Part shown: piece after piece, positions 1 through 64,000 of the stretch
How the letters are laid out: each line of letters starts with the position of its first letter
Numbering within the stretch: position 1 is the stretch's first letter
Source of the DNA: a virus
Direction: 5' to 3' (one strand)
Length of the DNA: 64,000 bases
Virus record (IMG/VR): IMGVR_UViG_3300036985_003303
Location: 1-64,000 of that record
Program-made: the position numbers and the translations under genes
Notes under the pieces: generated by a model
What the model was told of the DNA's origin: nothing
The model's database searches: none
Seen by the model: the letters and a program-made list of their open reading frames with translations, nothing else

Positions 1-1044
1 TTCAGCTTCAAGTTGATTCCAATCTTCATCTTCTTCAGCATCTAGATCTACTGATGGTATTGAAACCTCTATGTCATTATCTACACCATATAACTGATGA
101 GCAAGTTCATCTTCAGTTAAAACATCTTCCTCAGATTCATTTGTGTCTAGAATGTTTTCTTCTGACTGGTGCACAACTGGTATAATTTCTACCTCTTCTT
201 GCACCGCTTGATTATCAAGGAGTTGCTCTTCAGGTTCTGAAGCAATTAGCAAATCCAAAATCTCTACAATTTCATCATTGACTACATTTACTTCCATGTC
301 ACCTGCTTCATTTTCATTCTCTAGTTCTATAGAAGCAATGTTATAAAGAACTTGAACATAGCTATTAATGTCCATCTGTTGTCTGTACCAATTTTTTGGT
401 GCTTGATCAACAATACCAAACATAATCATCTTGTAAAGTTCCCATAAAGTCCCTTTGTCAGTGTAATCAAATGATGGTTTTTCATATTCTCTTTTGATGA
501 CATTGATTTGCTCTGAAGAAATAATCTGTTTGTCAAAATAAAGAAGCCCAAGTAATTTTGCATACTCTTTTCTGCTTACATGAATTGACTTAAACTTGTT
601 CTTCATGTTTACAATCTCAGCAAAGTGATCATCTGCTGATGCAACCATGGCTTCGATAACTTCCATAGTTTCTTCTAAAGCTGTACCGGTATGCTTTCTA
701 TTCCAAGATGCTTGATTGTTTGTAGAAACAAAAGGAACTTGGTTATCATAAATAAAACCACCAATTGAACAACTGAATCGCACCATCTTGTTGTAGGAAT
801 TGGTCCAGTTGAAGGTCATTGCCATATCTGGATCATTCAATGTTTCAATTTGCATAAATCCTAATGCAACATCTCCGTTTGATTCTGCTTTATATAATTC
901 ATTTGTTACAATGAATCCGTGCTTTGCTAGCATCTCTCTCACAGTGTCAATGATGTCACCGTGAGAAATTACTGTGTAAGACTTTGTTGCAACAGGAAGT
1001 TGCGTTTTTCTTAGATACTCTTCTGTTTGTGTTTTTGATACCAT
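1..1044 (-). CDS. DUF932-like phage protein with acidic C-terminal tail (truncated by window edge)
   Basis: ATG at 1044 and no stop found in my translation down to position 1 (absent from ORF track). Reads MVSKTQTEEYLRKTQLPVATKSYTVISHGDII...TNSYNKMVRFSCSIGGF...RKHTG, matching the DUF932 pattern. Confidence 0.65.
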   Translation of the reverse strand, partial: MVSKTQTEEYLRKTQLPVATKSYTVISHGDIIDTVREMLAKHGFIVTNELYKAESNGDVALGFMQIETLNDPDMAMTFNWTNSYNKMVRFSCSIGGFIYDNQVPFVSTNNQASWNRKHTGTALEETMEVIEAMVASADDHFAEIVNMKNKFKSIHVSRKEYAKLLGLLYFDKQIISSEQINVIKREYEKPSFDYTDKGTLWELYKMIMFGIVDQAPKNWYRQQMDINSYVQVLYNIASIELENENEAGDMEVNVVNDEIVEILDLLIASEPEEQLLDNQAVQEEVEIIPVVHQSEENILDTNESEEDVLTEDELAHQLYGVDNDIEVSIPSVDLDAEEDEDWNQLEAE

Positions 1045-1045
1045 A

Positions 1046-3025
1046 CTAAAATAATGTTTCTTGATTTGTGGGTTCAATCTTTCTGATTTCTTTGTTGATT
1101 TCTCTCAGATAAAATTGAGTGTCAATTTCATAGTCTTTAAACTCTTTGTCTTCAAACTTATTCATGATCCGTTCAAGACTCTTAGATGCTTCAACCTTGA
1201 TAACTTTGTCATCTTTAACTTTTAAGATCTTACAGCCTTTTGTTGACATATAATATCTTAGTGTTTTCTGAGCCGCAGTTCTATCTAATCTATTATCTGT
1301 AAAACAAGTTAGATGGAATTTAAATCCACCAATTGCTCTAGTACCAGCACAATAGTCATAGATGTTTTTGTTTTCTTCCAATGTCTTTTCAGCATTTTGG
1401 TTGTGAACAAAATAGTTGTAGTAAGCCAAGCGTTTAATCCTGAAACTTTTGTTTTTATGAAGAGGTTTGTCAACTTCAAATCTACCTTTACTCTTAGTGT
1501 TAAACAAAAAATATTTATCATCTCTTGTTCTTTTTATAAGAGGTTTAGGAAAGTCATTCTTGATTTTATTGATGGCATCTTCTTTTGGAATTTCTTTGCC
1601 AGCAAAAATACCAATGTAATTGTTTACATCAGGAATGATAAGCTTTTCATATACTTCAAACTCTAATTGAAGCTTTGTTAATGCCTCCCATTTTTCACAT
1701 ATCTGATGATACAGTTCTTCATATTCACGCGGGATTATAATTTCACCGCCATCAGTATTAACCATGACTGGTCTTGCACCTGGAATAGATTCACATAGTT
1801 CTTCCATAAGCATTACAAGAAGTAACTGACCGTTGCAAGTAATTTTCATTGTAAACATGCTGTCCTTTAGGAAAGAGTTATCTTCATTAGACAAGCCGTA
1901 AGTTGAGTTCAGCAAAATTTTGTACACATAATTCAATGGATCTTTTTTGCTGTACTTTTTCCTGTCTTCAAAGAATCCTTCATAGATTTCACAGAAAGCT
2001 TCTCTGTTTATGTGAGCTGGGGACCAGTTGTTTCTGATAGATAGATTTGGATAAAATGAAGTTACATCAAATGATTTAATGATGAAATCTTTATCTGATT
2101 TGTAAATACCTTTCTTAGCACCATGAATGCCACCCAATGCAAATGAAAACTCTAGACCTTTATAAGTAACTTTGTGTTGGAAACTACCTTTTAGATTTTC
2201 TCCATCCAGTTTAAGCTTTTTGAATTTTGATAATGTAGCTTTTAGTTCCGGAGTTTTAAACTCAATGTATGGAAGTATAGCTTCATTCAAATCAATTACT
2301 TTTCTGTAAGTCTTTTTCTTTTTTAATTCATACTCTGGAATACCTAGTTTCTGAGAAAGCAGTTTAAGAAAAATACTTTTTGCCAATTTGGGTTCTGAGT
2401 GGTTTGTCAAATTCATTTCAAAATGGTTTGACAGATCTCCTCTAAGCAATATTTCTGCTTTGTTCTTAAAGAACAGTTCCCTTGTAGATAGACAGTCATT
2501 GATACAGTACTTCAACAACATAAGGATTTCCTTGTCATTGTGAGGTTTGCTGTGGTCTGTGCTCATGTCTTCTACATTGTGCCAGTCCATGCTATACTGC
2601 AGCCATTTAAGGCTACAGCGTTTAGCAGGATTGTCATAATTGTTTATGGCTAAAATATCACATTCTCTGAATGGGTTATCTTTTGGATTGTACAATGGAA
2701 ACTCTTTGGCATTACTTCTTCTAATTACATCTTGTGCAATCAAATAAGTTGACGCGGCAATATGGCTACCTGTTGAATTTTTGTGTGTACTCCAGTTGTA
2801 TAGTAGATATTGAGAAATCTGAGTATCAAACTTTAATCCGTTGTATGAAATCAGCATTGTTTTGTTATTAATGCAGCTGTGAATGAACTCAATGTATTCT
2901 GTGTATTGATTCCGAGTGTCACTCACTTCAAATGAAATAATATCACTTGGTTTTTGGACATTTATAAACACTGCTAAAAAGCAATTTGCTACTGTTTCAT
3001 AGTCATATACATACGCTTTAGCCAT
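1046..3025 (-). CDS. polB: Family B DNA polymerase with 3'-5' exonuclease domain
   Basis: ExoI DYET, ExoII YNGLKFD, motif A DVTSFYPN, motif B KILLNSTYG, motif C NTDG; likely start MAKAYVYD at 3025. Confidence 0.95.
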   Translation of the reverse strand: MAKAYVYDYETVANCFLAVFINVQKPSDIISFEVSDTRNQYTEYIEFIHSCINNKTMLISYNGLKFDTQISQYLLYNWSTHKNSTGSHIAASTYLIAQDVIRRSNAKEFPLYNPKDNPFRECDILAINNYDNPAKRCSLKWLQYSMDWHNVEDMSTDHSKPHNDKEILMLLKYCINDCLSTRELFFKNKAEILLRGDLSNHFEMNLTNHSEPKLAKSIFLKLLSQKLGIPEYELKKKKTYRKVIDLNEAILPYIEFKTPELKATLSKFKKLKLDGENLKGSFQHKVTYKGLEFSFALGGIHGAKKGIYKSDKDFIIKSFDVTSFYPNLSIRNNWSPAHINREAFCEIYEGFFEDRKKYSKKDPLNYVYKILLNSTYGLSNEDNSFLKDSMFTMKITCNGQLLLVMLMEELCESIPGARPVMVNTDGGEIIIPREYEELYHQICEKWEALTKLQLEFEVYEKLIIPDVNNYIGIFAGKEIPKEDAINKIKNDFPKPLIKRTRDDKYFLFNTKSKGRFEVDKPLHKNKSFRIKRLAYYNYFVHNQNAEKTLEENKNIYDYCAGTRAIGGFKFHLTCFTDNRLDRTAAQKTLRYYMSTKGCKILKVKDDKVIKVEASKSLERIMNKFEDKEFKDYEIDTQFYLREINKEIRKIEPTNQETLF

Positions 3026-3035
3026 AATTATTAGT

Positions 3036-3587
3036 TTAACATGCAGCCCATGCAATGAATTTGTATAGACCTAATTTTTCAGTTGTTGACTTTTTATATG
3101 TGACAGTTGCACATTGACTATTGCCTTCAATAAGTTCTTTAGCAATAATTATTTTTACATTGACATCTGGATTAGCTTCAACATAAGTTCTTGCTTTTTT
3201 GATACAAACTGTTTGGCTTTTATCTCTTGCAACTTCTCGTTGATCCCATGTAGTTACTGCTTTGTATACAGTTTCCCACTTACGAGTTCCTTTTTGAGGA
3301 GTTACATCTACTTGAGATTTAACTTTGTTTTTATTTTCTACAGGTGTTTCCATGCAAAACCCCCAAGCTTCACGCTTACTTGCATTGTCTGCAATATATT
3401 CTTCAATATCTCTAAAACTTTTAGTTTTTGTCATTGAAGTAACATCTTTAGTCAAATCACAAGTATGTATTCCACCGGAGTAACCTTCTTGATGACCAAA
3501 GTAATCTTCATCATCTTGACATGCTCTTTTAAAAGCATCTTGAATATTTTTACCTCTTGCTGTTCTATAAATTAGTTCTGCTCCCAT
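3036..3587 (-). CDS. Hypothetical phage protein
   Basis: 183-aa ORF tightly packed in the operon. Confidence 0.7.
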   Translation of the reverse strand: MGAELIYRTARGKNIQDAFKRACQDDEDYFGHQEGYSGGIHTCDLTKDVTSMTKTKSFRDIEEYIADNASKREAWGFCMETPVENKNKVKSQVDVTPQKGTRKWETVYKAVTTWDQREVARDKSQTVCIKKARTYVEANPDVNVKIIIAKELIEGNSQCATVTYKKSTTEKLGLYKFIAWAAC

Positions 3588-4009
3588 TTTTGTTTTTCTT
3601 TAGTTTCAATTAATACTTCTGCTAATCTTACTGTTTCCGGATCTGTGGAATATAACATCCGTGTGACTGTAGTGTATTCTTCTTCAGTCATATATTTTTC
3701 ATTGACCATTTCTGCGGCAAAAGAACTATAAATTCTAGTTCTTTGATTTTGAGTGGTTGCTAATAGATCAGTATAGTTATATCCTTTGTTAACTTTGGAT
3801 TGAATTAACTTATCATATACAGCTCTAGCTTTATAAAAGGGTAAAGGACTTTCATTTTTAGTTCCATGAACCAAAGTATTACCTCTTCTCCCATAAGCAA
3901 AATTTATATTCCAAAGATTACTTTTTGGAATTTTACAAAGTTCAGCTTGATAAACTTTGTCTGATTTGTAATCCATATAATGCAAATTTGTAGTTTGGAT
4001 TAGTTCCAT
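3572..4009 (-). CDS. WGR-domain protein with C-terminal SxDxE motif
   Basis: SDKVYQAEL...WNINFAYGRRG...ARAVYDKLIQSKVNKGY is the WGR-domain pattern. Confidence 0.8.
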   Translation of the reverse strand: MELIQTTNLHYMDYKSDKVYQAELCKIPKSNLWNINFAYGRRGNTLVHGTKNESPLPFYKARAVYDKLIQSKVNKGYNYTDLLATTQNQRTRIYSSFAAEMVNEKYMTEEEYTTVTRMLYSTDPETVRLAEVLIETKEKQKWEQN

Positions 4010-4215
4010 TACATTGATGATTTTTCAATTATTCCTTTTAATGTTGTTGCGCCTAACTTGCACACATCTTCTTCATCTGACTTCAAGTACTGAAGGATTC
4101 TTTCATACTGTTCATCATCAACTAAGCCATTTCTTTTGGCAAAGTTTAGTCTAATAATATCTGGATCTCTTGGTTTTCCTGAGCCAAAAACTTTACCTAA
4201 ATCAATTGTGCTCAT
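4009..4215 (-). CDS. Small hypothetical protein with SxDxE-like motif
   Basis: 68-aa ORF whose stop codon overlaps the WGR gene start. Confidence 0.6.
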   Translation of the reverse strand: MSTIDLGKVFGSGKPRDPDIIRLNFAKRNGLVDDEQYERILQYLKSDEEDVCKLGATTLKGIIEKSSM

Positions 4216-4230
4216 AAACTTGAATAAATA

Positions 4231-4265
4231 AAAAGTGCGAGAAACTAGAAGAATCTCGCACTTTT
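4231..4265 (-). terminator. Intrinsic terminator (possibly bidirectional)
   Basis: AAAAGTGCGAGA-11 nt-TCTCGCACTTTT perfect 12-bp stem just after the 4281 stop. Confidence 0.75.
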
Positions 4266-4280
4266 GTTAAGAATTGGTGC

Positions 4281-4685
4281 TTACTTTTTAGCCTTAGCTC
4301 TTGCTGCTTCAGGATTGATTACATTGCGGAAAGGAAAAGTATCTGCATTGTCTGCAAACTTTTCTACAAAAGCAATAATATCATCTTCATTTACAAGTGT
4401 GTACTCATAAAAAGTTTTGATTGCTTTTCTTTCTTCTTTGTAGTTCTTACCTACAACTTTTCGGCCTTTAGCAATTGCTGTATCTCCGTTGTCATCTAAC
4501 TTAGGAAACAAATGGAATGTATCCTTTTGGACTGTAGAAATAATTGCTAACTGTTTTTGATCTGGCACATAGATACACTCCACGAATGGACAAGTTTCAT
4601 TTGTTCTGATCATGCTAAACGTTGGCATGCCTCTGTGATCTTGCACAACTAACATCATGCTTTTTTGGTTGGTGTTTTCTGACAT
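4281..4685 (-). CDS. Hypothetical phage protein
   Basis: 134-aa ORF followed by a terminator. Confidence 0.7.
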   Translation of the reverse strand: MSENTNQKSMMLVVQDHRGMPTFSMIRTNETCPFVECIYVPDQKQLAIISTVQKDTFHLFPKLDDNGDTAIAKGRKVVGKNYKEERKAIKTFYEYTLVNEDDIIAFVEKFADNADTFPFRNVINPEAARAKAKK

Positions 4686-4694
4686 AGTATTTTC

Positions 4695-5720
4695 TTACAA
4701 AGATATTAAATTGTTTGCAAATTCATAAGGTAATGTAAAGTCTTTGCTTGTAATGTGATAATTGATTTTCTTGTTTACCATGTGGAACAATTCAGTAAAA
4801 TACTTTTCCATTGATGAATCTTCTACTGGAAAGCAATACACATCATTGTTTTGGTCAACCACAATAAAGTGAAAAATGATTTTGTAATCAAACGCGCGGC
4901 CTCTGAGTAAACTTTCAGCAAGAATCTTGTAGATGATTGGTTGCAACCAGTACTCATACTTTTCTGCAGATGTAACAAAGTCTTTTAGTTTTCCACCGTG
5001 CGTTTTAACATCACTGATATAAACAGTTTTGCTTTGGCGATCAACTTTGATTACATCCATGATACCTTTAACACCATACTGAAGTTCATCTGGTCTATGA
5101 GATAACTCAATTTCATATCGGACTTCATCATTTTCATTCACTGGTTTAAGCAAGAAGTTTGCTTTTTCACATGCAAGAATTGCTTCTGCTTTTGCATAGC
5201 ATTTATCCCATGATGCAACATCTACAATTGTTTTCTCGCGTCCTTCTACCATGATTCTAAAATACTCAATTGAGTTTTCAGTAATGATTTTTTCTATACG
5301 CTTTTCATCACCTGTTTTGAATGGAGCTTTCTTGTCATCTACTAATGATTGATGCAAGTTTACTTCTTTCAAGTAAGCAATGATTTCTTCATGATACTCA
5401 TCTAATTCAGATGCATCTCTTGCTAAAGATAAAAGATGTTCTATACAAAGACGAGTACTATCTGTAGGAACAGATATTCCCATGTTGACAAACTTTTCTT
5501 TGAGTTGTTCTGGTTCAAGAACCATGCAGTGAACTAATGATCCTTCATCAAAATGCTTTCCTGTTTTCACATCTTTCTCACCTAATACATAGTGTTTGAA
5601 ATATGTTTTTGGAGATTCAAGCATTAGCTTTAATGCACTTGGGCTGAGCATTAGGTTCTCAACATTAGCAAAGAATGCATCATAATTCATTTGCTGTACT
5701 TCATTTAACTCTTGTTTCAT
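4695..5720 (-). CDS. PD-(D/E)XK exonuclease, RecE/ExoVIII-like
   Basis: LSPSALK, GSLVHCMVLEP, KGIMDVI, SDVKT, YWLQPIIY motifs. Confidence 0.85.
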   Translation of the reverse strand: MKQELNEVQQMNYDAFFANVENLMLSPSALKLMLESPKTYFKHYVLGEKDVKTGKHFDEGSLVHCMVLEPEQLKEKFVNMGISVPTDSTRLCIEHLLSLARDASELDEYHEEIIAYLKEVNLHQSLVDDKKAPFKTGDEKRIEKIITENSIEYFRIMVEGREKTIVDVASWDKCYAKAEAILACEKANFLLKPVNENDEVRYEIELSHRPDELQYGVKGIMDVIKVDRQSKTVYISDVKTHGGKLKDFVTSAEKYEYWLQPIIYKILAESLLRGRAFDYKIIFHFIVVDQNNDVYCFPVEDSSMEKYFTELFHMVNKKINYHITSKDFTLPYEFANNLISL

Positions 5721-6688
5721 TTTCTTTTTAGTTTTAATTTGAAATCAAATACTGAACTCTTTTCCAGTTTTGGATGGTAATAGTTATCTGCAATCCTTTC
5801 TAGGATTTCATTTGAAGCATACCCAAACTTTTGTTCATACTCTTTTACAATAGTATCAGACCTTCTTTTGATTCCTGTTTCAATGTTGAATGCACCTTTT
5901 AATAAAGGAAGCACTGGAACATTTGGATTGTTTCTACGGATGTTGTCATCCATGTGATTAATCAAACAGATTAACTCTACAAAAGAATCATTTGGATTAA
6001 TAGTATTGAGCAAAGTCAATGCTACTTTTTCTGAGTCTTGTGATTGCAAAAGCATTTTGATTTTGTTTGATTCTTCAAGCGTTATACCCCGGTTTTTAGC
6101 ATGGTTCAAGACTTCTTTTAACTCAATAGCTTTTTTGTTAGTAGGTATAATCATTCCAGATAAATTAACAACGTTGTTTACATCATGATTGTCACCTCTA
6201 TCCCATTGAGTTTGTGATTGCCTCCAGCTTGATCTACCATAATGTTTGTATGTCATTTGAACATAGTCATCTTCAGAAATCAAATCAAATTCTAATGCAT
6301 TTTGTAATAGTTGTTTTGCTTTTAGACAATAACTATCCCAAAAATCTAATTCTAATACATCTTTAACTTTTTGAAGACAGTACTTTTCTGAATCTTGATG
6401 ACTAAAAACATAATAGTCACAACCAAGGGCTTGAACTTTTCCAGATAGTAATTTAGCATCTGTCATTAGATACTTTCTTACCGCTAAATTAACATAGAGT
6501 GTTTTAGTTTTGTCTTTAACAATACTTTCTACATCTTCATTAATTATTTTTTCATTGATAAGTGCTGCCGTACTTGAATCAAAAATCAACTTATTGACTT
6601 TTAAATCAGTGTCATGGCATTCATAATCGTCAAGAACTACCGCGAAACAAGTCCGCGGTAGTGTCACAACATTTATTGATGAAATCAT
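5717..6688 (-). CDS. Hypothetical protein with internal SxDxE motif, downstream of MoxR
   Basis: 323-aa ORF overlapping its neighbours at both ends. Confidence 0.7.
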   Translation of the reverse strand: MISSINVVTLPRTCFAVVLDDYECHDTDLKVNKLIFDSSTAALINEKIINEDVESIVKDKTKTLYVNLAVRKYLMTDAKLLSGKVQALGCDYYVFSHQDSEKYCLQKVKDVLELDFWDSYCLKAKQLLQNALEFDLISEDDYVQMTYKHYGRSSWRQSQTQWDRGDNHDVNNVVNLSGMIIPTNKKAIELKEVLNHAKNRGITLEESNKIKMLLQSQDSEKVALTLLNTINPNDSFVELICLINHMDDNIRRNNPNVPVLPLLKGAFNIETGIKRRSDTIVKEYEQKFGYASNEILERIADNYYHPKLEKSSVFDFKLKLKRK

Positions 6689-7884
6689 TATTCTAAAATT
6701 ACATTTACAAATTCATCTTCAAGCATAAGTACATTGTATTTGTTGCTTGAGTTGACTACTTTCTTAGCCAATACAAACTTCAAGTCAGATCCTAATGCTT
6801 TACCAACAACCAAATCTTTTACTCTTTCAATAAATGCAGGAGTAATTTCTTTGTCTTTCACGGTATGAACCATGTGGTTAATCAATCTGGTAGTTAATAC
6901 ATAACCAAGATCAGCTCTGTAGTCTTTACCTTCTTTAACCAACTCTTTGATTTTAACTTGAATAGTATCAAAGCTAACTTTTGTATCCAAAATTTCAGCA
7001 GGTGAAATCATTTTATCCAACTTATTATGGATGAATGATGTAAACATTGTTGTAATTTCTGGACCAACTGCGCCTTCACCAATGTTCTGGATAAGCATCA
7101 GTTGTTTGTCAAAGTCCTTGATTGTTCTTAAAGAATTGTAGAACTTCACCAAACTTCTTGGATTTACTACAGGATTGTCATCTTTGATAATCTCTTTACC
7201 ATGTAACAAAGTAAAGTTAATTGCACGTTGGTCAATACCTGATTTTTCAGCCCACTCAGCCCAAACTTCTGGCTCCCATCTCATATCAAAGGTAATGTAT
7301 CTTGACTTTGCAGCAGCATCAATGTCTGTTACATTGTAAGTACCGTCATCTGGATTTTCTGTAAGAAGAATAGTCCACCCTTTTGGTAACGCCCAAGAAA
7401 TGTAGCGTTGCTTGTCAATGATTTCCATTACAGCTTGCATAAAGCGTGGTGCTGCTCTAGTGTAATCATCTAAGATAAGTACACCGTTTTCTCCCTTACC
7501 TGCAATCCAAGCTGGCTTAGCATAGCTCATTCGGCTTTGTCCATTAGCTTTCCATCCCTGTGCAGCAAAGGAATCCATGACTTTTTCATCAACCCATTTA
7601 CCCACTTGTGTATCGCCTTGCTTAGCAACCATCTGATATTCCTTAATTGGAATACCAACTAAGTCACCTAACTCATCTAGCTGAGCTAAGTTGATAATTT
7701 CTACATGTTTTATATTTAGCTCTTCAGCTAATTGTTCCACTACGGATGTCTTTCCTAATCCTGCTGCACCACAAATTGAGATAGCAACTGGTTTCAATCC
7801 ATCTTCTTGGATTGCTCTATTGTTTGTAATCAAGTGAGTCAATGTTTCTTTTAACTCTTTGCTGTTTAACTGTACTTTGTTCAT
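6688..7884 (-). CDS. MoxR-like AAA+ ATPase
   Basis: Walker A GAAGLGKTS, Walker B LILDD, TENP sensor, NPRS; likely start MNKVQL at 7884; adjacent VWA gene. Confidence 0.85.
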   Translation of the reverse strand: MNKVQLNSKELKETLTHLITNNRAIQEDGLKPVAISICGAAGLGKTSVVEQLAEELNIKHVEIINLAQLDELGDLVGIPIKEYQMVAKQGDTQVGKWVDEKVMDSFAAQGWKANGQSRMSYAKPAWIAGKGENGVLILDDYTRAAPRFMQAVMEIIDKQRYISWALPKGWTILLTENPDDGTYNVTDIDAAAKSRYITFDMRWEPEVWAEWAEKSGIDQRAINFTLLHGKEIIKDDNPVVNPRSLVKFYNSLRTIKDFDKQLMLIQNIGEGAVGPEITTMFTSFIHNKLDKMISPAEILDTKVSFDTIQVKIKELVKEGKDYRADLGYVLTTRLINHMVHTVKDKEITPAFIERVKDLVVGKALGSDLKFVLAKKVVNSSNKYNVLMLEDEFVNVILE

Positions 7885-7901
7885 AACTCTTAATTTAACT
7901 T

Positions 7902-9131
7902 TTAATTTAACTTGATTGTTTTTCCTGGTAAATGATCTGTGTCCTGACATTTTGTAGATAATACCCACAACATGTTTTTAACTGGCGCATTTGGAGCAGG
8001 ACATTCTCCATCTGTAAGATAAATGAGTGTAGTGTATTTCTTTCTGTGTTGTATGTAATAATCTACAACAGGATTGAAATCAGTACCTCCTCTTTTCTTA
8101 ATAACCAAAGGAATGTTTGGTCTATATTTTACTGGATCTTGCATCTGTGTGTCTGCAAAAACCAATGTAAAATCATGTCCACACTTGTACATGTGGTGAA
8201 TTTCATGCATAAACTCTTTAATTTCATCATCAGATACTGAAGCAGAACTGTCAATTGCAATTAAGATGGTTGAAAATTCCTGAACTTTGATTCCAAAATC
8301 TAATTCAAACCGCTTGCTTTGTTTTCTTTTGGTTTTACGCATGCTGTTTTTAGAACTGTTCCCAATGTATCTTCTCAAGTAAGCTTTCCAATTAAACTTT
8401 GGTGGTTCAATTACTTTTAAAGCTTCTAACTTTTGTAAGACCTCTCTAGGTATCGTACCCCGCATCTTTTGCACTTGCTCAACAACTTCATCCAACATGA
8501 CTTCAAGTTGCTTGTCAACGAGTTTCTGTTGTGTTTCTGATAGGTCATCGAAGTCATCCCATTGGTGATTAGGAACACGCATGTTGTTTTTACCTTGATT
8601 GGTTACTTGCATAGATCCATTAGCAACAGCATCTTTAATGGCATCAAGTAAACTTTGACCTTGTCCGCTACCTTTACCTGTTCCTGGCCCATTTCTTTCA
8701 CTTTCTCTGTTTAGTTTTTCATAGTAAACATTTGTTCCTTCGTCAGGAAGCAAGTCATAATCACTAAATTTTTCAAGTGTACAGCCATCTGGTGGTAAAT
8801 AATTGGGATCAATCTTTTGATTAATCTCAACATCTTGTGCAGTATTTGCTAACTCATGGTTTTTGAGATGCTTGTATTCTGTAATATGAAAGAATGCAAT
8901 ATGCATTAATTCGTGCTGAAGCAAACCTTTCTTCTGGTCTTCAGACAATGTTTGCCAAAATTCCGGATTAATATACAACTTGTAGTTGATTCCTTCTAGT
9001 CCAACACCGGCTGTTGGTACTTTGTCTGTCCATTCTTTGTTAAGATTTAGAAGCAGTAGCCCATAAAATGGCTGTTCTAGCATTAAGTCTTTACAAATCT
9101 TCGTGAGATTTTGTTGGAGGTTTACTGACAT
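7902..9131 (-). CDS. DUF2201-type metallopeptidase-like plus VWA domain protein (MoxR partner)
   Basis: LLQHELMH (HExxH), MIDAS-like DSSAS, RGGTDF, YLTDG. Confidence 0.85.
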   Translation of the reverse strand: MSVNLQQNLTKICKDLMLEQPFYGLLLLNLNKEWTDKVPTAGVGLEGINYKLYINPEFWQTLSEDQKKGLLQHELMHIAFFHITEYKHLKNHELANTAQDVEINQKIDPNYLPPDGCTLEKFSDYDLLPDEGTNVYYEKLNRESERNGPGTGKGSGQGQSLLDAIKDAVANGSMQVTNQGKNNMRVPNHQWDDFDDLSETQQKLVDKQLEVMLDEVVEQVQKMRGTIPREVLQKLEALKVIEPPKFNWKAYLRRYIGNSSKNSMRKTKRKQSKRFELDFGIKVQEFSTILIAIDSSASVSDDEIKEFMHEIHHMYKCGHDFTLVFADTQMQDPVKYRPNIPLVIKKRGGTDFNPVVDYYIQHRKKYTTLIYLTDGECPAPNAPVKNMLWVLSTKCQDTDHLPGKTIKLN

Positions 9132-9513
9132 TTAACTGTGGTATTTGTGATTTAATTGATTTTCTTATCTCTGAAGTCCATGTACTTGACATTAAACTGT
9201 AAAGATATTCATTGTAATAAACAAAGAATTTTTCTATACTTGAATGTGAAGGACAATTATTTTGAATGTAACTTACCATTTTAGCTAAACACTCCATCGC
9301 TGGAGTATAAGATGGCCATTCTAACAGATCTGTCATTTTTTTATCCAAGTCTTCATCTGCTTTAATTGAACTTTTGATTGGTTCTAAAGTCAAATACCAA
9401 TATAAAGCATTGTCTTTGTCTAACACAGATAGCAGTGCTAGTTGACCAAGCTTATGGTTTTCTACATCTTTGGATTCAAGAAGTCTTTTTATTTTTTTCT
9501 CCTGCGATTGCAT
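9091..9513 (-). CDS. Hypothetical protein with N-terminal SxDxE motif
   Basis: 140-aa ORF between primase and VWA gene. Confidence 0.7.
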   Translation of the reverse strand: MQSQEKKIKRLLESKDVENHKLGQLALLSVLDKDNALYWYLTLEPIKSSIKADEDLDKKMTDLLEWPSYTPAMECLAKMVSYIQNNCPSHSSIEKFFVYYNEYLYSLMSSTWTSEIRKSIKSQIPQLNVSKPPTKSHEDL

Positions 9514-10474
9514 TTTTTAGGATTGGGATTAAAAATACTTTTGTGCTTGCAACACCATGTTGCTTGACACATTCTGCAATGTCTTTTTCTACATTGAAAT
9601 AAATGTAAGATATATCATACAAATCTTTGTAGTGTTTCATTGCTTTCATGCCTGCGATGTCATTGTCAAATAGAGTGAATACAAATTCATATTCTTGTCG
9701 GTACTTGTCAATCTGTGCTTGAGTGATAGTAACATTCTCGCTGTCGGGAGCTACAAGCTCAATCTGATTGAACTTGAGTGCCTTGAATGCACCGATGTCT
9801 TTCAGAGATGATGCAATGATTAGACAACGCGCCTTGTATGTGAGTTGTTCTTCACCTTGCGTATATTCTCTAAGCTTTAAGAACTTTGCTACCTTTCGCG
9901 TTGGCTGATAGATTTTGCATAGCTCTCCTGCATTATTGAAATAACCATAACACATGTTCTGAGCAAAGTTCATTTCTTCTACTCCGTCTTCTTTTGTAAT
10001 GGTAATGGTATATTCTCCTAGTGGCTTTATGTTATAGTTCTTTAAGAAAGAACCACCTATTCCAAATTGTTTCCAGAACGCAGCATCAGCATTAGTCCAT
10101 TTACGGATTGTGTACTTGTTGACTTCTCTGATTTCTTTGGAGGCGGTATTAATGTATTTAGGGATTTCTGTATCATTCTTAAAAAGATCTAGGATTTGCC
10201 TATAGCCATTTTGCCTATCTGATAAGTTGTAGAGTTCTAATACTATATCAACAGCATCACCATAGTTCCCTGAAGAAAAATCTTTAAAGCGATATATTTG
10301 TTCATCATCTGAGAAAAACAAAATCATTGAAGGATCATTGTCTGCCTTGTTAAAGATAGATTTGATTTTAACTGACTGTCCTTCTAATGCTTCTTCAAGA
10401 TTTAAAATTCTTTCCATGATCCTGTTACTAGGTATAGGAAAGTTTTTGTTAGTGTAATAAACTGTGTGTATCAT
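9476..10474 (-). CDS. DNA primase (TOPRIM, DnaG-like)
   Basis: FKDFSSGNYGDAVD, IIASSLKD, LFDNDIAG (TOPRIM DxD); replication context. Confidence 0.8.
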   Translation of the reverse strand: MIHTVYYTNKNFPIPSNRIMERILNLEEALEGQSVKIKSIFNKADNDPSMILFFSDDEQIYRFKDFSSGNYGDAVDIVLELYNLSDRQNGYRQILDLFKNDTEIPKYINTASKEIREVNKYTIRKWTNADAAFWKQFGIGGSFLKNYNIKPLGEYTITITKEDGVEEMNFAQNMCYGYFNNAGELCKIYQPTRKVAKFLKLREYTQGEEQLTYKARCLIIASSLKDIGAFKALKFNQIELVAPDSENVTITQAQIDKYRQEYEFVFTLFDNDIAGMKAMKHYKDLYDISYIYFNVEKDIAECVKQHGVASTKVFLIPILKNAIAGEKNKKTS

Positions 10475-10483
10475 AACTAAAAT

Positions 10484-10515
10484 AAAAAAGGCGGGCTAAA
10501 TTAATAACCCGCCTT
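10484..10515 (-). terminator. Intrinsic terminator
   Basis: AAGGCGGG-12 nt-CCCGCCTT with an A-run on the plus strand, after the SSB-like gene. Confidence 0.7.
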
Positions 10516-10531
10516 GTGTTATTGGAAAAGA

Positions 10532-11317
10532 TTAATCTTCCTCCATGTCAAACAACTCGCTGTCATCCAACTCATCGTTGTCAAACGGACTGTCTGTAGG
10601 TGCATTTGCAAAATCGTCATCTTCTTGCTCTTTTGCAACTGAATCATCATCATCAACTCCGTCATTAAGAGCTGCATTTTCTGTTACAGACTTAGACTTT
10701 GTGATGTGAATGTTTGCATCAAACTTGGTAACAAGACCTCCTTCAAGTGCAAACGGCTCAGCAGCATCTTTTTTCTCTGGCAACCACATGTAATATACTG
10801 TGTATCCGCCAGCATTCTGACCTTCTGTAGCACCAATACACCAAGAGAAATACTTGTCTTTGAGTAATCCACTACGAACTACACCTGCAAGCAATTGCTC
10901 CCATGTATCAAATTTACCATCGTTGGCTTCCAACCATGCATCACCACCAACTGTAGTCAATAGTTTTTGAACAAACTCAAGAATTTTAGCTGATGCCAAA
11001 ATCTTGTAAGGCTTTCCTGTTTTTTTTGAAACGCCTTCACTTGTTCTGATTGGCCAGTTAGAAAACTGAATCTTTTTTGTTTGACCAAGGTATTGACCTT
11101 TACTTGCATCACCAAATACTTTATCAAATCCTACAAAGTCACCACCGATTGGGCGGCTTTCTACTTCAATAAAGATTTTGTATTCAGGATTCTTAGGATC
11201 CTTTGGTGTTTTTACTTGTTCAATAGACAAGTTGTTGATTTTTGCCACAACATTACCTGGCTTTAGTTCTTTGGAGATGTGATTTTTCTTAACTCCTTTT
11301 GTTGAAATTCCTGACAT
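10532..11317 (-). CDS. Putative single-stranded DNA-binding protein
   Basis: Very acidic C-terminal tail ending ...ELFDMEED; lies between AAA ATPase and primase. Confidence 0.55.
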   Translation of the reverse strand: MSGISTKGVKKNHISKELKPGNVVAKINNLSIEQVKTPKDPKNPEYKIFIEVESRPIGGDFVGFDKVFGDASKGQYLGQTKKIQFSNWPIRTSEGVSKKTGKPYKILASAKILEFVQKLLTTVGGDAWLEANDGKFDTWEQLLAGVVRSGLLKDKYFSWCIGATEGQNAGGYTVYYMWLPEKKDAAEPFALEGGLVTKFDANIHITKSKSVTENAALNDGVDDDDSVAKEQEDDDFANAPTDSPFDNDELDDSELFDMEED

Positions 11318-11352
11318 AACTTTTCTTTTTTTTACTAGTTAATAATTACTGT

Positions 11353-12153
11353 TTACTTAATATAGATTTGGTCCCAATGAGTAACCAAATTATCTTTCTC
11401 ATCATATTCACTGATAAGAATTTCCTTTCCTTCTAATCTTTTGATTTTACAACCAGCTAAGACATCATCACTTGGCAAGAAACATAAGTAGTTTGCTTTA
11501 CCAATGCGCGTCATATAAGCAATGGCTTGTGCCTCTGCTGAAATAGATTGTTTGTTTTTACCAATCAAATTTACATCATGTGATGTCAATTCCGCACCTT
11601 CTTTTAGGATGTTGGTTTCTTTGACATGCGCAATGTAAATAATATTGTCAGCACATTCTTCAATCATCTTGGTGATTTGCTTGAATGCTTGGCGTAGATA
11701 CTGATACCCTGAACCATTTGGCAAGAATAAAATACTGGTGTATTTAGATTTACCACATGTTGGTAGTAATCTATCTGTTGCCTCATCTTTTTTAATCCAG
11801 CTTTCTTTTCCCATTGGAGTTTTCATGTATAGTCTTTCTGCTTCCAGAATACATAAGTCTTCCAATTTAGTTAAGGTATCAACTGCAATGTACTGATATG
11901 GTTTACCTGCAGCTTTGATTTTCTGTAAGACTTTTTTCAAATCATTTAATGTTGGGACATACATCACCATACCATCAGCGGTTTGAATCTTATCTTCAAG
12001 GTTAATCACTAAGCAGTTTTCCAATCCAGCAATTGCTGTTGTTTTACCAATCTTTGGTTTACCAAAAACTAGTAATGGACTAGGGTTGATAAGCTTACTT
12101 TTAGTAGGCTTAGTCGGTAGAATAAAGTCTTCTACTTTATTTTCATCACTCAT
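11353..12153 (-). CDS. AAA_24/Sak4-like recombination ATPase
   Basis: Walker A GKPKIGKTT, IAVDTLTKL, IIYIAH. Confidence 0.8.
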   Translation of the reverse strand: MSDENKVEDFILPTKPTKSKLINPSPLLVFGKPKIGKTTAIAGLENCLVINLEDKIQTADGMVMYVPTLNDLKKVLQKIKAAGKPYQYIAVDTLTKLEDLCILEAERLYMKTPMGKESWIKKDEATDRLLPTCGKSKYTSILFLPNGSGYQYLRQAFKQITKMIEECADNIIYIAHVKETNILKEGAELTSHDVNLIGKNKQSISAEAQAIAYMTRIGKANYLCFLPSDDVLAGCKIKRLEGKEILISEYDEKDNLVTHWDQIYIK

Positions 12154-12165
12154 CTTAATTACTGT

Positions 12166-12684
12166 TTACTTTTTTACTATTTCGTTTAGCCATTTCTTCA
12201 TACTCACTGGCTTACCTGTAAGTATTGCGGCTAAATCCCTAATCGTTAACTGGTCAATTGGCAAATCCTGATCTGGATCCGGCATATCAAACTCATCTAT
12301 TTCAGATGCTTCACTTGTACATACAATTAGTTCCTCTACAGGAATGATGTACCTGATTGTGTGATTTGCTGAATGCGGTTCAGTAACTCTATATTCTTGC
12401 ATGTAATGCGGATTGTATTTCCATTTATACAATGTGCGCGATTCATCTTCAGAATCATAATCTCTGCTCACAAATTCAGTAAAGATGTCTTCTCCTTTCT
12501 CAATTTCACTTGGGAAAAAAGATATAACTCTCTCACCTGAATCATAATAAGCCATCTTAGGTGAAAAGACTGGATCTTTTGCGCCTAGTTTAGCGAATGT
12601 AGTTTTGTGATAAGATTTTAAAATTTCAATCTTTGCCTTTTTGTCCAAGGTTTCTACTGTATTTTTCTTTGTGTTTATACTCAT
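12166..12684 (-). CDS. Hypothetical replication-module protein
   Basis: 172-aa ORF in the operon. Confidence 0.7.
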   Translation of the reverse strand: MSINTKKNTVETLDKKAKIEILKSYHKTTFAKLGAKDPVFSPKMAYYDSGERVISFFPSEIEKGEDIFTEFVSRDYDSEDESRTLYKWKYNPHYMQEYRVTEPHSANHTIRYIIPVEELIVCTSEASEIDEFDMPDPDQDLPIDQLTIRDLAAILTGKPVSMKKWLNEIVKK

Positions 12685-13676
12685 TACTTTTTAGTTTGAA
12701 TTGGTTGTTGATCTTGACCAGGCGTTTCCATTTCACTAATTGACATGTTATGAAACTCTGCTTTAAAGAAACTCATACCTACTTCACCATTCCTGGATTT
12801 AATCCAATGGAGAACAAGAGTATTTTCATCTTCAATTATAAATCTATCAGGTCCATAGTAACTAATAAATCTTTTTGCTGGTCTGTTGATTCCTACAACT
12901 AAATCTGCATGTTGGACAAGTCCATCACCCCCGTATATATCAGACTCTAAAATGTAGTTACCGTATTTACCATTCTCATTTCTTTCCGGTCTGTCCGTGT
13001 CCCTGTTTAACTGGGTAAGTAGAATGAATGCAATAGGAAATTTCTTTTTTAGTTCTGTACACACTTCACCAAGGTTTGCTAATGTTTCCTGCTTAGAGGC
13101 TTCATCTGCGTCCTTCTTGATTAATACGGAGTGGTCAAGGGTTATGACGGTGTTATGATATGAAATCTTACCAGCGTCATTAGTTATTGAAAACTCTTTC
13201 ATGTATTCAATAATCTCAGTTCTGAATTGTTTTACCGTTACTGATTCATCAATGATGTCAATTGGATATTTAGATGCTTCTTTAGCATACTTGTGACATA
13301 GATCAATTATATCATCTGATACAACAATATCTTCTTCTTCTGCACTACATAGGTATCTGTAAGTTTCTTTGGTTACTGATGAAAACTCTCTGAGCTTTGT
13401 TGTTCGTCCGAACATTTCCAATTGAAACTGCAGCACTCTTATGTTGAGCCCAGGGTTTAATTTAAAACCTTCTCTTACAATTTGGTCTACCATTAAAGTT
13501 TTACCTGATGCAGGTCTAGCACCTATAACAGTAATGGTATTAAACTCAAGACCGTTAAGTGTTGCATTGTTGAATTTAGGCCAAGGTGTTTTGTAACTAG
13601 GAATTAATCCCTGTTGCTTACCTTTCATGTATTTCAATGCATCTTTGTAATGTTCTTTATGGCTTTTCCACTTCAT
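12684..13676 (-). CDS. dnaB: DnaB-like replicative helicase (C-terminal ATPase domain only)
   Basis: GARPASGKT, TLDHSVL, LTQLNR, DLVVGINRP, KSRNG. Confidence 0.9.
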   Translation of the reverse strand: MKWKSHKEHYKDALKYMKGKQQGLIPSYKTPWPKFNNATLNGLEFNTITVIGARPASGKTLMVDQIVREGFKLNPGLNIRVLQFQLEMFGRTTKLREFSSVTKETYRYLCSAEEEDIVVSDDIIDLCHKYAKEASKYPIDIIDESVTVKQFRTEIIEYMKEFSITNDAGKISYHNTVITLDHSVLIKKDADEASKQETLANLGEVCTELKKKFPIAFILLTQLNRDTDRPERNENGKYGNYILESDIYGGDGLVQHADLVVGINRPAKRFISYYGPDRFIIEDENTLVLHWIKSRNGEVGMSFFKAEFHNMSISEMETPGQDQQPIQTKK

Positions 13677-14212
13677 AAGATTTTAGTTTTAAAGTATTTT
13701 TCTTTGGTATAACTTTCATTGTTAGCTATCTTGTCACAGTAGTCAGCTAAGTCTGAATGCACAGTCCTTGTTCCATCATCTTTGCGAATGAAATACAAGG
13801 CGGTTCTCATATACAGATAGTTTTTAGCACGGTATTCAGATACATACATGATTGTTGCATCTTGAATAACTTGCCATGAGTAATTGTAGTTCTCAAAAAA
13901 CCATCTGAAATTAGTTTCAATGTTCTTCTTGTTACCTCTGGCGTATTTACCATTAGGTAACTTGGTTGTAGGAAATATCTCTATGTAATCATCAATTTGA
14001 TTTGGATAATCTTTTCCCATTAAGTCATCTAACTTTAACTTTTTCTTTGTTGCAAATAGTTCATCAATGCTTTTTAGAATTTTAAACTCACGGCTGTCTT
14101 CTGGAAGATCACCTGTAGTGTACTCTAAATACATTTGAATGTACTGTTTTACAGTAACTTTGTGATACTTTAGTCTTTCAAATAGACTGCTTTGTTTGAG
14201 ATTATTTTTCAT
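13673..14212 (-). CDS. Hypothetical protein (possible helicase loader/initiator)
   Basis: 179-aa ORF overlapping the DnaB start; function inferred from position only. Confidence 0.55.
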   Translation of the reverse strand: MKNNLKQSSLFERLKYHKVTVKQYIQMYLEYTTGDLPEDSREFKILKSIDELFATKKKLKLDDLMGKDYPNQIDDYIEIFPTTKLPNGKYARGNKKNIETNFRWFFENYNYSWQVIQDATIMYVSEYRAKNYLYMRTALYFIRKDDGTRTVHSDLADYCDKIANNESYTKEKYFKTKIL

Positions 14213-14239
14213 AGAAAGGACTACTAAGATACAAAACTT

Positions 14240-14836
14240 TTACCAACTGATGGCAGAAATTCCTTTACTTTCTAAAATTAAATTTACATTTTCATCAAAC
14301 AATTTGTACAATGCATTTGATTTCCAAATAGCATGTGACTGTTCTGGTAAGAACACTTTGTTTCCATGTCCATCTTCATTTACCATCTCTGAAAAATCAC
14401 TTGCTTCAAATCCAACAAACACATATACAATGTCAGGTATGTTTGAAATTAAGTAGTCAATGAAATAGATGTTGAACATACGCCAGTCTTCCATCATTTG
14501 ATCTGTTCCTACAGCTGTTCTTGATAGATTGTAGAACATTACACCTTGATTGGTTAAAAGTTCCGGAGATATAAACTCTGAAGAAAATTCCACAGGTCCT
14601 TTAGAAATTACCAATACTTTTAGATTTGCTGGACTCATAGTAGTAAAGTCACTGAACCAAGATTTCATTGGAGGCGTAAACGGTTTACCATTAGATACAC
14701 CTGCAATCAATTTGTCCAACATCTTTTCAAATGTAGGTTTATCAAACTCCTGTAATAGGAATTTACTCCACGGGAACTCCGTGTATTTTTCTTTCTGTTT
14801 ATTTATTATATCTTTGGAGTTAATATTTGAACTCAT
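14240..14836 (-). CDS. Uracil-DNA glycosylase-fold protein, catalytic motifs degenerate
   Basis: W..LL.EF.KP.F, LKVLVI, QGVMFYN, W..F...I..L, VYVFVG..A and C-terminal I.W follow family-1 UNG order; GQDPY and HPSPLS absent. Confidence 0.65.
   Translation of the reverse strand: MSSNINSKDIINKQKEKYTEFPWSKFLLQEFDKPTFEKMLDKLIAGVSNGKPFTPPMKSWFSDFTTMSPANLKVLVISKGPVEFSSEFISPELLTNQGVMFYNLSRTAVGTDQMMEDWRMFNIYFIDYLISNIPDIVYVFVGFEASDFSEMVNEDGHGNKVFLPEQSHAIWKSNALYKLFDENVNLILESKGISAISW
14809..14816 (+). promoter_or_regulatory. Bacteroidota -7 promoter box for the lone plus-strand gene
   Basis: TATCTTTG (TAnnTTTG) ending 18 nt before the ATG at 14835. Confidence 0.55.
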
Positions 14837-15137
14837 GGCTAAAAAAATTGTTACTGTTATTAAAGAAGACACTGTTGTAAGCATAGAAGTGTCTGGTGCT
14901 TATTATCAACGCGTCTATGATTTGATGGCAAGGTTATTAGAACAACAACCTGATCCGAAGCAAGCTTTGATGAACATTGATACTCCTACCAATGAAACTC
15001 CGCTTACTATATCTGAAGCAGTTATTCAAACTTTTATGATGCTTATAAAGTCTGTTGAAGACGAAGCAAATAAAGATTTGAAAAAACACACAACAGATGT
15101 TGAGTTAGATATTAAAGAAGATCCTTCCGAAAGTTAA
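14835..15137 (+). CDS. Acidic 100-aa hypothetical protein, antisense to the replication block
   Basis: Start MAKKIVTVIK at 14835 with its own TAnnTTTG box; fills the gap between two minus-strand genes. Confidence 0.7.
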   Translation: MAKKIVTVIKEDTVVSIEVSGAYYQRVYDLMARLLEQQPDPKQALMNIDTPTNETPLTISEAVIQTFMMLIKSVEDEANKDLKKHTTDVELDIKEDPSES

Positions 15138-15507
15138 TGTTGAGGAAGTCCCCAATCAAGTACATCTTTTCAATGACATCGGACAAGTCTTGTCTTGATA
15201 GATCTGCAAATGACTTATAGTATTTTTGCTGATCCACATAATAAGTCAAACCGCACTGGTCTTTGATGTCCTTTTTAGTTTTCTTGATGTCCTCTCCTGT
15301 TTCGTCTGAGATTTCTTTAATCATTACATGGATTTTTGCAAGTTGTGCCTTGGTATTGTTAGGCTCTACTGCTTCCATGATGCATTCTATCTCATCATCT
15401 TCAGTCAATTCGCGTATGAATTGATTGAATCTAGTTTTCATCAGACCATCTTTAGGAATAAGCTTTCCATTTACCATTTTGAATTTGATGACACAGGTCT
15501 TTTTCAT
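15112..15507 (-). CDS. NinB/DUF1367-like recombination-associated protein
   Basis: QLAKIHVMIKEISDETG...KSFADLSRQDLSDVIE pattern. Confidence 0.45.
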   Translation of the reverse strand: MKKTCVIKFKMVNGKLIPKDGLMKTRFNQFIRELTEDDEIECIMEAVEPNNTKAQLAKIHVMIKEISDETGEDIKKTKKDIKDQCGLTYYVDQQKYYKSFADLSRQDLSDVIEKMYLIGDFLNINFRKDLL

Positions 15508-16022
15508 GCGGCTGTTTCATTAACTCTGGTTACTTGACAACTTTCCATTGGTGAACTTTCAATAAAGTTTTCTAACGCGTCATAGTTAAATCCACTTGGA
15601 CAATCTTCATCATCATCTTCTTCTCGAAATCTACATTCATCAATTTCATCTTGAGTAGGTGATTGTTCATACAAACTTTTTTCTCCGTCACTGATTTCAA
15701 ATGTGTACTTACCATATAGATCCATTCCTGGTTCATCATAGCTATAAGTAAATTGCAAGTCAAACAACTCTGCAATTCTTACTATGTCATTTGGAATTGG
15801 TGCCCATCTGGATTGAAATGAAAGCGTAAGATAGTTATCTCCTTGGTCTAAGGTGCTTATTTCAAACATGTATCCGTCAATTGAACCGTCTAGTCCAAAT
15901 AATAACTGACCATGGCCTGTTTTTTCTTGCATATCAATTGTTTTTTCAAACAATTTGTAAAGATTTTCTACATTTTTTTGTTCTCCGGTAAACTCTACAT
16001 TATTCCAACACCAATTTGGCAT
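15504..16022 (-). CDS. DUF1281/YubB-like ferredoxin-fold protein
   Basis: MPNWCWNNVEFTG N-terminus and FQSRWAP, YDEPG motifs. Confidence 0.7.
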   Translation of the reverse strand: MPNWCWNNVEFTGEQKNVENLYKLFEKTIDMQEKTGHGQLLFGLDGSIDGYMFEISTLDQGDNYLTLSFQSRWAPIPNDIVRIAELFDLQFTYSYDEPGMDLYGKYTFEISDGEKSLYEQSPTQDEIDECRFREEDDDEDCPSGFNYDALENFIESSPMESCQVTRVNETAA

Positions 16023-16061
16023 ACTGTTTATTTTTAAGGTTCAACATCTGGGTTTATGTAT

Positions 16062-16565
16062 CTAATAGCGTTCCTTCTTATCTCTCTTAACTGCAAAGAC
16101 GTAGCTATTCCCTGTCCTCTTTCTTTCTTTCTTTTTCTTTGAAGAGGACTCTTCATTTTGTTCTGTGTATTCGTCAAGTGCAACTTGCTTAAATAATCCA
16201 TGTTCTTGTCTATCTTTTCCATAAGCTGTTAGTGGGTAAATTTGATTTTGAACAAAGTTGTTGAAATGTTTTGAGATAAACTCTTTATGTCCTTCAACTG
16301 GAATGTAATTGTTTATATAGTAAAAAACTGTTGCATGATTAGTAACATTAATAATTTCTGCAATTTGTTCTAATACTATTTCAGGATAGATGAGCTTAGC
16401 TAATTTGACAGCATGATATTTCATGGCAACATAGTATCTATCTCTCCTATTTACTTTAGCAAAGTATCTTTGCAATTGTCTTAAATCTGGATAGAGTTCG
16501 TACAAATCTTGGTCATTACTAACCAAGCCGCTGTAAAAAAACTTATTTATCATTCCGTGATTCAT
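16062..16565 (-). CDS. DnaA domain IV-like helix-turn-helix protein
   Basis: LEQIAEIINVTNHATVFYYI resembles DnaA SL..IG..FG.RDHTTV. Confidence 0.55.
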   Translation of the reverse strand: MNHGMINKFFYSGLVSNDQDLYELYPDLRQLQRYFAKVNRRDRYYVAMKYHAVKLAKLIYPEIVLEQIAEIINVTNHATVFYYINNYIPVEGHKEFISKHFNNFVQNQIYPLTAYGKDRQEHGLFKQVALDEYTEQNEESSSKKKKERKRTGNSYVFAVKRDKKERY

Positions 16566-16833
16566 AAAACTTCCTTTCTTCTTTTGTTAGTTCATTGTAT
16601 TCATATACTGGTGGATTCAGCATTTGTTCTTCAGACTCATAGTATGGTTCTGTTTTGCTGCCAAGTATTCCGCTACTACGCGGTGTTATTCTTTTTATGC
16701 AGCCTTCATCAATAATGATTTGCTCTACTTCAAAAATGCTCATGTCTTTATACCTGGCTATGTCTTTTACAGAACTACCAGTTTCATACATTAAGCCAAT
16801 TCTTTTTTTTGAGCGAGCACTGAGTTCAGGCAC
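16543..16833 (-). CDS. Hypothetical protein with HTH-like N-terminus
   Basis: MYETGSSVKDIARYKDMSIFEVEQII. Confidence 0.5.
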   Translation of the reverse strand: MPELSARSKKRIGLMYETGSSVKDIARYKDMSIFEVEQIIIDEGCIKRITPRSSGILGSKTEPYYESEEQMLNPPVYEYNELTKEERKFYESRNDK

Positions 16834-17114
16834 TAAGCTAATTTAGGATTCAGTATTTCATCCAGTTCTGCGTCTAATGCATCAAATTCTGATTGTTCAA
16901 TAGGAACAAATCTGTCTGGATTGAAATAGTGATAAGGAAAACAGTCTTCTCCGAGGGTGATTTCATCAAGTACAAAGCCGAGTGAGTTTGATGATAGTAA
17001 CGGCTGTGCCTCTACTAATGTGTAGATAGAACCTGCTTGTACCCATTTTTCTTGTGGGATTTCTGCAGGTTTATTCTTATCATTGATGCACATAATTTTC
17101 ATTGGTAAACTCAT
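16833..17114 (-). CDS. Hypothetical protein
   Basis: 93-aa ORF overlapping neighbours. Confidence 0.65.
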   Translation of the reverse strand: MSLPMKIMCINDKNKPAEIPQEKWVQAGSIYTLVEAQPLLSSNSLGFVLDEITLGEDCFPYHYFNPDRFVPIEQSEFDALDAELDEILNPKLA

Positions 17115-17323
17115 AATTGTCTTCCTTGTTTAATTTGGTTTAACTCTTCTTCATCTTTTTCTGCTAACCATAAATCAAAATCTGTTTCAAAATCACCATA
17201 CCAACCTGACATTACTTGTGTTAAGAATGTCTTGAGTATGTTTTCACATTGCGGTTTACTATAACCGTAGTCATCTCTTAGTAATGCAACAATGTTATCG
17301 GGTACTTCGACTTTAATTGTCAT
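17111..17323 (-). CDS. Hypothetical protein
   Basis: 70-aa ORF with ATGA overlaps. Confidence 0.6.
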   Translation of the reverse strand: MTIKVEVPDNIVALLRDDYGYSKPQCENILKTFLTQVMSGWYGDFETDFDLWLAEKDEEELNQIKQGRQL

Positions 17324-17616
17324 GGTGTTTGCAATTTGATTATCTTCTGTAAGAACAATTCATTCTCTCTTTTCAGATCTTTGATGCGGTTATCTTTATC
17401 TATAAGTTCAACCTTCAACTTTCTGTTTTTAAGAATAAGCGCGCCTTTTTCTTCAGCTTTCATCAGATCTTTCATTTCACTTATCTCTGACTGGAGCATT
17501 CCAATTTCCATATTGAGATTACAATTGGATTCTTCCAATTGTTTTTTCTCAAACTCTAACCAAAGAACCTTTTCTTCAGGAGTCTTTGGTCTTAAATTCA
17601 TTAATGTATCATCCAT
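17320..17616 (-). CDS. Coiled-coil hypothetical protein
   Basis: Heptad-rich 98-aa ORF. Confidence 0.6.
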   Translation of the reverse strand: MDDTLMNLRPKTPEEKVLWLEFEKKQLEESNCNLNMEIGMLQSEISEMKDLMKAEEKGALILKNRKLKVELIDKDNRIKDLKRENELFLQKIIKLQTP

Positions 17617-17618
17617 CT

Positions 17619-17840
17619 CTACTGTATTAATTCAACCTTGAGGTTGTGATTTTCTAAATTGTTTTTTATGTCCAGTAGTTCCATAAAATCTCCACTCTTA
17701 ATAGTTACCTTCTTGTTGTTATGTGCAATCAATACACATTGATCCGCTTGAATAGGCATGTGTTCACAGTACCTAATCAAACATGCTTTAACAAACATGA
17801 AACTATTCTTGTCATCATTATGTAATACTAGCTTTGCCAT
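17619..17840 (-). CDS. clpS: ClpS-like N-degron adaptor (Bacteroidota type)
   Basis: KLVLHNDDKNSFMFV..CL...C.H...QA.QC.LIAH..K.VT.K.G; likely start MAKLVLH at 17840. Confidence 0.8.
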   Translation of the reverse strand: MAKLVLHNDDKNSFMFVKACLIRYCEHMPIQADQCVLIAHNNKKVTIKSGDFMELLDIKNNLENHNLKVELIQ

Positions 17841-18909
17841 TGTACTTGAATATTTTAGTTTTATCAAAATCTTTTAATGCACTCTTGCACCAATAGTAAT
17901 CCACTGTGTCCGCATAGCACAGTAAATGTACAATACTTTTTTCATTTGGATTAAGTCTTAGAAACCTACCAATCTTTTGTTTGAGTTTCTTTTCATTGGC
18001 ATACGCATGCATTATGATACCTACCTTTAAGTTGGGTATGTTTGCACCTTCAGCTATCTGAAGCACTGAACTTAATTTACTAATTTTTCCTGACTTAAAC
18101 AAATCTAAGTACTCTTTTGATCTAGGTTCTTTAGAATGATACACATGTTTACAGATAAGATCCGCTTGTTCAGTATAGTCTGTGAAGACTAATGTCTTTT
18201 CTGTTTGTTCATTAAGCAATCTTTGTGCATAGTCAACCTTTGTTTTGTATGACTGCATTGCTTTTAAACGCATGATCCGTTGTATCATCTTTTTCTTTTC
18301 ATCTTTAGCTTGGTCAATGAACTTAGTCCACATGTTGTAGTTTGCTACTTCAGACATAAGTCCTCCGCTTTTAGTACGCACTGAAGGCTTACTGTTTAGC
18401 TCAAGCAAATGAACATAGATCCGATAATCATTAAGCATGTGATCAGCAATACCATCACTGATCTCATACTTATAAATCACAGGACAAAACTCATCACAAA
18501 CTTTAAATGATTCAGATGTTTTGTATTTAGGATAACTTCCAGTCAACCCTAGTATTGGGCCGTCATATAATCTCAACCAATCACCGTGCTTTTTCTTAGC
18601 GTTGTGACATTCATCAAGATAAACAAAATCATAATTGTAATTAGCTTTATGTAAGCTGATGTACGTTATGAATTGCATGTGTGGTATCAGATACTCAAGC
18701 CCATGTTCTTGCGCCTGACCTATCCATTCTTGATGAATAGATATTTTAGGTGCGACTACCAAGAACAATGATGTATCTGTATATCTTTTTGCCATGTGCT
18801 TGAGGCCTAATAAAGTTTTGCCTGCACCTGTACCCAAGATAACACCAGAATATTTCCTTGTTCCTATAGCTGTAAGACATGATGCTTGAATTTCTGATTT
18901 CTTATTCAT
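17818..18909 (-). CDS. Superfamily 2 DExH helicase
   Basis: GTGAGKT, LDECH, LGLTGS, AEGANIP, QKIGRFLR. Confidence 0.9.
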   Translation of the reverse strand: MNKKSEIQASCLTAIGTRKYSGVILGTGAGKTLLGLKHMAKRYTDTSLFLVVAPKISIHQEWIGQAQEHGLEYLIPHMQFITYISLHKANYNYDFVYLDECHNAKKKHGDWLRLYDGPILGLTGSYPKYKTSESFKVCDEFCPVIYKYEISDGIADHMLNDYRIYVHLLELNSKPSVRTKSGGLMSEVANYNMWTKFIDQAKDEKKKMIQRIMRLKAMQSYKTKVDYAQRLLNEQTEKTLVFTDYTEQADLICKHVYHSKEPRSKEYLDLFKSGKISKLSSVLQIAEGANIPNLKVGIIMHAYANEKKLKQKIGRFLRLNPNEKSIVHLLCYADTVDYYWCKSALKDFDKTKIFKYNGKASIT

Positions 18910-19205
18910 GTTATTAATGTATTTTTATTGTTAAAGTATCTGTTAGCATCCATTGACAGTTGCTTGTTATAACATAACAATTATTTTCATCTAAAAAATC
19001 TTCAGGAGATTCCCATATATTTTCATCATAAGAATACACATTTACTCTTTGTGTTTCATAATCCAAAACTATTAATGTTTTTTTCATAACTCTTTTTCTA
19101 CAGGTTCAGGTGTACATACATGACCATCACTCCATTTAATACCTGGAGGTGGTGTTGTTTCGGGTGAGCTGTACTTAGTACCGCATTCACTACATACAAA
19201 TTTAT

Positions 19206-19421
19206 TCATAGCCATCTTAAATTTTCTGGTGGACATTTAGCTCCGGTATCTCCTTCATGGAAACGCGCCCATATACCGCCATCTCTTACTGTAGAAATAA
19301 ATCCTACCTCGCAATCAGGATGGTCTTCATCTATTGCATGAGGTGGCATGTATAATACAGGTGCACCTAAGTCTTCAAACTTTACTTCTCTCCCTTCAAT
19401 AAATACTTTATCTTCTGACAT
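19206..19421 (-). CDS. Hypothetical protein
   Basis: 71-aa ORF in gene run. Confidence 0.6.
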   Translation of the reverse strand: MSEDKVFIEGREVKFEDLGAPVLYMPPHAIDEDHPDCEVGFISTVRDGGIWARFHEGDTGAKCPPENLRWL

Positions 19422-19427
19422 ACTATT

Positions 19428-19829
19428 CTATTTTAAAAATCCTAACTCTCTTGCTTCTTTTGGATTAGCATGTACCCACTGGTGACATGCCCGGCAGGTA
19501 GCAAACCATGTATCAACTCCTAAAAAGTTATCACCTGTTCTATATGCAGCGTGATGAATTTCAGTTGATTGTTTAGTGCAATCAGCAGTGTTGATTTGAC
19601 AAACCGGATGTTTTTCTAACTGAACCTTTCTAAGTTTAGTATATAGTCCATCAAGTTTTTTCTTTTTGTCGCTAACCTTTTTGATTTGTGTTCGCGTTGG
19701 CTGAACTTTTACATCCTGTTTGAATGCACAATCTTTACAAAGTTTATAGCGAGTGCCATCAACAGTTACATTCTTGTAAATGTATTTTTGTTGATGACAC
19801 CCGTTACATTCCTTCATCTTGGTAATCAT
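19428..19829 (-). CDS. HNH-family endonuclease with Zn-ribbon
   Basis: CNGC...CKDC and CQIN...EIHH...TCRACHQWVH. Confidence 0.75.
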   Translation of the reverse strand: MITKMKECNGCHQQKYIYKNVTVDGTRYKLCKDCAFKQDVKVQPTRTQIKKVSDKKKKLDGLYTKLRKVQLEKHPVCQINTADCTKQSTEIHHAAYRTGDNFLGVDTWFATCRACHQWVHANPKEARELGFLK

Positions 19830-20431
19830 GCAGCTGCAAAGTTTACAGGTAAAAGATTTTCCTGAATCAATTTCTTAATGATGTCAGTCTTAGTAATACC
19901 CAAGTCTTTGAATGATAAAGTACAGATGAATTTAGGATCTGGTTTAACTTCAACAGACAATAACTTTTTCAATGCAGCCGTTGTAAAAATGTTGGACAAT
20001 GGTTCATTCTTTTTAATGCTTACCTCTTTAGTAAAACTATTTGGTGCTGCACATGTACCATTCTTGTGTTCTTTTGTAAAAGAAACTAACTCAGTGTCTG
20101 CAAATGTAACAAGGCTGTTAGTTTTATTTAACATGATCTCCTGCTTCCAAAGATTTAAAATTGTTTGTGTCAATTTATTTCTCTTAAAGATTTTAGCTTT
20201 CTTACTACTGTTCATAGCATAAAGTTCTTGAGGAGTGTACATATCAAGACCAACCATTAAATGTTTAAACATTTTGTATTGACCTTGAGTAAGTGTTGTG
20301 TAATCTACAACAGAAGTTGTTGGGAATTGCTTAGATTCCATCTGGCCGGAATACATTAATTCCTGTAAGCCATCAAAGCTGTTAACTGTTTTCATCTTAA
20401 ATGTTTTTTGTGGGGTGAATTTATTCGTCAA
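19826..20431 (-). CDS. Hypothetical protein
   Basis: 201-aa ORF overlapping neighbours. Confidence 0.7.
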   Translation of the reverse strand: MTNKFTPQKTFKMKTVNSFDGLQELMYSGQMESKQFPTTSVVDYTTLTQGQYKMFKHLMVGLDMYTPQELYAMNSSKKAKIFKRNKLTQTILNLWKQEIMLNKTNSLVTFADTELVSFTKEHKNGTCAAPNSFTKEVSIKKNEPLSNIFTTAALKKLLSVEVKPDPKFICTLSFKDLGITKTDIIKKLIQENLLPVNFAAA

Positions 20432-20657
20432 GATCTATGTCATCGGGGAACTCCATGTCCTCTGGTAGATCTTCTATGTAATCTTCTACAAACTGAATGT
20501 TTTCTGTAGTATCTTCAACAACATCAAAAGGATTTGTATCTCCTATGCTACTTCCAAAGTTTGATTCATCAAGATAGCGCAAGTCTTCGTCAGACATTCT
20601 GAGATAAGCCTCAATGCTAATATTAATAATTTTACCATTTGGAAGTTGATATATCAT
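20421..20657 (-). CDS. Small acidic hypothetical protein
   Basis: 78-aa ORF with acidic tail. Confidence 0.65.
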   Translation of the reverse strand: MIYQLPNGKIINISIEAYLRMSDEDLRYLDESNFGSSIGDTNPFDVVEDTTENIQFVEDYIEDLPEDMEFPDDIDLDE

Positions 20658-20664
20658 GAATTAA

Positions 20665-21072
20665 TTACATAATTGTTATTTCTTTTTGGTTTGGAATATA
20701 GCTGGTGTAGACATCAACTACTGCTGTTATTTCAGAACTATCAGTAATTAAAGCTAAACCGGTATAGCCCGTGATTGGATTTATATGTTCAACTAGGACA
20801 CGAATATACAAATCATTTACTATAAGAGCATTGTCTTCATAGTATTTTTTGTATGGACCAGGGTATGAACTTACAGTAAGCGGTACATATATGTAGTCAC
20901 CTTCTTGAAAATGTTTCTCATTGTTTCTGAGTTTCTTTTCATTAAGGAAATCTACAAGCATGTCTTTGTCAGACACGTTCTCTAATAAAAATTTGAGTAA
21001 TCTTTGTTGTGTTACTTTAGGAGCACTGTAAAACTTTGTTTCTAACAAGTCAGCAAGATTTTCTTTTGTCAT
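20665..21072 (-). CDS. Hypothetical protein
   Basis: 135-aa ORF. Confidence 0.65.
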   Translation of the reverse strand: MTKENLADLLETKFYSAPKVTQQRLLKFLLENVSDKDMLVDFLNEKKLRNNEKHFQEGDYIYVPLTVSSYPGPYKKYYEDNALIVNDLYIRVLVEHINPITGYTGLALITDSSEITAVVDVYTSYIPNQKEITIM

Positions 21073-21366
21073 GGGTTACGCTACCATTGCGGATACATAA
21101 ATAATTTCTTTATCACCATGAAGTATATTAAAAGTTTTAACTGCTTCAATGTAATCTTTTGCAACAATGTTAATGCCTGAACAAAGTTCTGTAGCAAGGA
21201 CAAAGCAAATGTGGAATTTTTTCATAGTTTAATTTTTAAAAGTTAAAGGGTAGGTAATGTCACAAACCTACCCTCATGTACAACCAGTGCAAGTCTATCC
21301 TTGCTGTCTTAGCGTCATTAGAATAAAGAACCACCGCGAGTTAGACTACAACGGTGGCTCAAATAT

Positions 21367-21903
21367 TCACCCTACATGCTCTACAATATCAAATTCTAAT
21401 TCAGTGTATCCTTCAGGTACTTTTTCTGATACAGAAATCAAATTGCGTGACCATAGTCCTACAATTTCTGAATCCCCCCTGAAATCACCGCCTCCTCTAC
21501 CGTTACCTTCGCAGGTTAACAATGGAAGCGGGTGTATTTGCCAACCATCTTTATCTGTAGGAACAGTTGTTTTGTCAACGTATTCCTTGGTATCATGGTT
21601 GATTACATATCGGCTTTTTGTTTTAGATAATGGAGTTTTAGGTTTTAATATTGTTATATCTTCACAAAGACTATAAAAATTATCTCCATCTTCAGAACCG
21701 TCTACTGCATCAGCATAATCACCACACCAGGTAACAGGCATTGGATTTTTGTAGATTAAATTTTCAAATGACTTTACAAAATCATTTTTCATCCATGAAT
21801 GTTCCATTAACTTGGATCCTGAACCATATTGGTATGAAGATACCCAACCAATTACATTTTTCTTTTCTTTGTCTAGCAAGATTGCTTTATAATACTGTCC
21901 CAT
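21367..21903 (-). CDS. Hypothetical phage protein (MGQYY family)
   Basis: 178-aa ORF, GSKLMEHSW and HPLPLLTCEGNGRGGGD motifs. Confidence 0.7.
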   Translation of the reverse strand: MGQYYKAILLDKEKKNVIGWVSSYQYGSGSKLMEHSWMKNDFVKSFENLIYKNPMPVTWCGDYADAVDGSEDGDNFYSLCEDITILKPKTPLSKTKSRYVINHDTKEYVDKTTVPTDKDGWQIHPLPLLTCEGNGRGGGDFRGDSEIVGLWSRNLISVSEKVPEGYTELEFDIVEHVG

Positions 21904-21906
21904 GTT

Positions 21907-22512
21907 TTAAATTTTTGCGTAATGTGTTTCTCCACTGCTGAATCTAGCAGTGACTTTTAATGGCATAGAGTTTTCTTTGAAGAAATCTTCTACAACTTCA
22001 ATCAATTCATCTGTTATATTGGAAGCAAATCGTTCAGCATTTTTGCATTGAATCTTTATCATACCTGCTGGCATATCTGAATACCATTGCGCATCTGCTA
22101 AGAAATCAATTTGATCCATGTTCACATCGCATGCATCATAGGTAATATACCAATCAAGACTTGCGCCTTCATAGTATGCACCTCGTACTACACAATTAAT
22201 GTTTACTGTAACATCAATGTCACCAAACTTCTTGTTCTTATAGAACTGAAACTGGGGTATAGATGCATAACTTCTGAGTTCATGTGGATCTTCGTCACAT
22301 GTATGGTGATAACTGAATCCCTTTGTTGGAGCCAATTCCATAGCGTTTTCTTGTAAGTTGGTAAAGAAGTCATCACATTCCCATGATTCAGGAGCACAAT
22401 CTTCCATCTCATCTGTTTCTTCTCCTTCAGAATCCAATACTGGTCGCTCATAGTTCATCAACACCGCATAAACATTACGCGCATTGACATTGTGAAAGTT
22501 GCTTGTTCCCAT
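21907..22512 (-). CDS. Hypothetical protein
   Basis: 201-aa ORF. Confidence 0.7.
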   Translation of the reverse strand: MGTSNFHNVNARNVYAVLMNYERPVLDSEGEETDEMEDCAPESWECDDFFTNLQENAMELAPTKGFSYHHTCDEDPHELRSYASIPQFQFYKNKKFGDIDVTVNINCVVRGAYYEGASLDWYITYDACDVNMDQIDFLADAQWYSDMPAGMIKIQCKNAERFASNITDELIEVVEDFFKENSMPLKVTARFSSGETHYAKI

Positions 22513-22680
22513 GTTAAATGTTTTTTAGGGTGGGTAATAATTTGATTTGTTGTTCTTGTTCTAATCTTAACTCCGTGCCACTTTTGTGGTAGAACTTGCG
22601 GGTTAACTTTTTTAATATACCTTGTTCAGGCCATACATTTTCATGTCCCGGAAGACAACACATTAGTGGAAATGGTTCAA

Positions 22681-23127
22681 CTACTCTTGATTTTCTCGCC
22701 ATGCTATTACAGATTGTTCTTGGTTATACAATTCTTCATACCCAATTAAGATTTGAGCTATGTAATCAACTCCTCCATTAAGATCCAGGAGGTCTAGTAG
22801 AATTTCCGGGCACATGTTGTACAATTCTTTGATTGTAAATTCATGATGTCCGCTCATTCTTACATTTAGATGAGGGCAATGATTATGCATGTGATAACAT
22901 AATTCATCTAATTCAGTAAGTGTCATGTCATAACCATTTTGTTCAAATGATTTTCCTCTACTTAAAGCTTCTTTGGGAGTTAAACTTAGGAACGCCATGT
23001 GTCCATCTTCCCGTCTACCGCAATATCTGATTTTTTGTGTCATAGGATTTAAATTATAGGATAGCACCTTTGATGTAATCTCCGGCACTAACCCTTGTTT
23101 CTTAAAATGGAAATCCGTCATCTTCAA
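22681..23127 (-). CDS. Hypothetical protein
   Basis: 148-aa ORF. Confidence 0.6.
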   Translation of the reverse strand: MKMTDFHFKKQGLVPEITSKVLSYNLNPMTQKIRYCGRREDGHMAFLSLTPKEALSRGKSFEQNGYDMTLTELDELCYHMHNHCPHLNVRMSGHHEFTIKELYNMCPEILLDLLDLNGGVDYIAQILIGYEELYNQEQSVIAWRENQE

Positions 23128-23899
23128 TCATTTGGTCAAGACCTTGGTCACAAATGTCTTGAGCAATTTCACCGTTGAGTCCTGACCAATGTTTTTGTTC
23201 TGTTGGCTTTGGGGATTCCTGTGGTGATGATAGTAACTTGCGTTCTTTGTCATGGACATTGAACATGTTGAACATGTCATCATACAAGCGCACATTGACT
23301 CTAGTGTTATCTATTGTTTCTTTTGATAGGCAATCTAGCGCAAATGCTTGGCGTTTTTCTGAAAGGTTTCTTTCTTTGTATGAGTTCATACCTAACAGCG
23401 CAATGTCACTTCTGTGCTGAATGTAGTATCCCCATGCAAATGCTGAATACGCTGTACCATGCAATGATTTGTATGAAAGTTCCATATCTTCTGCATCAGC
23501 CTTATCGGTTGGAGAGAAATAGAATTTTATTGTAGTCCCTACTCCTGTAAGAACAATATACTTTCTAAGCACGGTGTCATTACCCATACGGTTTATAGCA
23601 GGCTGACGATACTTTTCATCATAAATAGCCTTAGCTTCTTTGCGCATGATCATTGATTCGATTTCTCTGTGGCGAGATGCAAGGTTTTTGTTATTAGATT
23701 GTTCATCTCTTGTTTCTACAGCTTTAGCAATACGCATCCAAGTGTTGAACATTTTCTTTAAGAAGTACTTTTTGTTATCTAAATACACATACTGCGTAGT
23801 GATATTAATAACAGTTCTTTCTGCATTTTCAATGTTGAATACATCACCGATGCTTGCCTTGTTTTTACTCAAGGTCTTTACTGGTTGAAATGCTTTCAT
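23102..23899 (-). CDS. Hypothetical protein
   Basis: 265-aa ORF ending DDGFPF. Confidence 0.7.
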   Translation of the reverse strand: MKAFQPVKTLSKNKASIGDVFNIENAERTVINITTQYVYLDNKKYFLKKMFNTWMRIAKAVETRDEQSNNKNLASRHREIESMIMRKEAKAIYDEKYRQPAINRMGNDTVLRKYIVLTGVGTTIKFYFSPTDKADAEDMELSYKSLHGTAYSAFAWGYYIQHRSDIALLGMNSYKERNLSEKRQAFALDCLSKETIDNTRVNVRLYDDMFNMFNVHDKERKLLSSPQESPKPTEQKHWSGLNGEIAQDICDQGLDQMIEDDGFPF

Positions 23900-24258
23900 G
23901 GTTGTATGATTTGAATTTTTTGACTAAACTCTCCATTCCAATTAGCAGTTACTCCTGCGTCTTGAAATATTTTTACAATTTCATTGCCGTTACCTGACCA
24001 ACTTAACCAACATTCACCTGATTCTTTAAGGTCGGCTGCTGCTTGTTCATGGTAGAATACAACTTTGTCAACTTTATCATCTGGTACAGCGAGCCAACCA
24101 CATGAGTTGCAACACAAAAAGTTTTGCTTTGCAAAGTATCCATTCTTTCTTAAAACTGTAAAAGCTTTGTTGATTTTTTTCTTTCCTTCTGTCATCTTAT
24201 TCTGATTTAAAGGTTTGATTGTAATATTCTTCATCTGCATAATCATTACTTCCGTCAT
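23896..24258 (-). CDS. DUF6891-like protein
   Basis: AFTVLRKNGYFAKQNFLCCNSCGW, VFYHEQ, WNG motifs. Confidence 0.5.
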   Translation of the reverse strand: MTEVMIMQMKNITIKPLNQNKMTEGKKKINKAFTVLRKNGYFAKQNFLCCNSCGWLAVPDDKVDKVVFYHEQAAADLKESGECWLSWSGNGNEIVKIFQDAGVTANWNGEFSQKIQIIQP

Positions 24259-24388
24259 ACCATTTCATGTAAGCATCTTTTATCTGCTGCTTTTCTAATT
24301 CTTTTGCTTGTTCAAATGACTTTCTCATTTCTAATAAGTTGCCAGAATGTTTTATGTATTGGTATTCTAACCATTCTACTGCTGTCAT
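24197..24388 (-). CDS. Small phage protein (MTAVEWL...EKQQIKDAY)
   Basis: ATG at 24388; the longer track ORF runs through the tRNA-like element and is unlikely to be translated in full. Confidence 0.6.
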   Translation of the reverse strand: MTAVEWLEYQYIKHSGNLLEMRKSFEQAKELEKQQIKDAYMKWYDGSNDYADEEYYNQTFKSE

Positions 24389-24481
24389 CTCTTTTGATTT
24401 AAAATGTACTGCGAATAGCACAATGCCATTAACAATACTGTGATTACTATTTCCTTCATAGGAATTAATTTTAGGGGTTAG

Positions 24482-24553
24482 AGGTATAGGAGGGAGTCGA
24501 ACCCTCACACATAGCGTTGTTGCTACAGCTCTGCCAGTTGAGCTTACTATACC
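24482..24553 (-). ncRNA. tRNA-like element / pseudo-tRNA with non-canonical anticodon arm
   Basis: Acceptor GGTATAG/CTATACC, D-arm AGCTC-AACTGGCA-GAGCT, stem GTAGC/GCTAT with 6-nt loop AACAAC, T-arm GAGGG-TTCGACT-CCCTC; no CCA. Confidence 0.75.
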
Positions 24554-24576
24554 GACCATCTGGGTTGCAGACAGTA

Positions 24577-24855
24577 TTAATATTCAGGACCGAGATCAAT
24601 CCACTCACCTCCTTCATAGATCTCAAGGTCATGGATGAATCCATCCTTACCAAGAACCATACGTTGGTCAGTATAATTTACTGCAATCTTGCCATTAGGT
24701 AGACGAAATACAGATGGTTTTTCCTTACCGTTTATTCTGATTACATTTTTGATAAAGCGCATTTCAGAAAAACTGAAGTGATCTGTTGTTGCAATATGCT
24801 TAGGTACTCCTGACTCCATTCCGAAGGCAGCAAGTAATAAGATTAGAAATTTCAT
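24577..24855 (-). CDS. Hypothetical protein with signal peptide-like N-terminus
   Basis: MKFLILLLAAFG start. Confidence 0.6.
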   Translation of the reverse strand: MKFLILLLAAFGMESGVPKHIATTDHFSFSEMRFIKNVIRINGKEKPSVFRLPNGKIAVNYTDQRMVLGKDGFIHDLEIYEGGEWIDLGPEY

Positions 24856-24875
24856 TTGTTTTTTTCTTTAAGTAA

Positions 24876-25367
24876 TTAAATAAACTTTTTTTTCTGTAAG
24901 AGCACTATGATTTCATTGGCTTCATTTTCCGCCCATGTTATCATCTCTTCTTCATGAGTACCCCATTGGTCATTGTATAACCTACCAGCCATGTGCATAC
25001 ACTCGTGCATCACGCAGGTGTAGACTTCATGATTACTATAGTTATTTTGTAATGAACCTATGTTTAGGAATATAAATGGTAAAGGACTCTTGTCAAGATT
25101 TTTATCTCTTGGATGGTAGTTACATAGACCGTCAATATACGATCCACCTTCAGCGATTCTATCTTCAGCTCCTGAAAGGGATAGTCCATGCATACCTGTT
25201 ACACGGTAATGTAAGAACACTTGCTTGGCATCACAACCTAGAAGTAATTCATATTGCCCGCGGTCTATACTGAGAATAGTTTCAGGCATTCTTTTTTTAG
25301 AAGTAATTGTCTTTACACAAAAGAGAATAAAGAATAGTGTTGCTAGTAATAACAGTGTTGTCTTCAT
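24876..25367 (-). CDS. Putative membrane-anchored or secreted Zn-metallopeptidase
   Basis: Hydrophobic N-terminus, VMHECMH (HExxH), downstream HEEE. Confidence 0.55.
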   Translation of the reverse strand: MKTTLLLLATLFFILFCVKTITSKKRMPETILSIDRGQYELLLGCDAKQVFLHYRVTGMHGLSLSGAEDRIAEGGSYIDGLCNYHPRDKNLDKSPLPFIFLNIGSLQNNYSNHEVYTCVMHECMHMAGRLYNDQWGTHEEEMITWAENEANEIIVLLQKKKFI

Positions 25368-25507
25368 ATTGATTTGTTTTGTGTGTCAACTTTACCGTAT
25401 GCATCACAGTGCTGATACTTGCTGTGTGCACATGATGTTACGGCAATTAAGATTAGGGTAGCAAAAGCTGTGAGTAAAATTACTCTGGGTACAATAGTTG
25501 TTTTCAT
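25364..25507 (-). CDS. 47-aa putative lipoprotein (YQHCDAYG family)
   Basis: ATG at 25507: MKTTIVPRVILLTAFATLILIAVTS-CAHSKYQHCDAYG; lipobox-like VTS-C. Confidence 0.6.
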   Translation of the reverse strand: MKTTIVPRVILLTAFATLILIAVTSCAHSKYQHCDAYGKVDTQNKSI

Positions 25508-25537
25508 TTGTCTAAAGGTTTTTAAAATGAAGTGAAT

Positions 25538-25592
25538 AAAAAAAAGATTTTGTTGATGCTCTACACTTGCAGCATATTCCGATACAAAATCT
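25538..25592 (-). terminator. Terminator-like hairpin
   Basis: AGATTTTG/CAAAATCT outer and ATGCT/AGCAT inner stems followed on the minus strand by a T-run. Confidence 0.4.
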
Positions 25593-26101
25593 AATAAAAA
25601 TCTTGAGCAATCAATAGTGGATTCAAATGCATACTTCTTCCTTTGCTGGCCAATACATTCTAGATACTTTGGGGTTACGCACATTAGTATCCATAGTGCC
25701 GGTGACTGGTTACACCTTTTTTGTTTGCATGATAAGCGGGTAGTTCAAATCCCTAGGTACTTCGACACTGAGAACTATGATTGCGTCTGTTAAGAATAAA
25801 ATATGAGGGACTACCCCTCTGCACTCAGTTGTAAGTTCAATACTTCTCTATAACATGGAGATTTTGTTCCTGAGCAATTAAGCCTAACTCCTAGTATATT
25901 TTACCTACAACTGCTCACCCTTGGGAGAATGATTAAATGTTTCTGTACGTCCAACAAGCATGACTTGTGTTGTTTCTGTTTCTTAATCATTGTGGTTTCA
26001 CATCTTACATCCTTTCATGCGGTTAAACCCATGAGCCTTGTTAGCATTACAAGTTAACCTTCCTGTAAGAAGTCTTTATATCCACATGAGAATGGTGCAT
26101 T

Positions 26102-26138
26102 AAAAAATGGAAGAGCATATACGGCACCATCTCTTCCA
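26102..26138 (-). terminator. Intrinsic terminator
   Basis: TGGAAGAG/CTCTTCCA stem plus 6-nt T-run on the minus strand after the 26172 stop. Confidence 0.65.
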
Positions 26139-26171
26139 GTATAGGTTACAAGCCCGACCTAGATGCGTAGG

Positions 26172-26354
26172 TCATTCAGTAGGATAATCAGGTTCATCTC
26201 TTGGATCTTCCTGGTTCTGCATAAATACATTGGCATTAACACAATCTTTGTTATTGAATACCACTACTTCCATTATATTTTTTGCTTGTTGAACTGTGAG
26301 GTCATTGAAGATTTCCACATGTCCTCTTCCGAAGTGTAAGATAACTGTCCACAT
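26172..26354 (-). CDS. Small hypothetical protein
   Basis: 60-aa ORF followed by a terminator. Confidence 0.55.
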   Translation of the reverse strand: MWTVILHFGRGHVEIFNDLTVQQAKNIMEVVVFNNKDCVNANVFMQNQEDPRDEPDYPTE

Positions 26355-26355
26355 A

Positions 26356-26628
26356 CTAATCTTTTTTAGGAGTATAGCTGTTTTGTGTATTGATTTCTGA
26401 AACTATTGTTTTACTTGATTTCATTGGTCTTACAGCTCTTTCATTTGTAGATACTATAGAAGAGAATACTATAGAGAGTAGAAACAAAGTTTCAAACCCT
26501 AATGTAGTAGTAGACCAAGTAGTGAAGTCTATCCAAGCGTTGTTCTTCATACCGTAAAAAAATTGCTGTAGTCCTAATGCTATGGATAGGTTGATACAGA
26601 CTTTGCTAAGAATGGTTATTGTTTTCAT
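26356..26628 (-). CDS. Small membrane protein
   Basis: Two hydrophobic segments. Confidence 0.55.
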   Translation of the reverse strand: MKTITILSKVCINLSIALGLQQFFYGMKNNAWIDFTTWSTTTLGFETLFLLSIVFSSIVSTNERAVRPMKSSKTIVSEINTQNSYTPKKD

Positions 26629-26732
26629 ATAACTATATTATTATGACTAATTAGTGATTTTGAGCCTTATGCTCTTTTAAAGATTTAGGTGGGTGGTGAT
26701 CTTACTTATGCACAAAAGAACCCATTACATAT

Positions 26733-26773
26733 AAAAAATACCCTAATCTTGTTTGTGTGATGAGATTAGGGTA
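26733..26773 (-). terminator. Intrinsic terminator
   Basis: TACCCTAATCT/AGATTAGGGTA 11-bp stem plus T-run on the minus strand. Confidence 0.7.
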
Positions 26774-26858
26774 CTATAATGGCATGGTATTCTTCGCGTG
26801 TAAACAAGAATAGCCTTAATAAGCTCCTTATCAAGCCGTTATAGGGCCTTATAGGGAC

Positions 26859-27059
26859 TTAAAAGTCAACTCCTTCAGTGTATCCACACTTAGCGAGAAA
26901 TGGAGCTTCGCATGCTACTACACACTTACCCTTTTCCCATTTGGCTAGGAATTGTACTTTGTGTGTTAGTGCTTGCAGGCGAAAGTCATAGTATTCTCTG
27001 CTTGTCATTGTACATTCTACAATGAAGTTTTCTGTGTAATCTGTTTTGTTTTGTGACAT
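26859..27059 (-). CDS. Small hypothetical protein
   Basis: 66-aa ORF. Confidence 0.6.
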   Translation of the reverse strand: MSQNKTDYTENFIVECTMTSREYYDFRLQALTHKVQFLAKWEKGKCVVACEAPFLAKCGYTEGVDF

Positions 27060-27121
27060 TTTGTGATAGTATTTAATGAATAATTAGACACTTCCCCTTC
27101 CTGATGATAGTAACTTACCAA

Positions 27122-27435
27122 TTTTTTGGGAGTGGTGTGAATGTGGGACTGTAATTTCGCGGAAGTCTGAAACGAAGAGTTTCAGCCCACGGAGTGTTGC
27201 CCGCGGCAGCGAGCCAAGGTATAGCCAGGCGCGTAGGATCTGCAAGATCCTGTTAGCCGACACCATGCATACCATGGGCTAGTAATCCCCAGGAGTCTGA
27301 ACCTGGGTTCAGCCCTCGGAGAGCAAGGGTTGCCCAACGGCAGGGCGAAGCCCTTATAAGAGTTGATCGGGAAGAAGCCCAGGCGGCAGAAACCGGAGGT
27401 TTCAATGAGCCGACACAATGCTTTTTTGGGAGTGG
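27122..27435. other. GC-rich structured non-coding island bracketed by a 14-nt direct repeat
   Basis: About 55% GC by hand count (166/300), TTTTTTGGGAGTGG at 27122 and 27422, many hairpins, internal 130-nt-period duplication. Confidence 0.7.
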
Positions 27436-27456
27436 GCGGGTGTGGTGATAGTAACC

Positions 27457-27498
27457 AAAAAAATAATGCCTGTCACTCCGAAGAGCAACAGGCGTTAT
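27457..27498 (-). terminator. cUUCGg-loop terminator followed by TTACTATCAC
   Basis: ATAATGCCTGT/ACAGGCGTTAT stem, CGAA loop on plus strand, A-run; GTGATAGTAA at 27445-27454. Confidence 0.8.
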
Positions 27499-27502
27499 CT
27501 TA

Positions 27503-28171
27503 TTATCGCTTGCGTAATTCAGCAAGCATTGCACGAGCATCAGCAACACGGTCTTCACGGTCAAGGTTACGAATGTCCCTAACTTTCAACTTGGAAGCCT
27601 TTGCAATGCGAAGCATTTCAAGGTTGTCCTTAGCCTTGTCAAGTTTCTCCAAAGCAAGCATTGCCTGAATTGGTTCGCAGAATGACTTAGCAATAGTACC
27701 ACGCGAAGGGTTTTCTTGATTGTTGTTAGGAACCAAATAAGAACCGTTTGTAGACAACAACTTGAATGAGTCTGCACCGTGGTAGTGGAACGGAACCATG
27801 TCGCCTAACTTGATTGAACCTGAAGCGAAGCAATCAGATAAAGCAAGGTCGCCTGCAATTACAACTTTCTTATCTCCGAACTCGAAGTGAAATGAGTAAC
27901 CGTCTGAATGAACAAGTTCTAAGTCCATAGTATAGACAACAGTACCGTTAAGCGCATTGCGAGGTGTAATACCATTAGCAACTAACTCAACAGGAGCGAC
28001 AGCAGGAGCTGATTCAAGACTGATAGACAAACTTGTTGCTAAAGCAATAAGAGTGTCAACGTCCATAGCTTGCAAAGACTTTTTAGTAATACTGTTAGCT
28101 TTGCAAATAGCTTTTTGAGCAAAGATTGTTTCAACAACGTCTGCTTGAGTAAATGTGGAAGTAGTTTCCAT
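27503..28171 (-). CDS. Early hypothetical protein
   Basis: 222-aa ORF with its own upstream motif and terminator. Confidence 0.75.
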   Translation of the reverse strand: METTSTFTQADVVETIFAQKAICKANSITKKSLQAMDVDTLIALATSLSISLESAPAVAPVELVANGITPRNALNGTVVYTMDLELVHSDGYSFHFEFGDKKVVIAGDLALSDCFASGSIKLGDMVPFHYHGADSFKLLSTNGSYLVPNNNQENPSRGTIAKSFCEPIQAMLALEKLDKAKDNLEMLRIAKASKLKVRDIRNLDREDRVADARAMLAELRKR

Positions 28172-28295
28172 AATAAATTTTGCGTTTTATACCCGCACGG
28201 TTTTAAAAAAGGATAACACATTTATCTGTTGGCTGTGTAGACACCAATGCTTTAGCAAACTACGAAGAGTAAGACAGCCCGTAAGGGAAAAAAGC

Positions 28296-28317
28296 ACCGA
28301 AGGGGTGAATTTACATT
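28296..28317 (-). promoter_or_regulatory. 22-nt early motif, copy 1
   Basis: Plus strand ACCGAAGGGGTGAATTTACATT. Confidence 0.6.
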
Positions 28318-28472
28318 TGAGGCTGAGTACTGGTGTGTGCGAACCGCGTAGTGCCGAAGAATGAGGCTGCTCGCGGTGAGCAAGAGAGAAAGATAGAAAG
28401 AGCGCGCGCAGCGCACCGTTTGAGTGAATGATTGGGAGCTGTTGTGAATACATTTGAGGTGGGAGTGATAGT

Positions 28473-28507
28473 AAAAAAACAGTGGTATCCCCGAAGGGAC
28501 ACCATGT
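28473..28507 (-). terminator. cUUCGg-loop terminator followed by TTACTATCAC
   Basis: TGGT-A-TCCC-CGAA-GGGA-C-ACCA; GTGATAGTAA at 28465-28474. Confidence 0.8.
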
Positions 28508-28509
28508 TA

Positions 28510-28845
28510 TCAACTGTTGAAGTGGTTGATTAGCCGTTGTGTTACTGCTCTGTGTACCATTGCGTGAACAGGACGTTCTACATTGTTGTTAATCATCACA
28601 AGAAAGTCAAACTTCATTGAACCGTCAGGAAGATATTGTTTGTTTAACATAGATACAGCAACATCTATGTTAAACACTTCTTCTAGTTCTTGTTCAACAT
28701 AATCTAATGGTCCGTTGTTGTATTCCTCGTATCTTTCTAAGTTGCACATTAGTTTATACATATCAGATGCAGCTGTTACTGTTGCAGCAATGTTTAGAAA
28801 TCTAGATGCAGCTGACCTACCGATAGTTGTTGTAATAAAATTCAT
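28510..28845 (-). CDS. Early hypothetical protein
   Basis: 111-aa ORF between motif copy 2 and a terminator. Confidence 0.7.
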   Translation of the reverse strand: MNFITTTIGRSAASRFLNIAATVTAASDMYKLMCNLERYEEYNNGPLDYVEQELEEVFNIDVAVSMLNKQYLPDGSMKFDFLVMINNNVERPVHAMVHRAVTQRLINHFNS

Positions 28846-28872
28846 AATATAAGGGTTTTAATTAATTAATAG

Positions 28873-28894
28873 ACCGCAGGGCTAGATTTACATT
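28873..28894 (-). promoter_or_regulatory. 22-nt early motif, copy 2
   Basis: Plus strand ACCGCAGGGCTAGATTTACATT, 28 nt from the 28845 ATG. Confidence 0.6.
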
Positions 28895-28927
28895 TATGCG
28901 CCTGTGTTGTGTTGAGTGATAGTAAAC

Positions 28928-28958
28928 AAAAAAAGGTAAGGGCCGAAGCCCTACCCTT
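28928..28958 (-). terminator. cUUCGg-loop terminator followed by TTACTATCAC
   Basis: AAGGTAAGGGC-CGAA-GCCCTACCCTT; GTGATAGTAA at 28916-28925. Confidence 0.8.
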
Positions 28959-29193
28959 AATATCCTTCTGCATATCTTGCATCAAACATAACTTGTGTAA
29001 CCTCTTCAGGTTCTATGTTTAGATTGAATGCAACTTCATTTACATACTCTTCATTCTCTGGGTTATCCACAGAGTTGACACCATAGGCATCACAATGTTG
29101 ATAAGTAGATTTGCAAGATGCTAATGCATACAATGCTGAGAATGTTATTATTGTCCACAAAAATAACATTCCAAATCCTGATGACTTTTTCAT
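28957..29193 (-). CDS. Putative lipoprotein (YQHCDAYG family)
   Basis: Signal peptide, LAS-C lipobox, CKSTYQHCDAYG. Confidence 0.65.
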   Translation of the reverse strand: MKKSSGFGMLFLWTIITFSALYALASCKSTYQHCDAYGVNSVDNPENEEYVNEVAFNLNIEPEEVTQVMFDARYAEGY

Positions 29194-29199
29194 AAGCTT

Positions 29200-29349
29200 T
29201 TAATTTTTTAAGTTAATTAGTTTGTTGTTTAATGGGACTACCTTGTTAAACCAATAGTCCCGTGCAATTTTGTACCAACCTTTATCCATGTAGTGTTGGT
29301 GTTTATCTAATGCATCTTGAAGTCGCATTAGAAGTTCACGATGAGTCAT
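29200..29349 (-). CDS. 49-aa early protein
   Basis: Hand-translated MTHRELLMRLQDALDKHQHYMDKGW...; packed between neighbours. Confidence 0.5.
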   Translation of the reverse strand: MTHRELLMRLQDALDKHQHYMDKGWYKIARDYWFNKVVPLNNKLINLKN

Positions 29350-29353
29350 GGCT

Positions 29354-29512
29354 TTAGTCTTTAAGAGTTAATACTAAAACAAAACCAAACACTGCAGACA
29401 TAATGCCTGCAAGAATTTGATTACTTAATTGTGGAGCTGTGAATGCCGTTACTCCAAAGGCAATTACTATTAGTGAGTTGAACGCAACCCACGTTATCTT
29501 TTCTGCTTTCAT
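29354..29512 (-). CDS. 52-aa two-TM membrane protein
   Basis: MKAEKITWVAFNSLIVIAFGVTAFTAPQLSNQILAGIMSAVFGFVLVLTLKD. Confidence 0.55.
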   Translation of the reverse strand: MKAEKITWVAFNSLIVIAFGVTAFTAPQLSNQILAGIMSAVFGFVLVLTLKD

Positions 29513-29652
29513 AAGCTTTTAATTTTAAAGACACCTAATTTATGTGTGCCTTGGTTTAACAATTGTTTTTTCTTCCACAAGCACAATGCTTTATTGTAGA
29601 AGTTGAATGACTCCACAACTGTAGAGCCATTCAAATACTGTAGCTGGTACAT
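29509..29652 (-). CDS. 47-aa early protein
   Basis: MYQLQYLNGSTVVESFNFYNKALCLWKKKQL...; overlaps both neighbours. Confidence 0.55.
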   Translation of the reverse strand: MYQLQYLNGSTVVESFNFYNKALCLWKKKQLLNQGTHKLGVFKIKSL

Positions 29653-29762
29653 TACTTCAGTCCGATTAAATCAAACATAAGTAGTGTACCTACTAACAAT
29701 ACCAAAGTAAGAGTGAGTCCTGTCCACAGAACCCACTCTTTTTGTTTTTTCAACAGTCCCAT
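29652..29762 (-). CDS. 36-aa single-TM protein
   Basis: MGLLKKQKEWVLWTGLTLTLVLLVGTLLMFDLIGLK; TAATG overlaps. Confidence 0.5.
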   Translation of the reverse strand: MGLLKKQKEWVLWTGLTLTLVLLVGTLLMFDLIGLK

Positions 29763-29932
29763 TACTTGCGTGTGCAAATTATGATTGAACCTATTGTACC
29801 CCAGCCTAAAAATGACCAGTTAGCAGCCATTAATTGGTCATTGCTATTAGCAATAAACAATCCTACTAAAGACAATGTCATCATAACTAAGCATAAGATA
29901 GTTACGACTGTTGAAAGTGTTAATCTTTTCAT
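29762..29932 (-). CDS. 56-aa two-TM membrane protein
   Basis: MKRLTLSTVVTILCLVMMTLSLVGLFIANSND...GWGTIGSIIICTRK. Confidence 0.55.
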   Translation of the reverse strand: MKRLTLSTVVTILCLVMMTLSLVGLFIANSNDQLMAANWSFLGWGTIGSIIICTRK

Positions 29933-29935
29933 AGC

Positions 29936-30106
29936 TTAGTTTTTAGAATTAAACAATGGAGAGATTATGTTAACCACCATACAAGTCAATGACAAAGTCA
30001 ATGCAGTTATGGACATAACATACTGGTCTGTTGTATCAGACTCAAGCACTTCGATAGTGCTAACGCCACTCATAACAATGAGTAGCAAAGAAAATAAATG
30101 TTTCAT
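29936..30106 (-). CDS. 56-aa hydrophobic early protein
   Basis: MKHLFSLLIVMSGVSTIEVL...; first ORF after motif copy 3. Confidence 0.5.
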   Translation of the reverse strand: MKHLFSLLLIVMSGVSTIEVLESDTTDQYVMSITALTLSLTCMVVNIISPLFNSKN

Positions 30107-30135
30107 AATAATTTTTTTTAAGGGTTTGTCATATG

Positions 30136-30157
30136 ACCGAAGGGCTAAATTTACATT
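30136..30157 (-). promoter_or_regulatory. 22-nt early motif, copy 3
   Basis: Plus strand ACCGAAGGGCTAAATTTACATT, 30 nt from the 30106 ATG. Confidence 0.6.
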
Positions 30158-30360
30158 AAGAGGTGGTCATTCTAGTTGAGTACATACAACATCTAACCAC
30201 TCCTGGTGTGTCTGTGTCTGCTTGTCAGGACATGTGCTTCCGTGTCCTGGTGTGGTGCGAGCTTGCGAGCACAGGCTCTGCTCTCCTCTGCACAGACCTC
30301 TCTCCCCTGGAACTTTTTCTTGGATCCTGTTGTGATTTTTCTTTCGGCTTGAGATTTTAT

Positions 30361-30408
30361 GGGGGGTAGCACCCTCCAGCTGATTGACGGGGGGATAAAG
30401 AACTAGGG
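30361..30408 (+). repeat. G6-N22-G6-N11-GGG motif, copy 1
   Basis: GGGGGG tagcaccctccagctgat TGAC GGGGGG ataaagaac TAGGG. Confidence 0.7.
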
Positions 30409-30500
30409 ATGTTCCCCACATCATTATACATTATATTTTTGATTTACCCACATCATAATACTCTCTGGATCCATATTACCCAAAATTTGTATTTTTGTCT

Positions 30501-30803
30501 ATGGACTATTCAAATATGTGGTGGAATGATGCTATAGAGATTCCTCTAATGGTCAAGCATATGCAGATAATAAAGCATTTTGAAAAGAAGTATGGTGTGG
30601 AAGTTAACAGAGAAATGACTTTTGTAGAATCTAAGTACATAGCAGATGCTATTACACAAATCAAATTTCTAAAAGTTCGGAAGATCATAGATACCAACAA
30701 AGCCTGTACGTTGTTTAGGCTAGTCTGCAGTACGGATCAAGAGAGTAAGCAGATGGGATTAGACCTAATGCAACAGCTCAAGGCCAAGGCTAGAAAAAAA
30801 TAA
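30501..30803 (+). CDS. Hypothetical protein with C-terminal SxDxE motif
   Basis: First plus-strand gene; TATTTTTG box at 30490-30497 immediately before the ATG. Confidence 0.65.
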   Translation: MDYSNMWWNDAIEIPLMVKHMQIIKHFEKKYGVEVNREMTFVESKYIADAITQIKFLKVRKIIDTNKACTLFRLVCSTDQESKQMGLDLMQQLKAKARKK

Positions 30804-30873
30804 GTATGAATTGTTACGGGTTGTATCTTTAAGAGAAAGTTTATTATATTTGTTTTCATAAAACAATCAGATC

Positions 30874-31014
30874 ATGGCAAAAATGGGATTACAAGGATCG
30901 AACACTAGAGTTGCTGTTAAAGTTACTAGGCCTGGTGTTCACGCAAAGACCAAAACTTCAAAGTCTAAGCAAAGCAAGAACTACAAAAAGGCCAACAGAG
31001 GCCAAGGCAGATAA
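30874..31014 (+). CDS. 46-aa Lys/Arg-rich protein
   Basis: MAKMGLQGSNTRVAVKVTRPGVHAKTKTSKSKQSKNYKKANRGQGR; TATATTTG at 30845 upstream, terminator downstream. Confidence 0.7.
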   Translation: MAKMGLQGSNTRVAVKVTRPGVHAKTKTSKSKQSKNYKKANRGQGR

Positions 31015-31066
31015 TATTCCGCTTCTCTCTCCAGGCGGGCTACGGTGTGACCACACAGTTGCACAG

Positions 31067-31102
31067 AACCCTTACGAACTTCTACCCTCGTAAGGGTTTT
31101 TT
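31067..31102 (+). terminator. Intrinsic terminator
   Basis: AACCCTTACGA/TCGTAAGGGTT stem plus T-run. Confidence 0.8.
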
Positions 31103-31125
31103 ATCTTCCTAAATATACTAATATA

Positions 31126-31173
31126 GGGGGGACATCAAAAACCTAGCAATGACGGGGGGTATAGAAGATAGGG
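31126..31173 (+). repeat. G6-N22-G6-N11-GGG motif, copy 2
   Basis: GGGGGG acatcaaaaacctagcaa TGAC GGGGGG tatagaaga TAGGG. Confidence 0.7.
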
Positions 31174-31259
31174 TGCACCCAAATAGGTGCAAAAACACGC
31201 AAATTAAAGAAAAATTGCACCAAAAAGGGTGCATAATCCAATTATCTTTAGTAGATTTG
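31174..31259 (+). promoter_or_regulatory. Two TGCACC-N6-GGTGCA operators and a TAGATTTG -7 box
   Basis: Palindromes at 31174-31191 and 31216-31233 (42 bp apart); TAnnTTTG at 31252-31259. Confidence 0.65.
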
Positions 31260-31263
31260 TGTC

Positions 31264-31488
31264 ATGATAAAAAAATATTTAAAAATTGAACCTGCTGATT
31301 CTAAAAAATATCAGATAAAAGGCGGTGTGAAGGATGAGTTTGGAATAATGACTGGTTTAATAATTAGACCTTCATTTAAAGATAGACTTTGGATTCTATT
31401 AGGTTATGATATTGGTGTGGGTATCACTGTTATTACTGATAAACCAGCCAAACCTATTAGTACAACACACAGTTGTAATTTAATGTAG
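31264..31488 (+). CDS. Small hypothetical protein
   Basis: 74-aa ORF right after a promoter box. Confidence 0.55.
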   Translation: MIKKYLKIEPADSKKYQIKGGVKDEFGIMTGLIIRPSFKDRLWILLGYDIGVGITVITDKPAKPISTTHSCNLM

Positions 31489-31491
31489 GTT

Positions 31492-31986
31492 ATGATAAAG
31501 CCGGTAATTAGGAAAGTTAAGTTAGAACAAGGCATTGCTGATGTTTCTACTGGAGAAATCCTTCCACATTCCACAACCATCAATGTAGTTGACAAAGATC
31601 TAGTGATTGTTCACAGCGATGAGTATGTGATCATAGATAGTTCAGCTCTTCAGTACATTCTTCAGAACTTTAGCCCGGTAGACTACGGCAGGATCTTGAA
31701 AATGGCGGACATGACCAATGGTGTGTACAATATCTTGTACCACAACCGCCAAATTCCGCATACTGACGCTACACTTATGGAGCAATTGCAGTACACGCGC
31801 AACAAGTACGCTGACTTTATGAAGAGGTTGTACCGCAAGAGTGTGATCAGTTACATTCATACTGTTAAAGATGGAAAAGAGATGAAGTACATTATGCTTA
31901 ATCCCAACTTGGCTAGGAAAAGAAAGACAATTGACAAGAATTGTCTAACATATTTTGATGAACTAGGAACTAAAAGCGGGTTATAA
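31492..31986 (+). CDS. RepL-like / winged-HTH DNA-binding protein
   Basis: HTH-like LMEQLQYTRNKYADFMKRLYRKSVI followed by YIMLNPNL as in RepL-type proteins. Confidence 0.5.
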   Translation: MIKPVIRKVKLEQGIADVSTGEILPHSTTINVVDKDLVIVHSDEYVIIDSSALQYILQNFSPVDYGRILKMADMTNGVYNILYHNRQIPHTDATLMEQLQYTRNKYADFMKRLYRKSVISYIHTVKDGKEMKYIMLNPNLARKRKTIDKNCLTYFDELGTKSGL

Positions 31987-32324
31987 TGAAAGGATTACCA
32001 ATAACATCATTTGAGGGAGGAGATATTTTATTTAGTCTGAGCGATATGAATGAACAATGGCTTTATAGAAACGGAGAGTTAGAAAAAATGACAAGTTCCG
32101 CATCTGACTTTGAAATAAGAAAACCTTTGCCAAATGAATTGTTTCTTAAAATGGCAAGATCAACAGGAGATGAAGTAGCTATAAAATTATATCAAGCATT
32201 AGTTGATGAATGGATAACTGAAACGGAGCATGACAGATTTTCAAAAATGTTAGATTCAAGAGATCCTGAAGCGCGCCACTTGGTTAACTTGCTTTTGAAT
32301 AGACGCATAAATGAATTAAAATGA
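31986..32324 (+). CDS. Hypothetical protein with C-terminal SxDxE motif
   Basis: 112-aa ORF; ITETEHDRFSKMLDSRDPEARHLV. Confidence 0.65.
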   Translation: MKGLPITSFEGGDILFSLSDMNEQWLYRNGELEKMTSSASDFEIRKPLPNELFLKMARSTGDEVAIKLYQALVDEWITETEHDRFSKMLDSRDPEARHLVNLLLNRRINELK

Positions 32325-32466
32325 AAGTATTTTACAAAGTTATAAATGGATTTAAAGTTAAATTTTATTGCAGTTATTTCTGTATTGGCATTGGAATGGA
32401 TCAGTTTACTCCAGTTTACCATAGATATATTACTGGACAATCATTGGGACCTGTTAAAAATGAAGT

Positions 32467-32883
32467 ATGTGGATACAAGACGGAAAAGAGTTTACTGAAG
32501 AAATGATTCCAGAAGGAGCAGTCGGTTTTATATATGAAATGATGGCAATCATTGATGGGAAATCGGTTAGATACATTGGTAAGAAGAACTTCTATGCTGA
32601 TGTCAAAACTAAACTGGCTAAGAAAGATATTCCTACAGACAAAAGGTTGAAGACTTACAAACGTGTGAGAAAAACAACCTACAAAAACTATTTCAGTAGC
32701 AATGATGTCTTAAAACAAGCGCACAAAGATGGAGTAGTTATCCGCAGAGAGATATTGCAGATCTGCTTTGGCAAGCAGGAGTTGTCTTACTTTGAATGTA
32801 AGTTTCAATTTGGCTGGGGTGTACTTGAGAGTGATGAGTTTTTGAATGGTAATATATTGGGTAAATTTTATAAACTAAAATAA
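32467..32883 (+). CDS. GIY-YIG-like nuclease
   Basis: GFIY...YIGKK...YFSS...REIL...E...N pattern. Confidence 0.7.
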   Translation: MWIQDGKEFTEEMIPEGAVGFIYEMMAIIDGKSVRYIGKKNFYADVKTKLAKKDIPTDKRLKTYKRVRKTTYKNYFSSNDVLKQAHKDGVVIRREILQICFGKQELSYFECKFQFGWGVLESDEFLNGNILGKFYKLK

Positions 32884-33234
32884 ATGAAAAAAGAAACAAA
32901 GGACATGGGAGAAATCTCTGATGGCTACCACACATTTAATGAGTTGTATGCTTTTCGCAAAATGTACAATGCTGCGGCATTTAATGCTTGGGCTAAAGAA
33001 GGTCTTTATGATGTTCATAAATCCAAATGTCATAGTGATGGACTACCGTGCTTTGGTGGCGGATGGTTTATTGTCATGGCTGTATTGCCAGGTGGACAAG
33101 TAAGTAATCACTATCAATTAGAAGATTGGGATTTGTTCCAGTGTATAGAAGAACCATTTGTGAAATATCACTATGATGGCCATAGTGCGCAAGATGTGTT
33201 GGATCGTTTAGAAGAAGTTTGTAAAATCAATTAA
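32884..33234 (+). CDS. Conserved phage protein (SDGYHTF...DGH type)
   Basis: ISDGYHTFNELY, HSDG, GWFIV, GQVSNHY, WDLF, YDGH. Confidence 0.6.
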   Translation: MKKETKDMGEISDGYHTFNELYAFRKMYNAAAFNAWAKEGLYDVHKSKCHSDGLPCFGGGWFIVMAVLPGGQVSNHYQLEDWDLFQCIEEPFVKYHYDGHSAQDVLDRLEEVCKIN

Positions 33235-33235
33235 A

Positions 33236-33559
33236 ATGGAAAAAAAAACATTGGGTAACACCACAGCAAGTAAAGCTAGAGAGAATGTTAAGGACATTCA
33301 GTTCTGGGGAAATGGAGATACATTTAAACTTATTGCTAAAGCTTCAAGCGTTAATGAGGGTTGGATGAAATCAACTAAAGCAATGCAGGCTGGTTCGTCA
33401 GTTGTTGTACAGGTTACAACCCAACAAAGAAATCCTGATGGATCTTATGCGGTAGCTGAAGCTTTAACAACAGTTCCTAATGCGGAGATCATTGAAAAGG
33501 TAGATGGAGAAACAGGAGAAGTGGTAGACCGCTATATCCAATATAGATTATTCAATTAA
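33236..33559 (+). CDS. Hypothetical phage protein
   Basis: 107-aa ORF, GWMKSTKAM motif. Confidence 0.65.
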   Translation: MEKKTLGNTTASKARENVKDIQFWGNGDTFKLIAKASSVNEGWMKSTKAMQAGSSVVVQVTTQQRNPDGSYAVAEALTTVPNAEIIEKVDGETGEVVDRYIQYRLFN

Positions 33560-33576
33560 ATAAACAAAAAATAGTT

Positions 33577-33858
33577 ATGTTATACCAAGGAAAAATTGTC
33601 ATTTTAGACAAACCGGCTTATGAGCCAAAAATTAAAGGATTAGAACTTAGTCCAGAAGCGCAAGCATCTATGGAAGCTGATCTTGTTAAGCACTACACGC
33701 GACTAACTGTACATGCAGTTGGTGAAGATGTAACTTTCTGTAAGGCAGGAGATGAAGTGTTGGTTACACCTCGTCAATTATCTTACTGTGATGTAGTAGA
33801 TATTGAAGGAAAAACAAAGTTTGTTGCTAAAGAAGCAGATTGCATTGGCAAGTACTAA
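33577..33858 (+). CDS. groES: GroES/Cpn10-like co-chaperonin
   Basis: TVHAVGEDV..CKAGDEV....V.IEG..K...KEADCIG matches the Cpn10 barrel. Confidence 0.7.
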   Translation: MLYQGKIVILDKPAYEPKIKGLELSPEAQASMEADLVKHYTRLTVHAVGEDVTFCKAGDEVLVTPRQLSYCDVVDIEGKTKFVAKEADCIGKY

Positions 33859-33880
33859 TTAGTGTTAAACTATAAATGAA

Positions 33881-33909
33881 AGGTCTTGGTTACTCAAGGC
33901 CTTTTTTTT
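33881..33909 (+). terminator. Intrinsic terminator
   Basis: AGGTCTTG/CAAGGCCT plus T-run; TATATTTG promoter box follows at 33913. Confidence 0.75.
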
Positions 33910-33978
33910 GTTTATATTTGTTGCATAAGAGAAAACTTTTTTGTATATTATATACATTGTTTATTAAAATTAGAGATT

Positions 33979-34437
33979 ATGTCAATTATAAATTCAGACG
34001 GTTTAAATACCAACTGGCAACTTAATGTTTTGAAAGGCCTTCAAGGTATCATAGATGAACTCAATTCAACTATAAATGTTAATGGTAGTGTAAATGCCAA
34101 CATTGTTTCACCATTAGGTATTCGAACAGAAACAGAAAGTGTAAGTGTTGCATTGTCTTCAGAACAATGGAGAGAAATTATTAGACCTGTTTTAATTATA
34201 TCTTCAGGAGATATTCCAACACTCATAACTGCGAAACCTCGTTCTATATCTTTTGCTAGTAATGGTACAGATCCCGCATTAGTATCATTTGATAGCGGTG
34301 CAACTTATGAGCAAATTCCTCCAGGAACTACATTAAACATGGATGCAGGAGGAATTGCCAATTATTATGAAGTTGACACCTTTGGGTATGATACATCAAC
34401 TGATGGAGCTTCTTTGATCATTACATATAATTTATAG
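33979..34437 (+). CDS. Putative virion-associated protein
   Basis: Likely start MSIINSDG at 33979; beta-rich composition. Confidence 0.55.
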   Translation: MSIINSDGLNTNWQLNVLKGLQGIIDELNSTINVNGSVNANIVSPLGIRTETESVSVALSSEQWREIIRPVLIISSGDIPTLITAKPRSISFASNGTDPALVSFDSGATYEQIPPGTTLNMDAGGIANYYEVDTFGYDTSTDGASLIITYNL

Positions 34438-34439
34438 TA

Positions 34440-35003
34440 ATGAGTACTCAAATTCATTTAGACAGGTATTCATCAAATCCTAATGGGTATTTGAGTAGAT
34501 TGTATACACAGAATAACTCTAGTACTCCTGTAACAGCTACGGATGATGAAGGTAGTTTATTAGATGGGGGGTTAGGAACTCTTACTATTCCTGCAAATGG
34601 ATTTCAAAAAGGGGATAGCTTTAAAGGAGTGCTAATAGGTCATTTATCTTGTGTAGGTACAGCTACTTTACAAATTAGAGTTAAAACAGCATCAGGAATA
34701 CCATTAGCTGACACAGGTGCAATGGCAATGAATCTTACTACTAATAAACATTGGAAACTTGATGTTGATTTTACTGTAAGACAAATAGGTGCAGCTACTG
34801 TAGCTTCTATAGCATCAGGAGGATTGTTTGCTTATACCAAAAATTCTGGGTTTAACTTTGAAGGTGTAAATTTCAGCATAGTTAATAATTTAGATTTTGA
34901 CACTACTGTAGATAATACACTTGTTATAACTGCTCAATGGAATACAAATAACGCAGGAAATTCTATTTACTCAGAAATCTTTACATTAAATAAGACATAT
35001 TAA
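34440..35003 (+). CDS. Putative virion-associated protein
   Basis: Gly/Thr/Asn-rich, beta-sandwich-like. Confidence 0.55.
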   Translation: MSTQIHLDRYSSNPNGYLSRLYTQNNSSTPVTATDDEGSLLDGGLGTLTIPANGFQKGDSFKGVLIGHLSCVGTATLQIRVKTASGIPLADTGAMAMNLTTNKHWKLDVDFTVRQIGAATVASIASGGLFAYTKNSGFNFEGVNFSIVNNLDFDTTVDNTLVITAQWNTNNAGNSIYSEIFTLNKTY

Positions 35004-36397
35004 TGAGCACAAATATATATAGAAATTTGCCAGGAAATGTACATGATGCGGCAGTTAATAGTAACGCGCCATCTGGTACAAATCCTTTTGCAACAGAATT
35101 AGATCTTGCAAATATCAATAATGTAGGAAATGCTAATTTATTAATAAGCGGTGGAGCGTCATGGTCTGGAACAGGACTTATCTTTAATACCACAGCTCTT
35201 ACATTTCAAATATCTGGAATTGTTTATACAGCAAATCCACAAACTATAACATTGCCTGCAAGCAACCCAACAAATCCTAGATTTGATGCAATAGTAGTAG
35301 ATGAAGCAGGTACAGTTTCTATAATATCAGGAACTGCTGCAGCAAATCCACTTACTCCGGCAATCAATGAAACATTTGTTCTTTTGCAATATGTATTAGT
35401 TGGAGCAGGTGCAACTGTACCAACGGTAACAAATGAATTTGTTTACAGAGATGGATCTAGTCCAGACTGGTTGCCAGTGTCGGTACCAGGAACAGCTCCT
35501 TTATTAGTTGCAAATTTTTCAAGTACTTTTCCTGCACCTTTTCAAGGTTCTGAATGTACTCTTGTAAATGCTCCTACATATAATGCAGGAAAGTATATTC
35601 AATATACAAAACCTGTTGGTACTATACCTAGAGCAACATTTGCTTTTTTATCATTTAGAGTTAATCTACCTGCAACCTTAGCTGCAAGAAATATTCAAGT
35701 ATCTCTTTTCAATGGAACTACTTTGATAGGATCTGTTCAAGCTACAGCTTGGGGATTAAATATGAGTAGTATAAATAACTGGCAATTGGTTTCTATTCCT
35801 ACAGGAGCATTTGGAAATGTTGCCATTACAACAATGACAAGGATTAGACTTTTTCTTACAGGTACAACAGCAAATACTTTTTCTACAGGAATAGATAGGT
35901 ATGCAGTTGATGATGTAAAATTTCAATCTGGATTTGGACCACAATCAAATGTAGCGACTATAGATATAGAAGCTAACGGGACTCCTATTGGATCTACAGC
36001 TAAGTTAAGTTTTATGCCAACAGTAGGAACAACATGGCAACTAACAAATGATTTAGTTAACAATAAAATAGAAGTAAGAGCTAACTCTATAAATGCAAGT
36101 GTTTTTCCTGAATTGGTAACACTTGGTAGGAATTTAGTAACTACGGATGCTGGGAAATTTTTAATGGTGGATTCAATAAATCCAGAAACTATGACTGTTC
36201 CATTAGGTAGCGTTGTTTCTATTCCTATAGGAAGCGTTATTAAAATTGCTCAACAAGGATTTGGTTCTGTAACTATAGCTGCTGCAGTAGGTGTAATAGT
36301 GTTATGTTCAGGTCCATTTATTATTCCTGGTCAATATAGAGTTGCTACATTAACAAAAACGGCTATAGATACTTGGTATTTAGAGTACAGTATATAA
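35003..36397 (+). CDS. Tail fibre/adhesin-like protein with carbohydrate-binding-like domain
   Basis: WQLVSIPTGAF...IRLFL...YAVDDVKF jelly-roll pattern; C-terminal fibre-type domain. Confidence 0.55.
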   Translation: MSTNIYRNLPGNVHDAAVNSNAPSGTNPFATELDLANINNVGNANLLISGGASWSGTGLIFNTTALTFQISGIVYTANPQTITLPASNPTNPRFDAIVVDEAGTVSIISGTAAANPLTPAINETFVLLQYVLVGAGATVPTVTNEFVYRDGSSPDWLPVSVPGTAPLLVANFSSTFPAPFQGSECTLVNAPTYNAGKYIQYTKPVGTIPRATFAFLSFRVNLPATLAARNIQVSLFNGTTLIGSVQATAWGLNMSSINNWQLVSIPTGAFGNVAITTMTRIRLFLTGTTANTFSTGIDRYAVDDVKFQSGFGPQSNVATIDIEANGTPIGSTAKLSFMPTVGTTWQLTNDLVNNKIEVRANSINASVFPELVTLGRNLVTTDAGKFLMVDSINPETMTVPLGSVVSIPIGSVIKIAQQGFGSVTIAAAVGVIVLCSGPFIIPGQYRVATLTKTAIDTWYLEYSI

Positions 36398-36408
36398 AAT
36401 AAAATAAA

Positions 36409-36954
36409 ATGAAAGGTGTTTGTTGTAAAATAGTAATGAGTGCTGGATATAAAGACACAGCACATTTTATAGATAGTGCATTTCACCCAAATATGGCAGG
36501 ATTTGCGGTTGGAGCTAGTACAATACTAGCAACCATTGCTTATTATTTCAATGTAATATTTGGCATAGAATTACCTGTAGGAATAGTTTTAATAGTCTTA
36601 TTTGGCTTAGAAATGTTTACCGGAATCAGAGCCTCTAGAACAGAGAACAAAACATTTGACTCAGAATTATTTGGAAAAGGTTGGTTAAAGTTGTTAATTT
36701 ACATGATAATGATTGGATGCTCCCATGCATTAGCTGTTCATGTTCCAGTAAAAACTTTTTTTAGTTGGGACTTTAACATTTATTCATGGTTGCATTATGG
36801 ATTTTATAACTTTGTACTGATAAACTTGATTTGGTCTAATTTAGAAAACTTTAAAAGACTTGGTTGGAATGAATATGTACCAATACTAAAGCAGTTGTCA
36901 AAGTACATTAAAGATGAACCTAAAACAAAAAATGATGGAAGAGAAAACAATTAA
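36409..36954 (+). CDS. Holin-like membrane protein
   Basis: 3-4 TM segments, LEMFTGIRAS, SNLENFKRLG; upstream of endolysin. Confidence 0.7.
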   Translation: MKGVCCKIVMSAGYKDTAHFIDSAFHPNMAGFAVGASTILATIAYYFNVIFGIELPVGIVLIVLFGLEMFTGIRASRTENKTFDSELFGKGWLKLLIYMIMIGCSHALAVHVPVKTFFSWDFNIYSWLHYGFYNFVLINLIWSNLENFKRLGWNEYVPILKQLSKYIKDEPKTKNDGRENN

Positions 36955-37159
36955 AGAAAGATGGAAAGCAAAAACACCAAAATTTTGGAAGAAAATGCAA
37001 AGAATTGGTATAGCAGCTGGAGTACTAGGCGGAATCCTTTTAGCTTCTCCTATAGCACTACCTGCGGCAATATTGACTGGAGCGGGTTATCTGATTGCAC
37101 TTGGTAGTGCAACTGCAACATTATCACAACTTACAGTTGAAAACCCTGAAACAAAGTAA
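36932..37159 (+). CDS. Small two-TM holin-like protein
   Basis: RWKAKTPKFWKK followed by two hydrophobic helices. Confidence 0.55.
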   Translation: MMEEKTIKERWKAKTPKFWKKMQRIGIAAGVLGGILLASPIALPAAILTGAGYLIALGSATATLSQLTVENPETK

Positions 37160-37161
37160 TC

Positions 37162-37455
37162 ATGGCAAAGAAAAAAGTTGAAGATTTCAAAGTGGATGTT
37201 GATACCAAGAAGGTAGATGTTCATGTAGAAAAAAAAGATGGCGGTTTTAAAGCTGAAGTCAATACTGAAAAGGTTGATGTAAAGTTTGAAAAAGGAACAA
37301 CTGGATCAGATTTTGATTTAGATTCTAAAAAACTTGACATCCATGTAAAAAAAGATGAAAACGGAACTACTGTTGAAGTAGATGCTGCAAATGGATTCTT
37401 AAAAAAGATTGGTAATCTTATCTCAAAGATTTTTGTTAAGAAATTTAACAAGTAA
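37162..37455 (+). CDS. Lys/Asp/Val repeat protein in lysis cassette
   Basis: Three ~20-aa repeats of the type D(T/S)KKVDVH.EK. Confidence 0.6.
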   Translation: MAKKKVEDFKVDVDTKKVDVHVEKKDGGFKAEVNTEKVDVKFEKGTTGSDFDLDSKKLDIHVKKDENGTTVEVDAANGFLKKIGNLISKIFVKKFNK

Positions 37456-37458
37456 AAA

Positions 37459-38145
37459 ATGGGAGAGTTAGATCTAAAAAAAATCAAGCAGGTTCCTTTA
37501 TCATCAGGTCAATACATTGATGAAGAAGTTAAAAAGGTTCAAATTGTTTTGCACCATACTGCTGGAAATTCATCTGCACCTGCAACTATTAAGATGTGGG
37601 ATACAGATGACAGAGGTAAAATTGCAACATGTATTGTAATCTCTGGAAAAGGTTTGTCTAAAGATACCTTTGATGGAGAGATTTGTCAAGCATTTGGTTC
37701 TAAAAAATGGGGTTATCACTTAGGTCTTAAACAAGATATTTTTAGATCTAAAGGTGTTGCATACAAATCCATTGATCCTATAGCTATAGGTATTGAGATA
37801 TGCAACTGGGGACCATTAGATAAAGTAGGTGATAAGTATTACAACTATGTGGATAGAGAAGTTTCTGTTGACCAAGTTTGTGTATTAAGCGCGCCTTACA
37901 AAGGACATCTATATTATCATGCATATACGGATGCTCAGATTGAATCAGTGCGTCAGCTGTTAGTTTACTGGAGCAAGATCCATGGAATTGATTTGACTTA
38001 TAACGAAGACATCTGGGGTATATCAGTTAGAGCTTTAAAAGGAGAGAATGGAGTTTTTACTCACAACTCATACCGTAAAGACAAATCTGATGTTTCTCCA
38101 CAACCAAAGTTAATTGCAATGCTTAAAGCATTAAAGAATGGCTAG
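37459..38145 (+). CDS. Endolysin, N-acetylmuramoyl-L-alanine amidase (Amidase_2)
   Basis: IVLHHTAG, IGIEICNWG, YTDAQIES, GVFTHNS..KDKSD. Confidence 0.9.
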   Translation: MGELDLKKIKQVPLSSGQYIDEEVKKVQIVLHHTAGNSSAPATIKMWDTDDRGKIATCIVISGKGLSKDTFDGEICQAFGSKKWGYHLGLKQDIFRSKGVAYKSIDPIAIGIEICNWGPLDKVGDKYYNYVDREVSVDQVCVLSAPYKGHLYYHAYTDAQIESVRQLLVYWSKIHGIDLTYNEDIWGISVRALKGENGVFTHNSYRKDKSDVSPQPKLIAMLKALKNG

Positions 38146-38431
38146 AAACTCATTAGCAGGTAAGTCTACTGGAACCAGTAAGTCTGCAAAGTATTTTGCT
38201 TCTAATCCTGAAGCGCGTAAGAAAAAGAATGAATACAACAAAGAGTATCATTCAAGTCCTTCGCGTATCAAATATAGAGAGCAATTAAATGAAGCTAATA
38301 GAAAATCTGGAACTTATGGTAACAAAGATGGCAAAGATAAGTCACATACTAAAAAAGGAACATTAGTAAATGAGAAAGCTTCTACAAACCGCGCTAGAAA
38401 TGGTAAAGGAAACAATGCTAGAAAAAAATAA
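38138..38431 (+). CDS. Basic hypothetical protein
   Basis: 97-aa Lys/Arg-rich ORF followed by a terminator at about 38461-38489. Confidence 0.65.
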   Translation: MARNSLAGKSTGTSKSAKYFASNPEARKKKNEYNKEYHSSPSRIKYREQLNEANRKSGTYGNKDGKDKSHTKKGTLVNEKASTNRARNGKGNNARKK

Positions 38432-38549
38432 ACTCCCCTTTGAATTTTATTTCATTGGCTAAAAGCACTTAGGAATAGGTGCTTTTTTTATTAAACATTA
38501 AATAGTTAAACATTTATTATTATATTTGACATAATAAACATTAAATATT

Positions 38550-38816
38550 ATGTCAGAACAAACCAACCAAGAAGAACGCGAGTACACTCCACAAGAGATA
38601 CGCGCCATGCAAGAAAAAACACTTGCATATTACAGGAGTCAAGAAAAGGTTCTTGCTACTCAATGTATTGTTGAGGAACTAAAAGCTCGCATTAAAAAAG
38701 CACAATTTGAAGCATTTGATTATTCGCTAAGAATGATGCAAATTAATCAAGCTATGCAGGATGCAGCTGAAGAGGAAGAAAAAGAAGCAAAAGAGTCTGA
38801 AACAAAAGAAGAGTAA
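38550..38816 (+). CDS. Coiled-coil hypothetical protein
   Basis: TATATTTG box at 38521 upstream. Confidence 0.65.
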   Translation: MSEQTNQEEREYTPQEIRAMQEKTLAYYRSQEKVLATQCIVEELKARIKKAQFEAFDYSLRMMQINQAMQDAAEEEEKEAKESETKEE

Positions 38817-38818
38817 TC

Positions 38819-39202
38819 ATGGCAAAAGCACTAGTTGTTAACAAGCAAGTGCCGCTATCTTTGATTGAAGTAATTAAGTTTCAAATAAACATGTATTGCT
38901 TCATAAATAAGATTAGGTTAAGTCCGGCACAATTAGATTGTTTGTCTTTATTGGGATTATACGGTGAAATGAACATGTCAGATTTCTGCAATGAAGTTAT
39001 TTCTGAAGAGATCTTTGGCAATGTTCAGACTACAAGAAACTTTATCACAAAGTGTGTAAAAGAAGATTTGGTAACTAGAAGTGGATTAGGAAACAAACTT
39101 GTTACATTAAACAAAGATTTGGAACTATTGACTGAGGGAACTATATTACTTAATTTAAAAGTATATCATCTTGAAACCGACCAAGGGCAAAGAGCTAATT
39201 AA
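38819..39202 (+). CDS. Putative winged-HTH protein
   Basis: LSPAQLDCLSLL...VQTTRNFITKCVKEDLV. Confidence 0.5.
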   Translation: MAKALVVNKQVPLSLIEVIKFQINMYCFINKIRLSPAQLDCLSLLGLYGEMNMSDFCNEVISEEIFGNVQTTRNFITKCVKEDLVTRSGLGNKLVTLNKDLELLTEGTILLNLKVYHLETDQGQRAN

Positions 39203-39566
39203 AAAAACAGCTCAAGAATTGAATTTACCAGAGGAGATGGTAAAAGATGTTGTTGAGTTTTACTATTCTATAGTAACTAGAAAGATTGAGAATTTAGAAA
39301 GTGCTACAATCTTTTTGCATGGATTAGGTACTCTTAGATTAAGCAGAAGAAAGCTTGAAAAGAATATTGAGAGAATGCAGAAATTATTGGAGAGTAATTC
39401 TCAAGAGGATTTTAAAAAAGTAATTAAGTTCAATCTTTCTAAAACACTATTGGACAGCAAAGTTAAAGGGTTAGAAATGTGTAATGAATACTATAAACCA
39501 TTATATGAAAAGCGTAATAAAAATTTGGAAAGCAAAAGGGCAAATCCTGGAGGGGATCAAGAATAA
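39171..39566 (+). CDS. HU/IHF-like DNA-binding protein
   Basis: ELIKKTAQELNLPEEMVKDVVEFYY...IFLHGLGTL. Confidence 0.65.
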   Translation: MKPTKGKELIKKTAQELNLPEEMVKDVVEFYYSIVTRKIENLESATIFLHGLGTLRLSRRKLEKNIERMQKLLESNSQEDFKKVIKFNLSKTLLDSKVKGLEMCNEYYKPLYEKRNKNLESKRANPGGDQE

Positions 39567-39831
39567 CATTTTCAAAAATGAGCATGTTGAAGAAATTGCC
39601 AAAGAAAGATGGGCTATCTGTGAACAGTGTCCAATAGTAGACAAAGAAGGAGATAAGTGTTTGGTTCCTGGAACCGGCCCATGTTGTGGATCTTGCGGAT
39701 GTAGCATGGGATTAAAACTAAGAGCACTTGGTTCTGATTGTCCAGAAGGTAAATGGGATGCAGTGTTGTCACATGAAGAAAGTTATTTACTACAAAAAAA
39801 ATTAGGAGATGACTCAGAACAAGAAAAGTAG
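39505..39831 (+). CDS. Cys-rich (Zn-finger-like) protein
   Basis: CEQC...C...CCGSCGC...K...CPEGKW. Confidence 0.65.
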   Translation: MKSVIKIWKAKGQILEGIKNNIFKNEHVEEIAKERWAICEQCPIVDKEGDKCLVPGTGPCCGSCGCSMGLKLRALGSDCPEGKWDAVLSHEESYLLQKKLGDDSEQEK

Positions 39832-40114
39832 TTTATATAATGCGGGTATTATGCCAATTGATCCTAGTGATGCACAAGGATTGTGGAGTCAAATAACTCA
39901 AGGTAGTACTATTCCTTATGATCCATACAAGACGGTATCAATTTCTGCAGATGAAAAAGAGTATTTGGAAACTATTGCTCTTGCTGCAGATTTGTTAGCT
40001 GGTGAAGTAATTTCATCTCAAGACTTTTTTAAGTTGAAACTATTACTTAAAAGTGCAGATGAAGAAGTAAGAAACACAGGTATCATATTTTTAAACCAAA
40101 AGGCAAAACTATGA
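39809..40114 (+). CDS. Hypothetical protein with C-terminal SxDxE motif
   Basis: ISSQDFFKLKLLLKSADEEVRNTG. Confidence 0.6.
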   Translation: MTQNKKSSLYNAGIMPIDPSDAQGLWSQITQGSTIPYDPYKTVSISADEKEYLETIALAADLLAGEVISSQDFFKLKLLLKSADEEVRNTGIIFLNQKAKL

Positions 40115-40950
40115 GTGTAAAATTTTATGCCGATGAACACAAATACATCAGTATTGATGAAAGAGATCCAATTGATTGGATAAGTGTGACAAGGTTGATT
40201 CATTACTTTAAAGAACCATTTGATACAATCAAAATGGCTGAGGCTTGTTCTAAAGGAAAGAATCCCAAGTATAACAAAATGACTCCTGAAGAAATTATTA
40301 AACTGTGGGAATCTGAAAATAAAAGAGCTGTTAACTTAGGTTCATGGTATCATGACCAAAGAGAAAAAGACGTTCTTGCTTGCAACACAATTACAAGAAA
40401 AGGAAAAGAGTTAACAATCATAAATCCTTTGATGGATGGATTAGTTAAACTTGCACCAGAACAACAATTAGTTGATGGTATTTATCCTGAGCATTTGGTT
40501 TATTTAAAATCGGCAGGTGTTTGTGGACAAGCAGATAGAATTGAAGTTGTAGATGAATTGATTGATGTCTATGACTACAAAACAAACAAAGAAATCAAAC
40601 TTCAAGGATTTACAGACAGGTTAGGTAAAAGTAAAAAACTACTTGGGCCACTTTCTCATTTGGATGAATGTAACTACAATGAATATGCTTTACAGTTAAG
40701 TACCTACATGTACATAATGTTGAAGCATAACTTTAATTTGAAACCAGGTAAAATCCAACTAGATCACATTGAATTTGAGATTGATCACTTGGATAAAAAT
40801 GGCTATCCTGTTGTTGCTACAGATGCTATGGGTGATCCGCTAGTAAAAAGTGTAGTACCGTATGAATTACCCTACATGAAAAAAGAAGTGATTGCTATGT
40901 TTAAGTATGTTCAAGAACACAGAGAAAAAATATTAAACCATGGCCATTAA
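40111..40950 (+). CDS. PD-(D/E)XK exonuclease
   Basis: SVTRLI, GSWYH, GQADRI, DYKTN, YALQLSTY. Confidence 0.85.
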   Translation: MSVKFYADEHKYISIDERDPIDWISVTRLIHYFKEPFDTIKMAEACSKGKNPKYNKMTPEEIIKLWESENKRAVNLGSWYHDQREKDVLACNTITRKGKELTIINPLMDGLVKLAPEQQLVDGIYPEHLVYLKSAGVCGQADRIEVVDELIDVYDYKTNKEIKLQGFTDRLGKSKKLLGPLSHLDECNYNEYALQLSTYMYIMLKHNFNLKPGKIQLDHIEFEIDHLDKNGYPVVATDAMGDPLVKSVVPYELPYMKKEVIAMFKYVQEHREKILNHGH

Positions 40951-41452
40951 ACTATTTGATGCAATAAATGGTAAAGTAGTTCCAACGGAACACTGCCAAA
41001 CTATTCCTTTCTTGAGAAGGATAATGGAAGAATATCCAGATAATCATTTAGAGATTTATGCTTACTTATTTTACATGAGTTGCAGGAGTTCTGAAAATCC
41101 ATATTTTAACCGACCTCAAGATGAAGTGCAAGATGAAATTCTTTCAGATTTAAATCCTAACTTTGATCCAGAAGATAGACTTATTCGTATGGCACTGGAT
41201 AGATGCAAAGACATGTATGAAACGCCAACCATTCGTGCTTACAATGGTATTTCTAACATGCTAGAAAAGTTAGCGTTTTATATGAACACTCAAACCATTA
41301 CAGATGGTAGAGATGGAAATATTACAGCTATTGTGAGTGCTGCAAAAAACTTTGATGCCATTCGTAAATCATTTAAAGGAGTGGCAAAAGATTTGGAAGA
41401 AGAACAATCATCAAGAGCCAGAGGTGGACAAAAACTAAGTTACGATGACTAA
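40940..41452 (+). CDS. Hypothetical protein (candidate terminase small subunit)
   Basis: Overlaps the TerL start; function from position only. Confidence 0.5.
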   Translation: MAIKLFDAINGKVVPTEHCQTIPFLRRIMEEYPDNHLEIYAYLFYMSCRSSENPYFNRPQDEVQDEILSDLNPNFDPEDRLIRMALDRCKDMYETPTIRAYNGISNMLEKLAFYMNTQTITDGRDGNITAIVSAAKNFDAIRKSFKGVAKDLEEEQSSRARGGQKLSYDD

Positions 41453-43670
41453 TGATGACCTAGGGGAGTTCCATCAAGATATACCTCTTTGGGACAATGG
41501 TGTTTGGACAACTTATAGTTTTCCAAGCAGACTTGATATGGCTACAACTTTAGAAGCAGATTATTTTAAAGAACCTGGTCAATATGATTTTGATGAAATA
41601 GTTCATGAGTTCCAAAAGCAAGGACTCAAATTTAAAAAAGTGAGTTATTTCTGTGATGCCGCAGATGGCACTAAAGACTTTATTGACTATTGGGATGATC
41701 AAAAATTAAAATGCAGAAAAGGAGTTTTGTTTTGGAAAGGTGATAAAAAGTATTACCTGCCGCGTGATTACTATTTCTGGATTAATTTTTTGCCAATCAT
41801 TGATAAAGTAAAAAGAAAAACAGATTTTCCAGACATACATGATGCGCAATATCACATGTCACTTTATGAAGCAATTGGAGAATTGTTTTATTTGCATGGA
41901 ATTATCTTAAAGAAAAGACAGTTTGGATCTTCATTCTACCATGGAGCCAAACTAGTAAATGTACTATGGTTTGAGTATGGACCAGTTCTTAAAATCGGTT
42001 CTTCATTAAGTGCTTATGTAACGGGGGTGAATGGTACTTGGAAAATGATCAATGAGTACAAAAACTTTTTGAATCAACATACTGCCTGGTACCGACCAAT
42101 GAATCCGTCAGGTGTCGGTGAGTGGCAACAGAAAATTGAGTATGTTGAAAATGGTAGAAAAACAGAAAGAGGTAGAAAAGGAGTTCTTCAAGCGTTGTCA
42201 TTTGAGCAATCAGATACAGCCGGTGTAGGGGGACTTTGTACTTTGTTCTTTTATGAAGAAGCAGGAATTGCCAAATCCATGGATAAAACATACGAGTTCA
42301 TGCTTCCTGCATTACAAGCCGGTGAAATTACTACAGGTTATTTTATTGCATCTGGAACCGTAGGTGATTTGAAACAGTGTGAACCTTTGCGTAAATACAT
42401 GCATAAAGCCAAGGGAAATGGATTCTATGAAGTAAAGAATAAATGGGCCGATCCAAAAGGAACAGTTCTTACCACAGGATTGTTTATTCCAGAACAATGG
42501 TCAATGCCTCCATACATTGATGAGTTTGGTAATTCTAAAGTAGAAGAAGCATTAGAAGCATTAATTGAGTTAAAGAAACAGTGGAAAAAAGATTTAGATC
42601 CAGAAACATATCAGATCCGTTGTTCTCAGCGACCAACTAACATGGAAGAAGCATTTGCCTTTAGAGGTGAAAGTATATTTCCATTGGAACTGGTTAAGTC
42701 ACACAAACGTGATATTGAAGAAGGTGATTATCCTTATTCTTGTTACAACTTAGCTTATGATAACAAAGGTGAGATTGTTGCATCACCTACAACCAAGAAA
42801 CCAATACTGATTTTTCCTACAGATAAAAGCGCAGAAGATAAATCTGGCGCAATACAAGTATGGGAAGAGCCAGATGAAGAAAAGGATTTTTGCACCACAT
42901 ATTTTGCATCTGTGGATCCCGTGTCTGAGGGAAAAACAGTAACCTCAGATTCACTTTGTTCTATTCATGTTTACAAGAATCCAATACAAGTACAAAGGGT
43001 ATTGGCTAATGGGGAAGTGGAAACATTCATTGAAGGAGATAAAATTGTAGCAGCCTGGACCGGCAGGTATGATGACATCAACAAAACACATGAAAGATTA
43101 GAACTTATCATTGAGTGGTATCAAGCATGGACAGTTGTTGAGAACAACGTGCCTCTATTTATACAATACATGCAGTTTAAGCGCAAGCAAAAGTATTTAG
43201 TGCCCTCTTCTCAAATAGTTTTTTCTAAAGAAGTACAGCAGTCTAAAACTCAATTCCAACAATATGGTTGGCGAAATGTTTCCACCATATTTAAGACTGT
43301 AATGTTGAGTTATTTAATTGAGTACCTTAGAGAAGAACTTGATGTGGAAACAGATGAAGACGGGAAGATCTATAAGAAGCATTATGGTATATCCAGAATC
43401 CCTGATTACATGGCCATGGTTGAGATGGAACACTACCAACCTGGAGTCAATGTGGATAGATTAATTTCTTTGGGAGCTTTGATTACATTTGTAAAAATAC
43501 AAGAAGCAAGCAGAGGTTTGAAGAAAAGAGTTGAATATGATAATGAAGAAGATTTGGAAAAGTCAGAAAATTTGTATAAATTAAATAGGAGTCCTTATAG
43601 ACATCTTGGATCAAGCAGTGAATCTTTAAGTATGAAGAAACCGCGCAATCCATTTAAAAACTTTAGATAA
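41445..43670 (+). CDS. terL: Terminase large subunit
   Basis: KKRQFGSS ATPase motif, FFYEEAG Walker B, SGT, ASVDPV nuclease Asp; 741 aa upstream of portal. Confidence 0.9.
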   Translation: MTNDDLGEFHQDIPLWDNGVWTTYSFPSRLDMATTLEADYFKEPGQYDFDEIVHEFQKQGLKFKKVSYFCDAADGTKDFIDYWDDQKLKCRKGVLFWKGDKKYYLPRDYYFWINFLPIIDKVKRKTDFPDIHDAQYHMSLYEAIGELFYLHGIILKKRQFGSSFYHGAKLVNVLWFEYGPVLKIGSSLSAYVTGVNGTWKMINEYKNFLNQHTAWYRPMNPSGVGEWQQKIEYVENGRKTERGRKGVLQALSFEQSDTAGVGGLCTLFFYEEAGIAKSMDKTYEFMLPALQAGEITTGYFIASGTVGDLKQCEPLRKYMHKAKGNGFYEVKNKWADPKGTVLTTGLFIPEQWSMPPYIDEFGNSKVEEALEALIELKKQWKKDLDPETYQIRCSQRPTNMEEAFAFRGESIFPLELVKSHKRDIEEGDYPYSCYNLAYDNKGEIVASPTTKKPILIFPTDKSAEDKSGAIQVWEEPDEEKDFCTTYFASVDPVSEGKTVTSDSLCSIHVYKNPIQVQRVLANGEVETFIEGDKIVAAWTGRYDDINKTHERLELIIEWYQAWTVVENNVPLFIQYMQFKRKQKYLVPSSQIVFSKEVQQSKTQFQQYGWRNVSTIFKTVMLSYLIEYLREELDVETDEDGKIYKKHYGISRIPDYMAMVEMEHYQPGVNVDRLISLGALITFVKIQEASRGLKKRVEYDNEEDLEKSENLYKLNRSPYRHLGSSSESLSMKKPRNPFKNFR

Positions 43671-46405
43671 TGGAAATATTAAATGCAATAGACTTAAAAA
43701 AGGGCAAGAAAACCAAGAAAAATAGATTTGGTGTTTTTACCCAGCCCATTCAATTTGTACCATCAGATGAAAAAGATGATGAGTGGTCAAAATGGAATAT
43801 TGATTGGTTAGAGTGGCAGGGCATTAAGCAGATTGGTTCTAAAGCCAGACGCATAATGAAGAATTATAAACTTGCTAAAGGTGTAATTGATAAAACAGAT
43901 TATCTTCCGGATGTAGAGAATGATATGACAGAGATGCTTGAAACTCTTACTGAAGGACAAAATGAAGCATTGGAGTTAAAGTTTTATCCAATCATTCCTA
44001 ATCTTGTAAACACTTTAGTTTCTGAGTTTGCAAAAAGAAATACCAAAGTAGATTACCGTGCTATTGATGAGTATTCATACAATGAAGTCATGGATAAAAA
44101 AACCGAAGCTATTAGTAAAGTTTTAGTTGAGTATGCTCAGCAAAAACTTATTGCTAAAATGGTTGAAATGGGATTGGATCCAAACTCAGAAGAAGCACAA
44201 CAACAATTAAATCCTGAAGCATTAAAAAAACTTCCAGAGATTGAAGATTTTTATTCTAAAAAATATCAGACACTTGCTGAAAAATGGGCGGTAAAACAAC
44301 ATGCAATTGATGTAAACCGTTTTAAAATGGATGAGATGGAAGAAATTGCTTTCAGAGATTCATTAATTACAGACAGTGAATTTTGGCATTTTAAAATGCT
44401 AGAAGATGATTACAATATTGAATTATTAAACCCCGCACTTTCATTTTACCATAAGTCACCAAATGTACATTACATTTCTCAAGGTAACTGGGCGGGATGG
44501 ATTGACATGCTTACTATTGCAGATGTTGTAGATAAGTATGGTTACTTAATGACTGCTGAACAATTAGAATCACTTGAACTATTGCATCCAGCACGTTCAG
44601 CTAGACACATGATTGATGGTATTCCAAATGATGGTTCATTGTACAATACGGATGATACTTATGAATCTAACAGAAGATCTGGTGTAGATATGCGTAGACA
44701 TTTAGCATTTGTAGAAAACGCACATGATCCTCATGATGTTGTATCCTACATTGTTGGACAAAGTGAACATGCTGGGAATTTACATACTGTTGAATTGTTG
44801 CGCGTGTCTACATCTTATTGGAAAACTCAAAGACGCGTTGGTCAATTGACTAAAATTGATGAAGATGGTGCAGTTATTACAGAAATTATAGATGAGAACT
44901 ATGTAGTAACTACAAAGCCTGTTTACAACAAAGTATTTGAGAAAAAAGAAACTGGGGATAATTTAGTTTTTGGTGATCACATAGATTGGTTTTGGGTTAA
45001 TCAAGTATGGGGTGGAGTTAAAATTGGAAACAATAGAACCATCTTTAATACAGAAACTGACACAGATTTTGATCCAATCTATTTAGGAATTGATAGAGAT
45101 AAACCAGGCCCACTCAAATTCCAATTCCGTGGAGATAAAACTATGTATGGAGCCAAACTTCCAATTGAAGGAAGAGTGTTCTCTGATAGAAATACTAAGT
45201 CCACATCATTTGTTGATTTGCTAAAGCCCTCACAAATTGGATACAATATCTGTAACAATCAAATAGCAGATATTCTTGTAGATGAATTAGGTTCTGTAAT
45301 TGTACTTGACCAGAATGCAATTCCAAAACATTCAATGGGCGAAGACTGGGGTAAAAACAATCTTGCAAAGGCGTATGTAGCTATGAAAGATTTCTCAATG
45401 CTCCCATTAGATCCAAGTATTGCTAATACGGAAAGTGCTACAAACTTTCAGCATTATCAAGTTTTAAATCTTGAACAATCAAATAGGTTGATGTCAAGAA
45501 TCCAATTGGCTAATTACTTTAAAGCACAGGCCATGGAAGTTGTTGGTTTAAATCCACAGCGAATGGGACAACAGCTTGGACAAATAAATACAGCAACAGG
45601 AATTGAACAAGCAATGTCTGGTTCTTATGCTCAAACTGAAACTTACTTTATTCAACACAGTGATCACTTAATGCCGCGTGTACATCAAATGAGAACAGAC
45701 CTCGCACAGTTTTATCATTCAACAAAACCATCAGTTAGATTGCAAGGAATGATTTCTCCAGATGAAAGAACAAACTTTGAGATCAATGGTACAGATTTAC
45801 TATTAGTTGATTTAAATGTATTCTGTTTAACCAATGCGACTAATAGAAATACGCTTGAGCAATTAAAGCAAGTCTTTATGAGCAATAACACAACTGGTGC
45901 ATCTGTTTATGATTTAGGAGAATTAATGCAATCTGATTCAATTGGTTCACTGAATACTATTCTTAAAGGTATTGAAACTAAATCTGAAGAAAGAAGAAAA
46001 GAAGAAATGCAATCTGCACAGCAACAACAAGAAGCTGAAATTCAAGCTAGACAACAAGAAAAACAAATGGAAATGGATCATGAATCTCGCGAAAAAGAAA
46101 AAGATCGCAGATCTAGATTACTTGAAGCAGAAATCAAAGCAGCTGGTTATGGTGCTATGCAAGATGTCAATAAAAATAATCAATCTGATTTCCAAGATGT
46201 ATTGAAAGATGTTAGAGAATCTGAACAATATGCTGATACTATGAACTTTAACAAAGAAAAGGAATCTAATAAAAAAGATGTCCATCAGCAAAAGTTAGAC
46301 TTGGACAGAGAAAAAATGGTAAATGAATCAAGAAACAAACAAGTTGAATTAGCTATTGCTCAGGAAAATAAAAACAAGTTTGACCAGAAAAAACCTAGCA
46401 AATAA
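43670..46405 (+). CDS. Portal protein (crAss-like)
   Basis: 911 aa directly after TerL, YPIIPNLVN, long C-terminal coiled coil. Confidence 0.8.
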   Translation: MEILNAIDLKKGKKTKKNRFGVFTQPIQFVPSDEKDDEWSKWNIDWLEWQGIKQIGSKARRIMKNYKLAKGVIDKTDYLPDVENDMTEMLETLTEGQNEALELKFYPIIPNLVNTLVSEFAKRNTKVDYRAIDEYSYNEVMDKKTEAISKVLVEYAQQKLIAKMVEMGLDPNSEEAQQQLNPEALKKLPEIEDFYSKKYQTLAEKWAVKQHAIDVNRFKMDEMEEIAFRDSLITDSEFWHFKMLEDDYNIELLNPALSFYHKSPNVHYISQGNWAGWIDMLTIADVVDKYGYLMTAEQLESLELLHPARSARHMIDGIPNDGSLYNTDDTYESNRRSGVDMRRHLAFVENAHDPHDVVSYIVGQSEHAGNLHTVELLRVSTSYWKTQRRVGQLTKIDEDGAVITEIIDENYVVTTKPVYNKVFEKKETGDNLVFGDHIDWFWVNQVWGGVKIGNNRTIFNTETDTDFDPIYLGIDRDKPGPLKFQFRGDKTMYGAKLPIEGRVFSDRNTKSTSFVDLLKPSQIGYNICNNQIADILVDELGSVIVLDQNAIPKHSMGEDWGKNNLAKAYVAMKDFSMLPLDPSIANTESATNFQHYQVLNLEQSNRLMSRIQLANYFKAQAMEVVGLNPQRMGQQLGQINTATGIEQAMSGSYAQTETYFIQHSDHLMPRVHQMRTDLAQFYHSTKPSVRLQGMISPDERTNFEINGTDLLLVDLNVFCLTNATNRNTLEQLKQVFMSNNTTGASVYDLGELMQSDSIGSLNTILKGIETKSEERRKEEMQSAQQQQEAEIQARQQEKQMEMDHESREKEKDRRSRLLEAEIKAAGYGAMQDVNKNNQSDFQDVLKDVRESEQYADTMNFNKEKESNKKDVHQQKLDLDREKMVNESRNKQVELAIAQENKNKFDQKKPSK

Positions 46406-46533
46406 GATAATTATATGTTTTAACTATAGTATGGAAAAAACTTTTCAGTTAATCAAAAATAGTTAAACATATATTGTTTACAATTGAATAAATTTGCTTA
46501 TATTATTTATAGTCAGAACTAAAACCAACAAAG

Positions 46534-47814
46534 ATGACAGAAGAAGAAAAAGCAGCTCAAGCAGCTGCACAAAACTCTGCTACAACGGTAGCAGAGGTTG
46601 ATTTTGATAACCTGGATGATTTACTTGGAATCCCATCAGCGAGTTCAGTTATTGCTCCTGCAGAGTCCAAAAATTCAGTGTTAAAATCAGATAAAGTTGA
46701 CATATCGTTCCTAGACAAAATTGGTGATGATGATACAGAATCATTAAAAGATCCGGAGATTGCTAAAGCTGCTGTGTCTGCACTTGTTGATGATGAATTT
46801 ACTGGAGGCCCTAGTGATGCAGCTGATGCAGCTGAAGAAAAGGATAAAGGTGGAAGACCGCGTTTGACAAAGGATGCAATGATTGAAGCAGCAACTAGGT
46901 TAATTGACAAAGGAGTTCTTCAACCATTTGATGACGGAAAAGCACTTACTGATTATACAGTAGATGATTTTGAAGAACTTATTCAAGCAAACATTGATTC
47001 ACAAACAAGTGAAGTTGCACAAAATGCACCGGTTCAATTGTTTCAACAGTTGCCAGAAGAAGTTCAAGCTGTTATTCATTATGCATTGAATGGCGGTCAA
47101 GACATCAAATCAGTATTTAGTCAATTAGCTAAAGCACAAGAAACATTTGATTTGGATACTGCAAATGAGCACGACCAAGAAAGTATTGCTAGACAATACT
47201 TAAATCTTTCTGGCTTTGGTTCTGTAGAAGAAGTTGAAGATGAAATCAATGTTCTTAAAGATCGCGGAGATTTGCAAAAATATGCTGAAAGGTATAAACC
47301 AAAATTGGATGCAAGACAAGCTGAGGTAATTGAAAAAAGATTGAAAGATCAACAATCAGCTCAAGTCCGTAAAAATGACATGGAAAAAAGATACCATGAT
47401 GTTGTTTACAATACTTTAAACAACAACAACTTAAATGGTATTCCATTAAATAACAAAGTTCAAACCATGTTGTACTATGGTCTTACAGACGCTACTAAGT
47501 ATCAAGACTCAAAAGGTAATGCTACAAATGCATTAGGATACTTACTAGAGCAACATCAGTTTGGAGAAAAGGCAAATCCGTCATTGGTGGCTGAAGCATT
47601 ATGGTTACTTGCTGATCCGGTTAATTACCGTAACTCAGTAAAACAACTTGGTGCTAATGTAGCAAATTCAAATACGGTAAGGGCTTTAAGAACAGAAGAA
47701 GCTTCAAGAAATACATCATCAACTGGAATCGGGGAACAAAACACAAGTGCTAGTAGAGTGTCTAACAAAAGAGAGCCAATTAAAAGGCAAGGTAAGACAC
47801 TATTTTCTAGATAA
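46534..47814 (+). CDS. Acidic scaffolding-like protein
   Basis: Acidic, helical, between portal and capsid; TAAATTTG box at 46489. Confidence 0.55.
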   Translation: MTEEEKAAQAAAQNSATTVAEVDFDNLDDLLGIPSASSVIAPAESKNSVLKSDKVDISFLDKIGDDDTESLKDPEIAKAAVSALVDDEFTGGPSDAADAAEEKDKGGRPRLTKDAMIEAATRLIDKGVLQPFDDGKALTDYTVDDFEELIQANIDSQTSEVAQNAPVQLFQQLPEEVQAVIHYALNGGQDIKSVFSQLAKAQETFDLDTANEHDQESIARQYLNLSGFGSVEEVEDEINVLKDRGDLQKYAERYKPKLDARQAEVIEKRLKDQQSAQVRKNDMEKRYHDVVYNTLNNNNLNGIPLNNKVQTMLYYGLTDATKYQDSKGNATNALGYLLEQHQFGEKANPSLVAEALWLLADPVNYRNSVKQLGANVANSNTVRALRTEEASRNTSSTGIGEQNTSASRVSNKREPIKRQGKTLFSR

Positions 47815-47844
47815 TTAAATAGTAAACAATAAACAAATATAAAA

Positions 47845-49461
47845 ATGAGTACACCAGTTTTAAATAATGGGATGTTCCTTCGGGACAACTATTACACAGC
47901 AAGCTCTCATGTGGATTCTTACCACTTGATGAATTTGATGAAAGACACGCAACCAGATGACTTAGGACCAATTGAACTTTGGGCGCAAGTTAAAAAGTTG
48001 GAGATGCCTTTGTATCAAATGTCTTCTTTTAACGGAAAGAATGTTATTGAGGTAAACCACCCAAGAGGTGAATACAAGTGGTCAACACCTGTATCTGAAG
48101 AACTTCCTTTCATTATGGAAGATCTTGATCCATCAAACACTATCAAAGGCGTAGATGGTACTCCGTTCAAAATCAAATTGAACAAGCGTGTATTTGGACA
48201 TGGTGACATCATCACTTATGACAAATTCAATGGAAAAGAACTTTATATCACAGATGAAGACATCTTGGATATGGGTGACGGATATATCTATACAGTTCAA
48301 ATGCCGAACAACGATTCAGCTGCAACTTTTGATAACCGTTTCTTGACAAACAACACTTACTTCTTCCGTGTAGGTTCTGCGCGTGGTGAGTACGGTGAGC
48401 GTTACTCAGATCTTTCTATGACTCACACAACTCGTGAGTTCTACAACTATGTTGGTAATGCAGATGCACACGTTCACTATACAATTTCATCTAAAGTGAA
48501 ATTGATGGAGAAAGGTGGTATGCAAGCTGACGGTTCAATTCCTGTAACTGAAATTTGGAAAAACTTTGATACGTCAATGGATCCATCTATCAATACATTG
48601 GAAGGAATGGTTGCTGCTAAAGGACAAGGTTATGTGAAAAAAGCAATGGACAATGGAAACTTGGTTCGTTCTTTCATCACTAAGTTGGAAGCAGCTCACC
48701 TTTCCAAAATTGCTTATGATATTGAAACTTACCTTATGTGGGGTAAAGGTGGACGTATCAAGCAAGATGGTCCAGATGACCTTCGTTTGTCAGTTGGTTT
48801 GTGGAAACAATTAGACTTGTCTTACAAGCATGTTTACAACAAATCTGATTTCCGTCTTGACATCTTCCGTTCTGAGATTTTCAACTTCTACAATGGTAAA
48901 GTTGATTTCCAAGGACCAGATCCAAAACGTGAATTGATTGTTCAAACTGGAATGGGTGGTATGCGTATTATCAATGAAGCAATCAAGCGTGAGGCTTTTG
49001 CATCAGGATTGGTAATGAACGCAAAAGAATTGGAAGCAGTAAAAGGTTCAGGAATGGACTTGTCTTACGGTTTCTCTTTCACAAGCTACACAATTCCTTT
49101 CTTGGCAAATGTGAAGTTTGTTTTGAACCCTGCGTTTGACAACTTACAAAACAATGAGATTGAAAACCCAATCATTGATGGTTTCCGTTTGTCTTCTTAC
49201 TCATTTATCATCTTTGATATTACTGAGAATGGTCAAGACAATATCAAATTGTTGAAATGTGCTTGGAACAAGGATCTTGTTTGGAGATATGTAAATGGTT
49301 CTATGGACTATATGGGACGTACTCAAGGGTTCGCTTCATCTGGTAACTTCAATGGATACCAAATCTACATGACGCAAGCAATGCCTGCAATCAAAGTAGA
49401 AGATCCTACTAAAGTGTTGAAAATTGTTATGAGAAACCCAATCACGGGAGGTTCATTATAA
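47845..49461 (+). CDS. Major capsid protein
   Basis: 538 aa, strongly biased codon usage, canonical position, followed by a terminator. Confidence 0.8.
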   Translation: MSTPVLNNGMFLRDNYYTASSHVDSYHLMNLMKDTQPDDLGPIELWAQVKKLEMPLYQMSSFNGKNVIEVNHPRGEYKWSTPVSEELPFIMEDLDPSNTIKGVDGTPFKIKLNKRVFGHGDIITYDKFNGKELYITDEDILDMGDGYIYTVQMPNNDSAATFDNRFLTNNTYFFRVGSARGEYGERYSDLSMTHTTREFYNYVGNADAHVHYTISSKVKLMEKGGMQADGSIPVTEIWKNFDTSMDPSINTLEGMVAAKGQGYVKKAMDNGNLVRSFITKLEAAHLSKIAYDIETYLMWGKGGRIKQDGPDDLRLSVGLWKQLDLSYKHVYNKSDFRLDIFRSEIFNFYNGKVDFQGPDPKRELIVQTGMGGMRIINEAIKREAFASGLVMNAKELEAVKGSGMDLSYGFSFTSYTIPFLANVKFVLNPAFDNLQNNEIENPIIDGFRLSSYSFIIFDITENGQDNIKLLKCAWNKDLVWRYVNGSMDYMGRTQGFASSGNFNGYQIYMTQAMPAIKVEDPTKVLKIVMRNPITGGSL

Positions 49462-49476
49462 TCATATTTTATTAAC

Positions 49477-49504
49477 AAGGGAGTCATTAGTTTGGCTCCC
49501 TTTT
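49477..49504 (+). terminator. Intrinsic terminator after MCP
   Basis: AAGGGAGTCA/TGGCTCCCTT plus T. Confidence 0.75.
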
Positions 49505-49517
49505 AAACTTTAAAATC

Positions 49518-49775
49518 ATGTCAACAATCAAAGTTGGGGTATCAAGCCCAGATCCAGTATTAAATAGATCAGCTTATGCTGAATCAGCATTAGCTCGTAT
49601 TGCTCATATCAATGAAGCAGTTCGTTTAATGAAAGCAGATGTTGCAACTGTGGGTATTTTACCAGCACAACCTGCATTAACAGGAACAACAGTAGCTCCT
49701 TTGAGAGCAGAAGTTGAAGTCCGATTAGACACTATTGAAGCAAAATTAAATGCTCTTATAGCAGCATTATCTTAG
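49518..49775 (+). CDS. Small putative virion protein
   Basis: 85-aa ORF after MCP. Confidence 0.6.
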   Translation: MSTIKVGVSSPDPVLNRSAYAESALARIAHINEAVRLMKADVATVGILPAQPALTGTTVAPLRAEVEVRLDTIEAKLNALIAALS

Positions 49776-49854
49776 AAAGGTAAATTGAGGTAGCCGTTAT
49801 GCGTCTGCCTCTTTTTATTATATTTGTCAGTCATTAATAATAAACCAACCAAAA

Positions 49855-50847
49855 ATGAGTACAAAATTAGAACACATGGGAAAGGTAACAATTAAACCTT
49901 TCACCGATCCAAATCAAGAGAACATGGGACTTGAAAAATATAACTATGTTGTATTTCCTAACACGTTCCAAGTAGAATCTCTTGCTGCCGTTGAACAAAA
50001 TGGCAAAATGCGTTATTTGACAGGTCTTAATGAGTTTGCACCAGAGGTGAAACAGATTAAAGACTCCGCAAAAAAATCTGCTGTAATTAAAGACATCAGA
50101 GAAACAATTGCTTTACTTGAAAGAGAAAGAGCATTTAACCAAATTGATCCAGAGGATAAAGATTTCTGGAGCAAAGTTGAATTATTCAAGCCAAGTAATT
50201 CAGACATTTGGGGAAAAGTATTTTTGAAACTAGGCAATGATGATATTGTTTTAGATCCAAAAGAAAATTTGGACCATCTCATTATTGTTAAAGCTATTGA
50301 AAATGGAGGATTTTCATTAGTGGCTTCAAACTTTGAGGAAGCAAAAAGAACAAAAGCAAAATGGTATCTTGATAGACTGATAGATACTGTGGCAACAAGT
50401 GTGGGAATCAGCAAGTTGAAAAACAAAGCTGGAGCTTTACTGGAGCAATTATCTGAGGATAACCCAAGGAAATTGTTTTACATTGCTAAGAATATTGATG
50501 GAAACAGTCCGCAGTATTCAAACAAAACATTACCAGGAGTTATTTATGGTAACTTAGATAACTACATCAACGGTAAAGGGTTTGACAATAACATGAAGCG
50601 TTGTGCTACAACATTCATTGAAAGTTCAGAAATGAGCGTTGAGGATTTGAAAATTAAAGCAATTATCAAAGATGCAAGTTTCTACAAATTCATTATTGTA
50701 AAACCTGATGGAATGTTACACGAAGCTTCACAAAATGTGATGCTTGGTAGAAATGTATCTGACATCTTGGAATATTTGAAAAATCCAACTAATGAAGACA
50801 TGTTGGATCTTTTGATGGCAAAAGTAGAAGATATTTGGAGTAAATAA
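49855..50847 (+). CDS. Hypothetical protein, head module
   Basis: 330-aa ORF; TATATTTG box at 49819. Confidence 0.7.
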   Translation: MSTKLEHMGKVTIKPFTDPNQENMGLEKYNYVVFPNTFQVESLAAVEQNGKMRYLTGLNEFAPEVKQIKDSAKKSAVIKDIRETIALLERERAFNQIDPEDKDFWSKVELFKPSNSDIWGKVFLKLGNDDIVLDPKENLDHLIIVKAIENGGFSLVASNFEEAKRTKAKWYLDRLIDTVATSVGISKLKNKAGALLEQLSEDNPRKLFYIAKNIDGNSPQYSNKTLPGVIYGNLDNYINGKGFDNNMKRCATTFIESSEMSVEDLKIKAIIKDASFYKFIIVKPDGMLHEASQNVMLGRNVSDILEYLKNPTNEDMLDLLMAKVEDIWSK

Positions 50848-50862
50848 TTAAATTTATATATC

Positions 50863-51084
50863 ATGTCAGAATCTAAAAACAAAAAAAAAGAGTTAACTCT
50901 TAAAGAACAACAAGAAGCAGATAAAGCTTATGCAAGAAAAACTATGACTTCATCTCCAAATTCTTCTTCAAATTCTAGAGCCAATAAAGTTGTTGGTAAG
51001 TATAAAAATGGCGGATCTGTTGGTAATAAAAAAGTTATGCCTAAGAAAGCTATGGGTGGTAAAATGGGTAAAAAATCTTGTTAA
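50863..51084 (+). CDS. Small Lys-rich protein
   Basis: 73 aa, ends KYKNGG...KKAMGGKMGKKSC. Confidence 0.65.
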   Translation: MSESKNKKKELTLKEQQEADKAYARKTMTSSPNSSSNSRANKVVGKYKNGGSVGNKKVMPKKAMGGKMGKKSC

Positions 51085-51233
51085 TGTCAAAACAAGGTTT
51101 ATATTCAAACATCAATGCTAAAAGAAAAAGAATAGCATCAGGTTCCGGGGAGTCAATGAGAAAACCCGGAACTAAAGGTGCTCCAACTAAAGCAAGTTTT
51201 ATTAAGTCTGCAAAGACTGCAAAAAAGAAATAG
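51084..51233 (+). CDS. 49-aa basic protein
   Basis: MSKQGLYSNINAKRKRIASGSGESMRKPGTKGAPTKASFIKSAKTAKKK. Confidence 0.7.
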   Translation: MSKQGLYSNINAKRKRIASGSGESMRKPGTKGAPTKASFIKSAKTAKKK

Positions 51234-51235
51234 TC

Positions 51236-51358
51236 ATGGCTGTAAAGAAAGTTAAAAAAGAAAAATCAGACTGTGCAGTTAAGGTTAAAAAATCTTTTCA
51301 AGCAGGAATGATGATTGGTCGCAACATGAAAAAACCAATTACTAATAAGAAAAAGTAA
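51236..51358 (+). CDS. 40-aa basic protein
   Basis: MAVKKVKKEKSDCAVKVKKSFQAGMMIGRNMKKPITNKKK. Confidence 0.55.
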   Translation: MAVKKVKKEKSDCAVKVKKSFQAGMMIGRNMKKPITNKKK

Positions 51359-51528
51359 TGGCAAAGACGGCAATTAATTATTGGGGACTAGCAGATGAAT
51401 ATGCTACCTCAAAACATAAAATGGAAAAAGGTGATGATATTTCTAAATATGAAAGATATGAAGAAGTAAAAGAAGCTTATGAAGCCGGGTTTTTGAAAGC
51501 TGTGGAATTATTAAAAAGTGAAGACTAA
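51358..51528 (+). CDS. 56-aa hypothetical protein
   Basis: TAATG overlaps at both ends. Confidence 0.6.
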   Translation: MAKTAINYWGLADEYATSKHKMEKGDDISKYERYEEVKEAYEAGFLKAVELLKSED

Positions 51529-51800
51529 TGGCAAAGACAGCAGCTTGGACAAGAAAAGAAGGCAAGGATCCTAAAGGTGGATTAAATGCTAAAGGTGTTG
51601 CTTCATATAGAAAAGCAAATCCAGGAAGTAAATTGCAAACTGCAGTTACTACTAAACCTTCTAAGCTTAAAGCTGGAAGTAAAGATGCTAAACGAAGAAA
51701 AAGTTTTTGTGCTAGAATGTCTGGAATGCCAGGTCCTGCTAAAAAACCAAATGGAGAACCTACAAGAAAAACTCTTGCATTAAGGAAGTGGAATTGTTAA
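51528..51800 (+). CDS. Basic phage protein (AWTRKEGK...FCARM type)
   Basis: 90 aa, Lys/Arg-rich. Confidence 0.7.
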   Translation: MAKTAAWTRKEGKDPKGGLNAKGVASYRKANPGSKLQTAVTTKPSKLKAGSKDAKRRKSFCARMSGMPGPAKKPNGEPTRKTLALRKWNC

Positions 51801-51811
51801 TACAATAGATC

Positions 51812-51979
51812 ATGGCAATAAAGAAAGGAATGGGTTTTAAAGCAGCCCAAAAAGGTATAGCAAAAAAGCAAGGTGTTTCTATGGAAGCAGCCGGTGCTAT
51901 TTTGGCATCCGCTGCAAGAAAAGCATCTCCCGCGGCCAAACGCAAGAACCCAAATCTTAAAAAAGTTAAAGGGAAATGA
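51812..51979 (+). CDS. 55-aa Lys/Ala-rich protein
   Basis: MAIKKGMGFKAAQKGIAKKQGVSMEAAGAILASAARKASPAAKRKNPNLKKVKGK. Confidence 0.7.
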   Translation: MAIKKGMGFKAAQKGIAKKQGVSMEAAGAILASAARKASPAAKRKNPNLKKVKGK

Positions 51980-52905
51980 GCAAGTTAAGACCATTTGCAT
52001 TAAGAGATAAACTTGGAAATATAGTTTCTGGAAGTTTAGTTTATAGTACAACAAAACCTAAAAATGGTGATTTTTTTCTTGTTGTAGAAGGTGTTGAAAG
52101 AAATGAAATCAACCCTGGTAATTATTCAAGTATTGTCCGTCAGTATTACGGTAGTGCAACTACATCTGAAAATTTTGGAGATAAAGCAAAAGCTTTTATT
52201 TCCAGCTATGGATATGCTCCAAGTAATGTTCTATTATCTGATTCAATTTGTTCAGATGATGTAGATGGTCCTATTTATGCAGATGTAACTAACATCGGTC
52301 AAACTCCTTCATCACTTAATGAATTTTTAGGTGCATTTATGTCTGGAGGATTAGCTGGCTATCCACACACAGGTACATTAGGAATTGCTGCTTGGGCTAG
52401 TCATGCTACAACAACTACTAAAGGTGCATTGTTTTTGATTAATATGCCGCACATTGGTATTTCAATAGATAATCAAGTAGGTAGGATCAGACGAAGAGGA
52501 AAAGCAACTAATGGTGCTGATAATACATGTGGCGCAGTTGCTACAGCAATTGCTTGGGTAATGGCCAATGCCGTAGCACCAGTTGCAACAAATTTTCCAA
52601 ATGACTATCAGAACTATGTTTTGTGTAATATTCTTTTTCCTTTTAAAGCAGCTATCACAGCTTTACCAACTTATGGTGCAAGAATGATATATGCTACTGA
52701 AAAAATTAGAGTTGCAGGTGATGCATTTTTAATTGGAGCAACTGGAATTTCTGCAAATGTTCCAGCAGGTATTGATGTATTTTATTGTTCAGGAACATTT
52801 ATAAATACAGATGATACTTACAGTGCATACATTAATGTAACTTCATTTAAAAAGTTTAATGGTACTTGGAGTGACTTGACAACTGCTTTCTTAAAGACTT
52901 TATAA
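51976..52905 (+). CDS. LCIB/LCIC-family beta-carbonic anhydrase-like protein
   Basis: SICSDD (Cys, Asp), FMSGGLAGYP.TG..G..A..SH, PHIGI (His), GR.RR.G, TCGA (Cys): the LCIB motif order with all three Zn ligands. Confidence 0.8.
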   Translation: MSKLRPFALRDKLGNIVSGSLVYSTTKPKNGDFFLVVEGVERNEINPGNYSSIVRQYYGSATTSENFGDKAKAFISSYGYAPSNVLLSDSICSDDVDGPIYADVTNIGQTPSSLNEFLGAFMSGGLAGYPHTGTLGIAAWASHATTTTKGALFLINMPHIGISIDNQVGRIRRRGKATNGADNTCGAVATAIAWVMANAVAPVATNFPNDYQNYVLCNILFPFKAAITALPTYGARMIYATEKIRVAGDAFLIGATGISANVPAGIDVFYCSGTFINTDDTYSAYINVTSFKKFNGTWSDLTTAFLKTL

Positions 52906-52914
52906 TAGGAACAC

Positions 52915-53616
52915 ATGACAAATGATACTATTCAAATAAAAGTCAAACAGCGAATTAATAAATTGGCTAGTAATGACTATGACAACATTATGCCTTGGCA
53001 AATTGTTGAAGCTTTTAATAAAGCACAAGTAACTTGGTGCAGAAGAAACTTGATGGGAACTAATATGACTAAGACTGGCGATGAAGCTAGTAAAAGACGT
53101 ATTGATGATTTACAAGTTTTGCTTTCAGACAAACCATTAGCAATGGTCAAAAAGGATTTGTATTTTCAATCTCCAACTTTACCTGCAGACTATTTTGAGT
53201 GGAAAAGACTTTCCAGCAAATCAAAAAAAGATTGTTGTGATAAAAGACAAATGGTAATTTATCTTGCAGAAGAAGCAAACGTAGATGAACTTTTGAGGGA
53301 TCATAATAAAAAACCAAGTTTTGAATGGGCTGAAACTTTTGCTACAGTACTAGGAAATAAAATTAAAGTTTACACAAACAATGATTTTGAATTAGAGAGC
53401 ACAGTTTTGACTTATTACAGACAACCAAGAAGAATACAAATTCCAGGAACATCGGATCCATATACAGGACTTGTTTCAACTGTAAATGTTGAATGTGAAT
53501 TTAAAGATGACTTAGTGGAATTATTCATTGATGAATGTGTAAAAATTCTAGCAGGAGATCTTGAAGATGTTACTGCAAATCAAATTGCAGATAATTCAGT
53601 AGAAACTAATAATTAA
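52915..53616 (+). CDS. Putative head-tail connector/ring protein
   Basis: 233 aa in structural module; FNKAQ, LPADY, YYRQP pattern. Confidence 0.55.
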   Translation: MTNDTIQIKVKQRINKLASNDYDNIMPWQIVEAFNKAQVTWCRRNLMGTNMTKTGDEASKRRIDDLQVLLSDKPLAMVKKDLYFQSPTLPADYFEWKRLSSKSKKDCCDKRQMVIYLAEEANVDELLRDHNKKPSFEWAETFATVLGNKIKVYTNNDFELESTVLTYYRQPRRIQIPGTSDPYTGLVSTVNVECEFKDDLVELFIDECVKILAGDLEDVTANQIADNSVETNN

Positions 53617-53623
53617 GAATAAG

Positions 53624-54085
53624 ATGAACTCACCACAAAGAGGTCTATTAAAAAGACCAACACAACAAGCAACAAGTTCTACTTACACAAAACCATCTGG
53701 TAATCATTGTGTAGAGGAAACAACAGTTTGCGTTTGTGAATTAATGAATGCATCTATTTCATTTCATAAACTACATTTAAAAGTAGCAGGTCCTGGTGCA
53801 CACGCTATGCATGTTGCATTAGGCCCTTTATATGAAGGATTACCTGATCTTATAGATACTATTACAGAAGCATACCAAGGAGCAGCTGAAAGAATTTTAG
53901 TTCTTCCAGACTGTTGTCCAAGAAGTCTTAATTCTGTAGAAGAAGGTATTGTTTACATCAGAGAAATTTATGATATGATTTGTGCTTTACAAGACATTAT
54001 GTGTTTCTCAGAAATCAGCAATGAACTTGACAATGTAAAAAGATTACTAGGTTCAACAAAGTACAAACTTTTATTTTTAAAATAA
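53624..54085 (+). CDS. Ferritin/Dps-like four-helix-bundle protein (DUF5856-like)
   Basis: FHKLHLKV.G...HAMHVALG.LYEGL.DL.D..TE.YQG. Confidence 0.65.
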   Translation: MNSPQRGLLKRPTQQATSSTYTKPSGNHCVEETTVCVCELMNASISFHKLHLKVAGPGAHAMHVALGPLYEGLPDLIDTITEAYQGAAERILVLPDCCPRSLNSVEEGIVYIREIYDMICALQDIMCFSEISNELDNVKRLLGSTKYKLLFLK

Positions 54086-54159
54086 TTTGCACTAAGTGTT
54101 GCACAATTGGATTATTTTTGCTATATTAAATATATTGTTTATTAACTAAAAAAAGAAAA

Positions 54160-55746
54160 ATGAGTTATTTTAATCATGCTTACCGCAAATCATTTGTCGG
54201 AACAAAAGCAACCCAAGCAAATGTACCTGGTGTATCCAATGCGGTGAATAACGGATTATTGCTTGACGCAGGTGTACCAACATCAGCTTTAGCAAATGCT
54301 GTTGCACCAAATTCATTAGGAGTTGGTACTTATGGATTTTTTAATCCAAACACTTATGTATCTGTAAACAACGCATCTCCGGAAGTAGTTGCAGGAAAAC
54401 CATTGGTTTTTGCTGCTGCATCTTTGTTTACAAATGATAAGATTGGACCTTTCCACGGAGGGTACAAAGAGTCTAACAAATCAAAGATGATCAATCCAAG
54501 ATTTGTTCACAAATTTTCTAAAATGACAGGTGCTGCTCCAGAGCAATCTATTTGGCATTTAGGAAATACAAACTGGAACTCTGATTCAATTGATACTTTA
54601 GGTTTCCTTGTAGCAGGTGTTGGTTATACCGTTGGTATTTATACTAATGTTGCATTAGTAGGTGGTACAGGTGTTGGTGCTTTTGCTACAGTTCAAGTCA
54701 ATGGTGCTGGTAATGTTGTTTCTATTGTAATTACAGAACCGGGACAAGGATACACAGTTGGTGATGTTTTAACATTGCCTGCTTCAGTTCCATTTGTTCC
54801 AGGTGCTCCTGCTTCAGTTCCAGTTGCAACAATCAAATACAACGCAGTAGGAAGTGCTCCTTGTAAATTTAATTTTGTATGTGGAGAAACATACAATCTT
54901 CGTGTTGACTTATGGGGTTCACCCGTATTGCGTTACTTGAACCATGACTTGTACAAAACTTTCGCAGCTTATACAGGTTGTTGTCCAACAGGTGCAATTG
55001 TACCAGGAAATGTAGATTCTACATTGGTAATGATCAACTGGGCTAACCAAATCGTAACTGATGTATGGTTGCAGTACTTTGTTCGCCCAATCGTTTATAC
55101 TCAAACAGGTGTTCCATTGTTTGCTACAGCTGCTGAAGCAATTGCTGCAGGTTTCCCTGGAACTAATGTATGGTCAACTTATGTATCTCCAGGATACATT
55201 GCTGGTGCATTGGCTGGTATTCGTTTGATTGGAGCTTACATTGAAACTAAATTTGGTAACTGTTCATTCCAAAACAGTGATTTCTATGAAAAAGAAATCA
55301 TTCAGATGAACTTATCATTGACAGATTTGACTGGTGATCCATGTGACTTCTCTGCACTTTGTGCTACTAAAGAATATGCAGGATTTACTGGACAAGGTTA
55401 TGGTGAAACTGTATTGCGTGATGTGATTCTTGATGAGTCATACTTACAAAATCATTTCTCTGATGATGTTCGTATCCGTGAGATCACTCAAGGAGATCAG
55501 TATTTCACTGCGGTTAACCGTAATGCGTTGTACACGCGTTATGTAATCCAACACAGTGTTCCTCGTTACAACAACCCTAGTGGTGTTTATGATGATGATC
55601 AGTATGCATTGAATATCTATGTTACTGTTACTACAGCAACAGCATTTGAAACATTCATGGCAACATGGTTGGGTGCGGCTGCAGTTGGTGCAGTTACAAC
55701 ATTGAATACTTTTGGTCATACTGCTTACACACCAGCAGTTCTTTAA
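54160..55746 (+). CDS. Abundant virion structural protein (auxiliary capsid or tail)
   Basis: 528 aa, strongly biased codons, own promoter box (54113) and terminator, GxGY-type insert. Confidence 0.6.
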   Translation: MSYFNHAYRKSFVGTKATQANVPGVSNAVNNGLLLDAGVPTSALANAVAPNSLGVGTYGFFNPNTYVSVNNASPEVVAGKPLVFAAASLFTNDKIGPFHGGYKESNKSKMINPRFVHKFSKMTGAAPEQSIWHLGNTNWNSDSIDTLGFLVAGVGYTVGIYTNVALVGGTGVGAFATVQVNGAGNVVSIVITEPGQGYTVGDVLTLPASVPFVPGAPASVPVATIKYNAVGSAPCKFNFVCGETYNLRVDLWGSPVLRYLNHDLYKTFAAYTGCCPTGAIVPGNVDSTLVMINWANQIVTDVWLQYFVRPIVYTQTGVPLFATAAEAIAAGFPGTNVWSTYVSPGYIAGALAGIRLIGAYIETKFGNCSFQNSDFYEKEIIQMNLSLTDLTGDPCDFSALCATKEYAGFTGQGYGETVLRDVILDESYLQNHFSDDVRIREITQGDQYFTAVNRNALYTRYVIQHSVPRYNNPSGVYDDDQYALNIYVTVTTATAFETFMATWLGAAAVGAVTTLNTFGHTAYTPAVL

Positions 55747-55769
55747 GACCGGAGTTATATCTTCCTAAA

Positions 55770-55807
55770 ATGGAGAATAGAGTCTTTCTCTGTTCTCCAT
55801 TTTTTTT
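55770..55807 (+). terminator. Intrinsic terminator
   Basis: ATGGAGAATAGAG/CTCTGTTCTCCAT plus T7. Confidence 0.8.
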
Positions 55808-55819
55808 AAATGAAATCTT

Positions 55820-56380
55820 ATGGCAACAAATTCATTAAGTTTAAATATTCCAAACATTATGACAGACTGTGTTCTTCGCATAGAAGACACAAGCGTGTAT
55901 GATTTACTCATGCCTTATGTTTGCCCTACTGTCCAAGTATTAGTACCTGGATATAGAGATTGCATTACTTTCAATGACACAACTTTTCCACCAATTTATA
56001 AAGGATTTATTCTTAATCTCACGGCTTGTGATTTAAAAATACAAACTGAATGTTGTGGAACTGAGTTCCATTCATTACCCGATGGGATTTATGTCATCAA
56101 GTATGCACTATCTCCGCATGATAAAATGTATGTTGAGTACAATCATTTGCGTGTTACAGCTTTAAGAAAACAACTGAAAGAGGAATGGTGCAAACTTAAA
56201 TTGAGTGCATGTGAACCAATTCCAGAAACTAAGAATAAATTTATATCTTTGATGGAGATTACTGGTTACATAGATGCAGCTCAAGCAAAAGCTGAATACT
56301 GTTTAGACCATGATCAGGCAATGGTTTTGTATAACTATGCCAAAAAACTGTTAGATAATTATTCATGTAAACTTTGCTAA
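55820..56380 (+). CDS. Cys-containing structural protein
   Basis: 186-aa ORF starting the Cys-rich module. Confidence 0.6.
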   Translation: MATNSLSLNIPNIMTDCVLRIEDTSVYDLLMPYVCPTVQVLVPGYRDCITFNDTTFPPIYKGFILNLTACDLKIQTECCGTEFHSLPDGIYVIKYALSPHDKMYVEYNHLRVTALRKQLKEEWCKLKLSACEPIPETKNKFISLMEITGYIDAAQAKAEYCLDHDQAMVLYNYAKKLLDNYSCKLC

Positions 56381-56381
56381 A

Positions 56382-56522
56382 ATGGCTCAGAATTGTCAAA
56401 ATTGTGGAGTATGTACTTGTACAGGAACATACATTGTAAATGCAACAAATGGTAAATCATGTTGCACTGCTTGCGTTAATACAGTCAATCAGCAAATTGC
56501 TGAAGGCCAAATAAAGAAATAA
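56382..56522 (+). CDS. 46-aa Cys-rich peptide
   Basis: MAQNCQNCGVCTCTGTYIVNATNGKSCCTACVNTVNQQIAEGQIKK (7 Cys); fills the gap exactly. Confidence 0.65.
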   Translation: MAQNCQNCGVCTCTGTYIVNATNGKSCCTACVNTVNQQIAEGQIKK

Positions 56523-56523
56523 A

Positions 56524-57975
56524 ATGGCTCAGGATCAAGTACAAAATAAGTATTATACATTAATAGATTGTTGTAGCAATCAAGCGTATGTATATCCTAC
56601 AGGACATCCTTATGCAGGAACACCTGTGTACATTAAATACACTGGAGTTTTCTTTGACATTGAGCCAATAGATCTTGTAATTAATCCTGAAATAATAACA
56701 AGTTTTGAAGATTCATCAGGCAATGTAACAAATGGATGTTTTATTTTAAAATCAGCAAATCCACCAGCTGGACCAGATCCAACTAATACACAGAATTGGT
56801 TTGATGCTATTTATACAGGATTAGTTACTACACCAATGTGTTGTGATTGCAATACAGCATGTAACTCATTATTTTTTCAATGGGTAGGTGTTGGTAATAT
56901 TACATTAGGTCAACCTATTTATTCTTTTGTAGGACCAACTGGAACTTATGATGGACACAATTATTATGAGATTTTAAATACTTGGACAGAGCCTGTTGTA
57001 TTTGTTTGGTTTTCAGTAGATGATCAAGTGTGGTATTTATCAACTGTTTTAGGAGATGCATTAACTATTATTGATACACTTAATTCAACTGATTTAATTC
57101 CAGCAGAAGAAGGTGTAATAACATCATGGCAAAGTGGAAGATTTGAATCTTACATTTGTAAAGCTATAGAACCAGTTATTCCAGTAGTAAATCCTGGTTT
57201 AACTTATCCAGAAGAAAGATACCAATTAACTTGCTGTTCTACAGGAGAAGCATTAGTTGTAAATGGATTACCGGGAGTATTTGTGTTCCAAGGTATAACA
57301 AGTAATGATAATCATCCAGATGACTTCTTAGAAGTTGTTTTAACAACTATCAAAGACATCAATGCAAATGTTATTACTGGATGTTACCGCGTAACAGAGG
57401 CAGAATGTTTTGAAGAATGGGAAGAAGTTTTATGGCAAGACTTTTTTGTTGAAACTGAATGTGTAAGTACATGCCAGGAATGTTTACCAAAACCGGTAAT
57501 AATTCCTCCAGTTACAAATCACAAGATGATTTATCCTGATTTTATAGTAAATAATGTAGAACCTTTTGATGCAGAACAAATATTCTGTGCATTTGGAGAT
57601 GCAAACTATGAAAAGGTTTTAGCATTAAGATATGGAATACAATTCTGTTGTCCTACAGATCTAATGCAATCAACAATAGAACATGAAATCTTAAAGATGG
57701 ATATTGCAGAGGATCCAAACGCGTGTTGTCCAATTGCTCCACTTCCAGGTACATGTAAAAAGTATTCAATCATTATTCCAATTGATGTTGAAGGATGGTT
57801 GTATTTTAAAGATTGCAACCGAGTTGTAAGAACTGTTATGTTCTATTCAGCTAGTACACCTTATGAAGTCTTTGTATGTGGTACAACTGGACAAACATCA
57901 GCAGACATTTACATTCTTGCAAACAACCAAGACTTACTGCAAGTACAGTTTTCTGAAGGAGTGGATTGCAATTAA
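56524..57975 (+). CDS. Cys-rich structural protein with internal repeat
   Basis: YTLIDCCS and YQLTCCS repeats, CVSTCQEC, FCCP. Confidence 0.65.
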   Translation: MAQDQVQNKYYTLIDCCSNQAYVYPTGHPYAGTPVYIKYTGVFFDIEPIDLVINPEIITSFEDSSGNVTNGCFILKSANPPAGPDPTNTQNWFDAIYTGLVTTPMCCDCNTACNSLFFQWVGVGNITLGQPIYSFVGPTGTYDGHNYYEILNTWTEPVVFVWFSVDDQVWYLSTVLGDALTIIDTLNSTDLIPAEEGVITSWQSGRFESYICKAIEPVIPVVNPGLTYPEERYQLTCCSTGEALVVNGLPGVFVFQGITSNDNHPDDFLEVVLTTIKDINANVITGCYRVTEAECFEEWEEVLWQDFFVETECVSTCQECLPKPVIIPPVTNHKMIYPDFIVNNVEPFDAEQIFCAFGDANYEKVLALRYGIQFCCPTDLMQSTIEHEILKMDIAEDPNACCPIAPLPGTCKKYSIIIPIDVEGWLYFKDCNRVVRTVMFYSASTPYEVFVCGTTGQTSADIYILANNQDLLQVQFSEGVDCN

Positions 57976-58013
57976 ATTAGGAAATTAAATTAAAAATTTG
58001 TATATTATTAGCT

Positions 58014-58526
58014 ATGGGAAAGCCAACAAATACTAGAAGTTCTGGATGTGCTGTAACAACAAGTAATTGTGTTGTATGGCAAGGACCAGATTTATGTTGC
58101 ATTAATTTGTGTCATGGTGATACAATTAGCGATGTCATAAATGAATTAGCTAAAAAGATTTGCAAAATCTTTGAAATGTTAGATGTTCAGTCTTATGATT
58201 TATCAGAGTTAATAAGTACAGAATGTCCACCAGCAAACTTTGTTGAGCTTATTCAATTGCTTATTGATACTATTGCAAAAGTAAATACAGGAACATCTGT
58301 AACAACAGGTGGAACTAATGGTTGCCCTGAATGTGAAATGGCTGTTGCTACATGTTTTCAACAACAGTATGGTGCAGTTATGTCAATGACTGAATACATA
58401 ACAGCTATTGGTGCAAAATTGTGTGATCAACAAGTATTAATTCAAACACAGAATAATGCTTTAGCTCAAATGCAACAACAAATTGCTGCATTACAAGCAC
58501 AGGTTAATCTTTTAATAGGCGGATAA
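58014..58526 (+). CDS. Cys-rich protein with C-terminal coiled coil
   Basis: C...SNCVVWQGPDLCC; Gln/Leu heptads. Confidence 0.65.
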   Translation: MGKPTNTRSSGCAVTTSNCVVWQGPDLCCINLCHGDTISDVINELAKKICKIFEMLDVQSYDLSELISTECPPANFVELIQLLIDTIAKVNTGTSVTTGGTNGCPECEMAVATCFQQQYGAVMSMTEYITAIGAKLCDQQVLIQTQNNALAQMQQQIAALQAQVNLLIGG

Positions 58527-58527
58527 A

Positions 58528-59520
58528 ATGAAAAAGAAATGCACTCCGCAGAATAATGCGATAATAATTAAGACTCCTGTATGTTGTCCAGAACCAATTG
58601 TTCCTATAGTTAATGGTTGTGTAGATCCGTTTACATATACCTGGAATATGGCAGTTAATCAAGCACTACTTGATGAAACATTATCTGTACAAGATTGGTT
58701 TGGTTCATTGATAAGTAGCGGACTAATATTGTCAGATGCTTCAAATATTTGTTGTTCAAACTGTAAGGATGCTCCATTTTATTTTTTAGGTGGGGTGGAA
58801 ATATTTAATACACTAGGTAAAGCAGTACCAGAGTCAATATGCTGTATAAATGTTGCAGCATCTGGTTCGATATACCCAAGTTATTTACAAAATTGGGAAG
58901 TACCACCAGCTTGTTGTAGTAATGATTTTGAAAGTTGTTTAAATCAGTTTTCAAATGTTGTAGACATGCTTACATTACTTAATACAGGAGTTGTAGAGGT
59001 TAATGGTTATGATAATACACTTCTTTGTAAAATTTACAATTTGCTTATTAATACACCAGAAGATTTGTTTCAAGGAGAAACACTTTCAGATGTCTTTATA
59101 ACTATTATAGAAAAAGGATTTATTTCTTATTGTTGTGACTGCAATGTGTTTATTGGAACTCCCGGAGCATTTACAAAATGGTTAGAACAGGGCGGATGTG
59201 GTTCAACACCTATTCCTCCACCTCAAAAACCATATAGAGTTTACAGTCAAGTACTAGAAACAGGTGCACCTTATAATTCAATTATATATAAATGTATGGG
59301 AATCCAGTTTGCAGTTTGTTATGGAACAAATCAAACAGATATTGATGCTTTAGTAGCAATGTTTAATTCAAATCCACAAGTTCAACCAAACGCTTGTTTT
59401 TTAACCTACGGGATTTATTATAACAATGGAGATGGAAGAGTTATGTGTATGATGCCTGCTTCTACATATCTTGCAAATTGTTCTGGAGGAATGATGACAC
59501 TTGAAGTTATATATGATTAA
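58528..59520 (+). CDS. Cys-rich structural protein (paralogue of next gene)
   Basis: CCSNCK..YFLGG..ICC..CC.NDF. Confidence 0.65.
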   Translation: MKKKCTPQNNAIIIKTPVCCPEPIVPIVNGCVDPFTYTWNMAVNQALLDETLSVQDWFGSLISSGLILSDASNICCSNCKDAPFYFLGGVEIFNTLGKAVPESICCINVAASGSIYPSYLQNWEVPPACCSNDFESCLNQFSNVVDMLTLLNTGVVEVNGYDNTLLCKIYNLLINTPEDLFQGETLSDVFITIIEKGFISYCCDCNVFIGTPGAFTKWLEQGGCGSTPIPPPQKPYRVYSQVLETGAPYNSIIYKCMGIQFAVCYGTNQTDIDALVAMFNSNPQVQPNACFLTYGIYYNNGDGRVMCMMPASTYLANCSGGMMTLEVIYD

Positions 59521-59531
59521 TAAGATAAGCA

Positions 59532-60353
59532 ATGGGCTGTAAAAAATGTAATACAAACAAATGTACATGTGAAGTAACTACATGTATCAATCCTTTGATC
59601 TATATGATGAAAGGAGTATTTTCTTTGGTAGGAACTGAGTCAGATAATCTTCAAGTATTAGAAATTTTAGCAAGCATTTCAAAAAGAGGTGGACCTATTA
59701 AATTTCCAATAAAAACAACAACAACTGCTAGTACAGGTACTGCTGCGGATACAGCAACTAATGCTAAACTTGGATTTACTTTAGATATAACTACAGCGTT
59801 GATTGAAACATTGACTGATGGTATATCTATTTCTAATAACAAAAATCTTTGTTGTCCTGATTGTAAAAATGGAGTTTACTTTTTAGGAGGTGCACAAAAT
59901 TTTATAGATTTACATACAGCACTTAGTCTTTCAACAACAAGAATTTGTTGTTTAGAGCATGCAGCTACTATTGAAACATGGTTAAAAGTTTTAGAAAAAA
60001 CAAATGATCAATATAAGTGTTGTGATACTGATTTTAATGAAGCAGTTCAGCAATGGTTCAATGCATCAAGTTCAACAAGTGTTAATTTTTACTTAGATGA
60101 CATTTTAGCAATTGGTGTTTTAGAATCTTCTTCTTTTAATGGATATAGCGGATTAGGAATTTTGTTTAACTATTTACAGTTAAACCATCCTGAATTAACT
60201 GCTGAAGATTACTTGAATATTTTAGGAGTCATTGTAAATTTGGGAATTGTTATTCAGTGTAATGGTTGCGAAATGATAATGGCTTCAGTAGAAACATATT
60301 TAAAATGGGCTGAAGCTACTGGTGGCGGAGGCGGTGGTGCTATGCCCGCATAA
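59532..60353 (+). CDS. Cys-rich structural protein (paralogue of previous gene)
   Basis: CCPDCK..YFLGG..ICC..CC.TDF. Confidence 0.65.
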   Translation: MGCKKCNTNKCTCEVTTCINPLIYMMKGVFSLVGTESDNLQVLEILASISKRGGPIKFPIKTTTTASTGTAADTATNAKLGFTLDITTALIETLTDGISISNNKNLCCPDCKNGVYFLGGAQNFIDLHTALSLSTTRICCLEHAATIETWLKVLEKTNDQYKCCDTDFNEAVQQWFNASSSTSVNFYLDDILAIGVLESSSFNGYSGLGILFNYLQLNHPELTAEDYLNILGVIVNLGIVIQCNGCEMIMASVETYLKWAEATGGGGGGAMPA

Positions 60354-60378
60354 TTATAAAATTTAAAAACTATTTGAA

Positions 60379-61230
60379 ATGGGATGTTCATCTTGTCAAC
60401 AAAATAATCATGTAGTACCAACTACACATGTACATAACTCAACTACTCAAACGCATTGTGAATGTGCTTGTGGTTGTGATGAACCGGTGTGTCCAACACC
60501 ACAACCTTGTACTGAGATTACAGACAGCAAGTGTATAATTTATACAGATGCTGCAATTAAGTGCGGTAATGATACAGTAGTTGCACAAGACACATTTGTT
60601 TCTACAGCTTTAAATCAAATTGTTACTTACTTTTGTAATCAAACTGGTTTAGTGACTACAGCGGATATTAATTGCGGGGATGTTACAATTGTTCCAGCGG
60701 GAACGAGTATTCAGGATGCACTTGATTTGGTTGTACAATTTATTTGTGAGATTCAGTTAACTCCTGGACCAGAAGGCCCCCAAGGAATTGAAGGTCCTGC
60801 AGGTCCACAAGGACCTCAAGGTGAAATTGGTCCACAAGGTCCTCAAGGAGATGTAGGTCCAGAAGGCCCTCAAGGTCCGCAAGGAGATCCAGGAACTAAT
60901 GGAACTAATGCATATAAGTTTGTTTATGAGGAACTTTCAAATTTTGGTGGTGATTCTATTGATATTACTAGACCGCAATTAGAAATTTGTGGTTTGGTTC
61001 CAACTTCATGTTTTGGAAATGACAGTTTAGTTGATGAAGTTTGCGATTTACATGTCAATGTTTATTATTTAGATTCAGGAACTTGGTATAAAATACCAAA
61101 CTTACCATTTTTAAGTACTGACCAAGGTTATGGTTTAAAAATAGACAATTTATCAGGAACAATAAGCGTTGAATTAAATGTAGCAGCTGTTGATACACCA
61201 GTAAGAGTAAGAGTTGTTATATTAGCATAA
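60379..61230 (+). CDS. Collagen-like fibre protein with Cys-rich N-terminus
   Basis: About 16 G-X-Y triplets (GPEGPQG...), N-terminal CxCxCxC. Confidence 0.8.
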
Positions 61231-61240
61231 AATTTTAGAC

Positions 61241-61732
61241 ATGTGTGAAAACTGTGGAAATAATAGTTGTTCTGGAAATTGCAATGTAATTCCTAAAGGT
61301 CTTCGTGGCCCAAGAGGACATCAAGGCGATAAAGGAGATAAAGGTGATCAAGGACCAATTGGTTTAACTGGCGCGCAAGGTCCATCCGGTGCGCAAGGTT
61401 TGACTGGTTTAACTGGTCCTATTGGTTTAACAGGTCCACAAGGTCCTATTGGTCCTTCAGGATTAGTTGGTTCAGCAGGTTTACCTGGAGCAAATGGTAT
61501 TAATGGAACAAATGGTAATGACGGTGCACCTGGAGCAACTGGAGGACAAGGTTTAATTGGAGATACAGGATTTTCTGGTCGTGGAGTTGCTGTGTTTGTT
61601 CAAACAAGTCAACCAGTAGCTGCTGACTTTACTACACAATATGGAGGCATTGATGGATTTGGTGTAAACTTTATTCCTGGAAATGATGCAATAAGACCTG
61701 GTGATATTTGGATTCAATCATGCACACCATAA
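61241..61732 (+). CDS. Collagen-like fibre protein with Cys-rich N-terminus
   Basis: MCENCGNNSCSGNC then about 30 G-X-Y triplets. Confidence 0.85.
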   Translation: MCENCGNNSCSGNCNVIPKGLRGPRGHQGDKGDKGDQGPIGLTGAQGPSGAQGLTGLTGPIGLTGPQGPIGPSGLVGSAGLPGANGINGTNGNDGAPGATGGQGLIGDTGFSGRGVAVFVQTSQPVAADFTTQYGGIDGFGVNFIPGNDAIRPGDIWIQSCTP

Positions 61733-61735
61733 TTT

Positions 61736-63511
61736 ATGAGCAATTTTAAAATATTTGATGGTACAAATTGGATAGATCCATGTGATTGCAATATTAGCAT
61801 AGTGGATATTGATGGGGTAACTTATCAGTTACTTAATCCAAATAACTGTATTGTAAGTTATTTTGATGGAACTAACTGGTGTCCTATAACATGTCCATGT
61901 CAATGTCCGGAAGGATACATATTTAATCCTGCAACAAATGCATGTGAACAAACAACAATTGAACCAGCTACGCCAAGTGGAGGAGCAACCGTTCCAATTG
62001 TTGCAGGTGGTGCAAGTCCTGCTTATGGTAGTGCATCAACTAGATTATATGAAGATATTTCTACTAAAATATTTCCTTTAAATGGTTGGTCAGATTCAAG
62101 TCTTTGTCCATTTGGTACACCGAATTGTACAGCTGGTTATCAAGTTTATGAATCAGCAGGTATTGGAACTATTTTAAATATTGATGGTTTATCTGTATTA
62201 GGAAATAATGTATTTACTAACTCCCCTCCTAGTGTTACAGGTGGTAGATTAAATAATGTAGGTATATGGGCTACGGGTTATCCACTTAATCAATGGTTGC
62301 CTGTTGAGTTTTGTATAAATTTACCAGCAAGTAAAACTTACATATTTGCAATTGCCGGAGATAATCAAATTAGAGCAAGTATTACGTCTACAACTTTTAT
62401 GGGAGGTGTAACTAACTTTAATCTTGTAAACTTATGGGCTTCATATAACCCAAGCGGTACACCTACAGATGTAGCTGTATCAAGAACTTTTAGTATATGG
62501 CACATGTTTCCAATTACTTTACCAGTAGGAAGTCACATTTTACAATTACAAGGAATGGACTTTGGTCCAGTTGCAGCATTTGGTGCAGAAATTTATGATA
62601 TACCTGTTGGAAATCCCGGAGATGTTTGGCCAGCAGATCAAACTATGCAGGCATTTTTAGCTAGCACAACAGTTACTTTAGCAGATCTTGCACCATTTCT
62701 TGCATTTACAACAGAACAATTAATTCAAACTCCTCCTTTATTAGTTGCTGATTTTGGTGAAACAATTACTTGGACTTGTCCGGATGGTAGTCCTGTAGAT
62801 TTTTGTAATGGTGCACCACAATGTATTGTTACAGATTCAATTCCATGTGGTCAAGGAAATGCATTAACAAGTGAAACAGAAATAAATATTTGGTTTGATA
62901 ATTCAGGTTCAATGAATACAACATTGTCACCATTGCAATTAATGCAATCAACCATACTTCAAGCATGCTTGTTGCCTATTTATAATAATGATCCGGTGCT
63001 TTATAATGAAAGAGTCAAAGTACTTAATATGTTTTCCGGAAATGGATGGAATTTTAATGAAAGATTTATTAGATGTTTAGCTGAAGAAAGAAATTTTCAA
63101 AGAGCAGTAGATATAACTGTTAATCAAGTTATTAATTTAACTTTTGCAGATGAATCTAATGAATATGGATATGGAGGTTCTGCACCATTTAATAGTGGAT
63201 CAAGAACAGCTGGATATGATACAGACATTGCTTATTTAAGAAATGTAATGTCAACGGTTGGATACACAATAAAAGGAACTGCATTTAGAGTAGATACTGG
63301 ACCAGGTACTTATTCAGGATTTAGAGGATTAACCCAAGCAACATTTATTAATAATGGTGCATACACTGTTCCCAATAATGTATCAGACTATTATACTATA
63401 AACTTTAATTGTAACTTAGACACATTGGCTGCAGCTTCTGCAACTTACTATAGAGATCAGATAGTTGCTGCTCTTACAGCTTTAGGAATAAGTATCCCAG
63501 TGTGTCCATAA
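61736..63511 (+). CDS. Multi-domain adhesin-like protein (EGF-like Cys motif, PA14-like and VWA-like regions)
   Basis: [16 protein letters not shown]; [17 protein letters not shown]; IWFDNSGSM (DxSxS). Confidence 0.55.
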
Positions 63512-63523
63512 ATAATATATGAT

Positions 63524-64000
63524 ATGTGTACTTGTAAAGGAAATTGTGATTGCAAAAGCAATGAAATAAAATTAAAAGGTCCAAGAGGATTTGTTGGACC
63601 GGCAGGACCACAAGGTCCCGTAGGACCACAAGGTCTACAAGGTCTACAAGGCGCACCTGGACCACAAGGAAGTCAAGGTCCGCAAGGTTTAAGTGGCGCA
63701 ACTGGATCTGCAGGTGCAGCAGGTGCAACTGGAGCACAAGGTATTCCTGGAATACCTACAACTGTAGATGATACAACAACTGTAGATCTTAGTTATACTT
63801 CAGGTACATTAACTGCAAAAGTACAAGATACAGGGTGGGTAGACTTACTTGGCTTTAGTCATTATTCTACAGATCCTACTATGACTGTTAAAAGACCGCA
63901 AGTAAGACGCATTGGAAATGTTGTGCATTTTAGAGGCAGCGTTGTCGTTCCATTAGAAGATCCTACTAAATTGGGTTCTGTTATTACATGGATATATAAA
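63524..64000 (+). CDS. Collagen-like fibre protein (truncated by window edge)
   Basis: ATG at 63524: [31 protein letters not shown]...; open to the window end. Confidence 0.8.

Follow-up and report, generated by a model that had tools for sequence, protein, structure and literature searches.

A helical hairpin shared by seven proteins of a crAss-related phage and syntenic with its MoxR/zincin-vWA gene pair

The window analysed here, a stretch of 64,000 nucleotides, is part of a 117-kb genome of an uncultured, crAss-related phage. Its relatives form a clade of uncultured, crAss-related phages of about 110-125 kb; a megablast of both genome arms against GenBank phages returned no match, and the sole hint of a host is a contig that was binned with a Chitinophagaceae MAG. 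The window encodes a MoxR-type AAA+ ATPase and a fusion of a zincin-like metallopeptidase with a vWA domain, which belong to the replication module and have the primase on one side and a nuclease on the other, together with seven proteins that carry one short helical motif (Table 1). A preliminary description had reported that two of these carriers bracket the MoxR/vWA pair, and the gene order bears this out, as it runs from protein A through the vWA protein (DUF2201_N and DUF2201) and the MoxR protein (AAA_5) to protein B; the positions given there are ORF boundaries and not those of the motif itself. The start of the first PD-(D/E)XK nuclease gene overlaps the stop of the protein B gene by 4 nt, and the stop of the 101-aa carrier gene overlaps (ATGA) the start of the second nuclease gene directly downstream, whose product is not a close paralogue of the first.

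Table 1. Genes of the MoxR/vWA locus and of the seven motif carriers, with motif positions in the window
Feature	Position (strand)	Motif (narrower span)	Match
Zincin-like metallopeptidase-vWA fusion (409 aa)	7902..9131 (-)		Pfam DUF2201_N 8.4e-17 (62.1 bits), DUF2201 1.9e-12 (47.8 bits), PhageMetallopep 6.6e-6
MoxR-type AAA+ ATPase (426 aa)	6688..7968 (-)		Pfam AAA_5 3.9e-5, 24.1 bits (cut-off 22)
PD-(D/E)XK nuclease	4695..5720 (-)		Pfam PDDEXK_1 2.3e-8
Protein A (140 aa), helical	9091..9513 (-)	N-terminal, 9415-9513 (9445-9501)	28 bits, independent profile
Protein B (323 aa)	5717..6688 (-)	internal, 5984-6091 (6014-6085)	
68-aa carrier	4009..4215 (-)	4021-4128 (4051-4122)	33 bits, independent profile
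WGR-domain protein (145 aa)	3572..4009 (-)	C-terminal tail, 3590-3697 (3620-3691)	
102-aa carrier	30495..30803 (+)	30681-30788 (30687-30758)	
112-aa carrier	31986..32324 (+)	C-terminal, 32208-32315 (32214-32285)	
101-aa carrier	39809..40114 (+)	C-terminal, 40004-40111 (40010-40081)	16.5 bits
Second PD-(D/E)XK-type nuclease	40111..40950 (+)		Pfam PDDEXK_1 5.5e-4, 20.4 bits (cut-off 22)

Judged by sequence, the peptidase (HExxH) and MIDAS sites of the vWA protein are intact: HELMH occupies residues 73-77, the MIDAS reads D294-x-S296-x-S298, and H73, E74, H77, D294, S296 and S298 are each at least 90% conserved in 44 orthologues. The GenBank relatives of its partner are annotated as MoxR-like ATPases. 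The same two-gene core of a MoxR ATPase and an N-terminal zincin-vWA protein, with HExxH and MIDAS intact, has already been described in group 2.2 jumbo phages, for which a role in virion assembly and processing was proposed (Iyer et al., 2021, Viruses; PMC7824862). That work describes the pair only, without the hairpin or flanking A and B proteins, and the virion assembly proposed there contrasts with the location of the present pair in a replication module. Literature searches on DUF2201 with MoxR, and on crAss-like phages with MoxR, found no papers.

All seven peptides quoted in the preliminary description are present in the genome, one copy in each carrier. The motif is laid out as a helix, an S-x-D-x-E/N turn and a second helix, with Ser and Asp at least 90% invariant, and constitutes the best-conserved segment of these fast-evolving proteins; its reported occurrence at N-terminal, internal and C-terminal positions is borne out across the carriers. 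In the five small carriers the Ser lies 19-24 residues from the C-terminus (22 in the 68-aa and 23 in the 102-aa protein), so that the motif forms a C-terminal tail. That all seven proteins share it was supported by an independent profile built from other phages only, with the window and near-identical loci left out of training and no orthologue of the three right-arm carriers (30495-30803, 31986-32324 and 39809-40114) included. Among the 647 six-frame ORFs of the 117-kb genome, this profile ranked the carriers as the top seven, with scores of 37.8, 33.3, 33.0, 28.0, 16.7, 16.5 and 8.5 bits against 6.8 for the best of 20 shuffles. The last score, that of the weakest copy, belongs to the 102-aa carrier and is marginal against the best shuffle; a matching copy is present in the 98% relative G001. 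A leave-one-out HMM check against shuffles gave a divided result, since five of the seven carriers were the top non-training match (9-15 bits, with at most two matches that high in 50 shuffled proteomes), whereas the 68-aa and 102-aa carriers failed. Among those retrieved is the 112-aa carrier, which ranked first with 11.1 bits and scored 16.7 bits with the profile lacking its orthologue. The acidic positions of the 68-aa carrier are shifted (SDEED), and its orthologues in loci L001-L003 retain the motif although leave-one-out fails.

The two leave-one-out failures, together with the weak pairwise BLAST E-values between copies, are what might be expected if amphipathic helices encoded by an AT-rich genome resembled one another by chance or composition. 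Against this stand the ranking with the independent profile, the strand bias of matches in 53 related IMG/VR loci (84 on the coding strand, 0 antisense), the 494 database proteins retrieved at E<=1e-3 with a 35-column profile and the control genomes without matches; chance is refuted for at least six copies and as a general account is negligible. The copies are only 42% identical in nucleotides and their invariant Ser is coded by both TCN and AGY, which argues for selection at the protein level; a DNA-level repeat was rejected on the same grounds. Nearly all of the 150 best database matches contain one motif stretch per protein. The profile had no matches in four unrelated phage genomes (three with MoxR) or in 40 Chitinophagaceae genomes, the motif is absent around the MoxR genes of an N4-like phage, a Vibrio phage and a cyanophage, and the sole match in 185,579 species genomes is one phage-like contig. 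The motif is thus real, selected at the protein level and restricted to this phage clade, and alignment A1 provides a profile that recognises the clade.

The related set consists of 53 IMG/VR loci with MoxR, most of them found through MoxR itself. BLAST detects the carriers in 7-8 loci; the motif adjoins MoxR/vWA in most of the 53, and positional orthologues keep it, including those whose remaining sequence has diverged past BLAST detection, so that the expected conservation in orthologues holds. A carrier lies directly downstream of MoxR, in the position of protein B, in 39 of 44 testable loci and directly upstream of vWA, in that of protein A, in 27 of 50; wherever both flanks are available, at least one of them holds a carrier. 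Each related record with MoxR also contained the motif when searched whole, and in a small sample of records, most recovered via MoxR, both were present in three and both absent in two. The motif is therefore syntenic and co-occurring with MoxR/vWA, in agreement with the link suggested from the window. Seven related records, each at least 92% complete, hold between two and seven carriers per genome.

The carriers had been called otherwise unrelated, bearing a portable tag rather than a shared domain. BLAST between the carriers with the motif masked found nothing, in keeping with the first part, but the claim fails for A and B, whose families (alignments A4 and A3) align over 111 columns with an hhalign probability of 98.5% (E 2.6e-15) and have in common a helical domain, about 110 residues long, with the motif at its start. 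Members of the protein B family have about 380 aa and adjoin MoxR. Protein B itself is predicted to consist of an N-terminal alpha/beta domain (aa 1-195) and an all-helical C-terminal domain (aa 196-323; 5720-6103), with the motif helices at 204-214 and 220-227 (AF2 model, pLDDT 85, pTM 0.84). A BRCT-like N-terminal domain is hinted at by one of 30 members of alignment A5, which touches BRCT in Pfam (E 0.004); a PDB sequence search with A5 gave no match below E 0.49, and the helical domain of B retrieved unnamed clusters only in the ESM Atlas. The hairpins of A and B resemble each other more within a genome (1.41 BLOSUM units per column) than between genomes (1.15; permutation p ~0.0014, n=16, few clades). 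Gene conversion would equally yield such a likeness.

The resemblance to a HEAT turn proposed earlier is partial. Nearly all structural matches of model residues 200-274 in VIA are ARM/HEAT chains, among them beta-catenin, designed ARM repeats, importin-beta and AP-2, but the Z scores of 3.2-4.0 over 61-74 residues are below significance; Foldseek found no match below E 0.1 in the PDB, and Pfam HEAT/ARM models did not match the motif. It looks armadillo/HEAT-like in the model, having two antiparallel helices and a short acidic capping turn, whereas it occurs once per protein and without a tandem solenoid. Membership of the generic HEAT/ARM repeats was rejected, the motif being single-copy, with neither a tandem array nor a Pfam match. 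As a point against a coupling role, the conservation of Ser and Asp might reflect only a structural task, the capping of the helices at the turn.

Part of these data could be explained by paralogy alone, with no partner in common: the hairpin would then be a stable structural element that belongs to a helical domain peculiar to the clade and that spread through duplication and the fusion of fragments, each carrier now acting independently. The domains of A and B are indeed paralogous, the S-x-D-x-E turn would suit helix capping as in ARM/HEAT repeats, a reading backed by the weak fold matches, and the number of carriers varies among genomes. Yet the tail is the sole recognisable part left in small, fast-evolving carriers, it keeps its fixed distance from the C-terminus, pure scaffolding hardly explains why a single hairpin should be attached to unrelated bodies, and the link to MoxR/vWA is tight; we regard this explanation as unlikely.

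Searches of the seven carriers and their database relatives against Pfam and PHROGs found the WGR domain and nothing else. The 145-aa protein falls just under the cut-off of 22 for Pfam WGR (PF05406; 3.6e-4, 21 bits), but it matches proteins at E 3e-14 to 1e-5, most of which carry PF05406, and it qualifies by sequence as a WGR-domain protein. Its WGR domain is homologous to, and 36-54% identical with, the N-terminal WGR of WGR-DNA-ligase fusions of about 350 aa (WGR plus PF01068), and relatives from other sources have this WGR fused directly to DNA ligase. The phage protein differs from these in having no ligase domain, the hairpin tail standing in the ligase position; no PF01068 domain is found anywhere in the phage genome. 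An AF2 model (pLDDT 90) places the WGR at residues 1-79 and helices at 82-103, 109-119 and 124-144, so the tail is confidently predicted as helical, while its orientation to the WGR is not fixed (pTM 0.57). Bacterial WGR-LRR or DUF4132 proteins were rejected as motif bearers, the WGR relatives found being WGR-ligase fusions without the motif.

The preliminary description regarded the shared motif as pointing to an undescribed protein-addressing system. This novelty is overstated, since a precedent has been published in the effector-associated domains (EADs) of bacterial MoxR-vWA ternary conflict systems, which couple proteins to the MoxR-vWA cores via homotypic contacts (Kaur, Burroughs, Iyer and Aravind, 2020, eLife; PMC7159879). 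Both EADs and the phage hairpin are small, non-enzymatic and mostly alpha-helical modules (the phage helices as predicted by AF2). In each case a constant component encoded alongside MoxR and vWA (in the phage, A and B) bears one copy, and extra copies occupy the N- or C-terminus of other proteins, adjacent or elsewhere in the genome; in both, presence correlates with the core and the copies have a lineage-specific flavour. The differences are that the bacterial hosts are multicellular whereas the present module is phage-borne, that the phage vWA partner has an N-terminal zincin in place of C-terminal effectors, and that the phage has no VMAP or iSTAND third component. Furthermore, the phage module comprises either one hairpin or a domain of about 110 aa, likened to EAD1-EAD11 by description, and the attached bodies are mostly tiny and without a recognisable effector.

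We propose that the hairpin may be a lineage-specific, EAD-like coupling adaptor that ties the WGR protein and the small early proteins to MoxR/zincin-vWA, a reading for which we judge the chances to be about even. It would be a non-enzymatic protein-protein coupling module in two forms, namely the first hairpin of the domain of A and B, and the C-terminal tail of five small early or middle proteins, among them the WGR protein, which binds nucleic acid. The MoxR/zincin-vWA machine would have A and B as its constant accessory subunits, and the shared hairpin would recruit the tail-tagged proteins to this complex, whether by touching the hairpin of A or B or via one common reader surface; physical interaction, and action of the machine on the tagged proteins, are what we infer from this. 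Two observations speak against coupling to this particular pair: the motif is absent from MoxR and vWA themselves, its copies sitting on their neighbours, and the carriers also adjoin two PD-(D/E)XK nucleases, which would make a factor of replication or recombination another candidate for the partner. MoxR-vWA pairs are widespread in phages, and the module points to a concrete set of proteins that can be tested as clients or subunits; if the coupling reading is true, the "shared adaptor" logic of EADs in bacterial conflict systems would reach viruses.

The hairpin could also be a substrate or degron tag that marks small early proteins for MoxR remodelling or zincin cleavage, A and B being adaptors or decoys. 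MoxR ATPases act as remodelling chaperones rather than as unfoldases feeding a protease, a cleavage-site signature is absent, and the same hairpin lies inside a stable domain of A and B, all of which makes such a tag improbable. It would fit the conserved zincin and MIDAS sites, the tagging of five carriers near the C-terminus and the peptidolytic processing proposed for such a pair in jumbo phages (Iyer et al., PMC7824862). Still less probable is a host-directed handle, put forward in the preliminary description, by which the hairpin would bind one host protein (e.g., polymerase, clamp or chaperone) and deliver several phage proteins to one and the same hub. The carriers are indeed small genes on both arms, outside the terminase-portal-capsid block, but a host partner explains neither why A and B lie so strictly beside MoxR/vWA nor the co-variation of their hairpins.

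Returning to the coupling adaptor, a stronger form of it would make the hairpin an address label, read by the phage MoxR/zincin-vWA directly or via A and B, that singles out the small early proteins, together with a DNA-end sensor of the WGR type, to be remodelled, assembled or cleaved at a set time. We consider this tentative and rather doubtful; if true, it would represent a virus-encoded protein-addressing system with a changing set of clients. The slot of the 101-aa carrier is filled in loci L058 and L060-L064 by one or two tail-tagged small genes.

All seven peptides quoted in the preliminary description as copies of the roughly 30-residue S-x-D-x-E hairpin motif are present in the window, but the positions given for them were the low coordinates of the ORFs, and the motifs lie elsewhere within these (see table). 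With leave-one-out profiles, five of the seven carriers, that is, the proteins bearing the motif, were the top non-training match at 9-15 bits, scores attained by at most two matches across 50 shuffled proteomes; the 68-aa and 102-aa carriers did not pass. The motif profile found abundant matches in 53 related loci, which were collected from IMG/VR via the MoxR protein at identities from 98% down to 39%. A second-generation profile gave 84 matches of at least 10 bits, all 84 on the coding strand and none in antisense ORFs, which made up one third of the ORF residues searched. Using a relatives-only profile, trained without the window and its near-identical loci and on a set devoid of orthologues of the three right-arm carriers, the seven window carriers took ranks 1-7 of 647 six-frame ORFs of the whole genome; the right-arm carriers scored 16.7, 16.5 and 8.5 vs a best of 6.8 in 20 shuffles. 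Membership of the 102-aa carrier (30495-30803) in the set is marginal.

The motif copies share only 42% DNA identity and encode their invariant Ser with both TCN and AGY codons, and therefore selection acts on the protein. Searches of four whole genomes of unrelated phages, together 528 kb (three phages with MoxR and a crAss-like phage of Flavobacterium), found no motif match at E<=1, and none was found at E<=0.01 in another 40 genomes of Chitinophagaceae. Given the outcome of the shuffle, control-genome and relatives' searches, neither finding on which the motif was to be abandoned according to the preliminary description, namely matches in shuffled or host proteomes and orthologues devoid of it, was obtained, and a mere chance likeness is extremely improbable.

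Positions of the motif copies, the left-arm genes in their order, and the Cys-rich protein of related loci
Feature	Positions	Strand	Remark
Motif	3620-3691	minus	in ORF 3572-4009
Motif	4051-4122	minus	in ORF 4009-4215
Motif	6014-6085	minus	in ORF 5717-6688
Motif	9445-9501	minus	in ORF 9091-9513
Motif	30687-30758	plus	in ORF 30495-30803
Motif	32214-32285	plus	in ORF 31986-32324
Motif	40010-40081	plus	in ORF 39809-40114
Primase	9476-10474	minus	first in left-arm order
Protein A	9091-9513	minus	motif N-terminal
DUF2201_N + DUF2201 (zincin-vWA) protein	7902-9131	minus	
MoxR ATPase, AAA_5	6688-7968	minus	
Protein B	5717-6688	minus	motif at residues 200-235
PD-(D/E)XK nuclease	4695-5720	minus	
134-aa gene		minus	between 4695-5720 nuclease and 68-aa carrier
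68-aa carrier, then WGR carrier		minus	end of left-arm order
Cys-rich ~100-aa protein	L054:4235-4543, L057:4489-4782, L058:3672-3971, L064:14748-15047		

The window, which spans the opening 64 kb of a single virus contig (117,346 bp, 34% GC), has genes for a terminase, portal, major head protein, DNA polymerase, DnaB-like helicase and Toprim primase. Compared with the TerL of crAss-like Flavobacterium and Bacteroides phages, its own shows about 25% identity, and no close relative was found among GenBank phages. Among 1.84 billion cluster representatives, a 35-column profile matched 494 proteins at E<=1e-3, nearly all in a single stretch. The majority are B-type proteins of about 380 residues that carry the motif around residue 210-250; some others are small and bear an N- or C-terminal copy, and no Pfam families were found in these matches. 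Copy numbers in the seven related records with a completeness of at least 92% are 7, 2, 3, 6, 3, 5 and 2. In a second record set, collected via an unrelated protein, the motif occurs in all three records with MoxR and in neither of the two without it. The carriers evolve fast, being detectable by BLAST in 7-8 loci vs 53 for MoxR, and the motif nonetheless persists.

A B-family scan of 185,579 species genomes found a single place, a 117.8-kb phage-sized contig in a Chitinophagaceae MAG, and three of the four motif matches in this MAG are on that contig. This contig (JBIPNK010000148.1, 117,852 bp), from a lake metagenome, belongs to the same clade. Its binning is the sole host hint found, and a weak one, since binning can misplace phage contigs. 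That the hairpin is a host-directed handle is very unlikely.

Protein B is downstream-adjacent to MoxR in 39 of 44 testable loci and protein A upstream-adjacent to the vWA gene in 27 of 50, and at least one of them is present at every locus with both flanks. The L034-L036 sub-clade has, directly after MoxR, a protein of 169 aa whose motif is N-terminal (e.g., L036:11260-11769) in addition to a B-type protein, and thus two carriers downstream of the ATPase. In the zincin-vWA protein, HELMH (residues 73-77) and the MIDAS (D294-x-S296-x-S298) are at least 90% conserved across 44 orthologues. This protein matches PHROG 1314 (2e-60), whose label 'HNH endonuclease' looks like a misnomer, because a metallopeptidase plus vWA is indicated both by Pfam and by conservation of HExxH and MIDAS. 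A MoxR and metallopeptidase-vWA pair is known in jumbo phages, where it was proposed to act as a chaperone of assembly that also has processing activity (PMC7824862). That the hairpin tags substrates for the zincin, or serves it as a degron, is quite improbable.

A confident AF2 model of the B family (106-sequence alignment; pLDDT 85, pTM 0.84) consists of an alpha/beta domain (1-195) and an all-helical domain (204-322), the motif forming a helix (204-214), a turn and a second helix (220-227). The conserved Ser and Asp may only be helix-capping residues. Alternatively, by analogy with ligand binding by integrin I-domains and by the vWA protein CbbO, the metal of the vWA MIDAS might take the Asp as an acidic ligand. 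Foldseek found no PDB neighbour, and a wide VIA search reached only Z 3.2-4.0, nearly all rows being armadillo/HEAT proteins aligned to residues 200-274; the earlier likening to a HEAT repeat stands as a resemblance but not as membership. The main B family, of ~380 aa, has a conserved YF.PGVNIPR.KLK...VRD...A..VF block in its N-terminal domain (alignments A3/A5, e.g., L044:4115-5290), a block that is lost from protein B of the window; one of 30 family members touches Pfam BRCT (E 0.004).

Profile-profile comparison aligned the A and B families over 111 columns (probability 98.5%, E 2.6e-15), beginning at the motif, so that by sequence comparison both have a domain in common, and the motif is its best-conserved portion. 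The carriers had been called otherwise unrelated, which agrees with masked BLAST among all seven, where no further common sequence was found, but does not hold for A and B. Plain paralogy of the hairpin, without a common partner, is a rather unlikely explanation. The A and B hairpins are more similar within than between genomes (permutation p ~0.0014, n=16); with so few clades among these genomes, this is no more than suggestive.

The C-terminus is 24, 22, 23, 21 and 19 residues away from the motif Ser in the five small carriers, where the module therefore forms a terminal tail. For the WGR carrier, AF2 gave a model with local confidence (pLDDT 90) but a pTM of 0.57, in which a WGR domain (1-79) is followed by a helical tail (82-103, 109-119, 124-144) whose placement against the WGR is not fixed. 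The closest relatives of this WGR domain (3572-4009, minus strand) are ~350-aa fusions of WGR and ATP-dependent DNA ligase, in which the motif was not found. Since no PF01068 ligase domain was found anywhere in the genome, the phage retains the DNA-end-sensing half, a stand-alone WGR, minus the enzyme.

The closest logic to the phage hairpin is that of the effector-associated domains (EADs) of bacterial MoxR-vWA ternary systems. EADs are small helical modules that occur once on a core-linked component and recur on different proteins encoded by that genome, and were proposed to couple their proteins through homotypic contacts (PMC7159879). The WGR carrier fits this logic, as WGR is elsewhere fused directly to the ligase and here sits on a motif tail. 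A putative hairpin adaptor would similarly link the tail-tagged proteins, as well as A and B, to the module of MoxR and zincin-vWA; this coupling role is the likeliest reading, at about even odds.

The two PD-(D/E)XK-type nuclease genes, one per arm (4695-5720 and 40111-40950), each start 4 nt inside a carrier stop (overlaps 5717-5720 and 40111-40114), and the ATGA overlap was read directly at the right-arm pair. Close paralogy between the two nucleases was not found; as carriers overlap both, the common partner could be recombination-related. The slot before the right-arm nuclease holds 0, 1 or 2 tail-tagged small genes, depending on the relative. It also holds, in some relatives, a Cys-rich protein (CxxC...CC..C.C) ending in ITEEEEDKL, which resembles the first helix of the motif, the turn and the second helix being absent. 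About 140 bp downstream of the 31986-32324 carrier, beyond a 61-aa ORF, is a gene for a SegE-type GIY-YIG homing endonuclease (32467-32883, plus strand; Pfam 1e-17).

Follow-up and report, generated by a model that had tools for sequence, protein, structure and literature searches.

A modular hairpin element beside a small early gene of freshwater and sediment crAss-like phages, possibly the gene of a new noncoding RNA

The crAss-like phage phi14:2 makes abundant noncoding RNAs from its early region, to which no function has been assigned, and its virion RNA polymerase is reported to be efficient on single-stranded or denatured DNA and weak or inactive on double-stranded DNA, with no early promoter motif found for it (10.1101/2020.03.07.982082). 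Here we describe an intergenic element of about 350 nt in the early region of a freshwater crAss-like phage from IMG/VR (record IMGVR_UViG_3300036985_003303, 117,346 bp), the first 64 kb of which (64,000 nt) were analysed and are referred to as the window. The element resembles the phi14:2 RNAs in forming a long intergenic stretch among crAss-like early genes; whereas we infer an antisense direction for it, those of phi14:2 are sense transcripts. ARAGORN identifies one of the two phi14:2 noncoding RNAs as a tmRNA, and the phi14:2 noncoding RNA region has neither sequence similarity to the element nor a match to the covariance model of its core module (R1).

The promoter hairpins of phage N4 carry 3-nt loops centred on a purine. 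The N4 virion RNA polymerase is reported to use a hairpin promoter extruded by supercoiling (PMC13434306). Our element shares with the N4 promoters short hairpins with 3-nt purine loops, a location on the template strand of early genes, and a packaged polymerase that needs single-stranded DNA, and loops of the N4 type (C-GGA-G, C-GTA-G and C-GAA-G) are found on its + strand. It differs in having 8–12 hairpins over 250–430 nt where an N4 promoter has a single hairpin of 5–7 bp whose distance from the start site is fixed, in carrying conserved unpaired motifs, and in being present in RNA libraries. Compared with the 5–7 bp stem of N4, the invariant GGA hairpin of the element has 3 bp in most copies and 5–6 bp in one homologue (L033). 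The polymerases also differ, being of the two-barrel DFDID type here and a T7-like single-subunit enzyme in N4.

The element is also reminiscent of the protein-sponge RNAs CsrB and RsmZ, as a chain of short hairpins with GGA in loops and single-stranded linkers, built from a repeated unit whose number varies. In CsrB and RsmZ, however, the GGA lies in an ANGGAN loop, whereas here it lies in a 3-nt loop closed by C-G; they have no counterpart to the X motif or the other conserved blocks described below, and no sequence or model similarity to the element. A PF02599 search detected no CsrA in the 117-kb phage genome; of the 14 well-known genomes used as a control, three gave a match, namely those of E. 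coli, B. subtilis and T. maritima. The expected Bacteroidota hosts are, to our knowledge, generally devoid of CsrA. ToxI-type antitoxin repeats, phage pseudo-ToxI and RNA anti-CRISPRs are phage-carried tandem units of structured RNA with variable copy number, and the present element likewise consists of tandem units in a phage whose copy number differs between close relatives. Unlike ToxI, whose repeats of ~34–40 nt precede a co-oriented gene for a ToxN-like endoribonuclease, it has composite units of ~130 nt; no ToxN-like or Cas gene was found near it, and no host sequence that it could mimic turned up, as the genome scan gave chance matches only. Lastly, it recalls GOLLD and ROOL, large and ornate phage- and prophage-borne, GC-rich, multi-hairpin RNAs with no assigned function, from which it differs in being much shorter and in returning no match in an Rfam search taken to include both.

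Locus, flanking genes and homologues

The phage encodes a Crassvirus major capsid protein (47845–49461) and an ORF of 4054 aa bearing the DFDID motif of the two-barrel type of virion RNA polymerase. Its left arm (1–30 kb) contains replication and early genes, with every protein gene on the − strand. The element is a non-coding island at 27102–27455 that lies in the gap between a 66-aa gene (26859–27059, − strand) and a 222-aa gene (27503–28171, − strand), the latter converging on it. Initial inspection had singled out this stretch as a GC-rich island, in agreement with its 54% GC against ~35% in the remainder of the window. The 222-aa gene has an intrinsic terminator at 27468–27493 (− strand), a cUUCGg hairpin with an 11-bp stem and U7. 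On the + strand, too, a U-rich run comes after this hairpin, and it is stronger in four homologues (5–6 U in L029, L050 and L051, a U-rich stretch in L026); the hairpin may therefore stop transcription from both directions, which fits two converging transcripts.

Relatives were found in IMG/VR via the flanking proteins and DNA patterns, and a metagenome scan added many more, resulting in ~14 distinct homologues on viral and metagenome contigs from freshwater, lake and sediment samples. All of them share one locus, adjoining a 66-aa gene homologue, and start with TGATGATAGTA(A/G), mostly in the form TGATGATAGTAAC. The element is better conserved than the neighbouring genes, its core being ~98% identical to that of the closest relative as compared to ~91% for the 66-aa gene (DNA) and 88% for the 222-aa protein. 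The closest relative differs by an extra module of ~70 nt and a 2-nt insertion in the loop of one hairpin (H6). Model R1 detects two copies in the phage genome, both in this island and both on the + strand. ORFs of 63–103 aa overlap the island, and a conserved protein encoded by one of them had been named as an observation that would speak against a structured element; none is kept open across the homologues, because 2-nt indels, the ~70-nt extra module and whole-module exchanges break every frame. The element is thus non-coding and confined to one locus. Several metagenome contigs break within it (L028, L042 and L043), and these breaks may reflect strain-level module variation.

Searches with blastn and megablast against 50,697 phage records returned no similar sequence, and the 185,579 bacterial and archaeal genomes scanned yielded 13 chance matches in coding sequence and no bacterial homologue. 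A loose DNA pattern applied to viral contigs recovered the known true homologues L004–L007 and L016 (the L010 contig), together with 12 chance matches in the coding region of an unrelated AT-rich phage. None of the 4227 models of Rfam 15 matched the element at the gathering threshold; with permissive filters the best scores were 12.9–15.8 bits (E = 0.64–4.9) against thresholds of 34–100, and a weak match to a CRISPR repeat model was at chance level (E = 2.2).

The 66-aa gene adjoins the element in every homologous locus. Its product falls into 22 clusters of 64–92% identity with 27 invariant residues, including three Cys, and has no Pfam family, no PHROG family and no Atlas neighbour. An AlphaFold model (pLDDT 71.5) predicts a soluble beta-alpha-beta-beta-alpha protein, for which a comparison with the PDB returned no fold match at E <= 0.001. 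The neighbouring proteins gave no significant Pfam match (best E ~0.05, below the cut-off), the two flanking proteins had no PHROG match, and the positional counterpart of the 222-aa protein in one homologue (L005) shows marginal similarity to it.

A chain of covarying hairpin modules

The element is a chain of modules, arranged as beads on a string, and in the window comprises two A modules, one B and one D. Module A consists of an X motif, a linker ending in GGAG, a helix P1 of 6–8 bp, the dinucleotide CC, and a helix P2 of 3 bp with an invariant GGA loop. The X motif is 13 nt long (ATGGGAYWGTAAT), precedes each module A in the homologues and often has GCATAC directly before it; it can also be read as a mini-ORF, NUG-GGN-NNN-UAA. 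The linker GGAG is present in most copies of module A, the exceptions being GGAA in the first module A of the window and GGGATA in that of L010, and GGA forms the loop of H6 as well in several homologues.

On its 5' side (+ strand) the element begins with the boundary motif TGATGATAGTAAC at 27102–27114, the TGATGATAGTA(A/G) consensus of which is invariant in the ~14 distinct homologues, the last base differing in two lineages. This motif resembles the X motif and, read on the + strand, presents four in-frame stop codons; its − strand form, GTTACTATCATCA, precedes the start codon (ATG) of the 66-aa gene by ~45 nt. A second boundary motif, TGGTGATAGTAAC, at 27443–27455 (+ strand) corresponds to TTACTATCAC on the − strand, directly after the terminator, and a sigma-70-like −10 (TACTAT) was called within TTACTATCAC on that strand. 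The sequence-only reading had correctly placed a common motif at both outer edges, but TGATAGTAA is not special to the element: it recurs in the left arm, where all 9 copies are on the + strand and the − strand has none, and it comes after three cUUCGg terminators. Similarly, the exact repeats reported to frame the island 300 nt apart do exist as a 14-mer pair on the + strand, TTTTTTGGGAGTGG, with copy 1 at 27122–27135 before the first X motif and copy 2 at 27422–27435. They are specific to one lineage: only in that of the window does the 14-mer precede X motifs, and it is absent from distant homologues (L004, L010, L034, L040 and others). In the closest relatives, repeat copy 2 is followed by a third X motif and a module E of ~70 nt, both of which the window lacks.

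Between these edges all features are described on the + strand. X motif copy 1, ATGTGGGACTGTAAT, lies at 27141–27155 and represents the 13-nt motif that recurs in the homologues. It is followed by module A1 (27163–27196; 50.2 bits with R1), in which P1 (27167–27185) reads CTGAAAC-GAAGA-GTTTCAG and, after CC, the mini-hairpin P2 (27188–27196) reads CAC-GGA-GTG; both helices are included in the covariation alignment A4. The GAAGA pentaloop of P1 is that of boxB in lambda nutL, but it is not a specific signal since relatives carry GUA, CUGG or CUUG instead. Next comes a hairpin that varies among homologues, P3a (27198–27208, TGCC-CGC-GGCA), for which an alternative, longer pairing GCCCGC/GCGAGC contains one C-A mismatch. 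Module B (27224–27268; alignment A6) is made up of the short covarying helix P4 (GGC at 27228–27230 with GCC at 27256–27258), which encloses hairpin H5 (27234–27252, TAGGATCT-GCA-AGATCCTG), and then the block AGCCGACACCATGC.

The second half of the chain opens with X motif copy 2 and its 5' flank, GCATAC-CATGGGCTAGTAAT (27267–27286), which is kept in the homologues. In module A2 (27291–27323; 54.9 bits with R1, with covariation) the linker end AGGAG is followed by P1 (27297–27312, CTGAAC-CTGG-GTTCAG), CC, and a covarying P2 (27315–27323, CTC-GGA-GAG). The stretch 27331–27362 holds P3b (TGCC-CAAC-GGCA), hairpin H4 (27343–27353, GGGC-GAA-GCCC) and the conserved block CCCTTATAAGAG. Module D (27378–27421) is a duplicate of module B: its helix P4' (GGC at 27382–27384 with GCC at 27409–27411) aligns with P4, encloses H6 (27389–27403, GAAACC-GGA-GGTTTC) and is followed by AGCCGACACAATGC. 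The two modules align column for column and have the block AGCCGACACNATGC after the P4 helix, whereas their inserted hairpins differ (AGGATCT/AGATCCT in B versus GAAACC/GGTTTC in D). Further repeated blocks are TTCAGCCC(A/T)CGGAG at 27181 and 27308 and AGCCGACAC(C/A)ATGC at 27255 and 27408. P3, the GGGC-GAA-GCCC hairpin with CCCTTATAAGAG, and the 3' module E have been gained or lost between relatives. All repeats and hairpins listed in the sequence-only reading are thus present where it had placed them.

These hairpins are not a chance feature, as they recur and covary in the ~14 distinct homologues. In alignment A4, comprising 19 module copies of which 18 are distinct, the positions of P1 and P2 are paired in 180 of 180 cells (100%) and five of the ten pairs are altered on both sides; no shuffle out of 500 was as good, and slid controls reached at most 48% pairing. 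The hairpin of modules B and D (alignment A6, 13 copies) is paired in 95.6% of cells, with changes on both sides in six of seven pairs. P4 flips from GGC/GCC to GCC/GGC in relatives, and H4 changes from GGGC/GCCC to GGAC/GTCC in L050. Compensatory changes maintain the short hairpins even as loops and entire hairpins are swapped, which bears out the earlier proposals that stems are kept while loops change and that a nucleic-acid structure here is selected for its shape.

Support for structure comes from covariation and not from energy, since folding energy is just moderately better than that of shuffled sequences and about equal on both strands (RNA and DNA parameters, 12 homologues). RNAalifold on a MAFFT alignment gave −127 and −123 kcal/mol for the two strands and mis-registered short helices, and was therefore not used to choose between them. 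A consistent closing helix or long-range pairing was sought across the homologues and not found, which leads to the beads-on-a-string picture. Candidate pairings GGCC/GGCC, ATAGTA/TACYAT and ACTGTA/TACAGT and an 11-nt receptor-like reading are each contradicted by some homologue. Resemblances to a hammerhead core (CUGAUGA), to box C/D and to a CRISPR repeat (ATTGAAAC) fail because critical bases vary, and nothing points to the self-cleaving ribozyme that had been considered.

Transcription, the folded strand and rival readings

Contigs of four RNA-library runs from three studies lie on the element. One of them, 855 nt long, joins it across the terminator to the 3' half of the 222-aa gene, and two contigs of a single study start at 27070 and 27075, 11–16 nt from the ATG at 27059. 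As these contigs have no strand assignment and DNA can be present in an RNA library, they favour transcription as support and not as proof, and carry no information on direction; the 855-nt contig fits − strand co-transcription and two converging transcripts equally well. Two runs (X16 and X20) cover the element and not its flanks, uncovered parts being no evidence, and in a further run (X15) the depth figure is higher for contigs of the element and the 222-aa gene than for those of the 66-aa gene, contig depths likewise being no evidence. The sequence-only reading had allowed for either an RNA or a single-stranded DNA structure; RNA is favoured because RNA-library contigs contain the element, the DNA alternative being the less probable of the two.

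With moderate confidence, we favour the + strand as the one that folds, and we infer that it is also the transcribed strand, antisense to the flanking genes. The rival with the most to be said for it, which we nonetheless consider unlikely, is an RNA made from the − strand together with its neighbours, forming a long structured tail at the 3' end of the 222-aa mRNA, a leader for the 66-aa operon, or both. Such an RNA would arise when transcription passes the cUUCGg terminator or starts at a promoter containing TTACTATCAC, and could act in cis as an exonuclease block, processing site or attenuator, or be excised as a small RNA. It would agree with the − strand location of all protein genes in the left arm, itself a point against a + strand transcript, with the sense direction of the phi14:2 early noncoding RNAs, with the 855-nt contig, which spans the terminator without a break between the 222-aa gene and the element, and with the position of TTACTATCAC, including its −10-like TACTAT, after three terminators in gene orientation. 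No convincing + strand promoter candidate was found at the locus. The pairing evidence points mostly the other way. The outer pair of P1 is C-G in seven copies, U-G in seven and U-A in four, and never C-A; on the − strand 7 of the 18 P1 helices would end in C-A, although the pair covaries from C-G to U-A. Independent internal G-U pairs occur in P1 of L050, at two positions of the module E hairpin and in the X hairpins of L029, L041 and L044, and several well-supported helices would accordingly have internal C-A mismatches on the − strand. One candidate helix, option B of P3, counts against + strand folding in that its conserved C-A on the + strand would be a G-U on the − strand. The + strand loops read GGA, GUA, GAA, GCA, GAAGA and CUUG, so that the earlier description of GNA/GNRA-like loops on this strand holds and agrees with the G-U evidence, whereas on the − strand the same loops would read UCC, UAC, UUC, UGC and UCUUC, none of which is a known stable loop; the − strand terminators of the phage use UUCG. 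The + strand is purine-rich in 12 of 12 homologues (G 0.25–0.32 versus C 0.19–0.24), and a − strand RNA would thus be pyrimidine-rich. Folding z-scores are uniformly negative on the − strand (−2.3 to −4.7) and fail to separate the strands. Also against the − strand are the strong terminator (11-bp stem, U7) that precedes the element in that direction and the distant homologues lacking TTACTATCAC on that side.

The element could also act as DNA. The early genes have the + strand as their template, and negative supercoiling would extrude its very stable C-GNA-G hairpins, so that the duplex opens and the virion-packaged RNA polymerase obtains its single-stranded template; priming or an entry pause would be further roles. 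We regard this as improbable, and slightly more so its specific form in which the hairpin cluster extrudes just after entry and serves as the landing site where the crAss-type virion RNA polymerase starts early transcription. The stabilising effect of C-GNA-G triloops is better known for DNA hairpins than for RNA hairpins, and about half of the loops here are GNA triloops with a C-G or T-A closing pair, among them the invariant C-GGA-G. The 66-aa gene lies immediately downstream of the hairpins, which are on the template strand, and the phage encodes the 4054-aa DFDID protein, whose phi14:2 homologue has the reported template preference and the missing early promoter motif noted above; N4 provides the reported precedent of a supercoiling-extruded promoter (PMC13434306). 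If true, this would be the long-sought 'early promoter' of the phage group, reached independently of the N4 solution. However, a pure DNA-hairpin role leaves the conserved unpaired X, GGAG, CCCTTATAAGAG and GCCGACAC unexplained, the array is long for a promoter that in N4 needs one hairpin, G-T states are frequent, RNA-library contigs contain the element across its length, the crAss-type polymerase is unrelated to the T7-like enzyme of N4, and folding with DNA parameters gives no preference for the + strand. Comparably doubtful is a + strand cis-antisense regulator starting in or near the first codons of the 66-aa gene, whose 5' end would pair with the 66-aa mRNA leader, including GTTACTATCATCA, and control translation or stability, with the modules mainly stabilising it. 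The strict linkage of element and gene in all homologues, the nearly invariant 13-mer between them amid varying surroundings, and the contig starts 11–16 nt from the ATG are consistent with such a regulator; the strongly conserved, covarying modules go far beyond what a stabilising tail would need, and the predicted soluble fold of the 66-aa protein is unlike a small toxin. Least probable by far is a miniature mobile element or decaying functionless insertion with target-site-like repeats, or a short protein-coding gene, as the direct repeats at both edges and the overlapping ORFs might suggest: there is one orthologous locus per phage and no copy elsewhere in the genome or in bacterial genomes, the edge repeats are not conserved, 2-nt indels break the frames, and conservation is higher in the core than in the genes on either side.

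A possible multivalent RNA

We tentatively posit, with somewhat less than even confidence, that the island is the gene of an undescribed modular, highly structured noncoding RNA in one lineage of freshwater and sediment crAss-like phages. Its conserved unpaired motifs favour an RNA or an RNA–protein particle, and it is most likely a new family among the phage-borne structured noncoding RNAs, with no match in Rfam. The + strand RNA would be divergent from the 66-aa gene, and its 3' end would lie at the terminator hairpin shared with the converging 222-aa gene. Each module would expose the same single-stranded signals, namely the 13-nt X motif, the linker GGAG and the GGA of a triloop closed by C-G, and the 2–4 modules of one RNA could bind several copies of a single protein, either a host factor or the 66-aa protein of the phage. 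The function is possibly that of a multivalent protein-binding decoy, since the GGA and GGAG signals repeated over several modules are most like those of the sponge RNAs CsrB and RsmZ; the X motif and the GGA hairpin would be the recognition units of such a decoy or scaffold, and the quick gain, loss and exchange of modules between relatives would fit a decoy on which selection keeps changing. In addition, the RNA might with its 5' part overlap the 66-aa mRNA leader and act in cis.

Few known viruses are as abundant as the crAss-like phages, and their early programme is poorly understood. In this element they present a short, covariation-supported family that is tied to one small conserved gene and whose modules are gained and lost between close relatives. 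It would add a new entry to RNA family catalogues, and it bears on phage RNA decoys, on the ligand of the 66-aa protein and on how the virion RNA polymerase finds its start sites.

Promoter-like motifs around the hairpin island

The motif TGATAGTAA, which reads TTACTATCAC on the minus strand, occurs nine times on the plus strand of the whole 117-kb phage genome and not once on its minus strand. Three copies (window 27446, 28466 and 28917), in the minus-strand reading, lie immediately after cUUCGg terminators, and each precedes a stretch rich in C/A and poor in G. TTACTATCAC contains a −10-like TACTAT, and transcription from a promoter at the 27064–27072 copy would begin at the initiator ATG of the 66-aa gene (26859–27059, minus strand), yielding a leaderless mRNA. 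A second minus-strand motif, AATGTAAAT(T/C)(T/C)A, is present in three copies (28296, 28873 and 30136), each with a small hairpin (cUUCGg or CUGCGG) downstream, and two of the three have an ATG 28–30 nt downstream. This motif looks like the −7 box of Bacteroidota (TAnnTTTG), and the hairpin would mark the 5′ end of the transcript. TAAATTTT, a similar box, lies upstream of the 66-aa gene in three homologous loci (L004, L010 and L034).

Stop codons and minimal ORFs within the island

Read on the plus strand, TGATGATAGTAA (27102–27113) at the edge of the GC-rich hairpin island comprises four stop codons in one frame. Most of the X motifs, the recurrent 13-nt motifs ahead of each module A (27141–27155 and 27273–27286 in the window, plus strand), can be read as a minimal ORF of the form NUG-GGN-NNN-UAA or NUG-GGN-UAG-UAA. 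Three metagenome contigs (L028, L042 and L043) terminate within the island or just ahead of it, breaks that may be due to module variation among co-occurring strains.

Other non-coding features and a giant DFDID protein

The 111-aa gene and the 222-aa gene are separated by a second non-coding, GC-richer stretch (28172–28475), which folds with a z-score of −2.6 on the plus strand, where GUAA and GAAG loops occur, and of −1.4 on the minus strand. Read on the minus strand, it could be a unit of ~165 nt, from TTACTATCAC (28474–28466) to a hairpin plus U6 at ~28305–28283. With the Rfam tRNA model, a tRNA-like gene (24482–24553, minus strand) reaches 42.8 bits, but its anticodon loop is 6 nt long and ARAGORN makes no call for it.

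In the crAss-like Cellulophaga phage phi14:2, the g005–g006 intergenic RNA was published as a 'long noncoding RNA' (10.1101/2020.03.07.982082); ARAGORN calls it (NC_021806, 4031–4500) as a tmRNA with the tag peptide GSSVQKLAMVA. Outside the window, the present phage encodes a 4054-aa ORF (genome positions 91708–103872) with DFDID at residue 2371, just under twice the length of phi14:2 gp66 and flanked by ORFs of 3237 and 2008 aa, one on either side.

Follow-up and report, generated by a model that had tools for sequence, protein, structure and literature searches.

Among the viruses of Bacteroidota, crAss-like phages rank with the most abundant, and the crAss-type RNA polymerase prefers a single-stranded DNA template. 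Primary-sigma promoters of Bacteroidota, as Bayley et al. reportedly defined them in 2000, carry a -33 TTTG and a -7 TAnnTTTG element. In phage lambda, boxA/boxB pair a linear box with a hairpin. In phi14:2, a crAss-type RNA polymerase (gp66) makes the early transcripts, upstream of which no common motif was detected (10.1101/2020.03.07.982082). The two-barrel virion polymerase gp96 of the Thermus phage P23-45 uses a strongly conserved, AT-rich promoter at the first-entering genes (10.1101/2022.12.01.518664). The N4 early promoters P1-P3 are read by an injected T7-like single-subunit RNA polymerase and contain hairpins with 5-7-bp stems and a 3-nt loop (PMC4496689). T4-type phages carry promoter-early stem-loops (PeSLs). 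These are repeated terminator-plus-promoter joints placed in a hypervariable region, around small early genes that are unknown, and their promoters reproduce the host sigma-70 consensus exactly (Arbiol et al. 2010, PMC2839356; Comeau et al. 2014, PMC4122927). Our literature search found no paper that defines the promoter of a crAss-type injected two-barrel RNA polymerase.

The window studied here (the whole 64,000-nucleotide stretch, from a 117,346-bp record) belongs, by its sequence, to the genome of an uncultured crAss-like phage, as the first-pass annotation had implied. This genome encodes a crAss-type two-barrel RNA polymerase. PHROG matches identified a crAss-type terminase, portal and major capsid protein, the terminase being closest to crAss-like Flavobacterium and Bacteroides phages (about 25% identity). 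The motif DFDID lies at residue 2371 of a 4054-aa ORF, and tblastn with this region retrieved the RNA polymerases of IAS virus, cr85_1, a Cellulophaga phage and others (E 1e-7 to 1e-10). Neither PHROG nor PDB sequence searches matched the giant ORFs; the polymerase is recognized by its motif and by tblastn only.

Upstream of the first replication-arm gene, three gene units lie one behind the other on the minus strand, together with the following features:

30412-30497, plus strand: plus-strand side of the junction, a TTMCCCACATCATWATAC repeat occurring twice, with a host-type TATTTTTG box after either copy (30434 and 30490)
30158-30400, minus strand: junction spacer, GC/CA-rich, upstream of motif copy 3
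30136-30157, minus strand: motif copy 3, heading unit 1 at the divergent junction, 29 nt from the ATG at 30106
28957-30106, minus strand: unit 1 operon, about seven small ORFs (56, 56, possibly 41, 47, 52, 49 and 78 aa)
29672-29740, minus strand: internal hairpin (29740-29709) and host-type promoter within unit 1
28932-28958, minus strand: terminator 1, 10-bp stem, cUUCGg loop, T run
28916-28925, minus strand: TTACTATCAC box after terminator 1, one boundary of a 451-bp cassette indel
28873-28894, minus strand: motif copy 2, 27 nt from the ATG at 28845
28510-28845, minus strand: unit 2 gene p111, 111 aa, no family match
28483-28504, minus strand: terminator 2, 9-bp stem, cUUCGg loop, T run
28465-28474, minus strand: TTACTATCAC box after terminator 2, other boundary of the 451-bp indel
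28318-28464, minus strand: GC-rich spacer with conserved sub-elements X and Y
28296-28317, minus strand: motif copy 1, 124 nt from the ATG at 28171
28172-28295, minus strand: structured leader of p222, conserved, several small UNCG-type hairpins
27503-28171, minus strand: unit 3 gene p222, 222 aa, no family assigned
27468-27493, minus strand: terminator 3, 11-bp stem, cUUCGg loop, T run
27445-27454, minus strand: TTACTATCAC box after terminator 3
27114-27444, minus strand: GC-rich island, conserved and structured modules in tandem, their hairpins capped by UNCG-type loops
27063-27113, minus strand: two further boxes, TTACTATCAT (27113-27104) and ATACTATCAC (27072-27063), 41 nt apart

The 22-nt motif ACCGMAGGGSTRRATTTACATT occurs at exactly the three positions first annotated (28296, 28873 and 30136; up to 3 mismatches allowed), all on one strand (plus in the search) and each oriented like its gene. 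The same search found nothing in 100 shuffled sequences, and a scan of the whole record returned the same three sites. Similarity between the copies stops at the motif edges, their flanks being unrelated. The earlier statement that two copies lie about 28-30 nt 5' of minus-strand ATGs also held, at gaps of 29 and 27 nt. So did the three cUUCGg-loop terminators: all are on the minus strand and have 9-11-bp stems, UUCG loops and T7-T9 tails, as intrinsic terminators do. Because each motif copy follows the strong terminator of the preceding unit, or lies at the divergent junction, and precedes the next start codon, the units need start signals of their own.

Absence from relatives, which the first-pass annotation had named as grounds for rejecting its reading, is not what was found. 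Within the same clade (clade A), the motif stands at homologous sites, two per genome (L010/L011/L014 and L008/L019); matches in L009 and L020 were discarded as chance pattern hits. Two sister clades, B and C, whose portal proteins are 90-95% identical, carry different sequences in the same layout, consisting of a TAAAYYYA core and a short dyad. In clade B, TATCCTAAACTTAAA precedes either AAAATCT-CAAG-AGATTTT or AAAGTCA-CAAG-TGACTTT; in clade C the sequence is ACATAAATTTAAATGA-CAAG-TCATTT, with variants. These signals occupy the equivalent sites and are absent from the rest of their records. All ten instances share TAAA..A without exception, and the dyad arms change in pairs. The late host-type boxes are unchanged across clades, whereas the early signal changes. 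The signal, as read from these genomes, is short, private to each clade and located at the head of the first units.

The genes behind these signals are small and have no family match. None of the unit 1 ORFs matched a family; several are hydrophobic and the last is lipoprotein-like. Their content and order vary among relatives, giving a small-gene operon mosaic. p111 is present in clade C (77% amino acid identity), and absent from L010/L011/L014, L008/L019 and clade B; a recent transfer of its cassette was not supported, the identity being matched by p60 at 75%. p222 has 19 homologues and is predicted to fold into helices, a small OB/S1-like beta-barrel and a long helical hairpin, a model to which only weak OB/S1-like matches correspond (Foldseek E about 1e-2, VIA Z <= 4.6). 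The p222 leader is 97% identical to that of L018, compared with about 91% for the coding DNA. A TROVE/Y-RNA idea, taken from crAss001, was dropped as the neighbouring ORFs have no TROVE domain.

Host-type promoters are plainly recognizable in this genome. Eight sense-oriented canonical TAnnTTTG boxes precede plus-strand operons, and within unit 1 a TTTG is followed after 21 nt by TATGTTTG (29679-29672). The three cassette heads have no TAnnTTTG and no TTTG at -33 (about 19-21 nt upstream); their cores read TAAATTTA, TAAATCTA and TAAATTCA, missing the terminal G that every canonical box of this genome possesses. The motif is indeed distinct from the host element, as had been noted at first pass, and no upstream promoter of unit 1 was identified among the host-type boxes or in the junction. 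Since the motif is kept in its clade, has analogues of the same layout in the sister clades and stands where the canonical host box is missing, it most likely marks the start of independent early units. We infer that it is probably a phage-specific early promoter. On its minus strand, the region would then comprise three early transcription units, all self-contained, each beginning at a phage-specific signal (TAAAYYYA core with a short dyad directly downstream, here the 22-nt motif) and each stopping at a canonical intrinsic terminator, and the signal would most likely be a promoter that the host primary sigma factor does not read.

Could the host enzyme nevertheless be the reader? The part conserved across clades is a -7-like AT core, and the host RNA polymerase might use it: TAAA..A, all that the three clades have in common, fits 4-5 of the 6 fixed positions of TAnnTTTG. 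On this view the host enzyme would initiate at a non-canonical promoter whose weak -7 box is TAAAYYYA, and the adjoining dyad would serve as operator for a clade-specific phage regulator that turns off the early units. Indeed, the clade B and C dyads are palindromes of 14-18 bp, the classical operator size, overlapping the expected start; they would look like the operator of a dimeric repressor, which counts against a promoter-only reading. Moreover, the early operon of crAss001 encodes a transcriptional regulator (PMC8375218). However, this proposal has to do without a -33 TTTG at the right spacing and without the canonical final G, and no DNA-binding family was detected among the cassette genes. 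The dyad arms also vary between copies within one genome (ATCT/AGAT versus GTCA/TGAC), and therefore fit a structural constraint better than the half-site of a single protein. We regard a host promoter with operator as unlikely.

A further recurrent element of the region is the TTACTATCAC box. Exact GTGATAGTAA matches number four against 0.10 expected, three of them (27445, 28465 and 28916) lying 0-13 nt past the terminator tails and the fourth, at 9723, within coding sequence. The box had been described as directly following each terminator. Its positions are confirmed, but it does not belong to the terminator: among relatives, 11-60 nt separate it from the T run, and it also occurs where there is no hairpin. 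Nor do box and motif form one bipartite promoter, as their spacing ranges from 31 to 159 nt. A reading as TGA-TAG-TAA, three in-frame stops on the plus strand, was set aside, no consistent plus-strand ORF ending there. The box is invariant across clades, always sense-oriented and followed by C/A-rich sequence, and is, by its distribution, an element separate from motif and terminator and more deeply conserved. In the proposed arrangement it would sit between a terminator and the start signal that follows, with two further copies ahead of the first replication-arm gene.

Near-copies of the box at 27104 and 27063, which lack terminators and had been missed at first pass, adjoin a 66-aa gene (27059-26859) on its upstream side. 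Clades B and C preserve both, as do the close clade A relatives L014/L018; L019 keeps the first and not the second.

No stretches of the genome are richer in GC than the three intervals between motif and box. In the junction spacer, the blocks CCCCCCG..., GGTGYTACCCCCC and GATCCAAG are conserved across clades. Element X (28382-28433) combines an alternating-GC dyad with a polypyrimidine tract and is shared with clade C; element Y (28340-28379) forms a stem-loop, and compensatory changes distinguish its 6-bp outer stem between clades A and B. The GC-rich island is kept in all clades, even in a relative whose p222 is only 46% identical. A reading of the island as an HDV-like ribozyme, suggested by a GCCGGCUGGGCAAC resemblance, was dropped, as no model hit was obtained and the helices did not fit. 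Rfam returned nothing at E<=1 over 27400-30520 and nothing credible in the island; its only hit in the window was a tRNA-like match (24482-24553), where ARAGORN calls no tRNA. A blastn search of the region against GenBank phages gave no match.

Such spacers invite a reading at the RNA level, in which transcripts start at TTACTATCAC or in the junction and the motif acts in antitermination (nut-like), processing or attenuation. Upstream spacers that are conserved and partly structured, with compensatory changes, would fit starts further upstream, for example at the box, and the presence of UNCG-type loops throughout is an argument that RNA of the sense strand is produced. A conserved linear box and a clade-specific hairpin ahead of strong terminators resemble boxA/boxB of lambda; a T run comes after the hairpin in copy 1 here as well as in both sister clades, and the invariant, always sense-oriented box with its C/A-rich continuation agrees with this. 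Yet unit 1 has no box upstream, the box-to-motif distance is variable (31 to 159 nt), and the clade A motif as sense RNA folds at -1.5 to -4 kcal/mol, which shuffled sequences equal. With three strong terminators and a new copy after each, the arrangement resembles re-initiation more than a single read-through transcript. A role in RNA thus seems improbable to us.

Cassette content does vary across strains, as the first-pass annotation had anticipated. A 451-bp unit present here is absent in L014/L018, and the 13-nt box repeat TTTACTATCACTC bounds it exactly on both sides. This supports shuffling of the early cassettes at conserved joints, in the manner of PeSLs: the TTACTATCAC repeats and other standard joints may provide short homologies for the gain, loss and reordering of cassettes. 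That the repeats have no regulatory role and are leftovers of recent cassette duplication, or recombination joints only, would explain this indel and the mosaic of unit 1, but is very improbable given that copy similarity ends at the motif edges amid unrelated flanks and that three clades, differing in sequence, retain the same position, orientation and architecture.

For the phage-specific promoter, the best candidate reader would be the putatively injected two-barrel polymerase, the 4054-aa DFDID protein; we put this at slightly short of an even chance. Within the motif-sharing clade the polymerases are 92-95% identical, falling to 56-58% with clade C, whose portal (90%) and major capsid protein (97%) are close to ours. 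Between clades, divergence equal to that of the polymerase is also seen in its neighbouring cargo proteins (45-62%) and in early genes (32-86%), so that motif and polymerase may co-vary only as two fast-evolving modules. The first-pass annotation had proposed an N4-style template hairpin. A C-GNA-G triloop can indeed be drawn on the template strand of clade A, but not a stable hairpin: two C-G pairs are followed by an A.G mismatch and 1-3 further pairs, with a DNA folding energy of -0.3 to -3.3 kcal/mol, which does not stand out from shuffled sequences. A hairpin this negligible on either strand counts against a promoter-plus-dyad reading. The N4 type (5-7-bp stem, 3-nt purine-centred loop) is seen in none of clades A, B and C, the last two having dyad stems of 6-7 bp and a loop of 4 nt.

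A more tentative and rather doubtful extension is that TAAAYYYA plus dyad is the promoter of the injected crAss-type polymerase and that the GC-rich spacers, with their alternating GC and CA tracts, polypurine tract and cruciform-capable dyads, are supercoil-responsive elements that expose single-stranded template. If so, the clade-private versions A, B and C would be naturally occurring switches of specificity, found between phages whose head genes are 90-97% identical and co-varying with a polymerase that is 56%-diverged. Three natural signal variants at identical positions in near-identical phages are candidates for the start signal of early units.

How does this locus compare with the known systems? 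Its AT-rich TAAAYYYA core resembles the -7 box of Bacteroidota primary-sigma promoters, but lacks the final G and the -33 element. The layout fits lambda nut sites, whereas the clade A hairpins stay within the range of shuffles. As with N4 P1-P3, about three near-identical copies head the early region, with dyad symmetry beside the start and, in clade A, a possible C-GNA-G loop on the template strand; however, the N4 enzyme is T7-like and single-subunit where this genome has the unrelated two-barrel DFDID type, and the N4 stem and loop contrast with 2 bp plus a mismatch in clade A and the longer, 4-nt-looped dyads of B and C. For P23-45, relatives with a gp96-type enzyme keep the motif (10.1101/2022.12.01.518664), but the sequences are unrelated, the enzyme of P23-45 forms a fusion with the tape measure protein, and the P23-45 start sites were mapped experimentally whereas our motif is known from sequence. 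With phi14:2, the locus shares the polymerase family and early genes beside long non-coding intergenic regions, which are transcribed in phi14:2. Where the one experimental study, on phi14:2, found no common motif, a clear one is present here, a candidate start signal for the injected polymerase of crAss-like phages. Finally, terminators, a repeated start signal (its promoter part predicted) and genes without family match are all PeSL-type features, and here too composite joints lie at small unknown early genes and repeats bound indels or reshuffling in close relatives. Unlike in PeSLs, the start signal departs from the host consensus and every clade has a private version of it, and an invariant TTACTATCAC box and long conserved spacers are added. 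This last comparison supports an extension of gene shuffling at standard joints, known from T4-like phages, to the early region of a crAss-like phage.

The viral record is 117,346 bp long and 98% complete, the window covering its first 64 kb, and the window's genes lie on the minus strand left of ~30.15 kb and on the plus strand right of ~30.4 kb, diverging from what we call the junction. Terminase, portal and major capsid protein matched crAss-type PHROGs; the terminase's closest GenBank matches were crAss-like Flavobacterium and Bacteroides phages (~25% identity). A 4054-aa ORF (positions 91708-103872 of the whole record, G000) carries DFDID at residue 2371; proteins annotated as RNA polymerase in IAS virus, cr85_1, a Cellulophaga phage and others match this part of it. 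The premise that the genome encodes a crAss-type two-barrel polymerase therefore holds. Immediately right of the junction (32467-33234) lie genes for a SegE-like GIY-YIG endonuclease (E 1e-17) and a WDGH-domain protein (E 3.5e-35). To the left, an Rfam tRNA model matches 24482-24553 (minus strand, 42.8 bits) within an ORF-dense stretch; ARAGORN calls none there. Part of a 487-nt ORF-free gap (25685-26171), in which no tRNA was called, resembles a reverse-complemented tRNA T arm (GGGATTTGAAC...).

The early minus-strand region is built from three cassettes, each headed by a copy of the 22-nt motif:

28296, 28873 and 30136, plus strand (taken as gene orientation for the leftward genes): motif copies 1, 2 and 3
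27493-27468, 28504-28483 and 28958-28932, minus strand: strong intrinsic terminators, cUUCGg loop and T run
Unit 1, minus strand: junction spacer, motif 3, operon of ~7 tiny ORFs
Unit 2, minus strand: terminator, box, 21 nt, motif 2, 111-aa gene
Unit 3, minus strand: terminator, box, 147-nt GC-rich spacer, motif 1, 124-nt conserved leader, 222-aa gene
After unit 3, minus strand: terminator, box, 330-nt GC-rich structured island, two boxes, 66-aa gene, replication arm

The observation of the first-pass annotation was confirmed, both for the three motif copies, none of which is expected by chance, and for the three terminators, each followed within 0-13 nt by a short box, TTACTATCAC. Searching the whole genome at 2-3 mismatches returned no further motif copy. 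The unit 1 ORFs are mostly hydrophobic, the final one lipoprotein-like. The 222-aa protein (p222; 27503-28171) has a confident structure prediction (pLDDT 87), in which helices at the N terminus lead to a small beta-barrel and the C terminus forms a long helical hairpin; the only fold matches of the barrel, all weak, were OB/S1-type nucleic-acid-binding domains.

Relatives were located by pattern scan and protein-anchored searches. Absence of the motif from relatives would have spoken against a promoter; the members of the window's own clade A (L010, L011, L014 and L018, p222 ~88% identical; L008, L019 and L015, 61%) keep it at both homologous sites. At the same two sites, clade B (L021, L025/L026) carries TATCCTAAACTTAAA followed by AAAATCT-CAAG-AGATTTT or AAAGTCA-CAAG-TGACTTT. 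Clade C (L028/L029), reached via the 111-aa protein, has the window's three-unit layout and exactly three signals per record: ACATAAATTTAAATGA-CAAG-TCATTT, ACATAAATGCAAATGA-CAAG-TCATTT and ACATAAATTTAAACGG-CAAG-CCTTAT. Across 10 aligned instances (five from clade A, in the window and L019, two from B, three from C), TAAA..A is invariant and the dyad arms vary in pairs. The clades share late host-type boxes, as well as portal (95% and 90% identity to the other two clades) and major capsid protein (99% and 97%), yet their early signals are completely different. Polymerase identity is 92-95% within clade A and 56-58% between clades A and C. This divergence would be compatible with co-evolution of enzyme and early signal, but it is not specific, because neighbouring cargo proteins (45-62%) and early genes (32-86%) have also diverged. 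Compared with the whole genomes of close relatives (G005/G007), the record shows a steep identity gradient, from head genes (88-99%) to tail-distal proteins, cargo proteins and polymerase (25-62%), with early and replication genes 32-86% identical or replaced.

The N4-like hairpin fared less well. In the proposed template-strand C-GNA-G loop of clade A, two C-G pairs are followed by an A.G mismatch and 1-3 further pairs, one position pair co-varying (C:G vs G:C). Its folding energy (DNA, -0.3 to -3.3 kcal/mol; sense RNA, -1.5 to -4 kcal/mol) is no better than that of shuffles in either form. Clades B and C have real AT-rich dyads of 6-7 bp with a constant CAAG loop.

An alternative to a promoter is that the motif acts within longer transcripts begun upstream, at the box or the junction, for example in antitermination, processing or attenuation. 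No other part of the genome is as GC-rich as the three spacers (~50% vs 34%), and they are not mere filler. The island (27114-27444; fold z-score ~ -3, no Rfam match) retains its tandemly arranged hairpin modules in all clades, including a relative whose p222 is only 46% identical; each module runs in the order H1 with a UNCG-type loop, GCCGNNNGGGCAAC, CUCCGNGGGCU-H2(CUGAACC/GGUUCAG)-ACUCC and box-like UUAGUAGCCCAU. The UNCG-type loops found all through these regions point to a sense strand that is made as RNA, which is the main argument for this alternative. Element Y (28340-28379) is a stem-loop with a conserved loop and compensatory changes in its 6-bp outer stem between clades A and B; element X (28382-28433), an alternating-GC dyad with a polypyrimidine (polypurine) tract, is shared by clade C though p222 is only 32% identical there. 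Both elements are of sequence types prone to non-B DNA, and clades differ in which units reuse them.

The box itself (GTGATAGTAA on the plus strand; four exact copies vs 0.10 expected) may act as the promoter or start point of RNAs from the spacers, or else as a site for a protein or for processing. Every clade has it unchanged as TTACTATCA[CT], always sense-oriented and followed by C/A-rich sequence. It is not part of the terminator, since in relatives it lies 11-60 nt past the T run and twice it stands without any terminator, directly before the 66-aa gene (27113-27104, 27072-27063). With anything from 31 to 159 nt between box and motif, the two do not form a bipartite promoter either. In the next intergenic gap, a further terminator (26730-26690 region) is followed by TAAGATCACCACCCACC (26700-26740), a degenerate sequence resembling the box.

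The motif does not match a canonical host-type promoter: as the first-pass annotation held, it is not TAnnTTTG, its copies holding only TAAATTTA, TAAATCTA or TAAATTCA cores with no -33 element. Eight sense-oriented TAnnTTTG boxes, mostly TATATTTG, lie in plus-strand intergenic gaps, two of them directly at the junction (30434 and 30490); the early minus-strand region has a single one (29679-29672), inside unit 1 after a hairpin, with TTTG 21 nt upstream. Two plus-strand 18-nt repeats, TTMCCCACATCATWATAC, 32 nt apart at 30412-30497, each precede a canonical TATTTTTG box; they may represent a tandem pair of host-type promoters serving the rightward operon, the repeats being operator-like.

The suggestion that cassette ends allow recombinational shuffling was supported by comparing cassette content across relatives. 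The window and clade C share a 451-bp unit that runs from the box through 21 nt, motif 2 and the 111-aa gene to the terminator; other clade A phages and clade B lack it. In the comparison with L014/L018, TTTACTATCACTC marks both ends of the indel exactly. Gene content and order of the unit 1 operon also vary between relatives. A further standard joint within this mosaic operon is an exact 20-nt repeat (29188-29207 and 29507-29526), which spans the start of each of two small genes and, in gene orientation, reads AAAATTAAAAGCTT-ATGAAA; AACCCTTAAAAAAA, which precedes first genes in all clades, is counted as another.

An early promoter is the best-supported, if unproven, reading of the motif. That it is a promoter of some kind seems probable; that it is read by the presumably packaged and injected polymerase is a more tentative proposition, with the odds slightly against it. 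We found no published definition of a crAss-type early promoter, and the underlying concept is already known from the terminator-promoter cassettes (PeSL) of T4-type phages (PMC2839356, PMC4122927), N4 (PMC4496689) and P23-45 (10.1101/2022.12.01.518664). The N4 analogy is at most a lead to how the signal works, because the clade A hairpin is no better than shuffles and clades B and C have CAAG-loop dyads; N4's defining features are not found here. Sense-strand RNA from the spacers, as the UNCG-type loops suggest, would recall the non-coding RNAs that are abundant early in phi14:2 infection (10.1101/2020.03.07.982082), and the shuffling matches the PeSL mechanism.

Follow-up and report, generated by a model that had tools for sequence, protein, structure and literature searches.

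Genome ends in described crAss-like phages

crAss-like phages are among the most abundant viruses of the gut and the sea. Nearly all of them exist only as circularised assemblies, and so the physical ends of the genome, the mode of packaging and the end that leads into the cell have yet to be determined.

In the linear RefSeq record of phage DAC15, an exact direct terminal repeat is annotated at 1-1842 and 97653-99494. According to the DAC15 preprint, these ends were derived by a PhageTerm analysis of reads from the isolates, in which both DAC15 and DAC17 showed clear terminal repeats. The two phages are 97% identical and thus represent one lineage of mapped-end evidence. Five small genes of the early arm lie in the 1,842-bp repeat of DAC15, and the arm itself begins about 110 nt inside the right end of the genome.

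For two further phages, packaging has been reported as a terminal repeat of 576 bp (crAss001) and as pac-type headful packaging (crAss002). The coordinates of the crAss001 repeat and the crAss002 pac site were not found in the papers or supplements. Additionally, transcriptomics of phi14:2 assigned the replication arm to the early class, transcribed by the polymerase that the phage injects, and the structural arm to the middle/late class, transcribed by that of the host.

Two G-run units at the strand switch

The DNA studied here (the window) spans positions 1-64000 of a virus record of 117,346 bp (G000). The record represents a crAss-like phage, whose genes form two divergent arms. PHROG matches place the terminase large subunit (TerL) at 41445-43670 and also identify the portal, the major head protein, a DNA polymerase and a helicase. 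The closest isolates share only about 25% TerL identity with the window phage, and when the 29-33 kb part of the window was compared with GenBank phages at the nucleotide level, no match was found.

The replication arm lies on the minus strand, left of 30.1 kb, and the packaging/structural arm on the plus strand, from 30.5 kb. A gap of 395 bp separates them and holds the first of the two G-run units. The features of this region are as follows.

29936..30106, minus strand: first gene of the minus (replication/early) arm; arm assigned from phi14:2 transcriptomics and the gene content of the window
30160..30340, no strand: GT/CT-rich island, 51% GC, between the first early-arm gene and G-box 1
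30361..30394, plus strand: G-box 1 (G6-N18-TGAC-G6), at the divergent junction; relatives have a box at the same position
30395..30408, plus strand: 9-nt spacer and TAGGG after G-box 1; predicted terminase cut at 30403/30404, by analogy with DAC15
30412..30484, plus strand: three TT(A/C)CCCA(C/A)A boxes spaced exactly 32 bp, the first two extending into a 15-nt repeat
30501..30803, plus strand: first plus-arm gene, 100 aa, no family, not conserved among relatives
30874..31014, plus strand: second small gene, 46 aa, lysine-rich, with a TAnnTTTG box at 30845-30852
31066..31102, plus strand: intrinsic terminator, hairpin and T-run, ending about 20 nt 5' of G-box 2
31126..31159, plus strand: G-box 2 (G6-N18-TGAC-G6), lineage-specific extra copy
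31160..31173, plus strand: 9-nt spacer and TAGGG after G-box 2; second predicted cut at 31168/31169, by analogy with DAC15
31172..31233, no strand: GGTGCA/TGCACC cluster after G-box 2, five boxes (three direct, two inverted) in 62 bp, operator-like

The two units, G6-N18-TGAC-G6-N9-TAGGG, lie on the plus strand at 30361-30408 and 31126-31173. Their geometry can be read directly and is as the original prediction described it: the G6 runs start at 30361/30389 and 31126/31154, 28 nt apart within each pair, the second run is preceded by TGAC (30385-88 and 31150-53), TAGGG follows it after 9 nt (30404-08 and 31169-73), and the units are 765 bp apart with both on the plus strand. The strand switch assigned to this place is real: on the minus strand the last ATG lies at 30106, and the plus strand has its first at 30501. 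The two small genes said to lie between the units, their TAnnTTTG boxes and the terminator before the second unit were all found.

The TAnnTTTG boxes are of the host type and are confined to the plus side of the window, which is consistent with the division of arms and polymerases in phi14:2. The box at 30490-30497 is separated from the ATG at 30501 by only 3 nt. In the stretches 30490-30503 and 31252-31266, the host-type boxes end only 3-4 nt before the ATG. Such spacing suggests that these plus-arm genes are expressed from leaderless mRNAs.

The three boxes at 30412-30484 are 1-2 bases off a DnaA box; the third of them lies directly against the promoter of the first gene in the plus arm. Similar C/A-rich boxes are present 3' of the G-box in relatives and in DAC15. 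The GGTGCA/TGCACC cluster is conserved in relative G002. In the case of the GT/CT-rich island, composition is kept in relatives G002, G001 and G016, and sequence is not. RNA folding of the island together with G-box 1 gave z-scores of -1.8 and -1.4 with no covariation, and an Rfam search gave no match below E = 0.7. We dropped a structured-RNA reading of island and box because the fold z-scores were weak and covariation was absent on both strands.

Rarity of the motif in the genome

Only 6 G6 runs occur in the 64-kb window, and the full motif is found nowhere else in the 117,346-bp genome, which leaves two copies in total. Genome-wide, there are 13 G-runs of at least 5 nt against 28.6 expected from first-order Markov simulations, a more than twofold depletion. 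Outside the boxes, this depletion looks like avoidance of the signal in the rest of the genome. The two boxes account for 4 of the 13 runs.

We defined a G-run pair as two runs of at least 5 nt separated by 12-30 nt. Two such pairs were seen in the genome against 0.075 expected, and at least two were reached in 0.5% of the simulations. The original observation is confirmed.

Conservation of the G-box in relatives and named phages

Relatives were found by a pattern scan of IMG/VR, followed by TerL-based retrieval and scans of whole records. A motif search in related genomes had been suggested as a check of the original prediction, and it showed that the element is kept at the minus/plus junction and on the TerL-sense strand. 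IMG/VR relatives with TerL identities of 96-52% carry one or two boxes there. The shared pattern is G4-6, usually TA, about 20-25 nt and G5-6, with run starts about 28 nt apart and a total length of 31-36 nt (one exception of 28 nt). In the alignment, only the G-runs and the TA after the first run form invariant columns; the spacer sequence is variable. On the strength of this conservation, both units are taken as copies of one conserved element, the G-box, which is shared by Crassvirales and some other phages. We found no paper describing this motif.

Both units are present, 762 bp apart, in two IMG/VR relatives that are about 90% identical to the window at the DNA level. Two boxes also occur in G002 and G018 (1181 bp apart) and in G001 and G017 (129 bp apart). 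Most relatives have a single box, among them G016, G004, G006 and G007 with one each at the switch and the distant L011 (TerL 52% identical), whose unit lies at its own gene-direction switch. Where two boxes exist, the spacing is thus 129, 762-765 or 1181 bp. G-box 2 itself was found only in the closest relatives (L021, L030, G002 and G018). The recurrence of a single box at the same junction points to box 1 of the window as the ancestral copy and to box 2 as a lineage-specific extra one.

The neighbouring genes are not kept in the same way. Those between the boxes differ among close relatives, and the first plus-strand genes are unrelated; we therefore rejected the idea of a conserved regulator gene beside the box. 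Retention of the box without its adjacent genes is what would be expected of a signal acting genome-wide.

Among more distant phages, whose TerL identity to the window phage is only 20-25%, the box was found in 12 named genomes: crAss001, crAss002, FpV4, phi14:2, IAS virus, DAC15 and six metagenome genomes (cr10_1, cr55_1, cr4_1, cr128_1, cr11_1 and cr131_1). Each has one box, 3.8-14 kb upstream of TerL and on the sense strand of that gene. Orientation is shared by all 12, and 11 of them have the box at the gene-direction switch; the exception is cr131_1, whose context is ambiguous. Coordinates in five of these genomes are as follows.

133-165: crAss001 box
92498-92529: crAss002 box
358-390: FpV4 box
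98010-98043, minus strand: phi14:2 box
1796-1829: DAC15 box

The pattern scan gave no match in cr273_1 and cr127_1, and the sole match in ProJPt-Bp1 lies inside a gene and was judged to be due to chance. In crAss001 (MH675552), a second box-like element is present at 99501-99531 on the minus strand. It faces the reverse way, forms a good hairpin and lies 3.3 kb from the main box, directly after an HNH endonuclease gene in the replication arm.

A wider scan recovered the same box at minus/plus junctions of many further AT-rich phages, some with closely related TerL. Three complete genomes carry a G-box together with an unrelated terminase, and in the non-crAss phage G025 the box is 500 nt upstream of TerL. 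A 65-kb phage whose TerL has no match to the window clade (G042) has two back-to-back G-boxes, one per arm, at C1:57087-57163. Its close TerL relative L255 has instead three G6-TA units about 15 bp apart (at 397, reverse strand).

Position of the box relative to mapped genome ends

The repeat of DAC15, and with it the right end of the genome, stops 13 nt after the second G-run of the box, just before a TAG. This TAG is followed by a C/A-rich block, and the layout is the same in the window, where box, N9 and TAGGG precede the C/A-rich boxes. The distance and arrangement from box to end are identical in DAC17. The chance that a boundary falls within about 15 nt of a unique 34-nt element in 99 kb is approximately 6e-4. 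Given that the DAC15 repeat ends 13 nt after the box, the G-box is most likely a terminase end-cutting signal, with the cut some 9-13 nt downstream of the second G-run. We hold this reading with slightly better than even confidence.

It is worth stressing that the DAC15 repeat runs from its single box leftward into the early arm. At the left boundary of the repeat, no comparable box was found, so the box cannot be the sole determinant of the ends.

Ends of metagenomic contigs give a similar picture in part. In two scans, 11 IMG/VR contigs ended within 40 nt downstream of a box against about 2 expected, compared with 1 against about 2 upstream. An excess on the downstream side suits a physical end; these contigs belong mostly to unrelated, GC-richer phages, and the pattern could also be a sequencing or assembly artefact at G-rich DNA. 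In the clade of the window phage, no contig ends at the box, and the distances from box to upstream contig end are scattered over 0.25-3.4 kb. In a separate phage family with a G5-TGTT...G6-T-G5 box (L341, L360, L413, L370), 4 of 6 contigs end 3-66 nt past the box.

The presence of the box both in crAss001, with its terminal repeat, and in crAss002, with headful packaging, fits a general terminase signal. At the same time, a pac-type headful mode in crAss002 suits a pac site rather than a fixed repeat boundary. In crAss001, no clear feature was found 576 bp upstream of the predicted cut, and there is no second box at that distance. Two further points weigh against an end-cutting role: the mapped ends come from the DAC15/DAC17 lineage only, and the occurrence of an identical box alongside unrelated terminases is unusual and would better suit an element that is structure-based or read by the host. 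This sharing is the chief argument for giving the box a structural role, or one in transcription or replication, in place of end cutting.

If the G-box is a terminase signal, the terminase or a partner protein would read the two G-runs and cut about 9-13 nt downstream. By analogy with DAC15, cuts in the window would fall just before TAGGG, at 30403/30404 and possibly also at 31168/31169. Such a cut would leave the box on the end that bears the start of the early (replication) arm. Were this end packaged last, it would be ejected first and would thus probably lead into the cell, so that the injected polymerase would meet the early genes. For the window phage we infer recognition by the terminase, the cut positions, the box or boxes used and the side on which the repeat lies. 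Two layouts may be considered. In one, which follows DAC15, the repeat would reach from box 1 to the left, into the early cassettes; in the other, it would consist of the 765 bp between the two cuts. We rate the former slightly likelier because box 1 is the orthologous copy.

The box would lie about 10-15 nt from the DNA end that enters first, and we propose that it could be the entry point of a polymerase reading the early arm inward. Across the order and beyond it, the box would then both direct the final cut and serve as a loading point for the co-injected virion RNA polymerase. We regard this dual role as speculative and rather unlikely.

Alternative explanations

The original prediction held that the two units are terminase sites which define a direct terminal repeat of about 0.75 kb. 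In its exact form, cuts 9 nt after each box would make 30404-31168 (765 bp, two small genes) the repeat. Both boxes have the full box-N9-TAGGG arrangement in the same orientation, both boxes of G002 are followed by N9-10 and TAG, the size is in the range of the 576-bp crAss001 repeat, and relative to box 2 the repeat would extend leftward, as it does in DAC15. However, most relatives (including G016 and L011) do not have box 2, the spacing between boxes varies from 129 to 1181 bp, and the genes between them differ even in close relatives. Moreover, seen from the ancestral box, the repeat of DAC15 is on the side of the early arm, whose genes it contains, and its left boundary has no box. The prediction is partly supported: the DAC15 and DAC17 ends 13 nt from a box and before TAG speak in kind for terminase sites, and a repeat between the copies is one candidate layout. 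We consider a 765-bp repeat unlikely, though slightly likelier than the other alternatives.

A replication origin, which the original prediction named as its alternative (a bipartite origin), would be another way to explain a single locus per genome at which both gene direction and GC skew flip. Here an initiator or a primase would act at the box, or its G-rich sequence would stabilise an R-loop primer, and the boxes spaced 32 bp apart would be iterons. In the window, crAss001, FpV4 and crAss002, the box is followed by repeated boxes and A/T-rich tracts, with A-tracts 3' of the box in crAss001 and FpV4. Additionally, origins of prototypic crAssphage have been predicted at the equivalent junction in the literature, with coverage support. 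Presence of the box in unrelated phages would fit a structure-based element. A canonical intramolecular G-quadruplex needs four closely spaced G-tracts; the window boxes have two G6 runs each, and the boxes of some relatives (L046, L119 and L255) have three to five tracts.

Against an origin, the GC skew tracks gene direction and is thus not independent evidence. No initiator gene is adjacent, as the flanking small genes belong to no family and are not conserved. DnaA-box-like words show only a mild excess in the window (47 against 36.6 expected, with 3 of 100 shuffles reaching 47). An origin would also leave unexplained the 13-nt distance to the mapped genome end. We find this explanation unlikely.

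A transcription signal is the third alternative. The box would be either a binding site for a factor, or an insulator, at the head of the middle/late arm, or else a site on the template strand where the injected virion RNA polymerase loads to read the early arm leftward. The box keeps a fixed orientation towards the arms and is found 75-160 nt upstream of the first gene on the plus strand, and terminators precede it. The back-to-back boxes of G042 face one arm each, and the crAss virion polymerase has no known promoter motif in the literature. Spacers also lean towards hairpins: 12 of the 27 examined fall in the best 16% of shuffles. Nevertheless, 9 of the 27, including that of box 2, are unable to fold, and only one beats all shuffles; a test for an N4-like hairpin promoter found no conserved stable hairpin in the box among these 27 spacers.

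The box is unlike the host -33/-7 promoter, and neither element of the Bacteroidota primary-sigma promoter (-33 TTTG and -7 TAnnTTTG) lies inside it; the host-type boxes are separate, beside each ATG. There are only one or two box copies per genome, and the box is also present in phages with an unrelated terminase. In phi14:2, it lies more than 150 nt upstream of the region that must hold the P110 promoter. We consider a role in transcription unlikely too, to the same degree as an origin.

Chance similarity or an assembly artefact without function is effectively refuted by the conservation of the box, since, although G-runs at contig ends can be sequencing artefacts, both copies are internal to the contig, the element recurs in assemblies made independently and in isolates from across an order, and only 0.075 pairs are expected per genome.

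Comparison with known packaging and promoter systems

The closest parallel to the window is in DAC15 and DAC17, which share with it the architecture of the box, its strand, its position at the junction, a TAG soon after the second G-run and the C/A-rich block. The differences are that DAC15 has one box per repeat copy and 13 nt rather than 9 nt between box and TAG. Its 1,842-bp repeat with five early-arm genes is mapped, whereas the window, with its two boxes, is known from sequence alone. TerL identity between DAC15 and the window phage is only about 21%.

Further parallels come from general background on better-known viruses. In herpesviruses, the pac1 signal lies some tens of bp from the genome end and has two G/C runs with an A/T-rich core between them. 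The terminase that reads it belongs to the same virus realm, and the position of the cut is set by the distance from the signal. Unlike the G-box, with 18-25 nt between its runs, pac1 has a core of a few bp; the sequences are unrelated, and common descent is unsupported.

P1 pac and lambda cos are likewise bipartite recognition sites, with short repeated boxes that bracket or adjoin the cut. They differ from the G-box in sequence and spacing and in the absence of a divergent gene junction, and P1 pac is additionally controlled by methylation. Phage N4 injects its own virion RNA polymerase, and a few copies of the hairpin promoters for it lie near the genome end that enters. Small hairpins are formed by some G-box spacers too, though not by all, and the polymerases of crAss-like phages and N4 are unrelated.

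The concatemer junction of T7 resembles the proposed arrangement in having a short exact repeat at a defined junction and early genes at the end that enters first. The 160-bp repeat of T7 contains a C5/G5 palindrome (NC_001604, 26-41); one half of it, G5-TA-CC, matches the G-box in its first half, and a GT/CT-rich stretch after the palindrome is like the window island. The G5-TA likeness may be coincidental. The word lies more than 100 nt from either boundary of the T7 repeat and has no assigned role, all T7 genes point in one direction, and the terminase signals are otherwise different.

Significance

A marker that recurs at the same junction throughout the order, and at a mapped end in DAC15 and DAC17, would make genome ends of crAss-like phages predictable from sequence and then testable. 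As such a marker, the G-box would allow genome maps to be oriented and would tie the early genes to the entering end and the injected polymerase. It would also give the terminase a concrete substrate for biochemistry. If the dual role is true, both the physical and the first-transcribed ends of uncultured crAss-like genomes would be readable from sequence alone.
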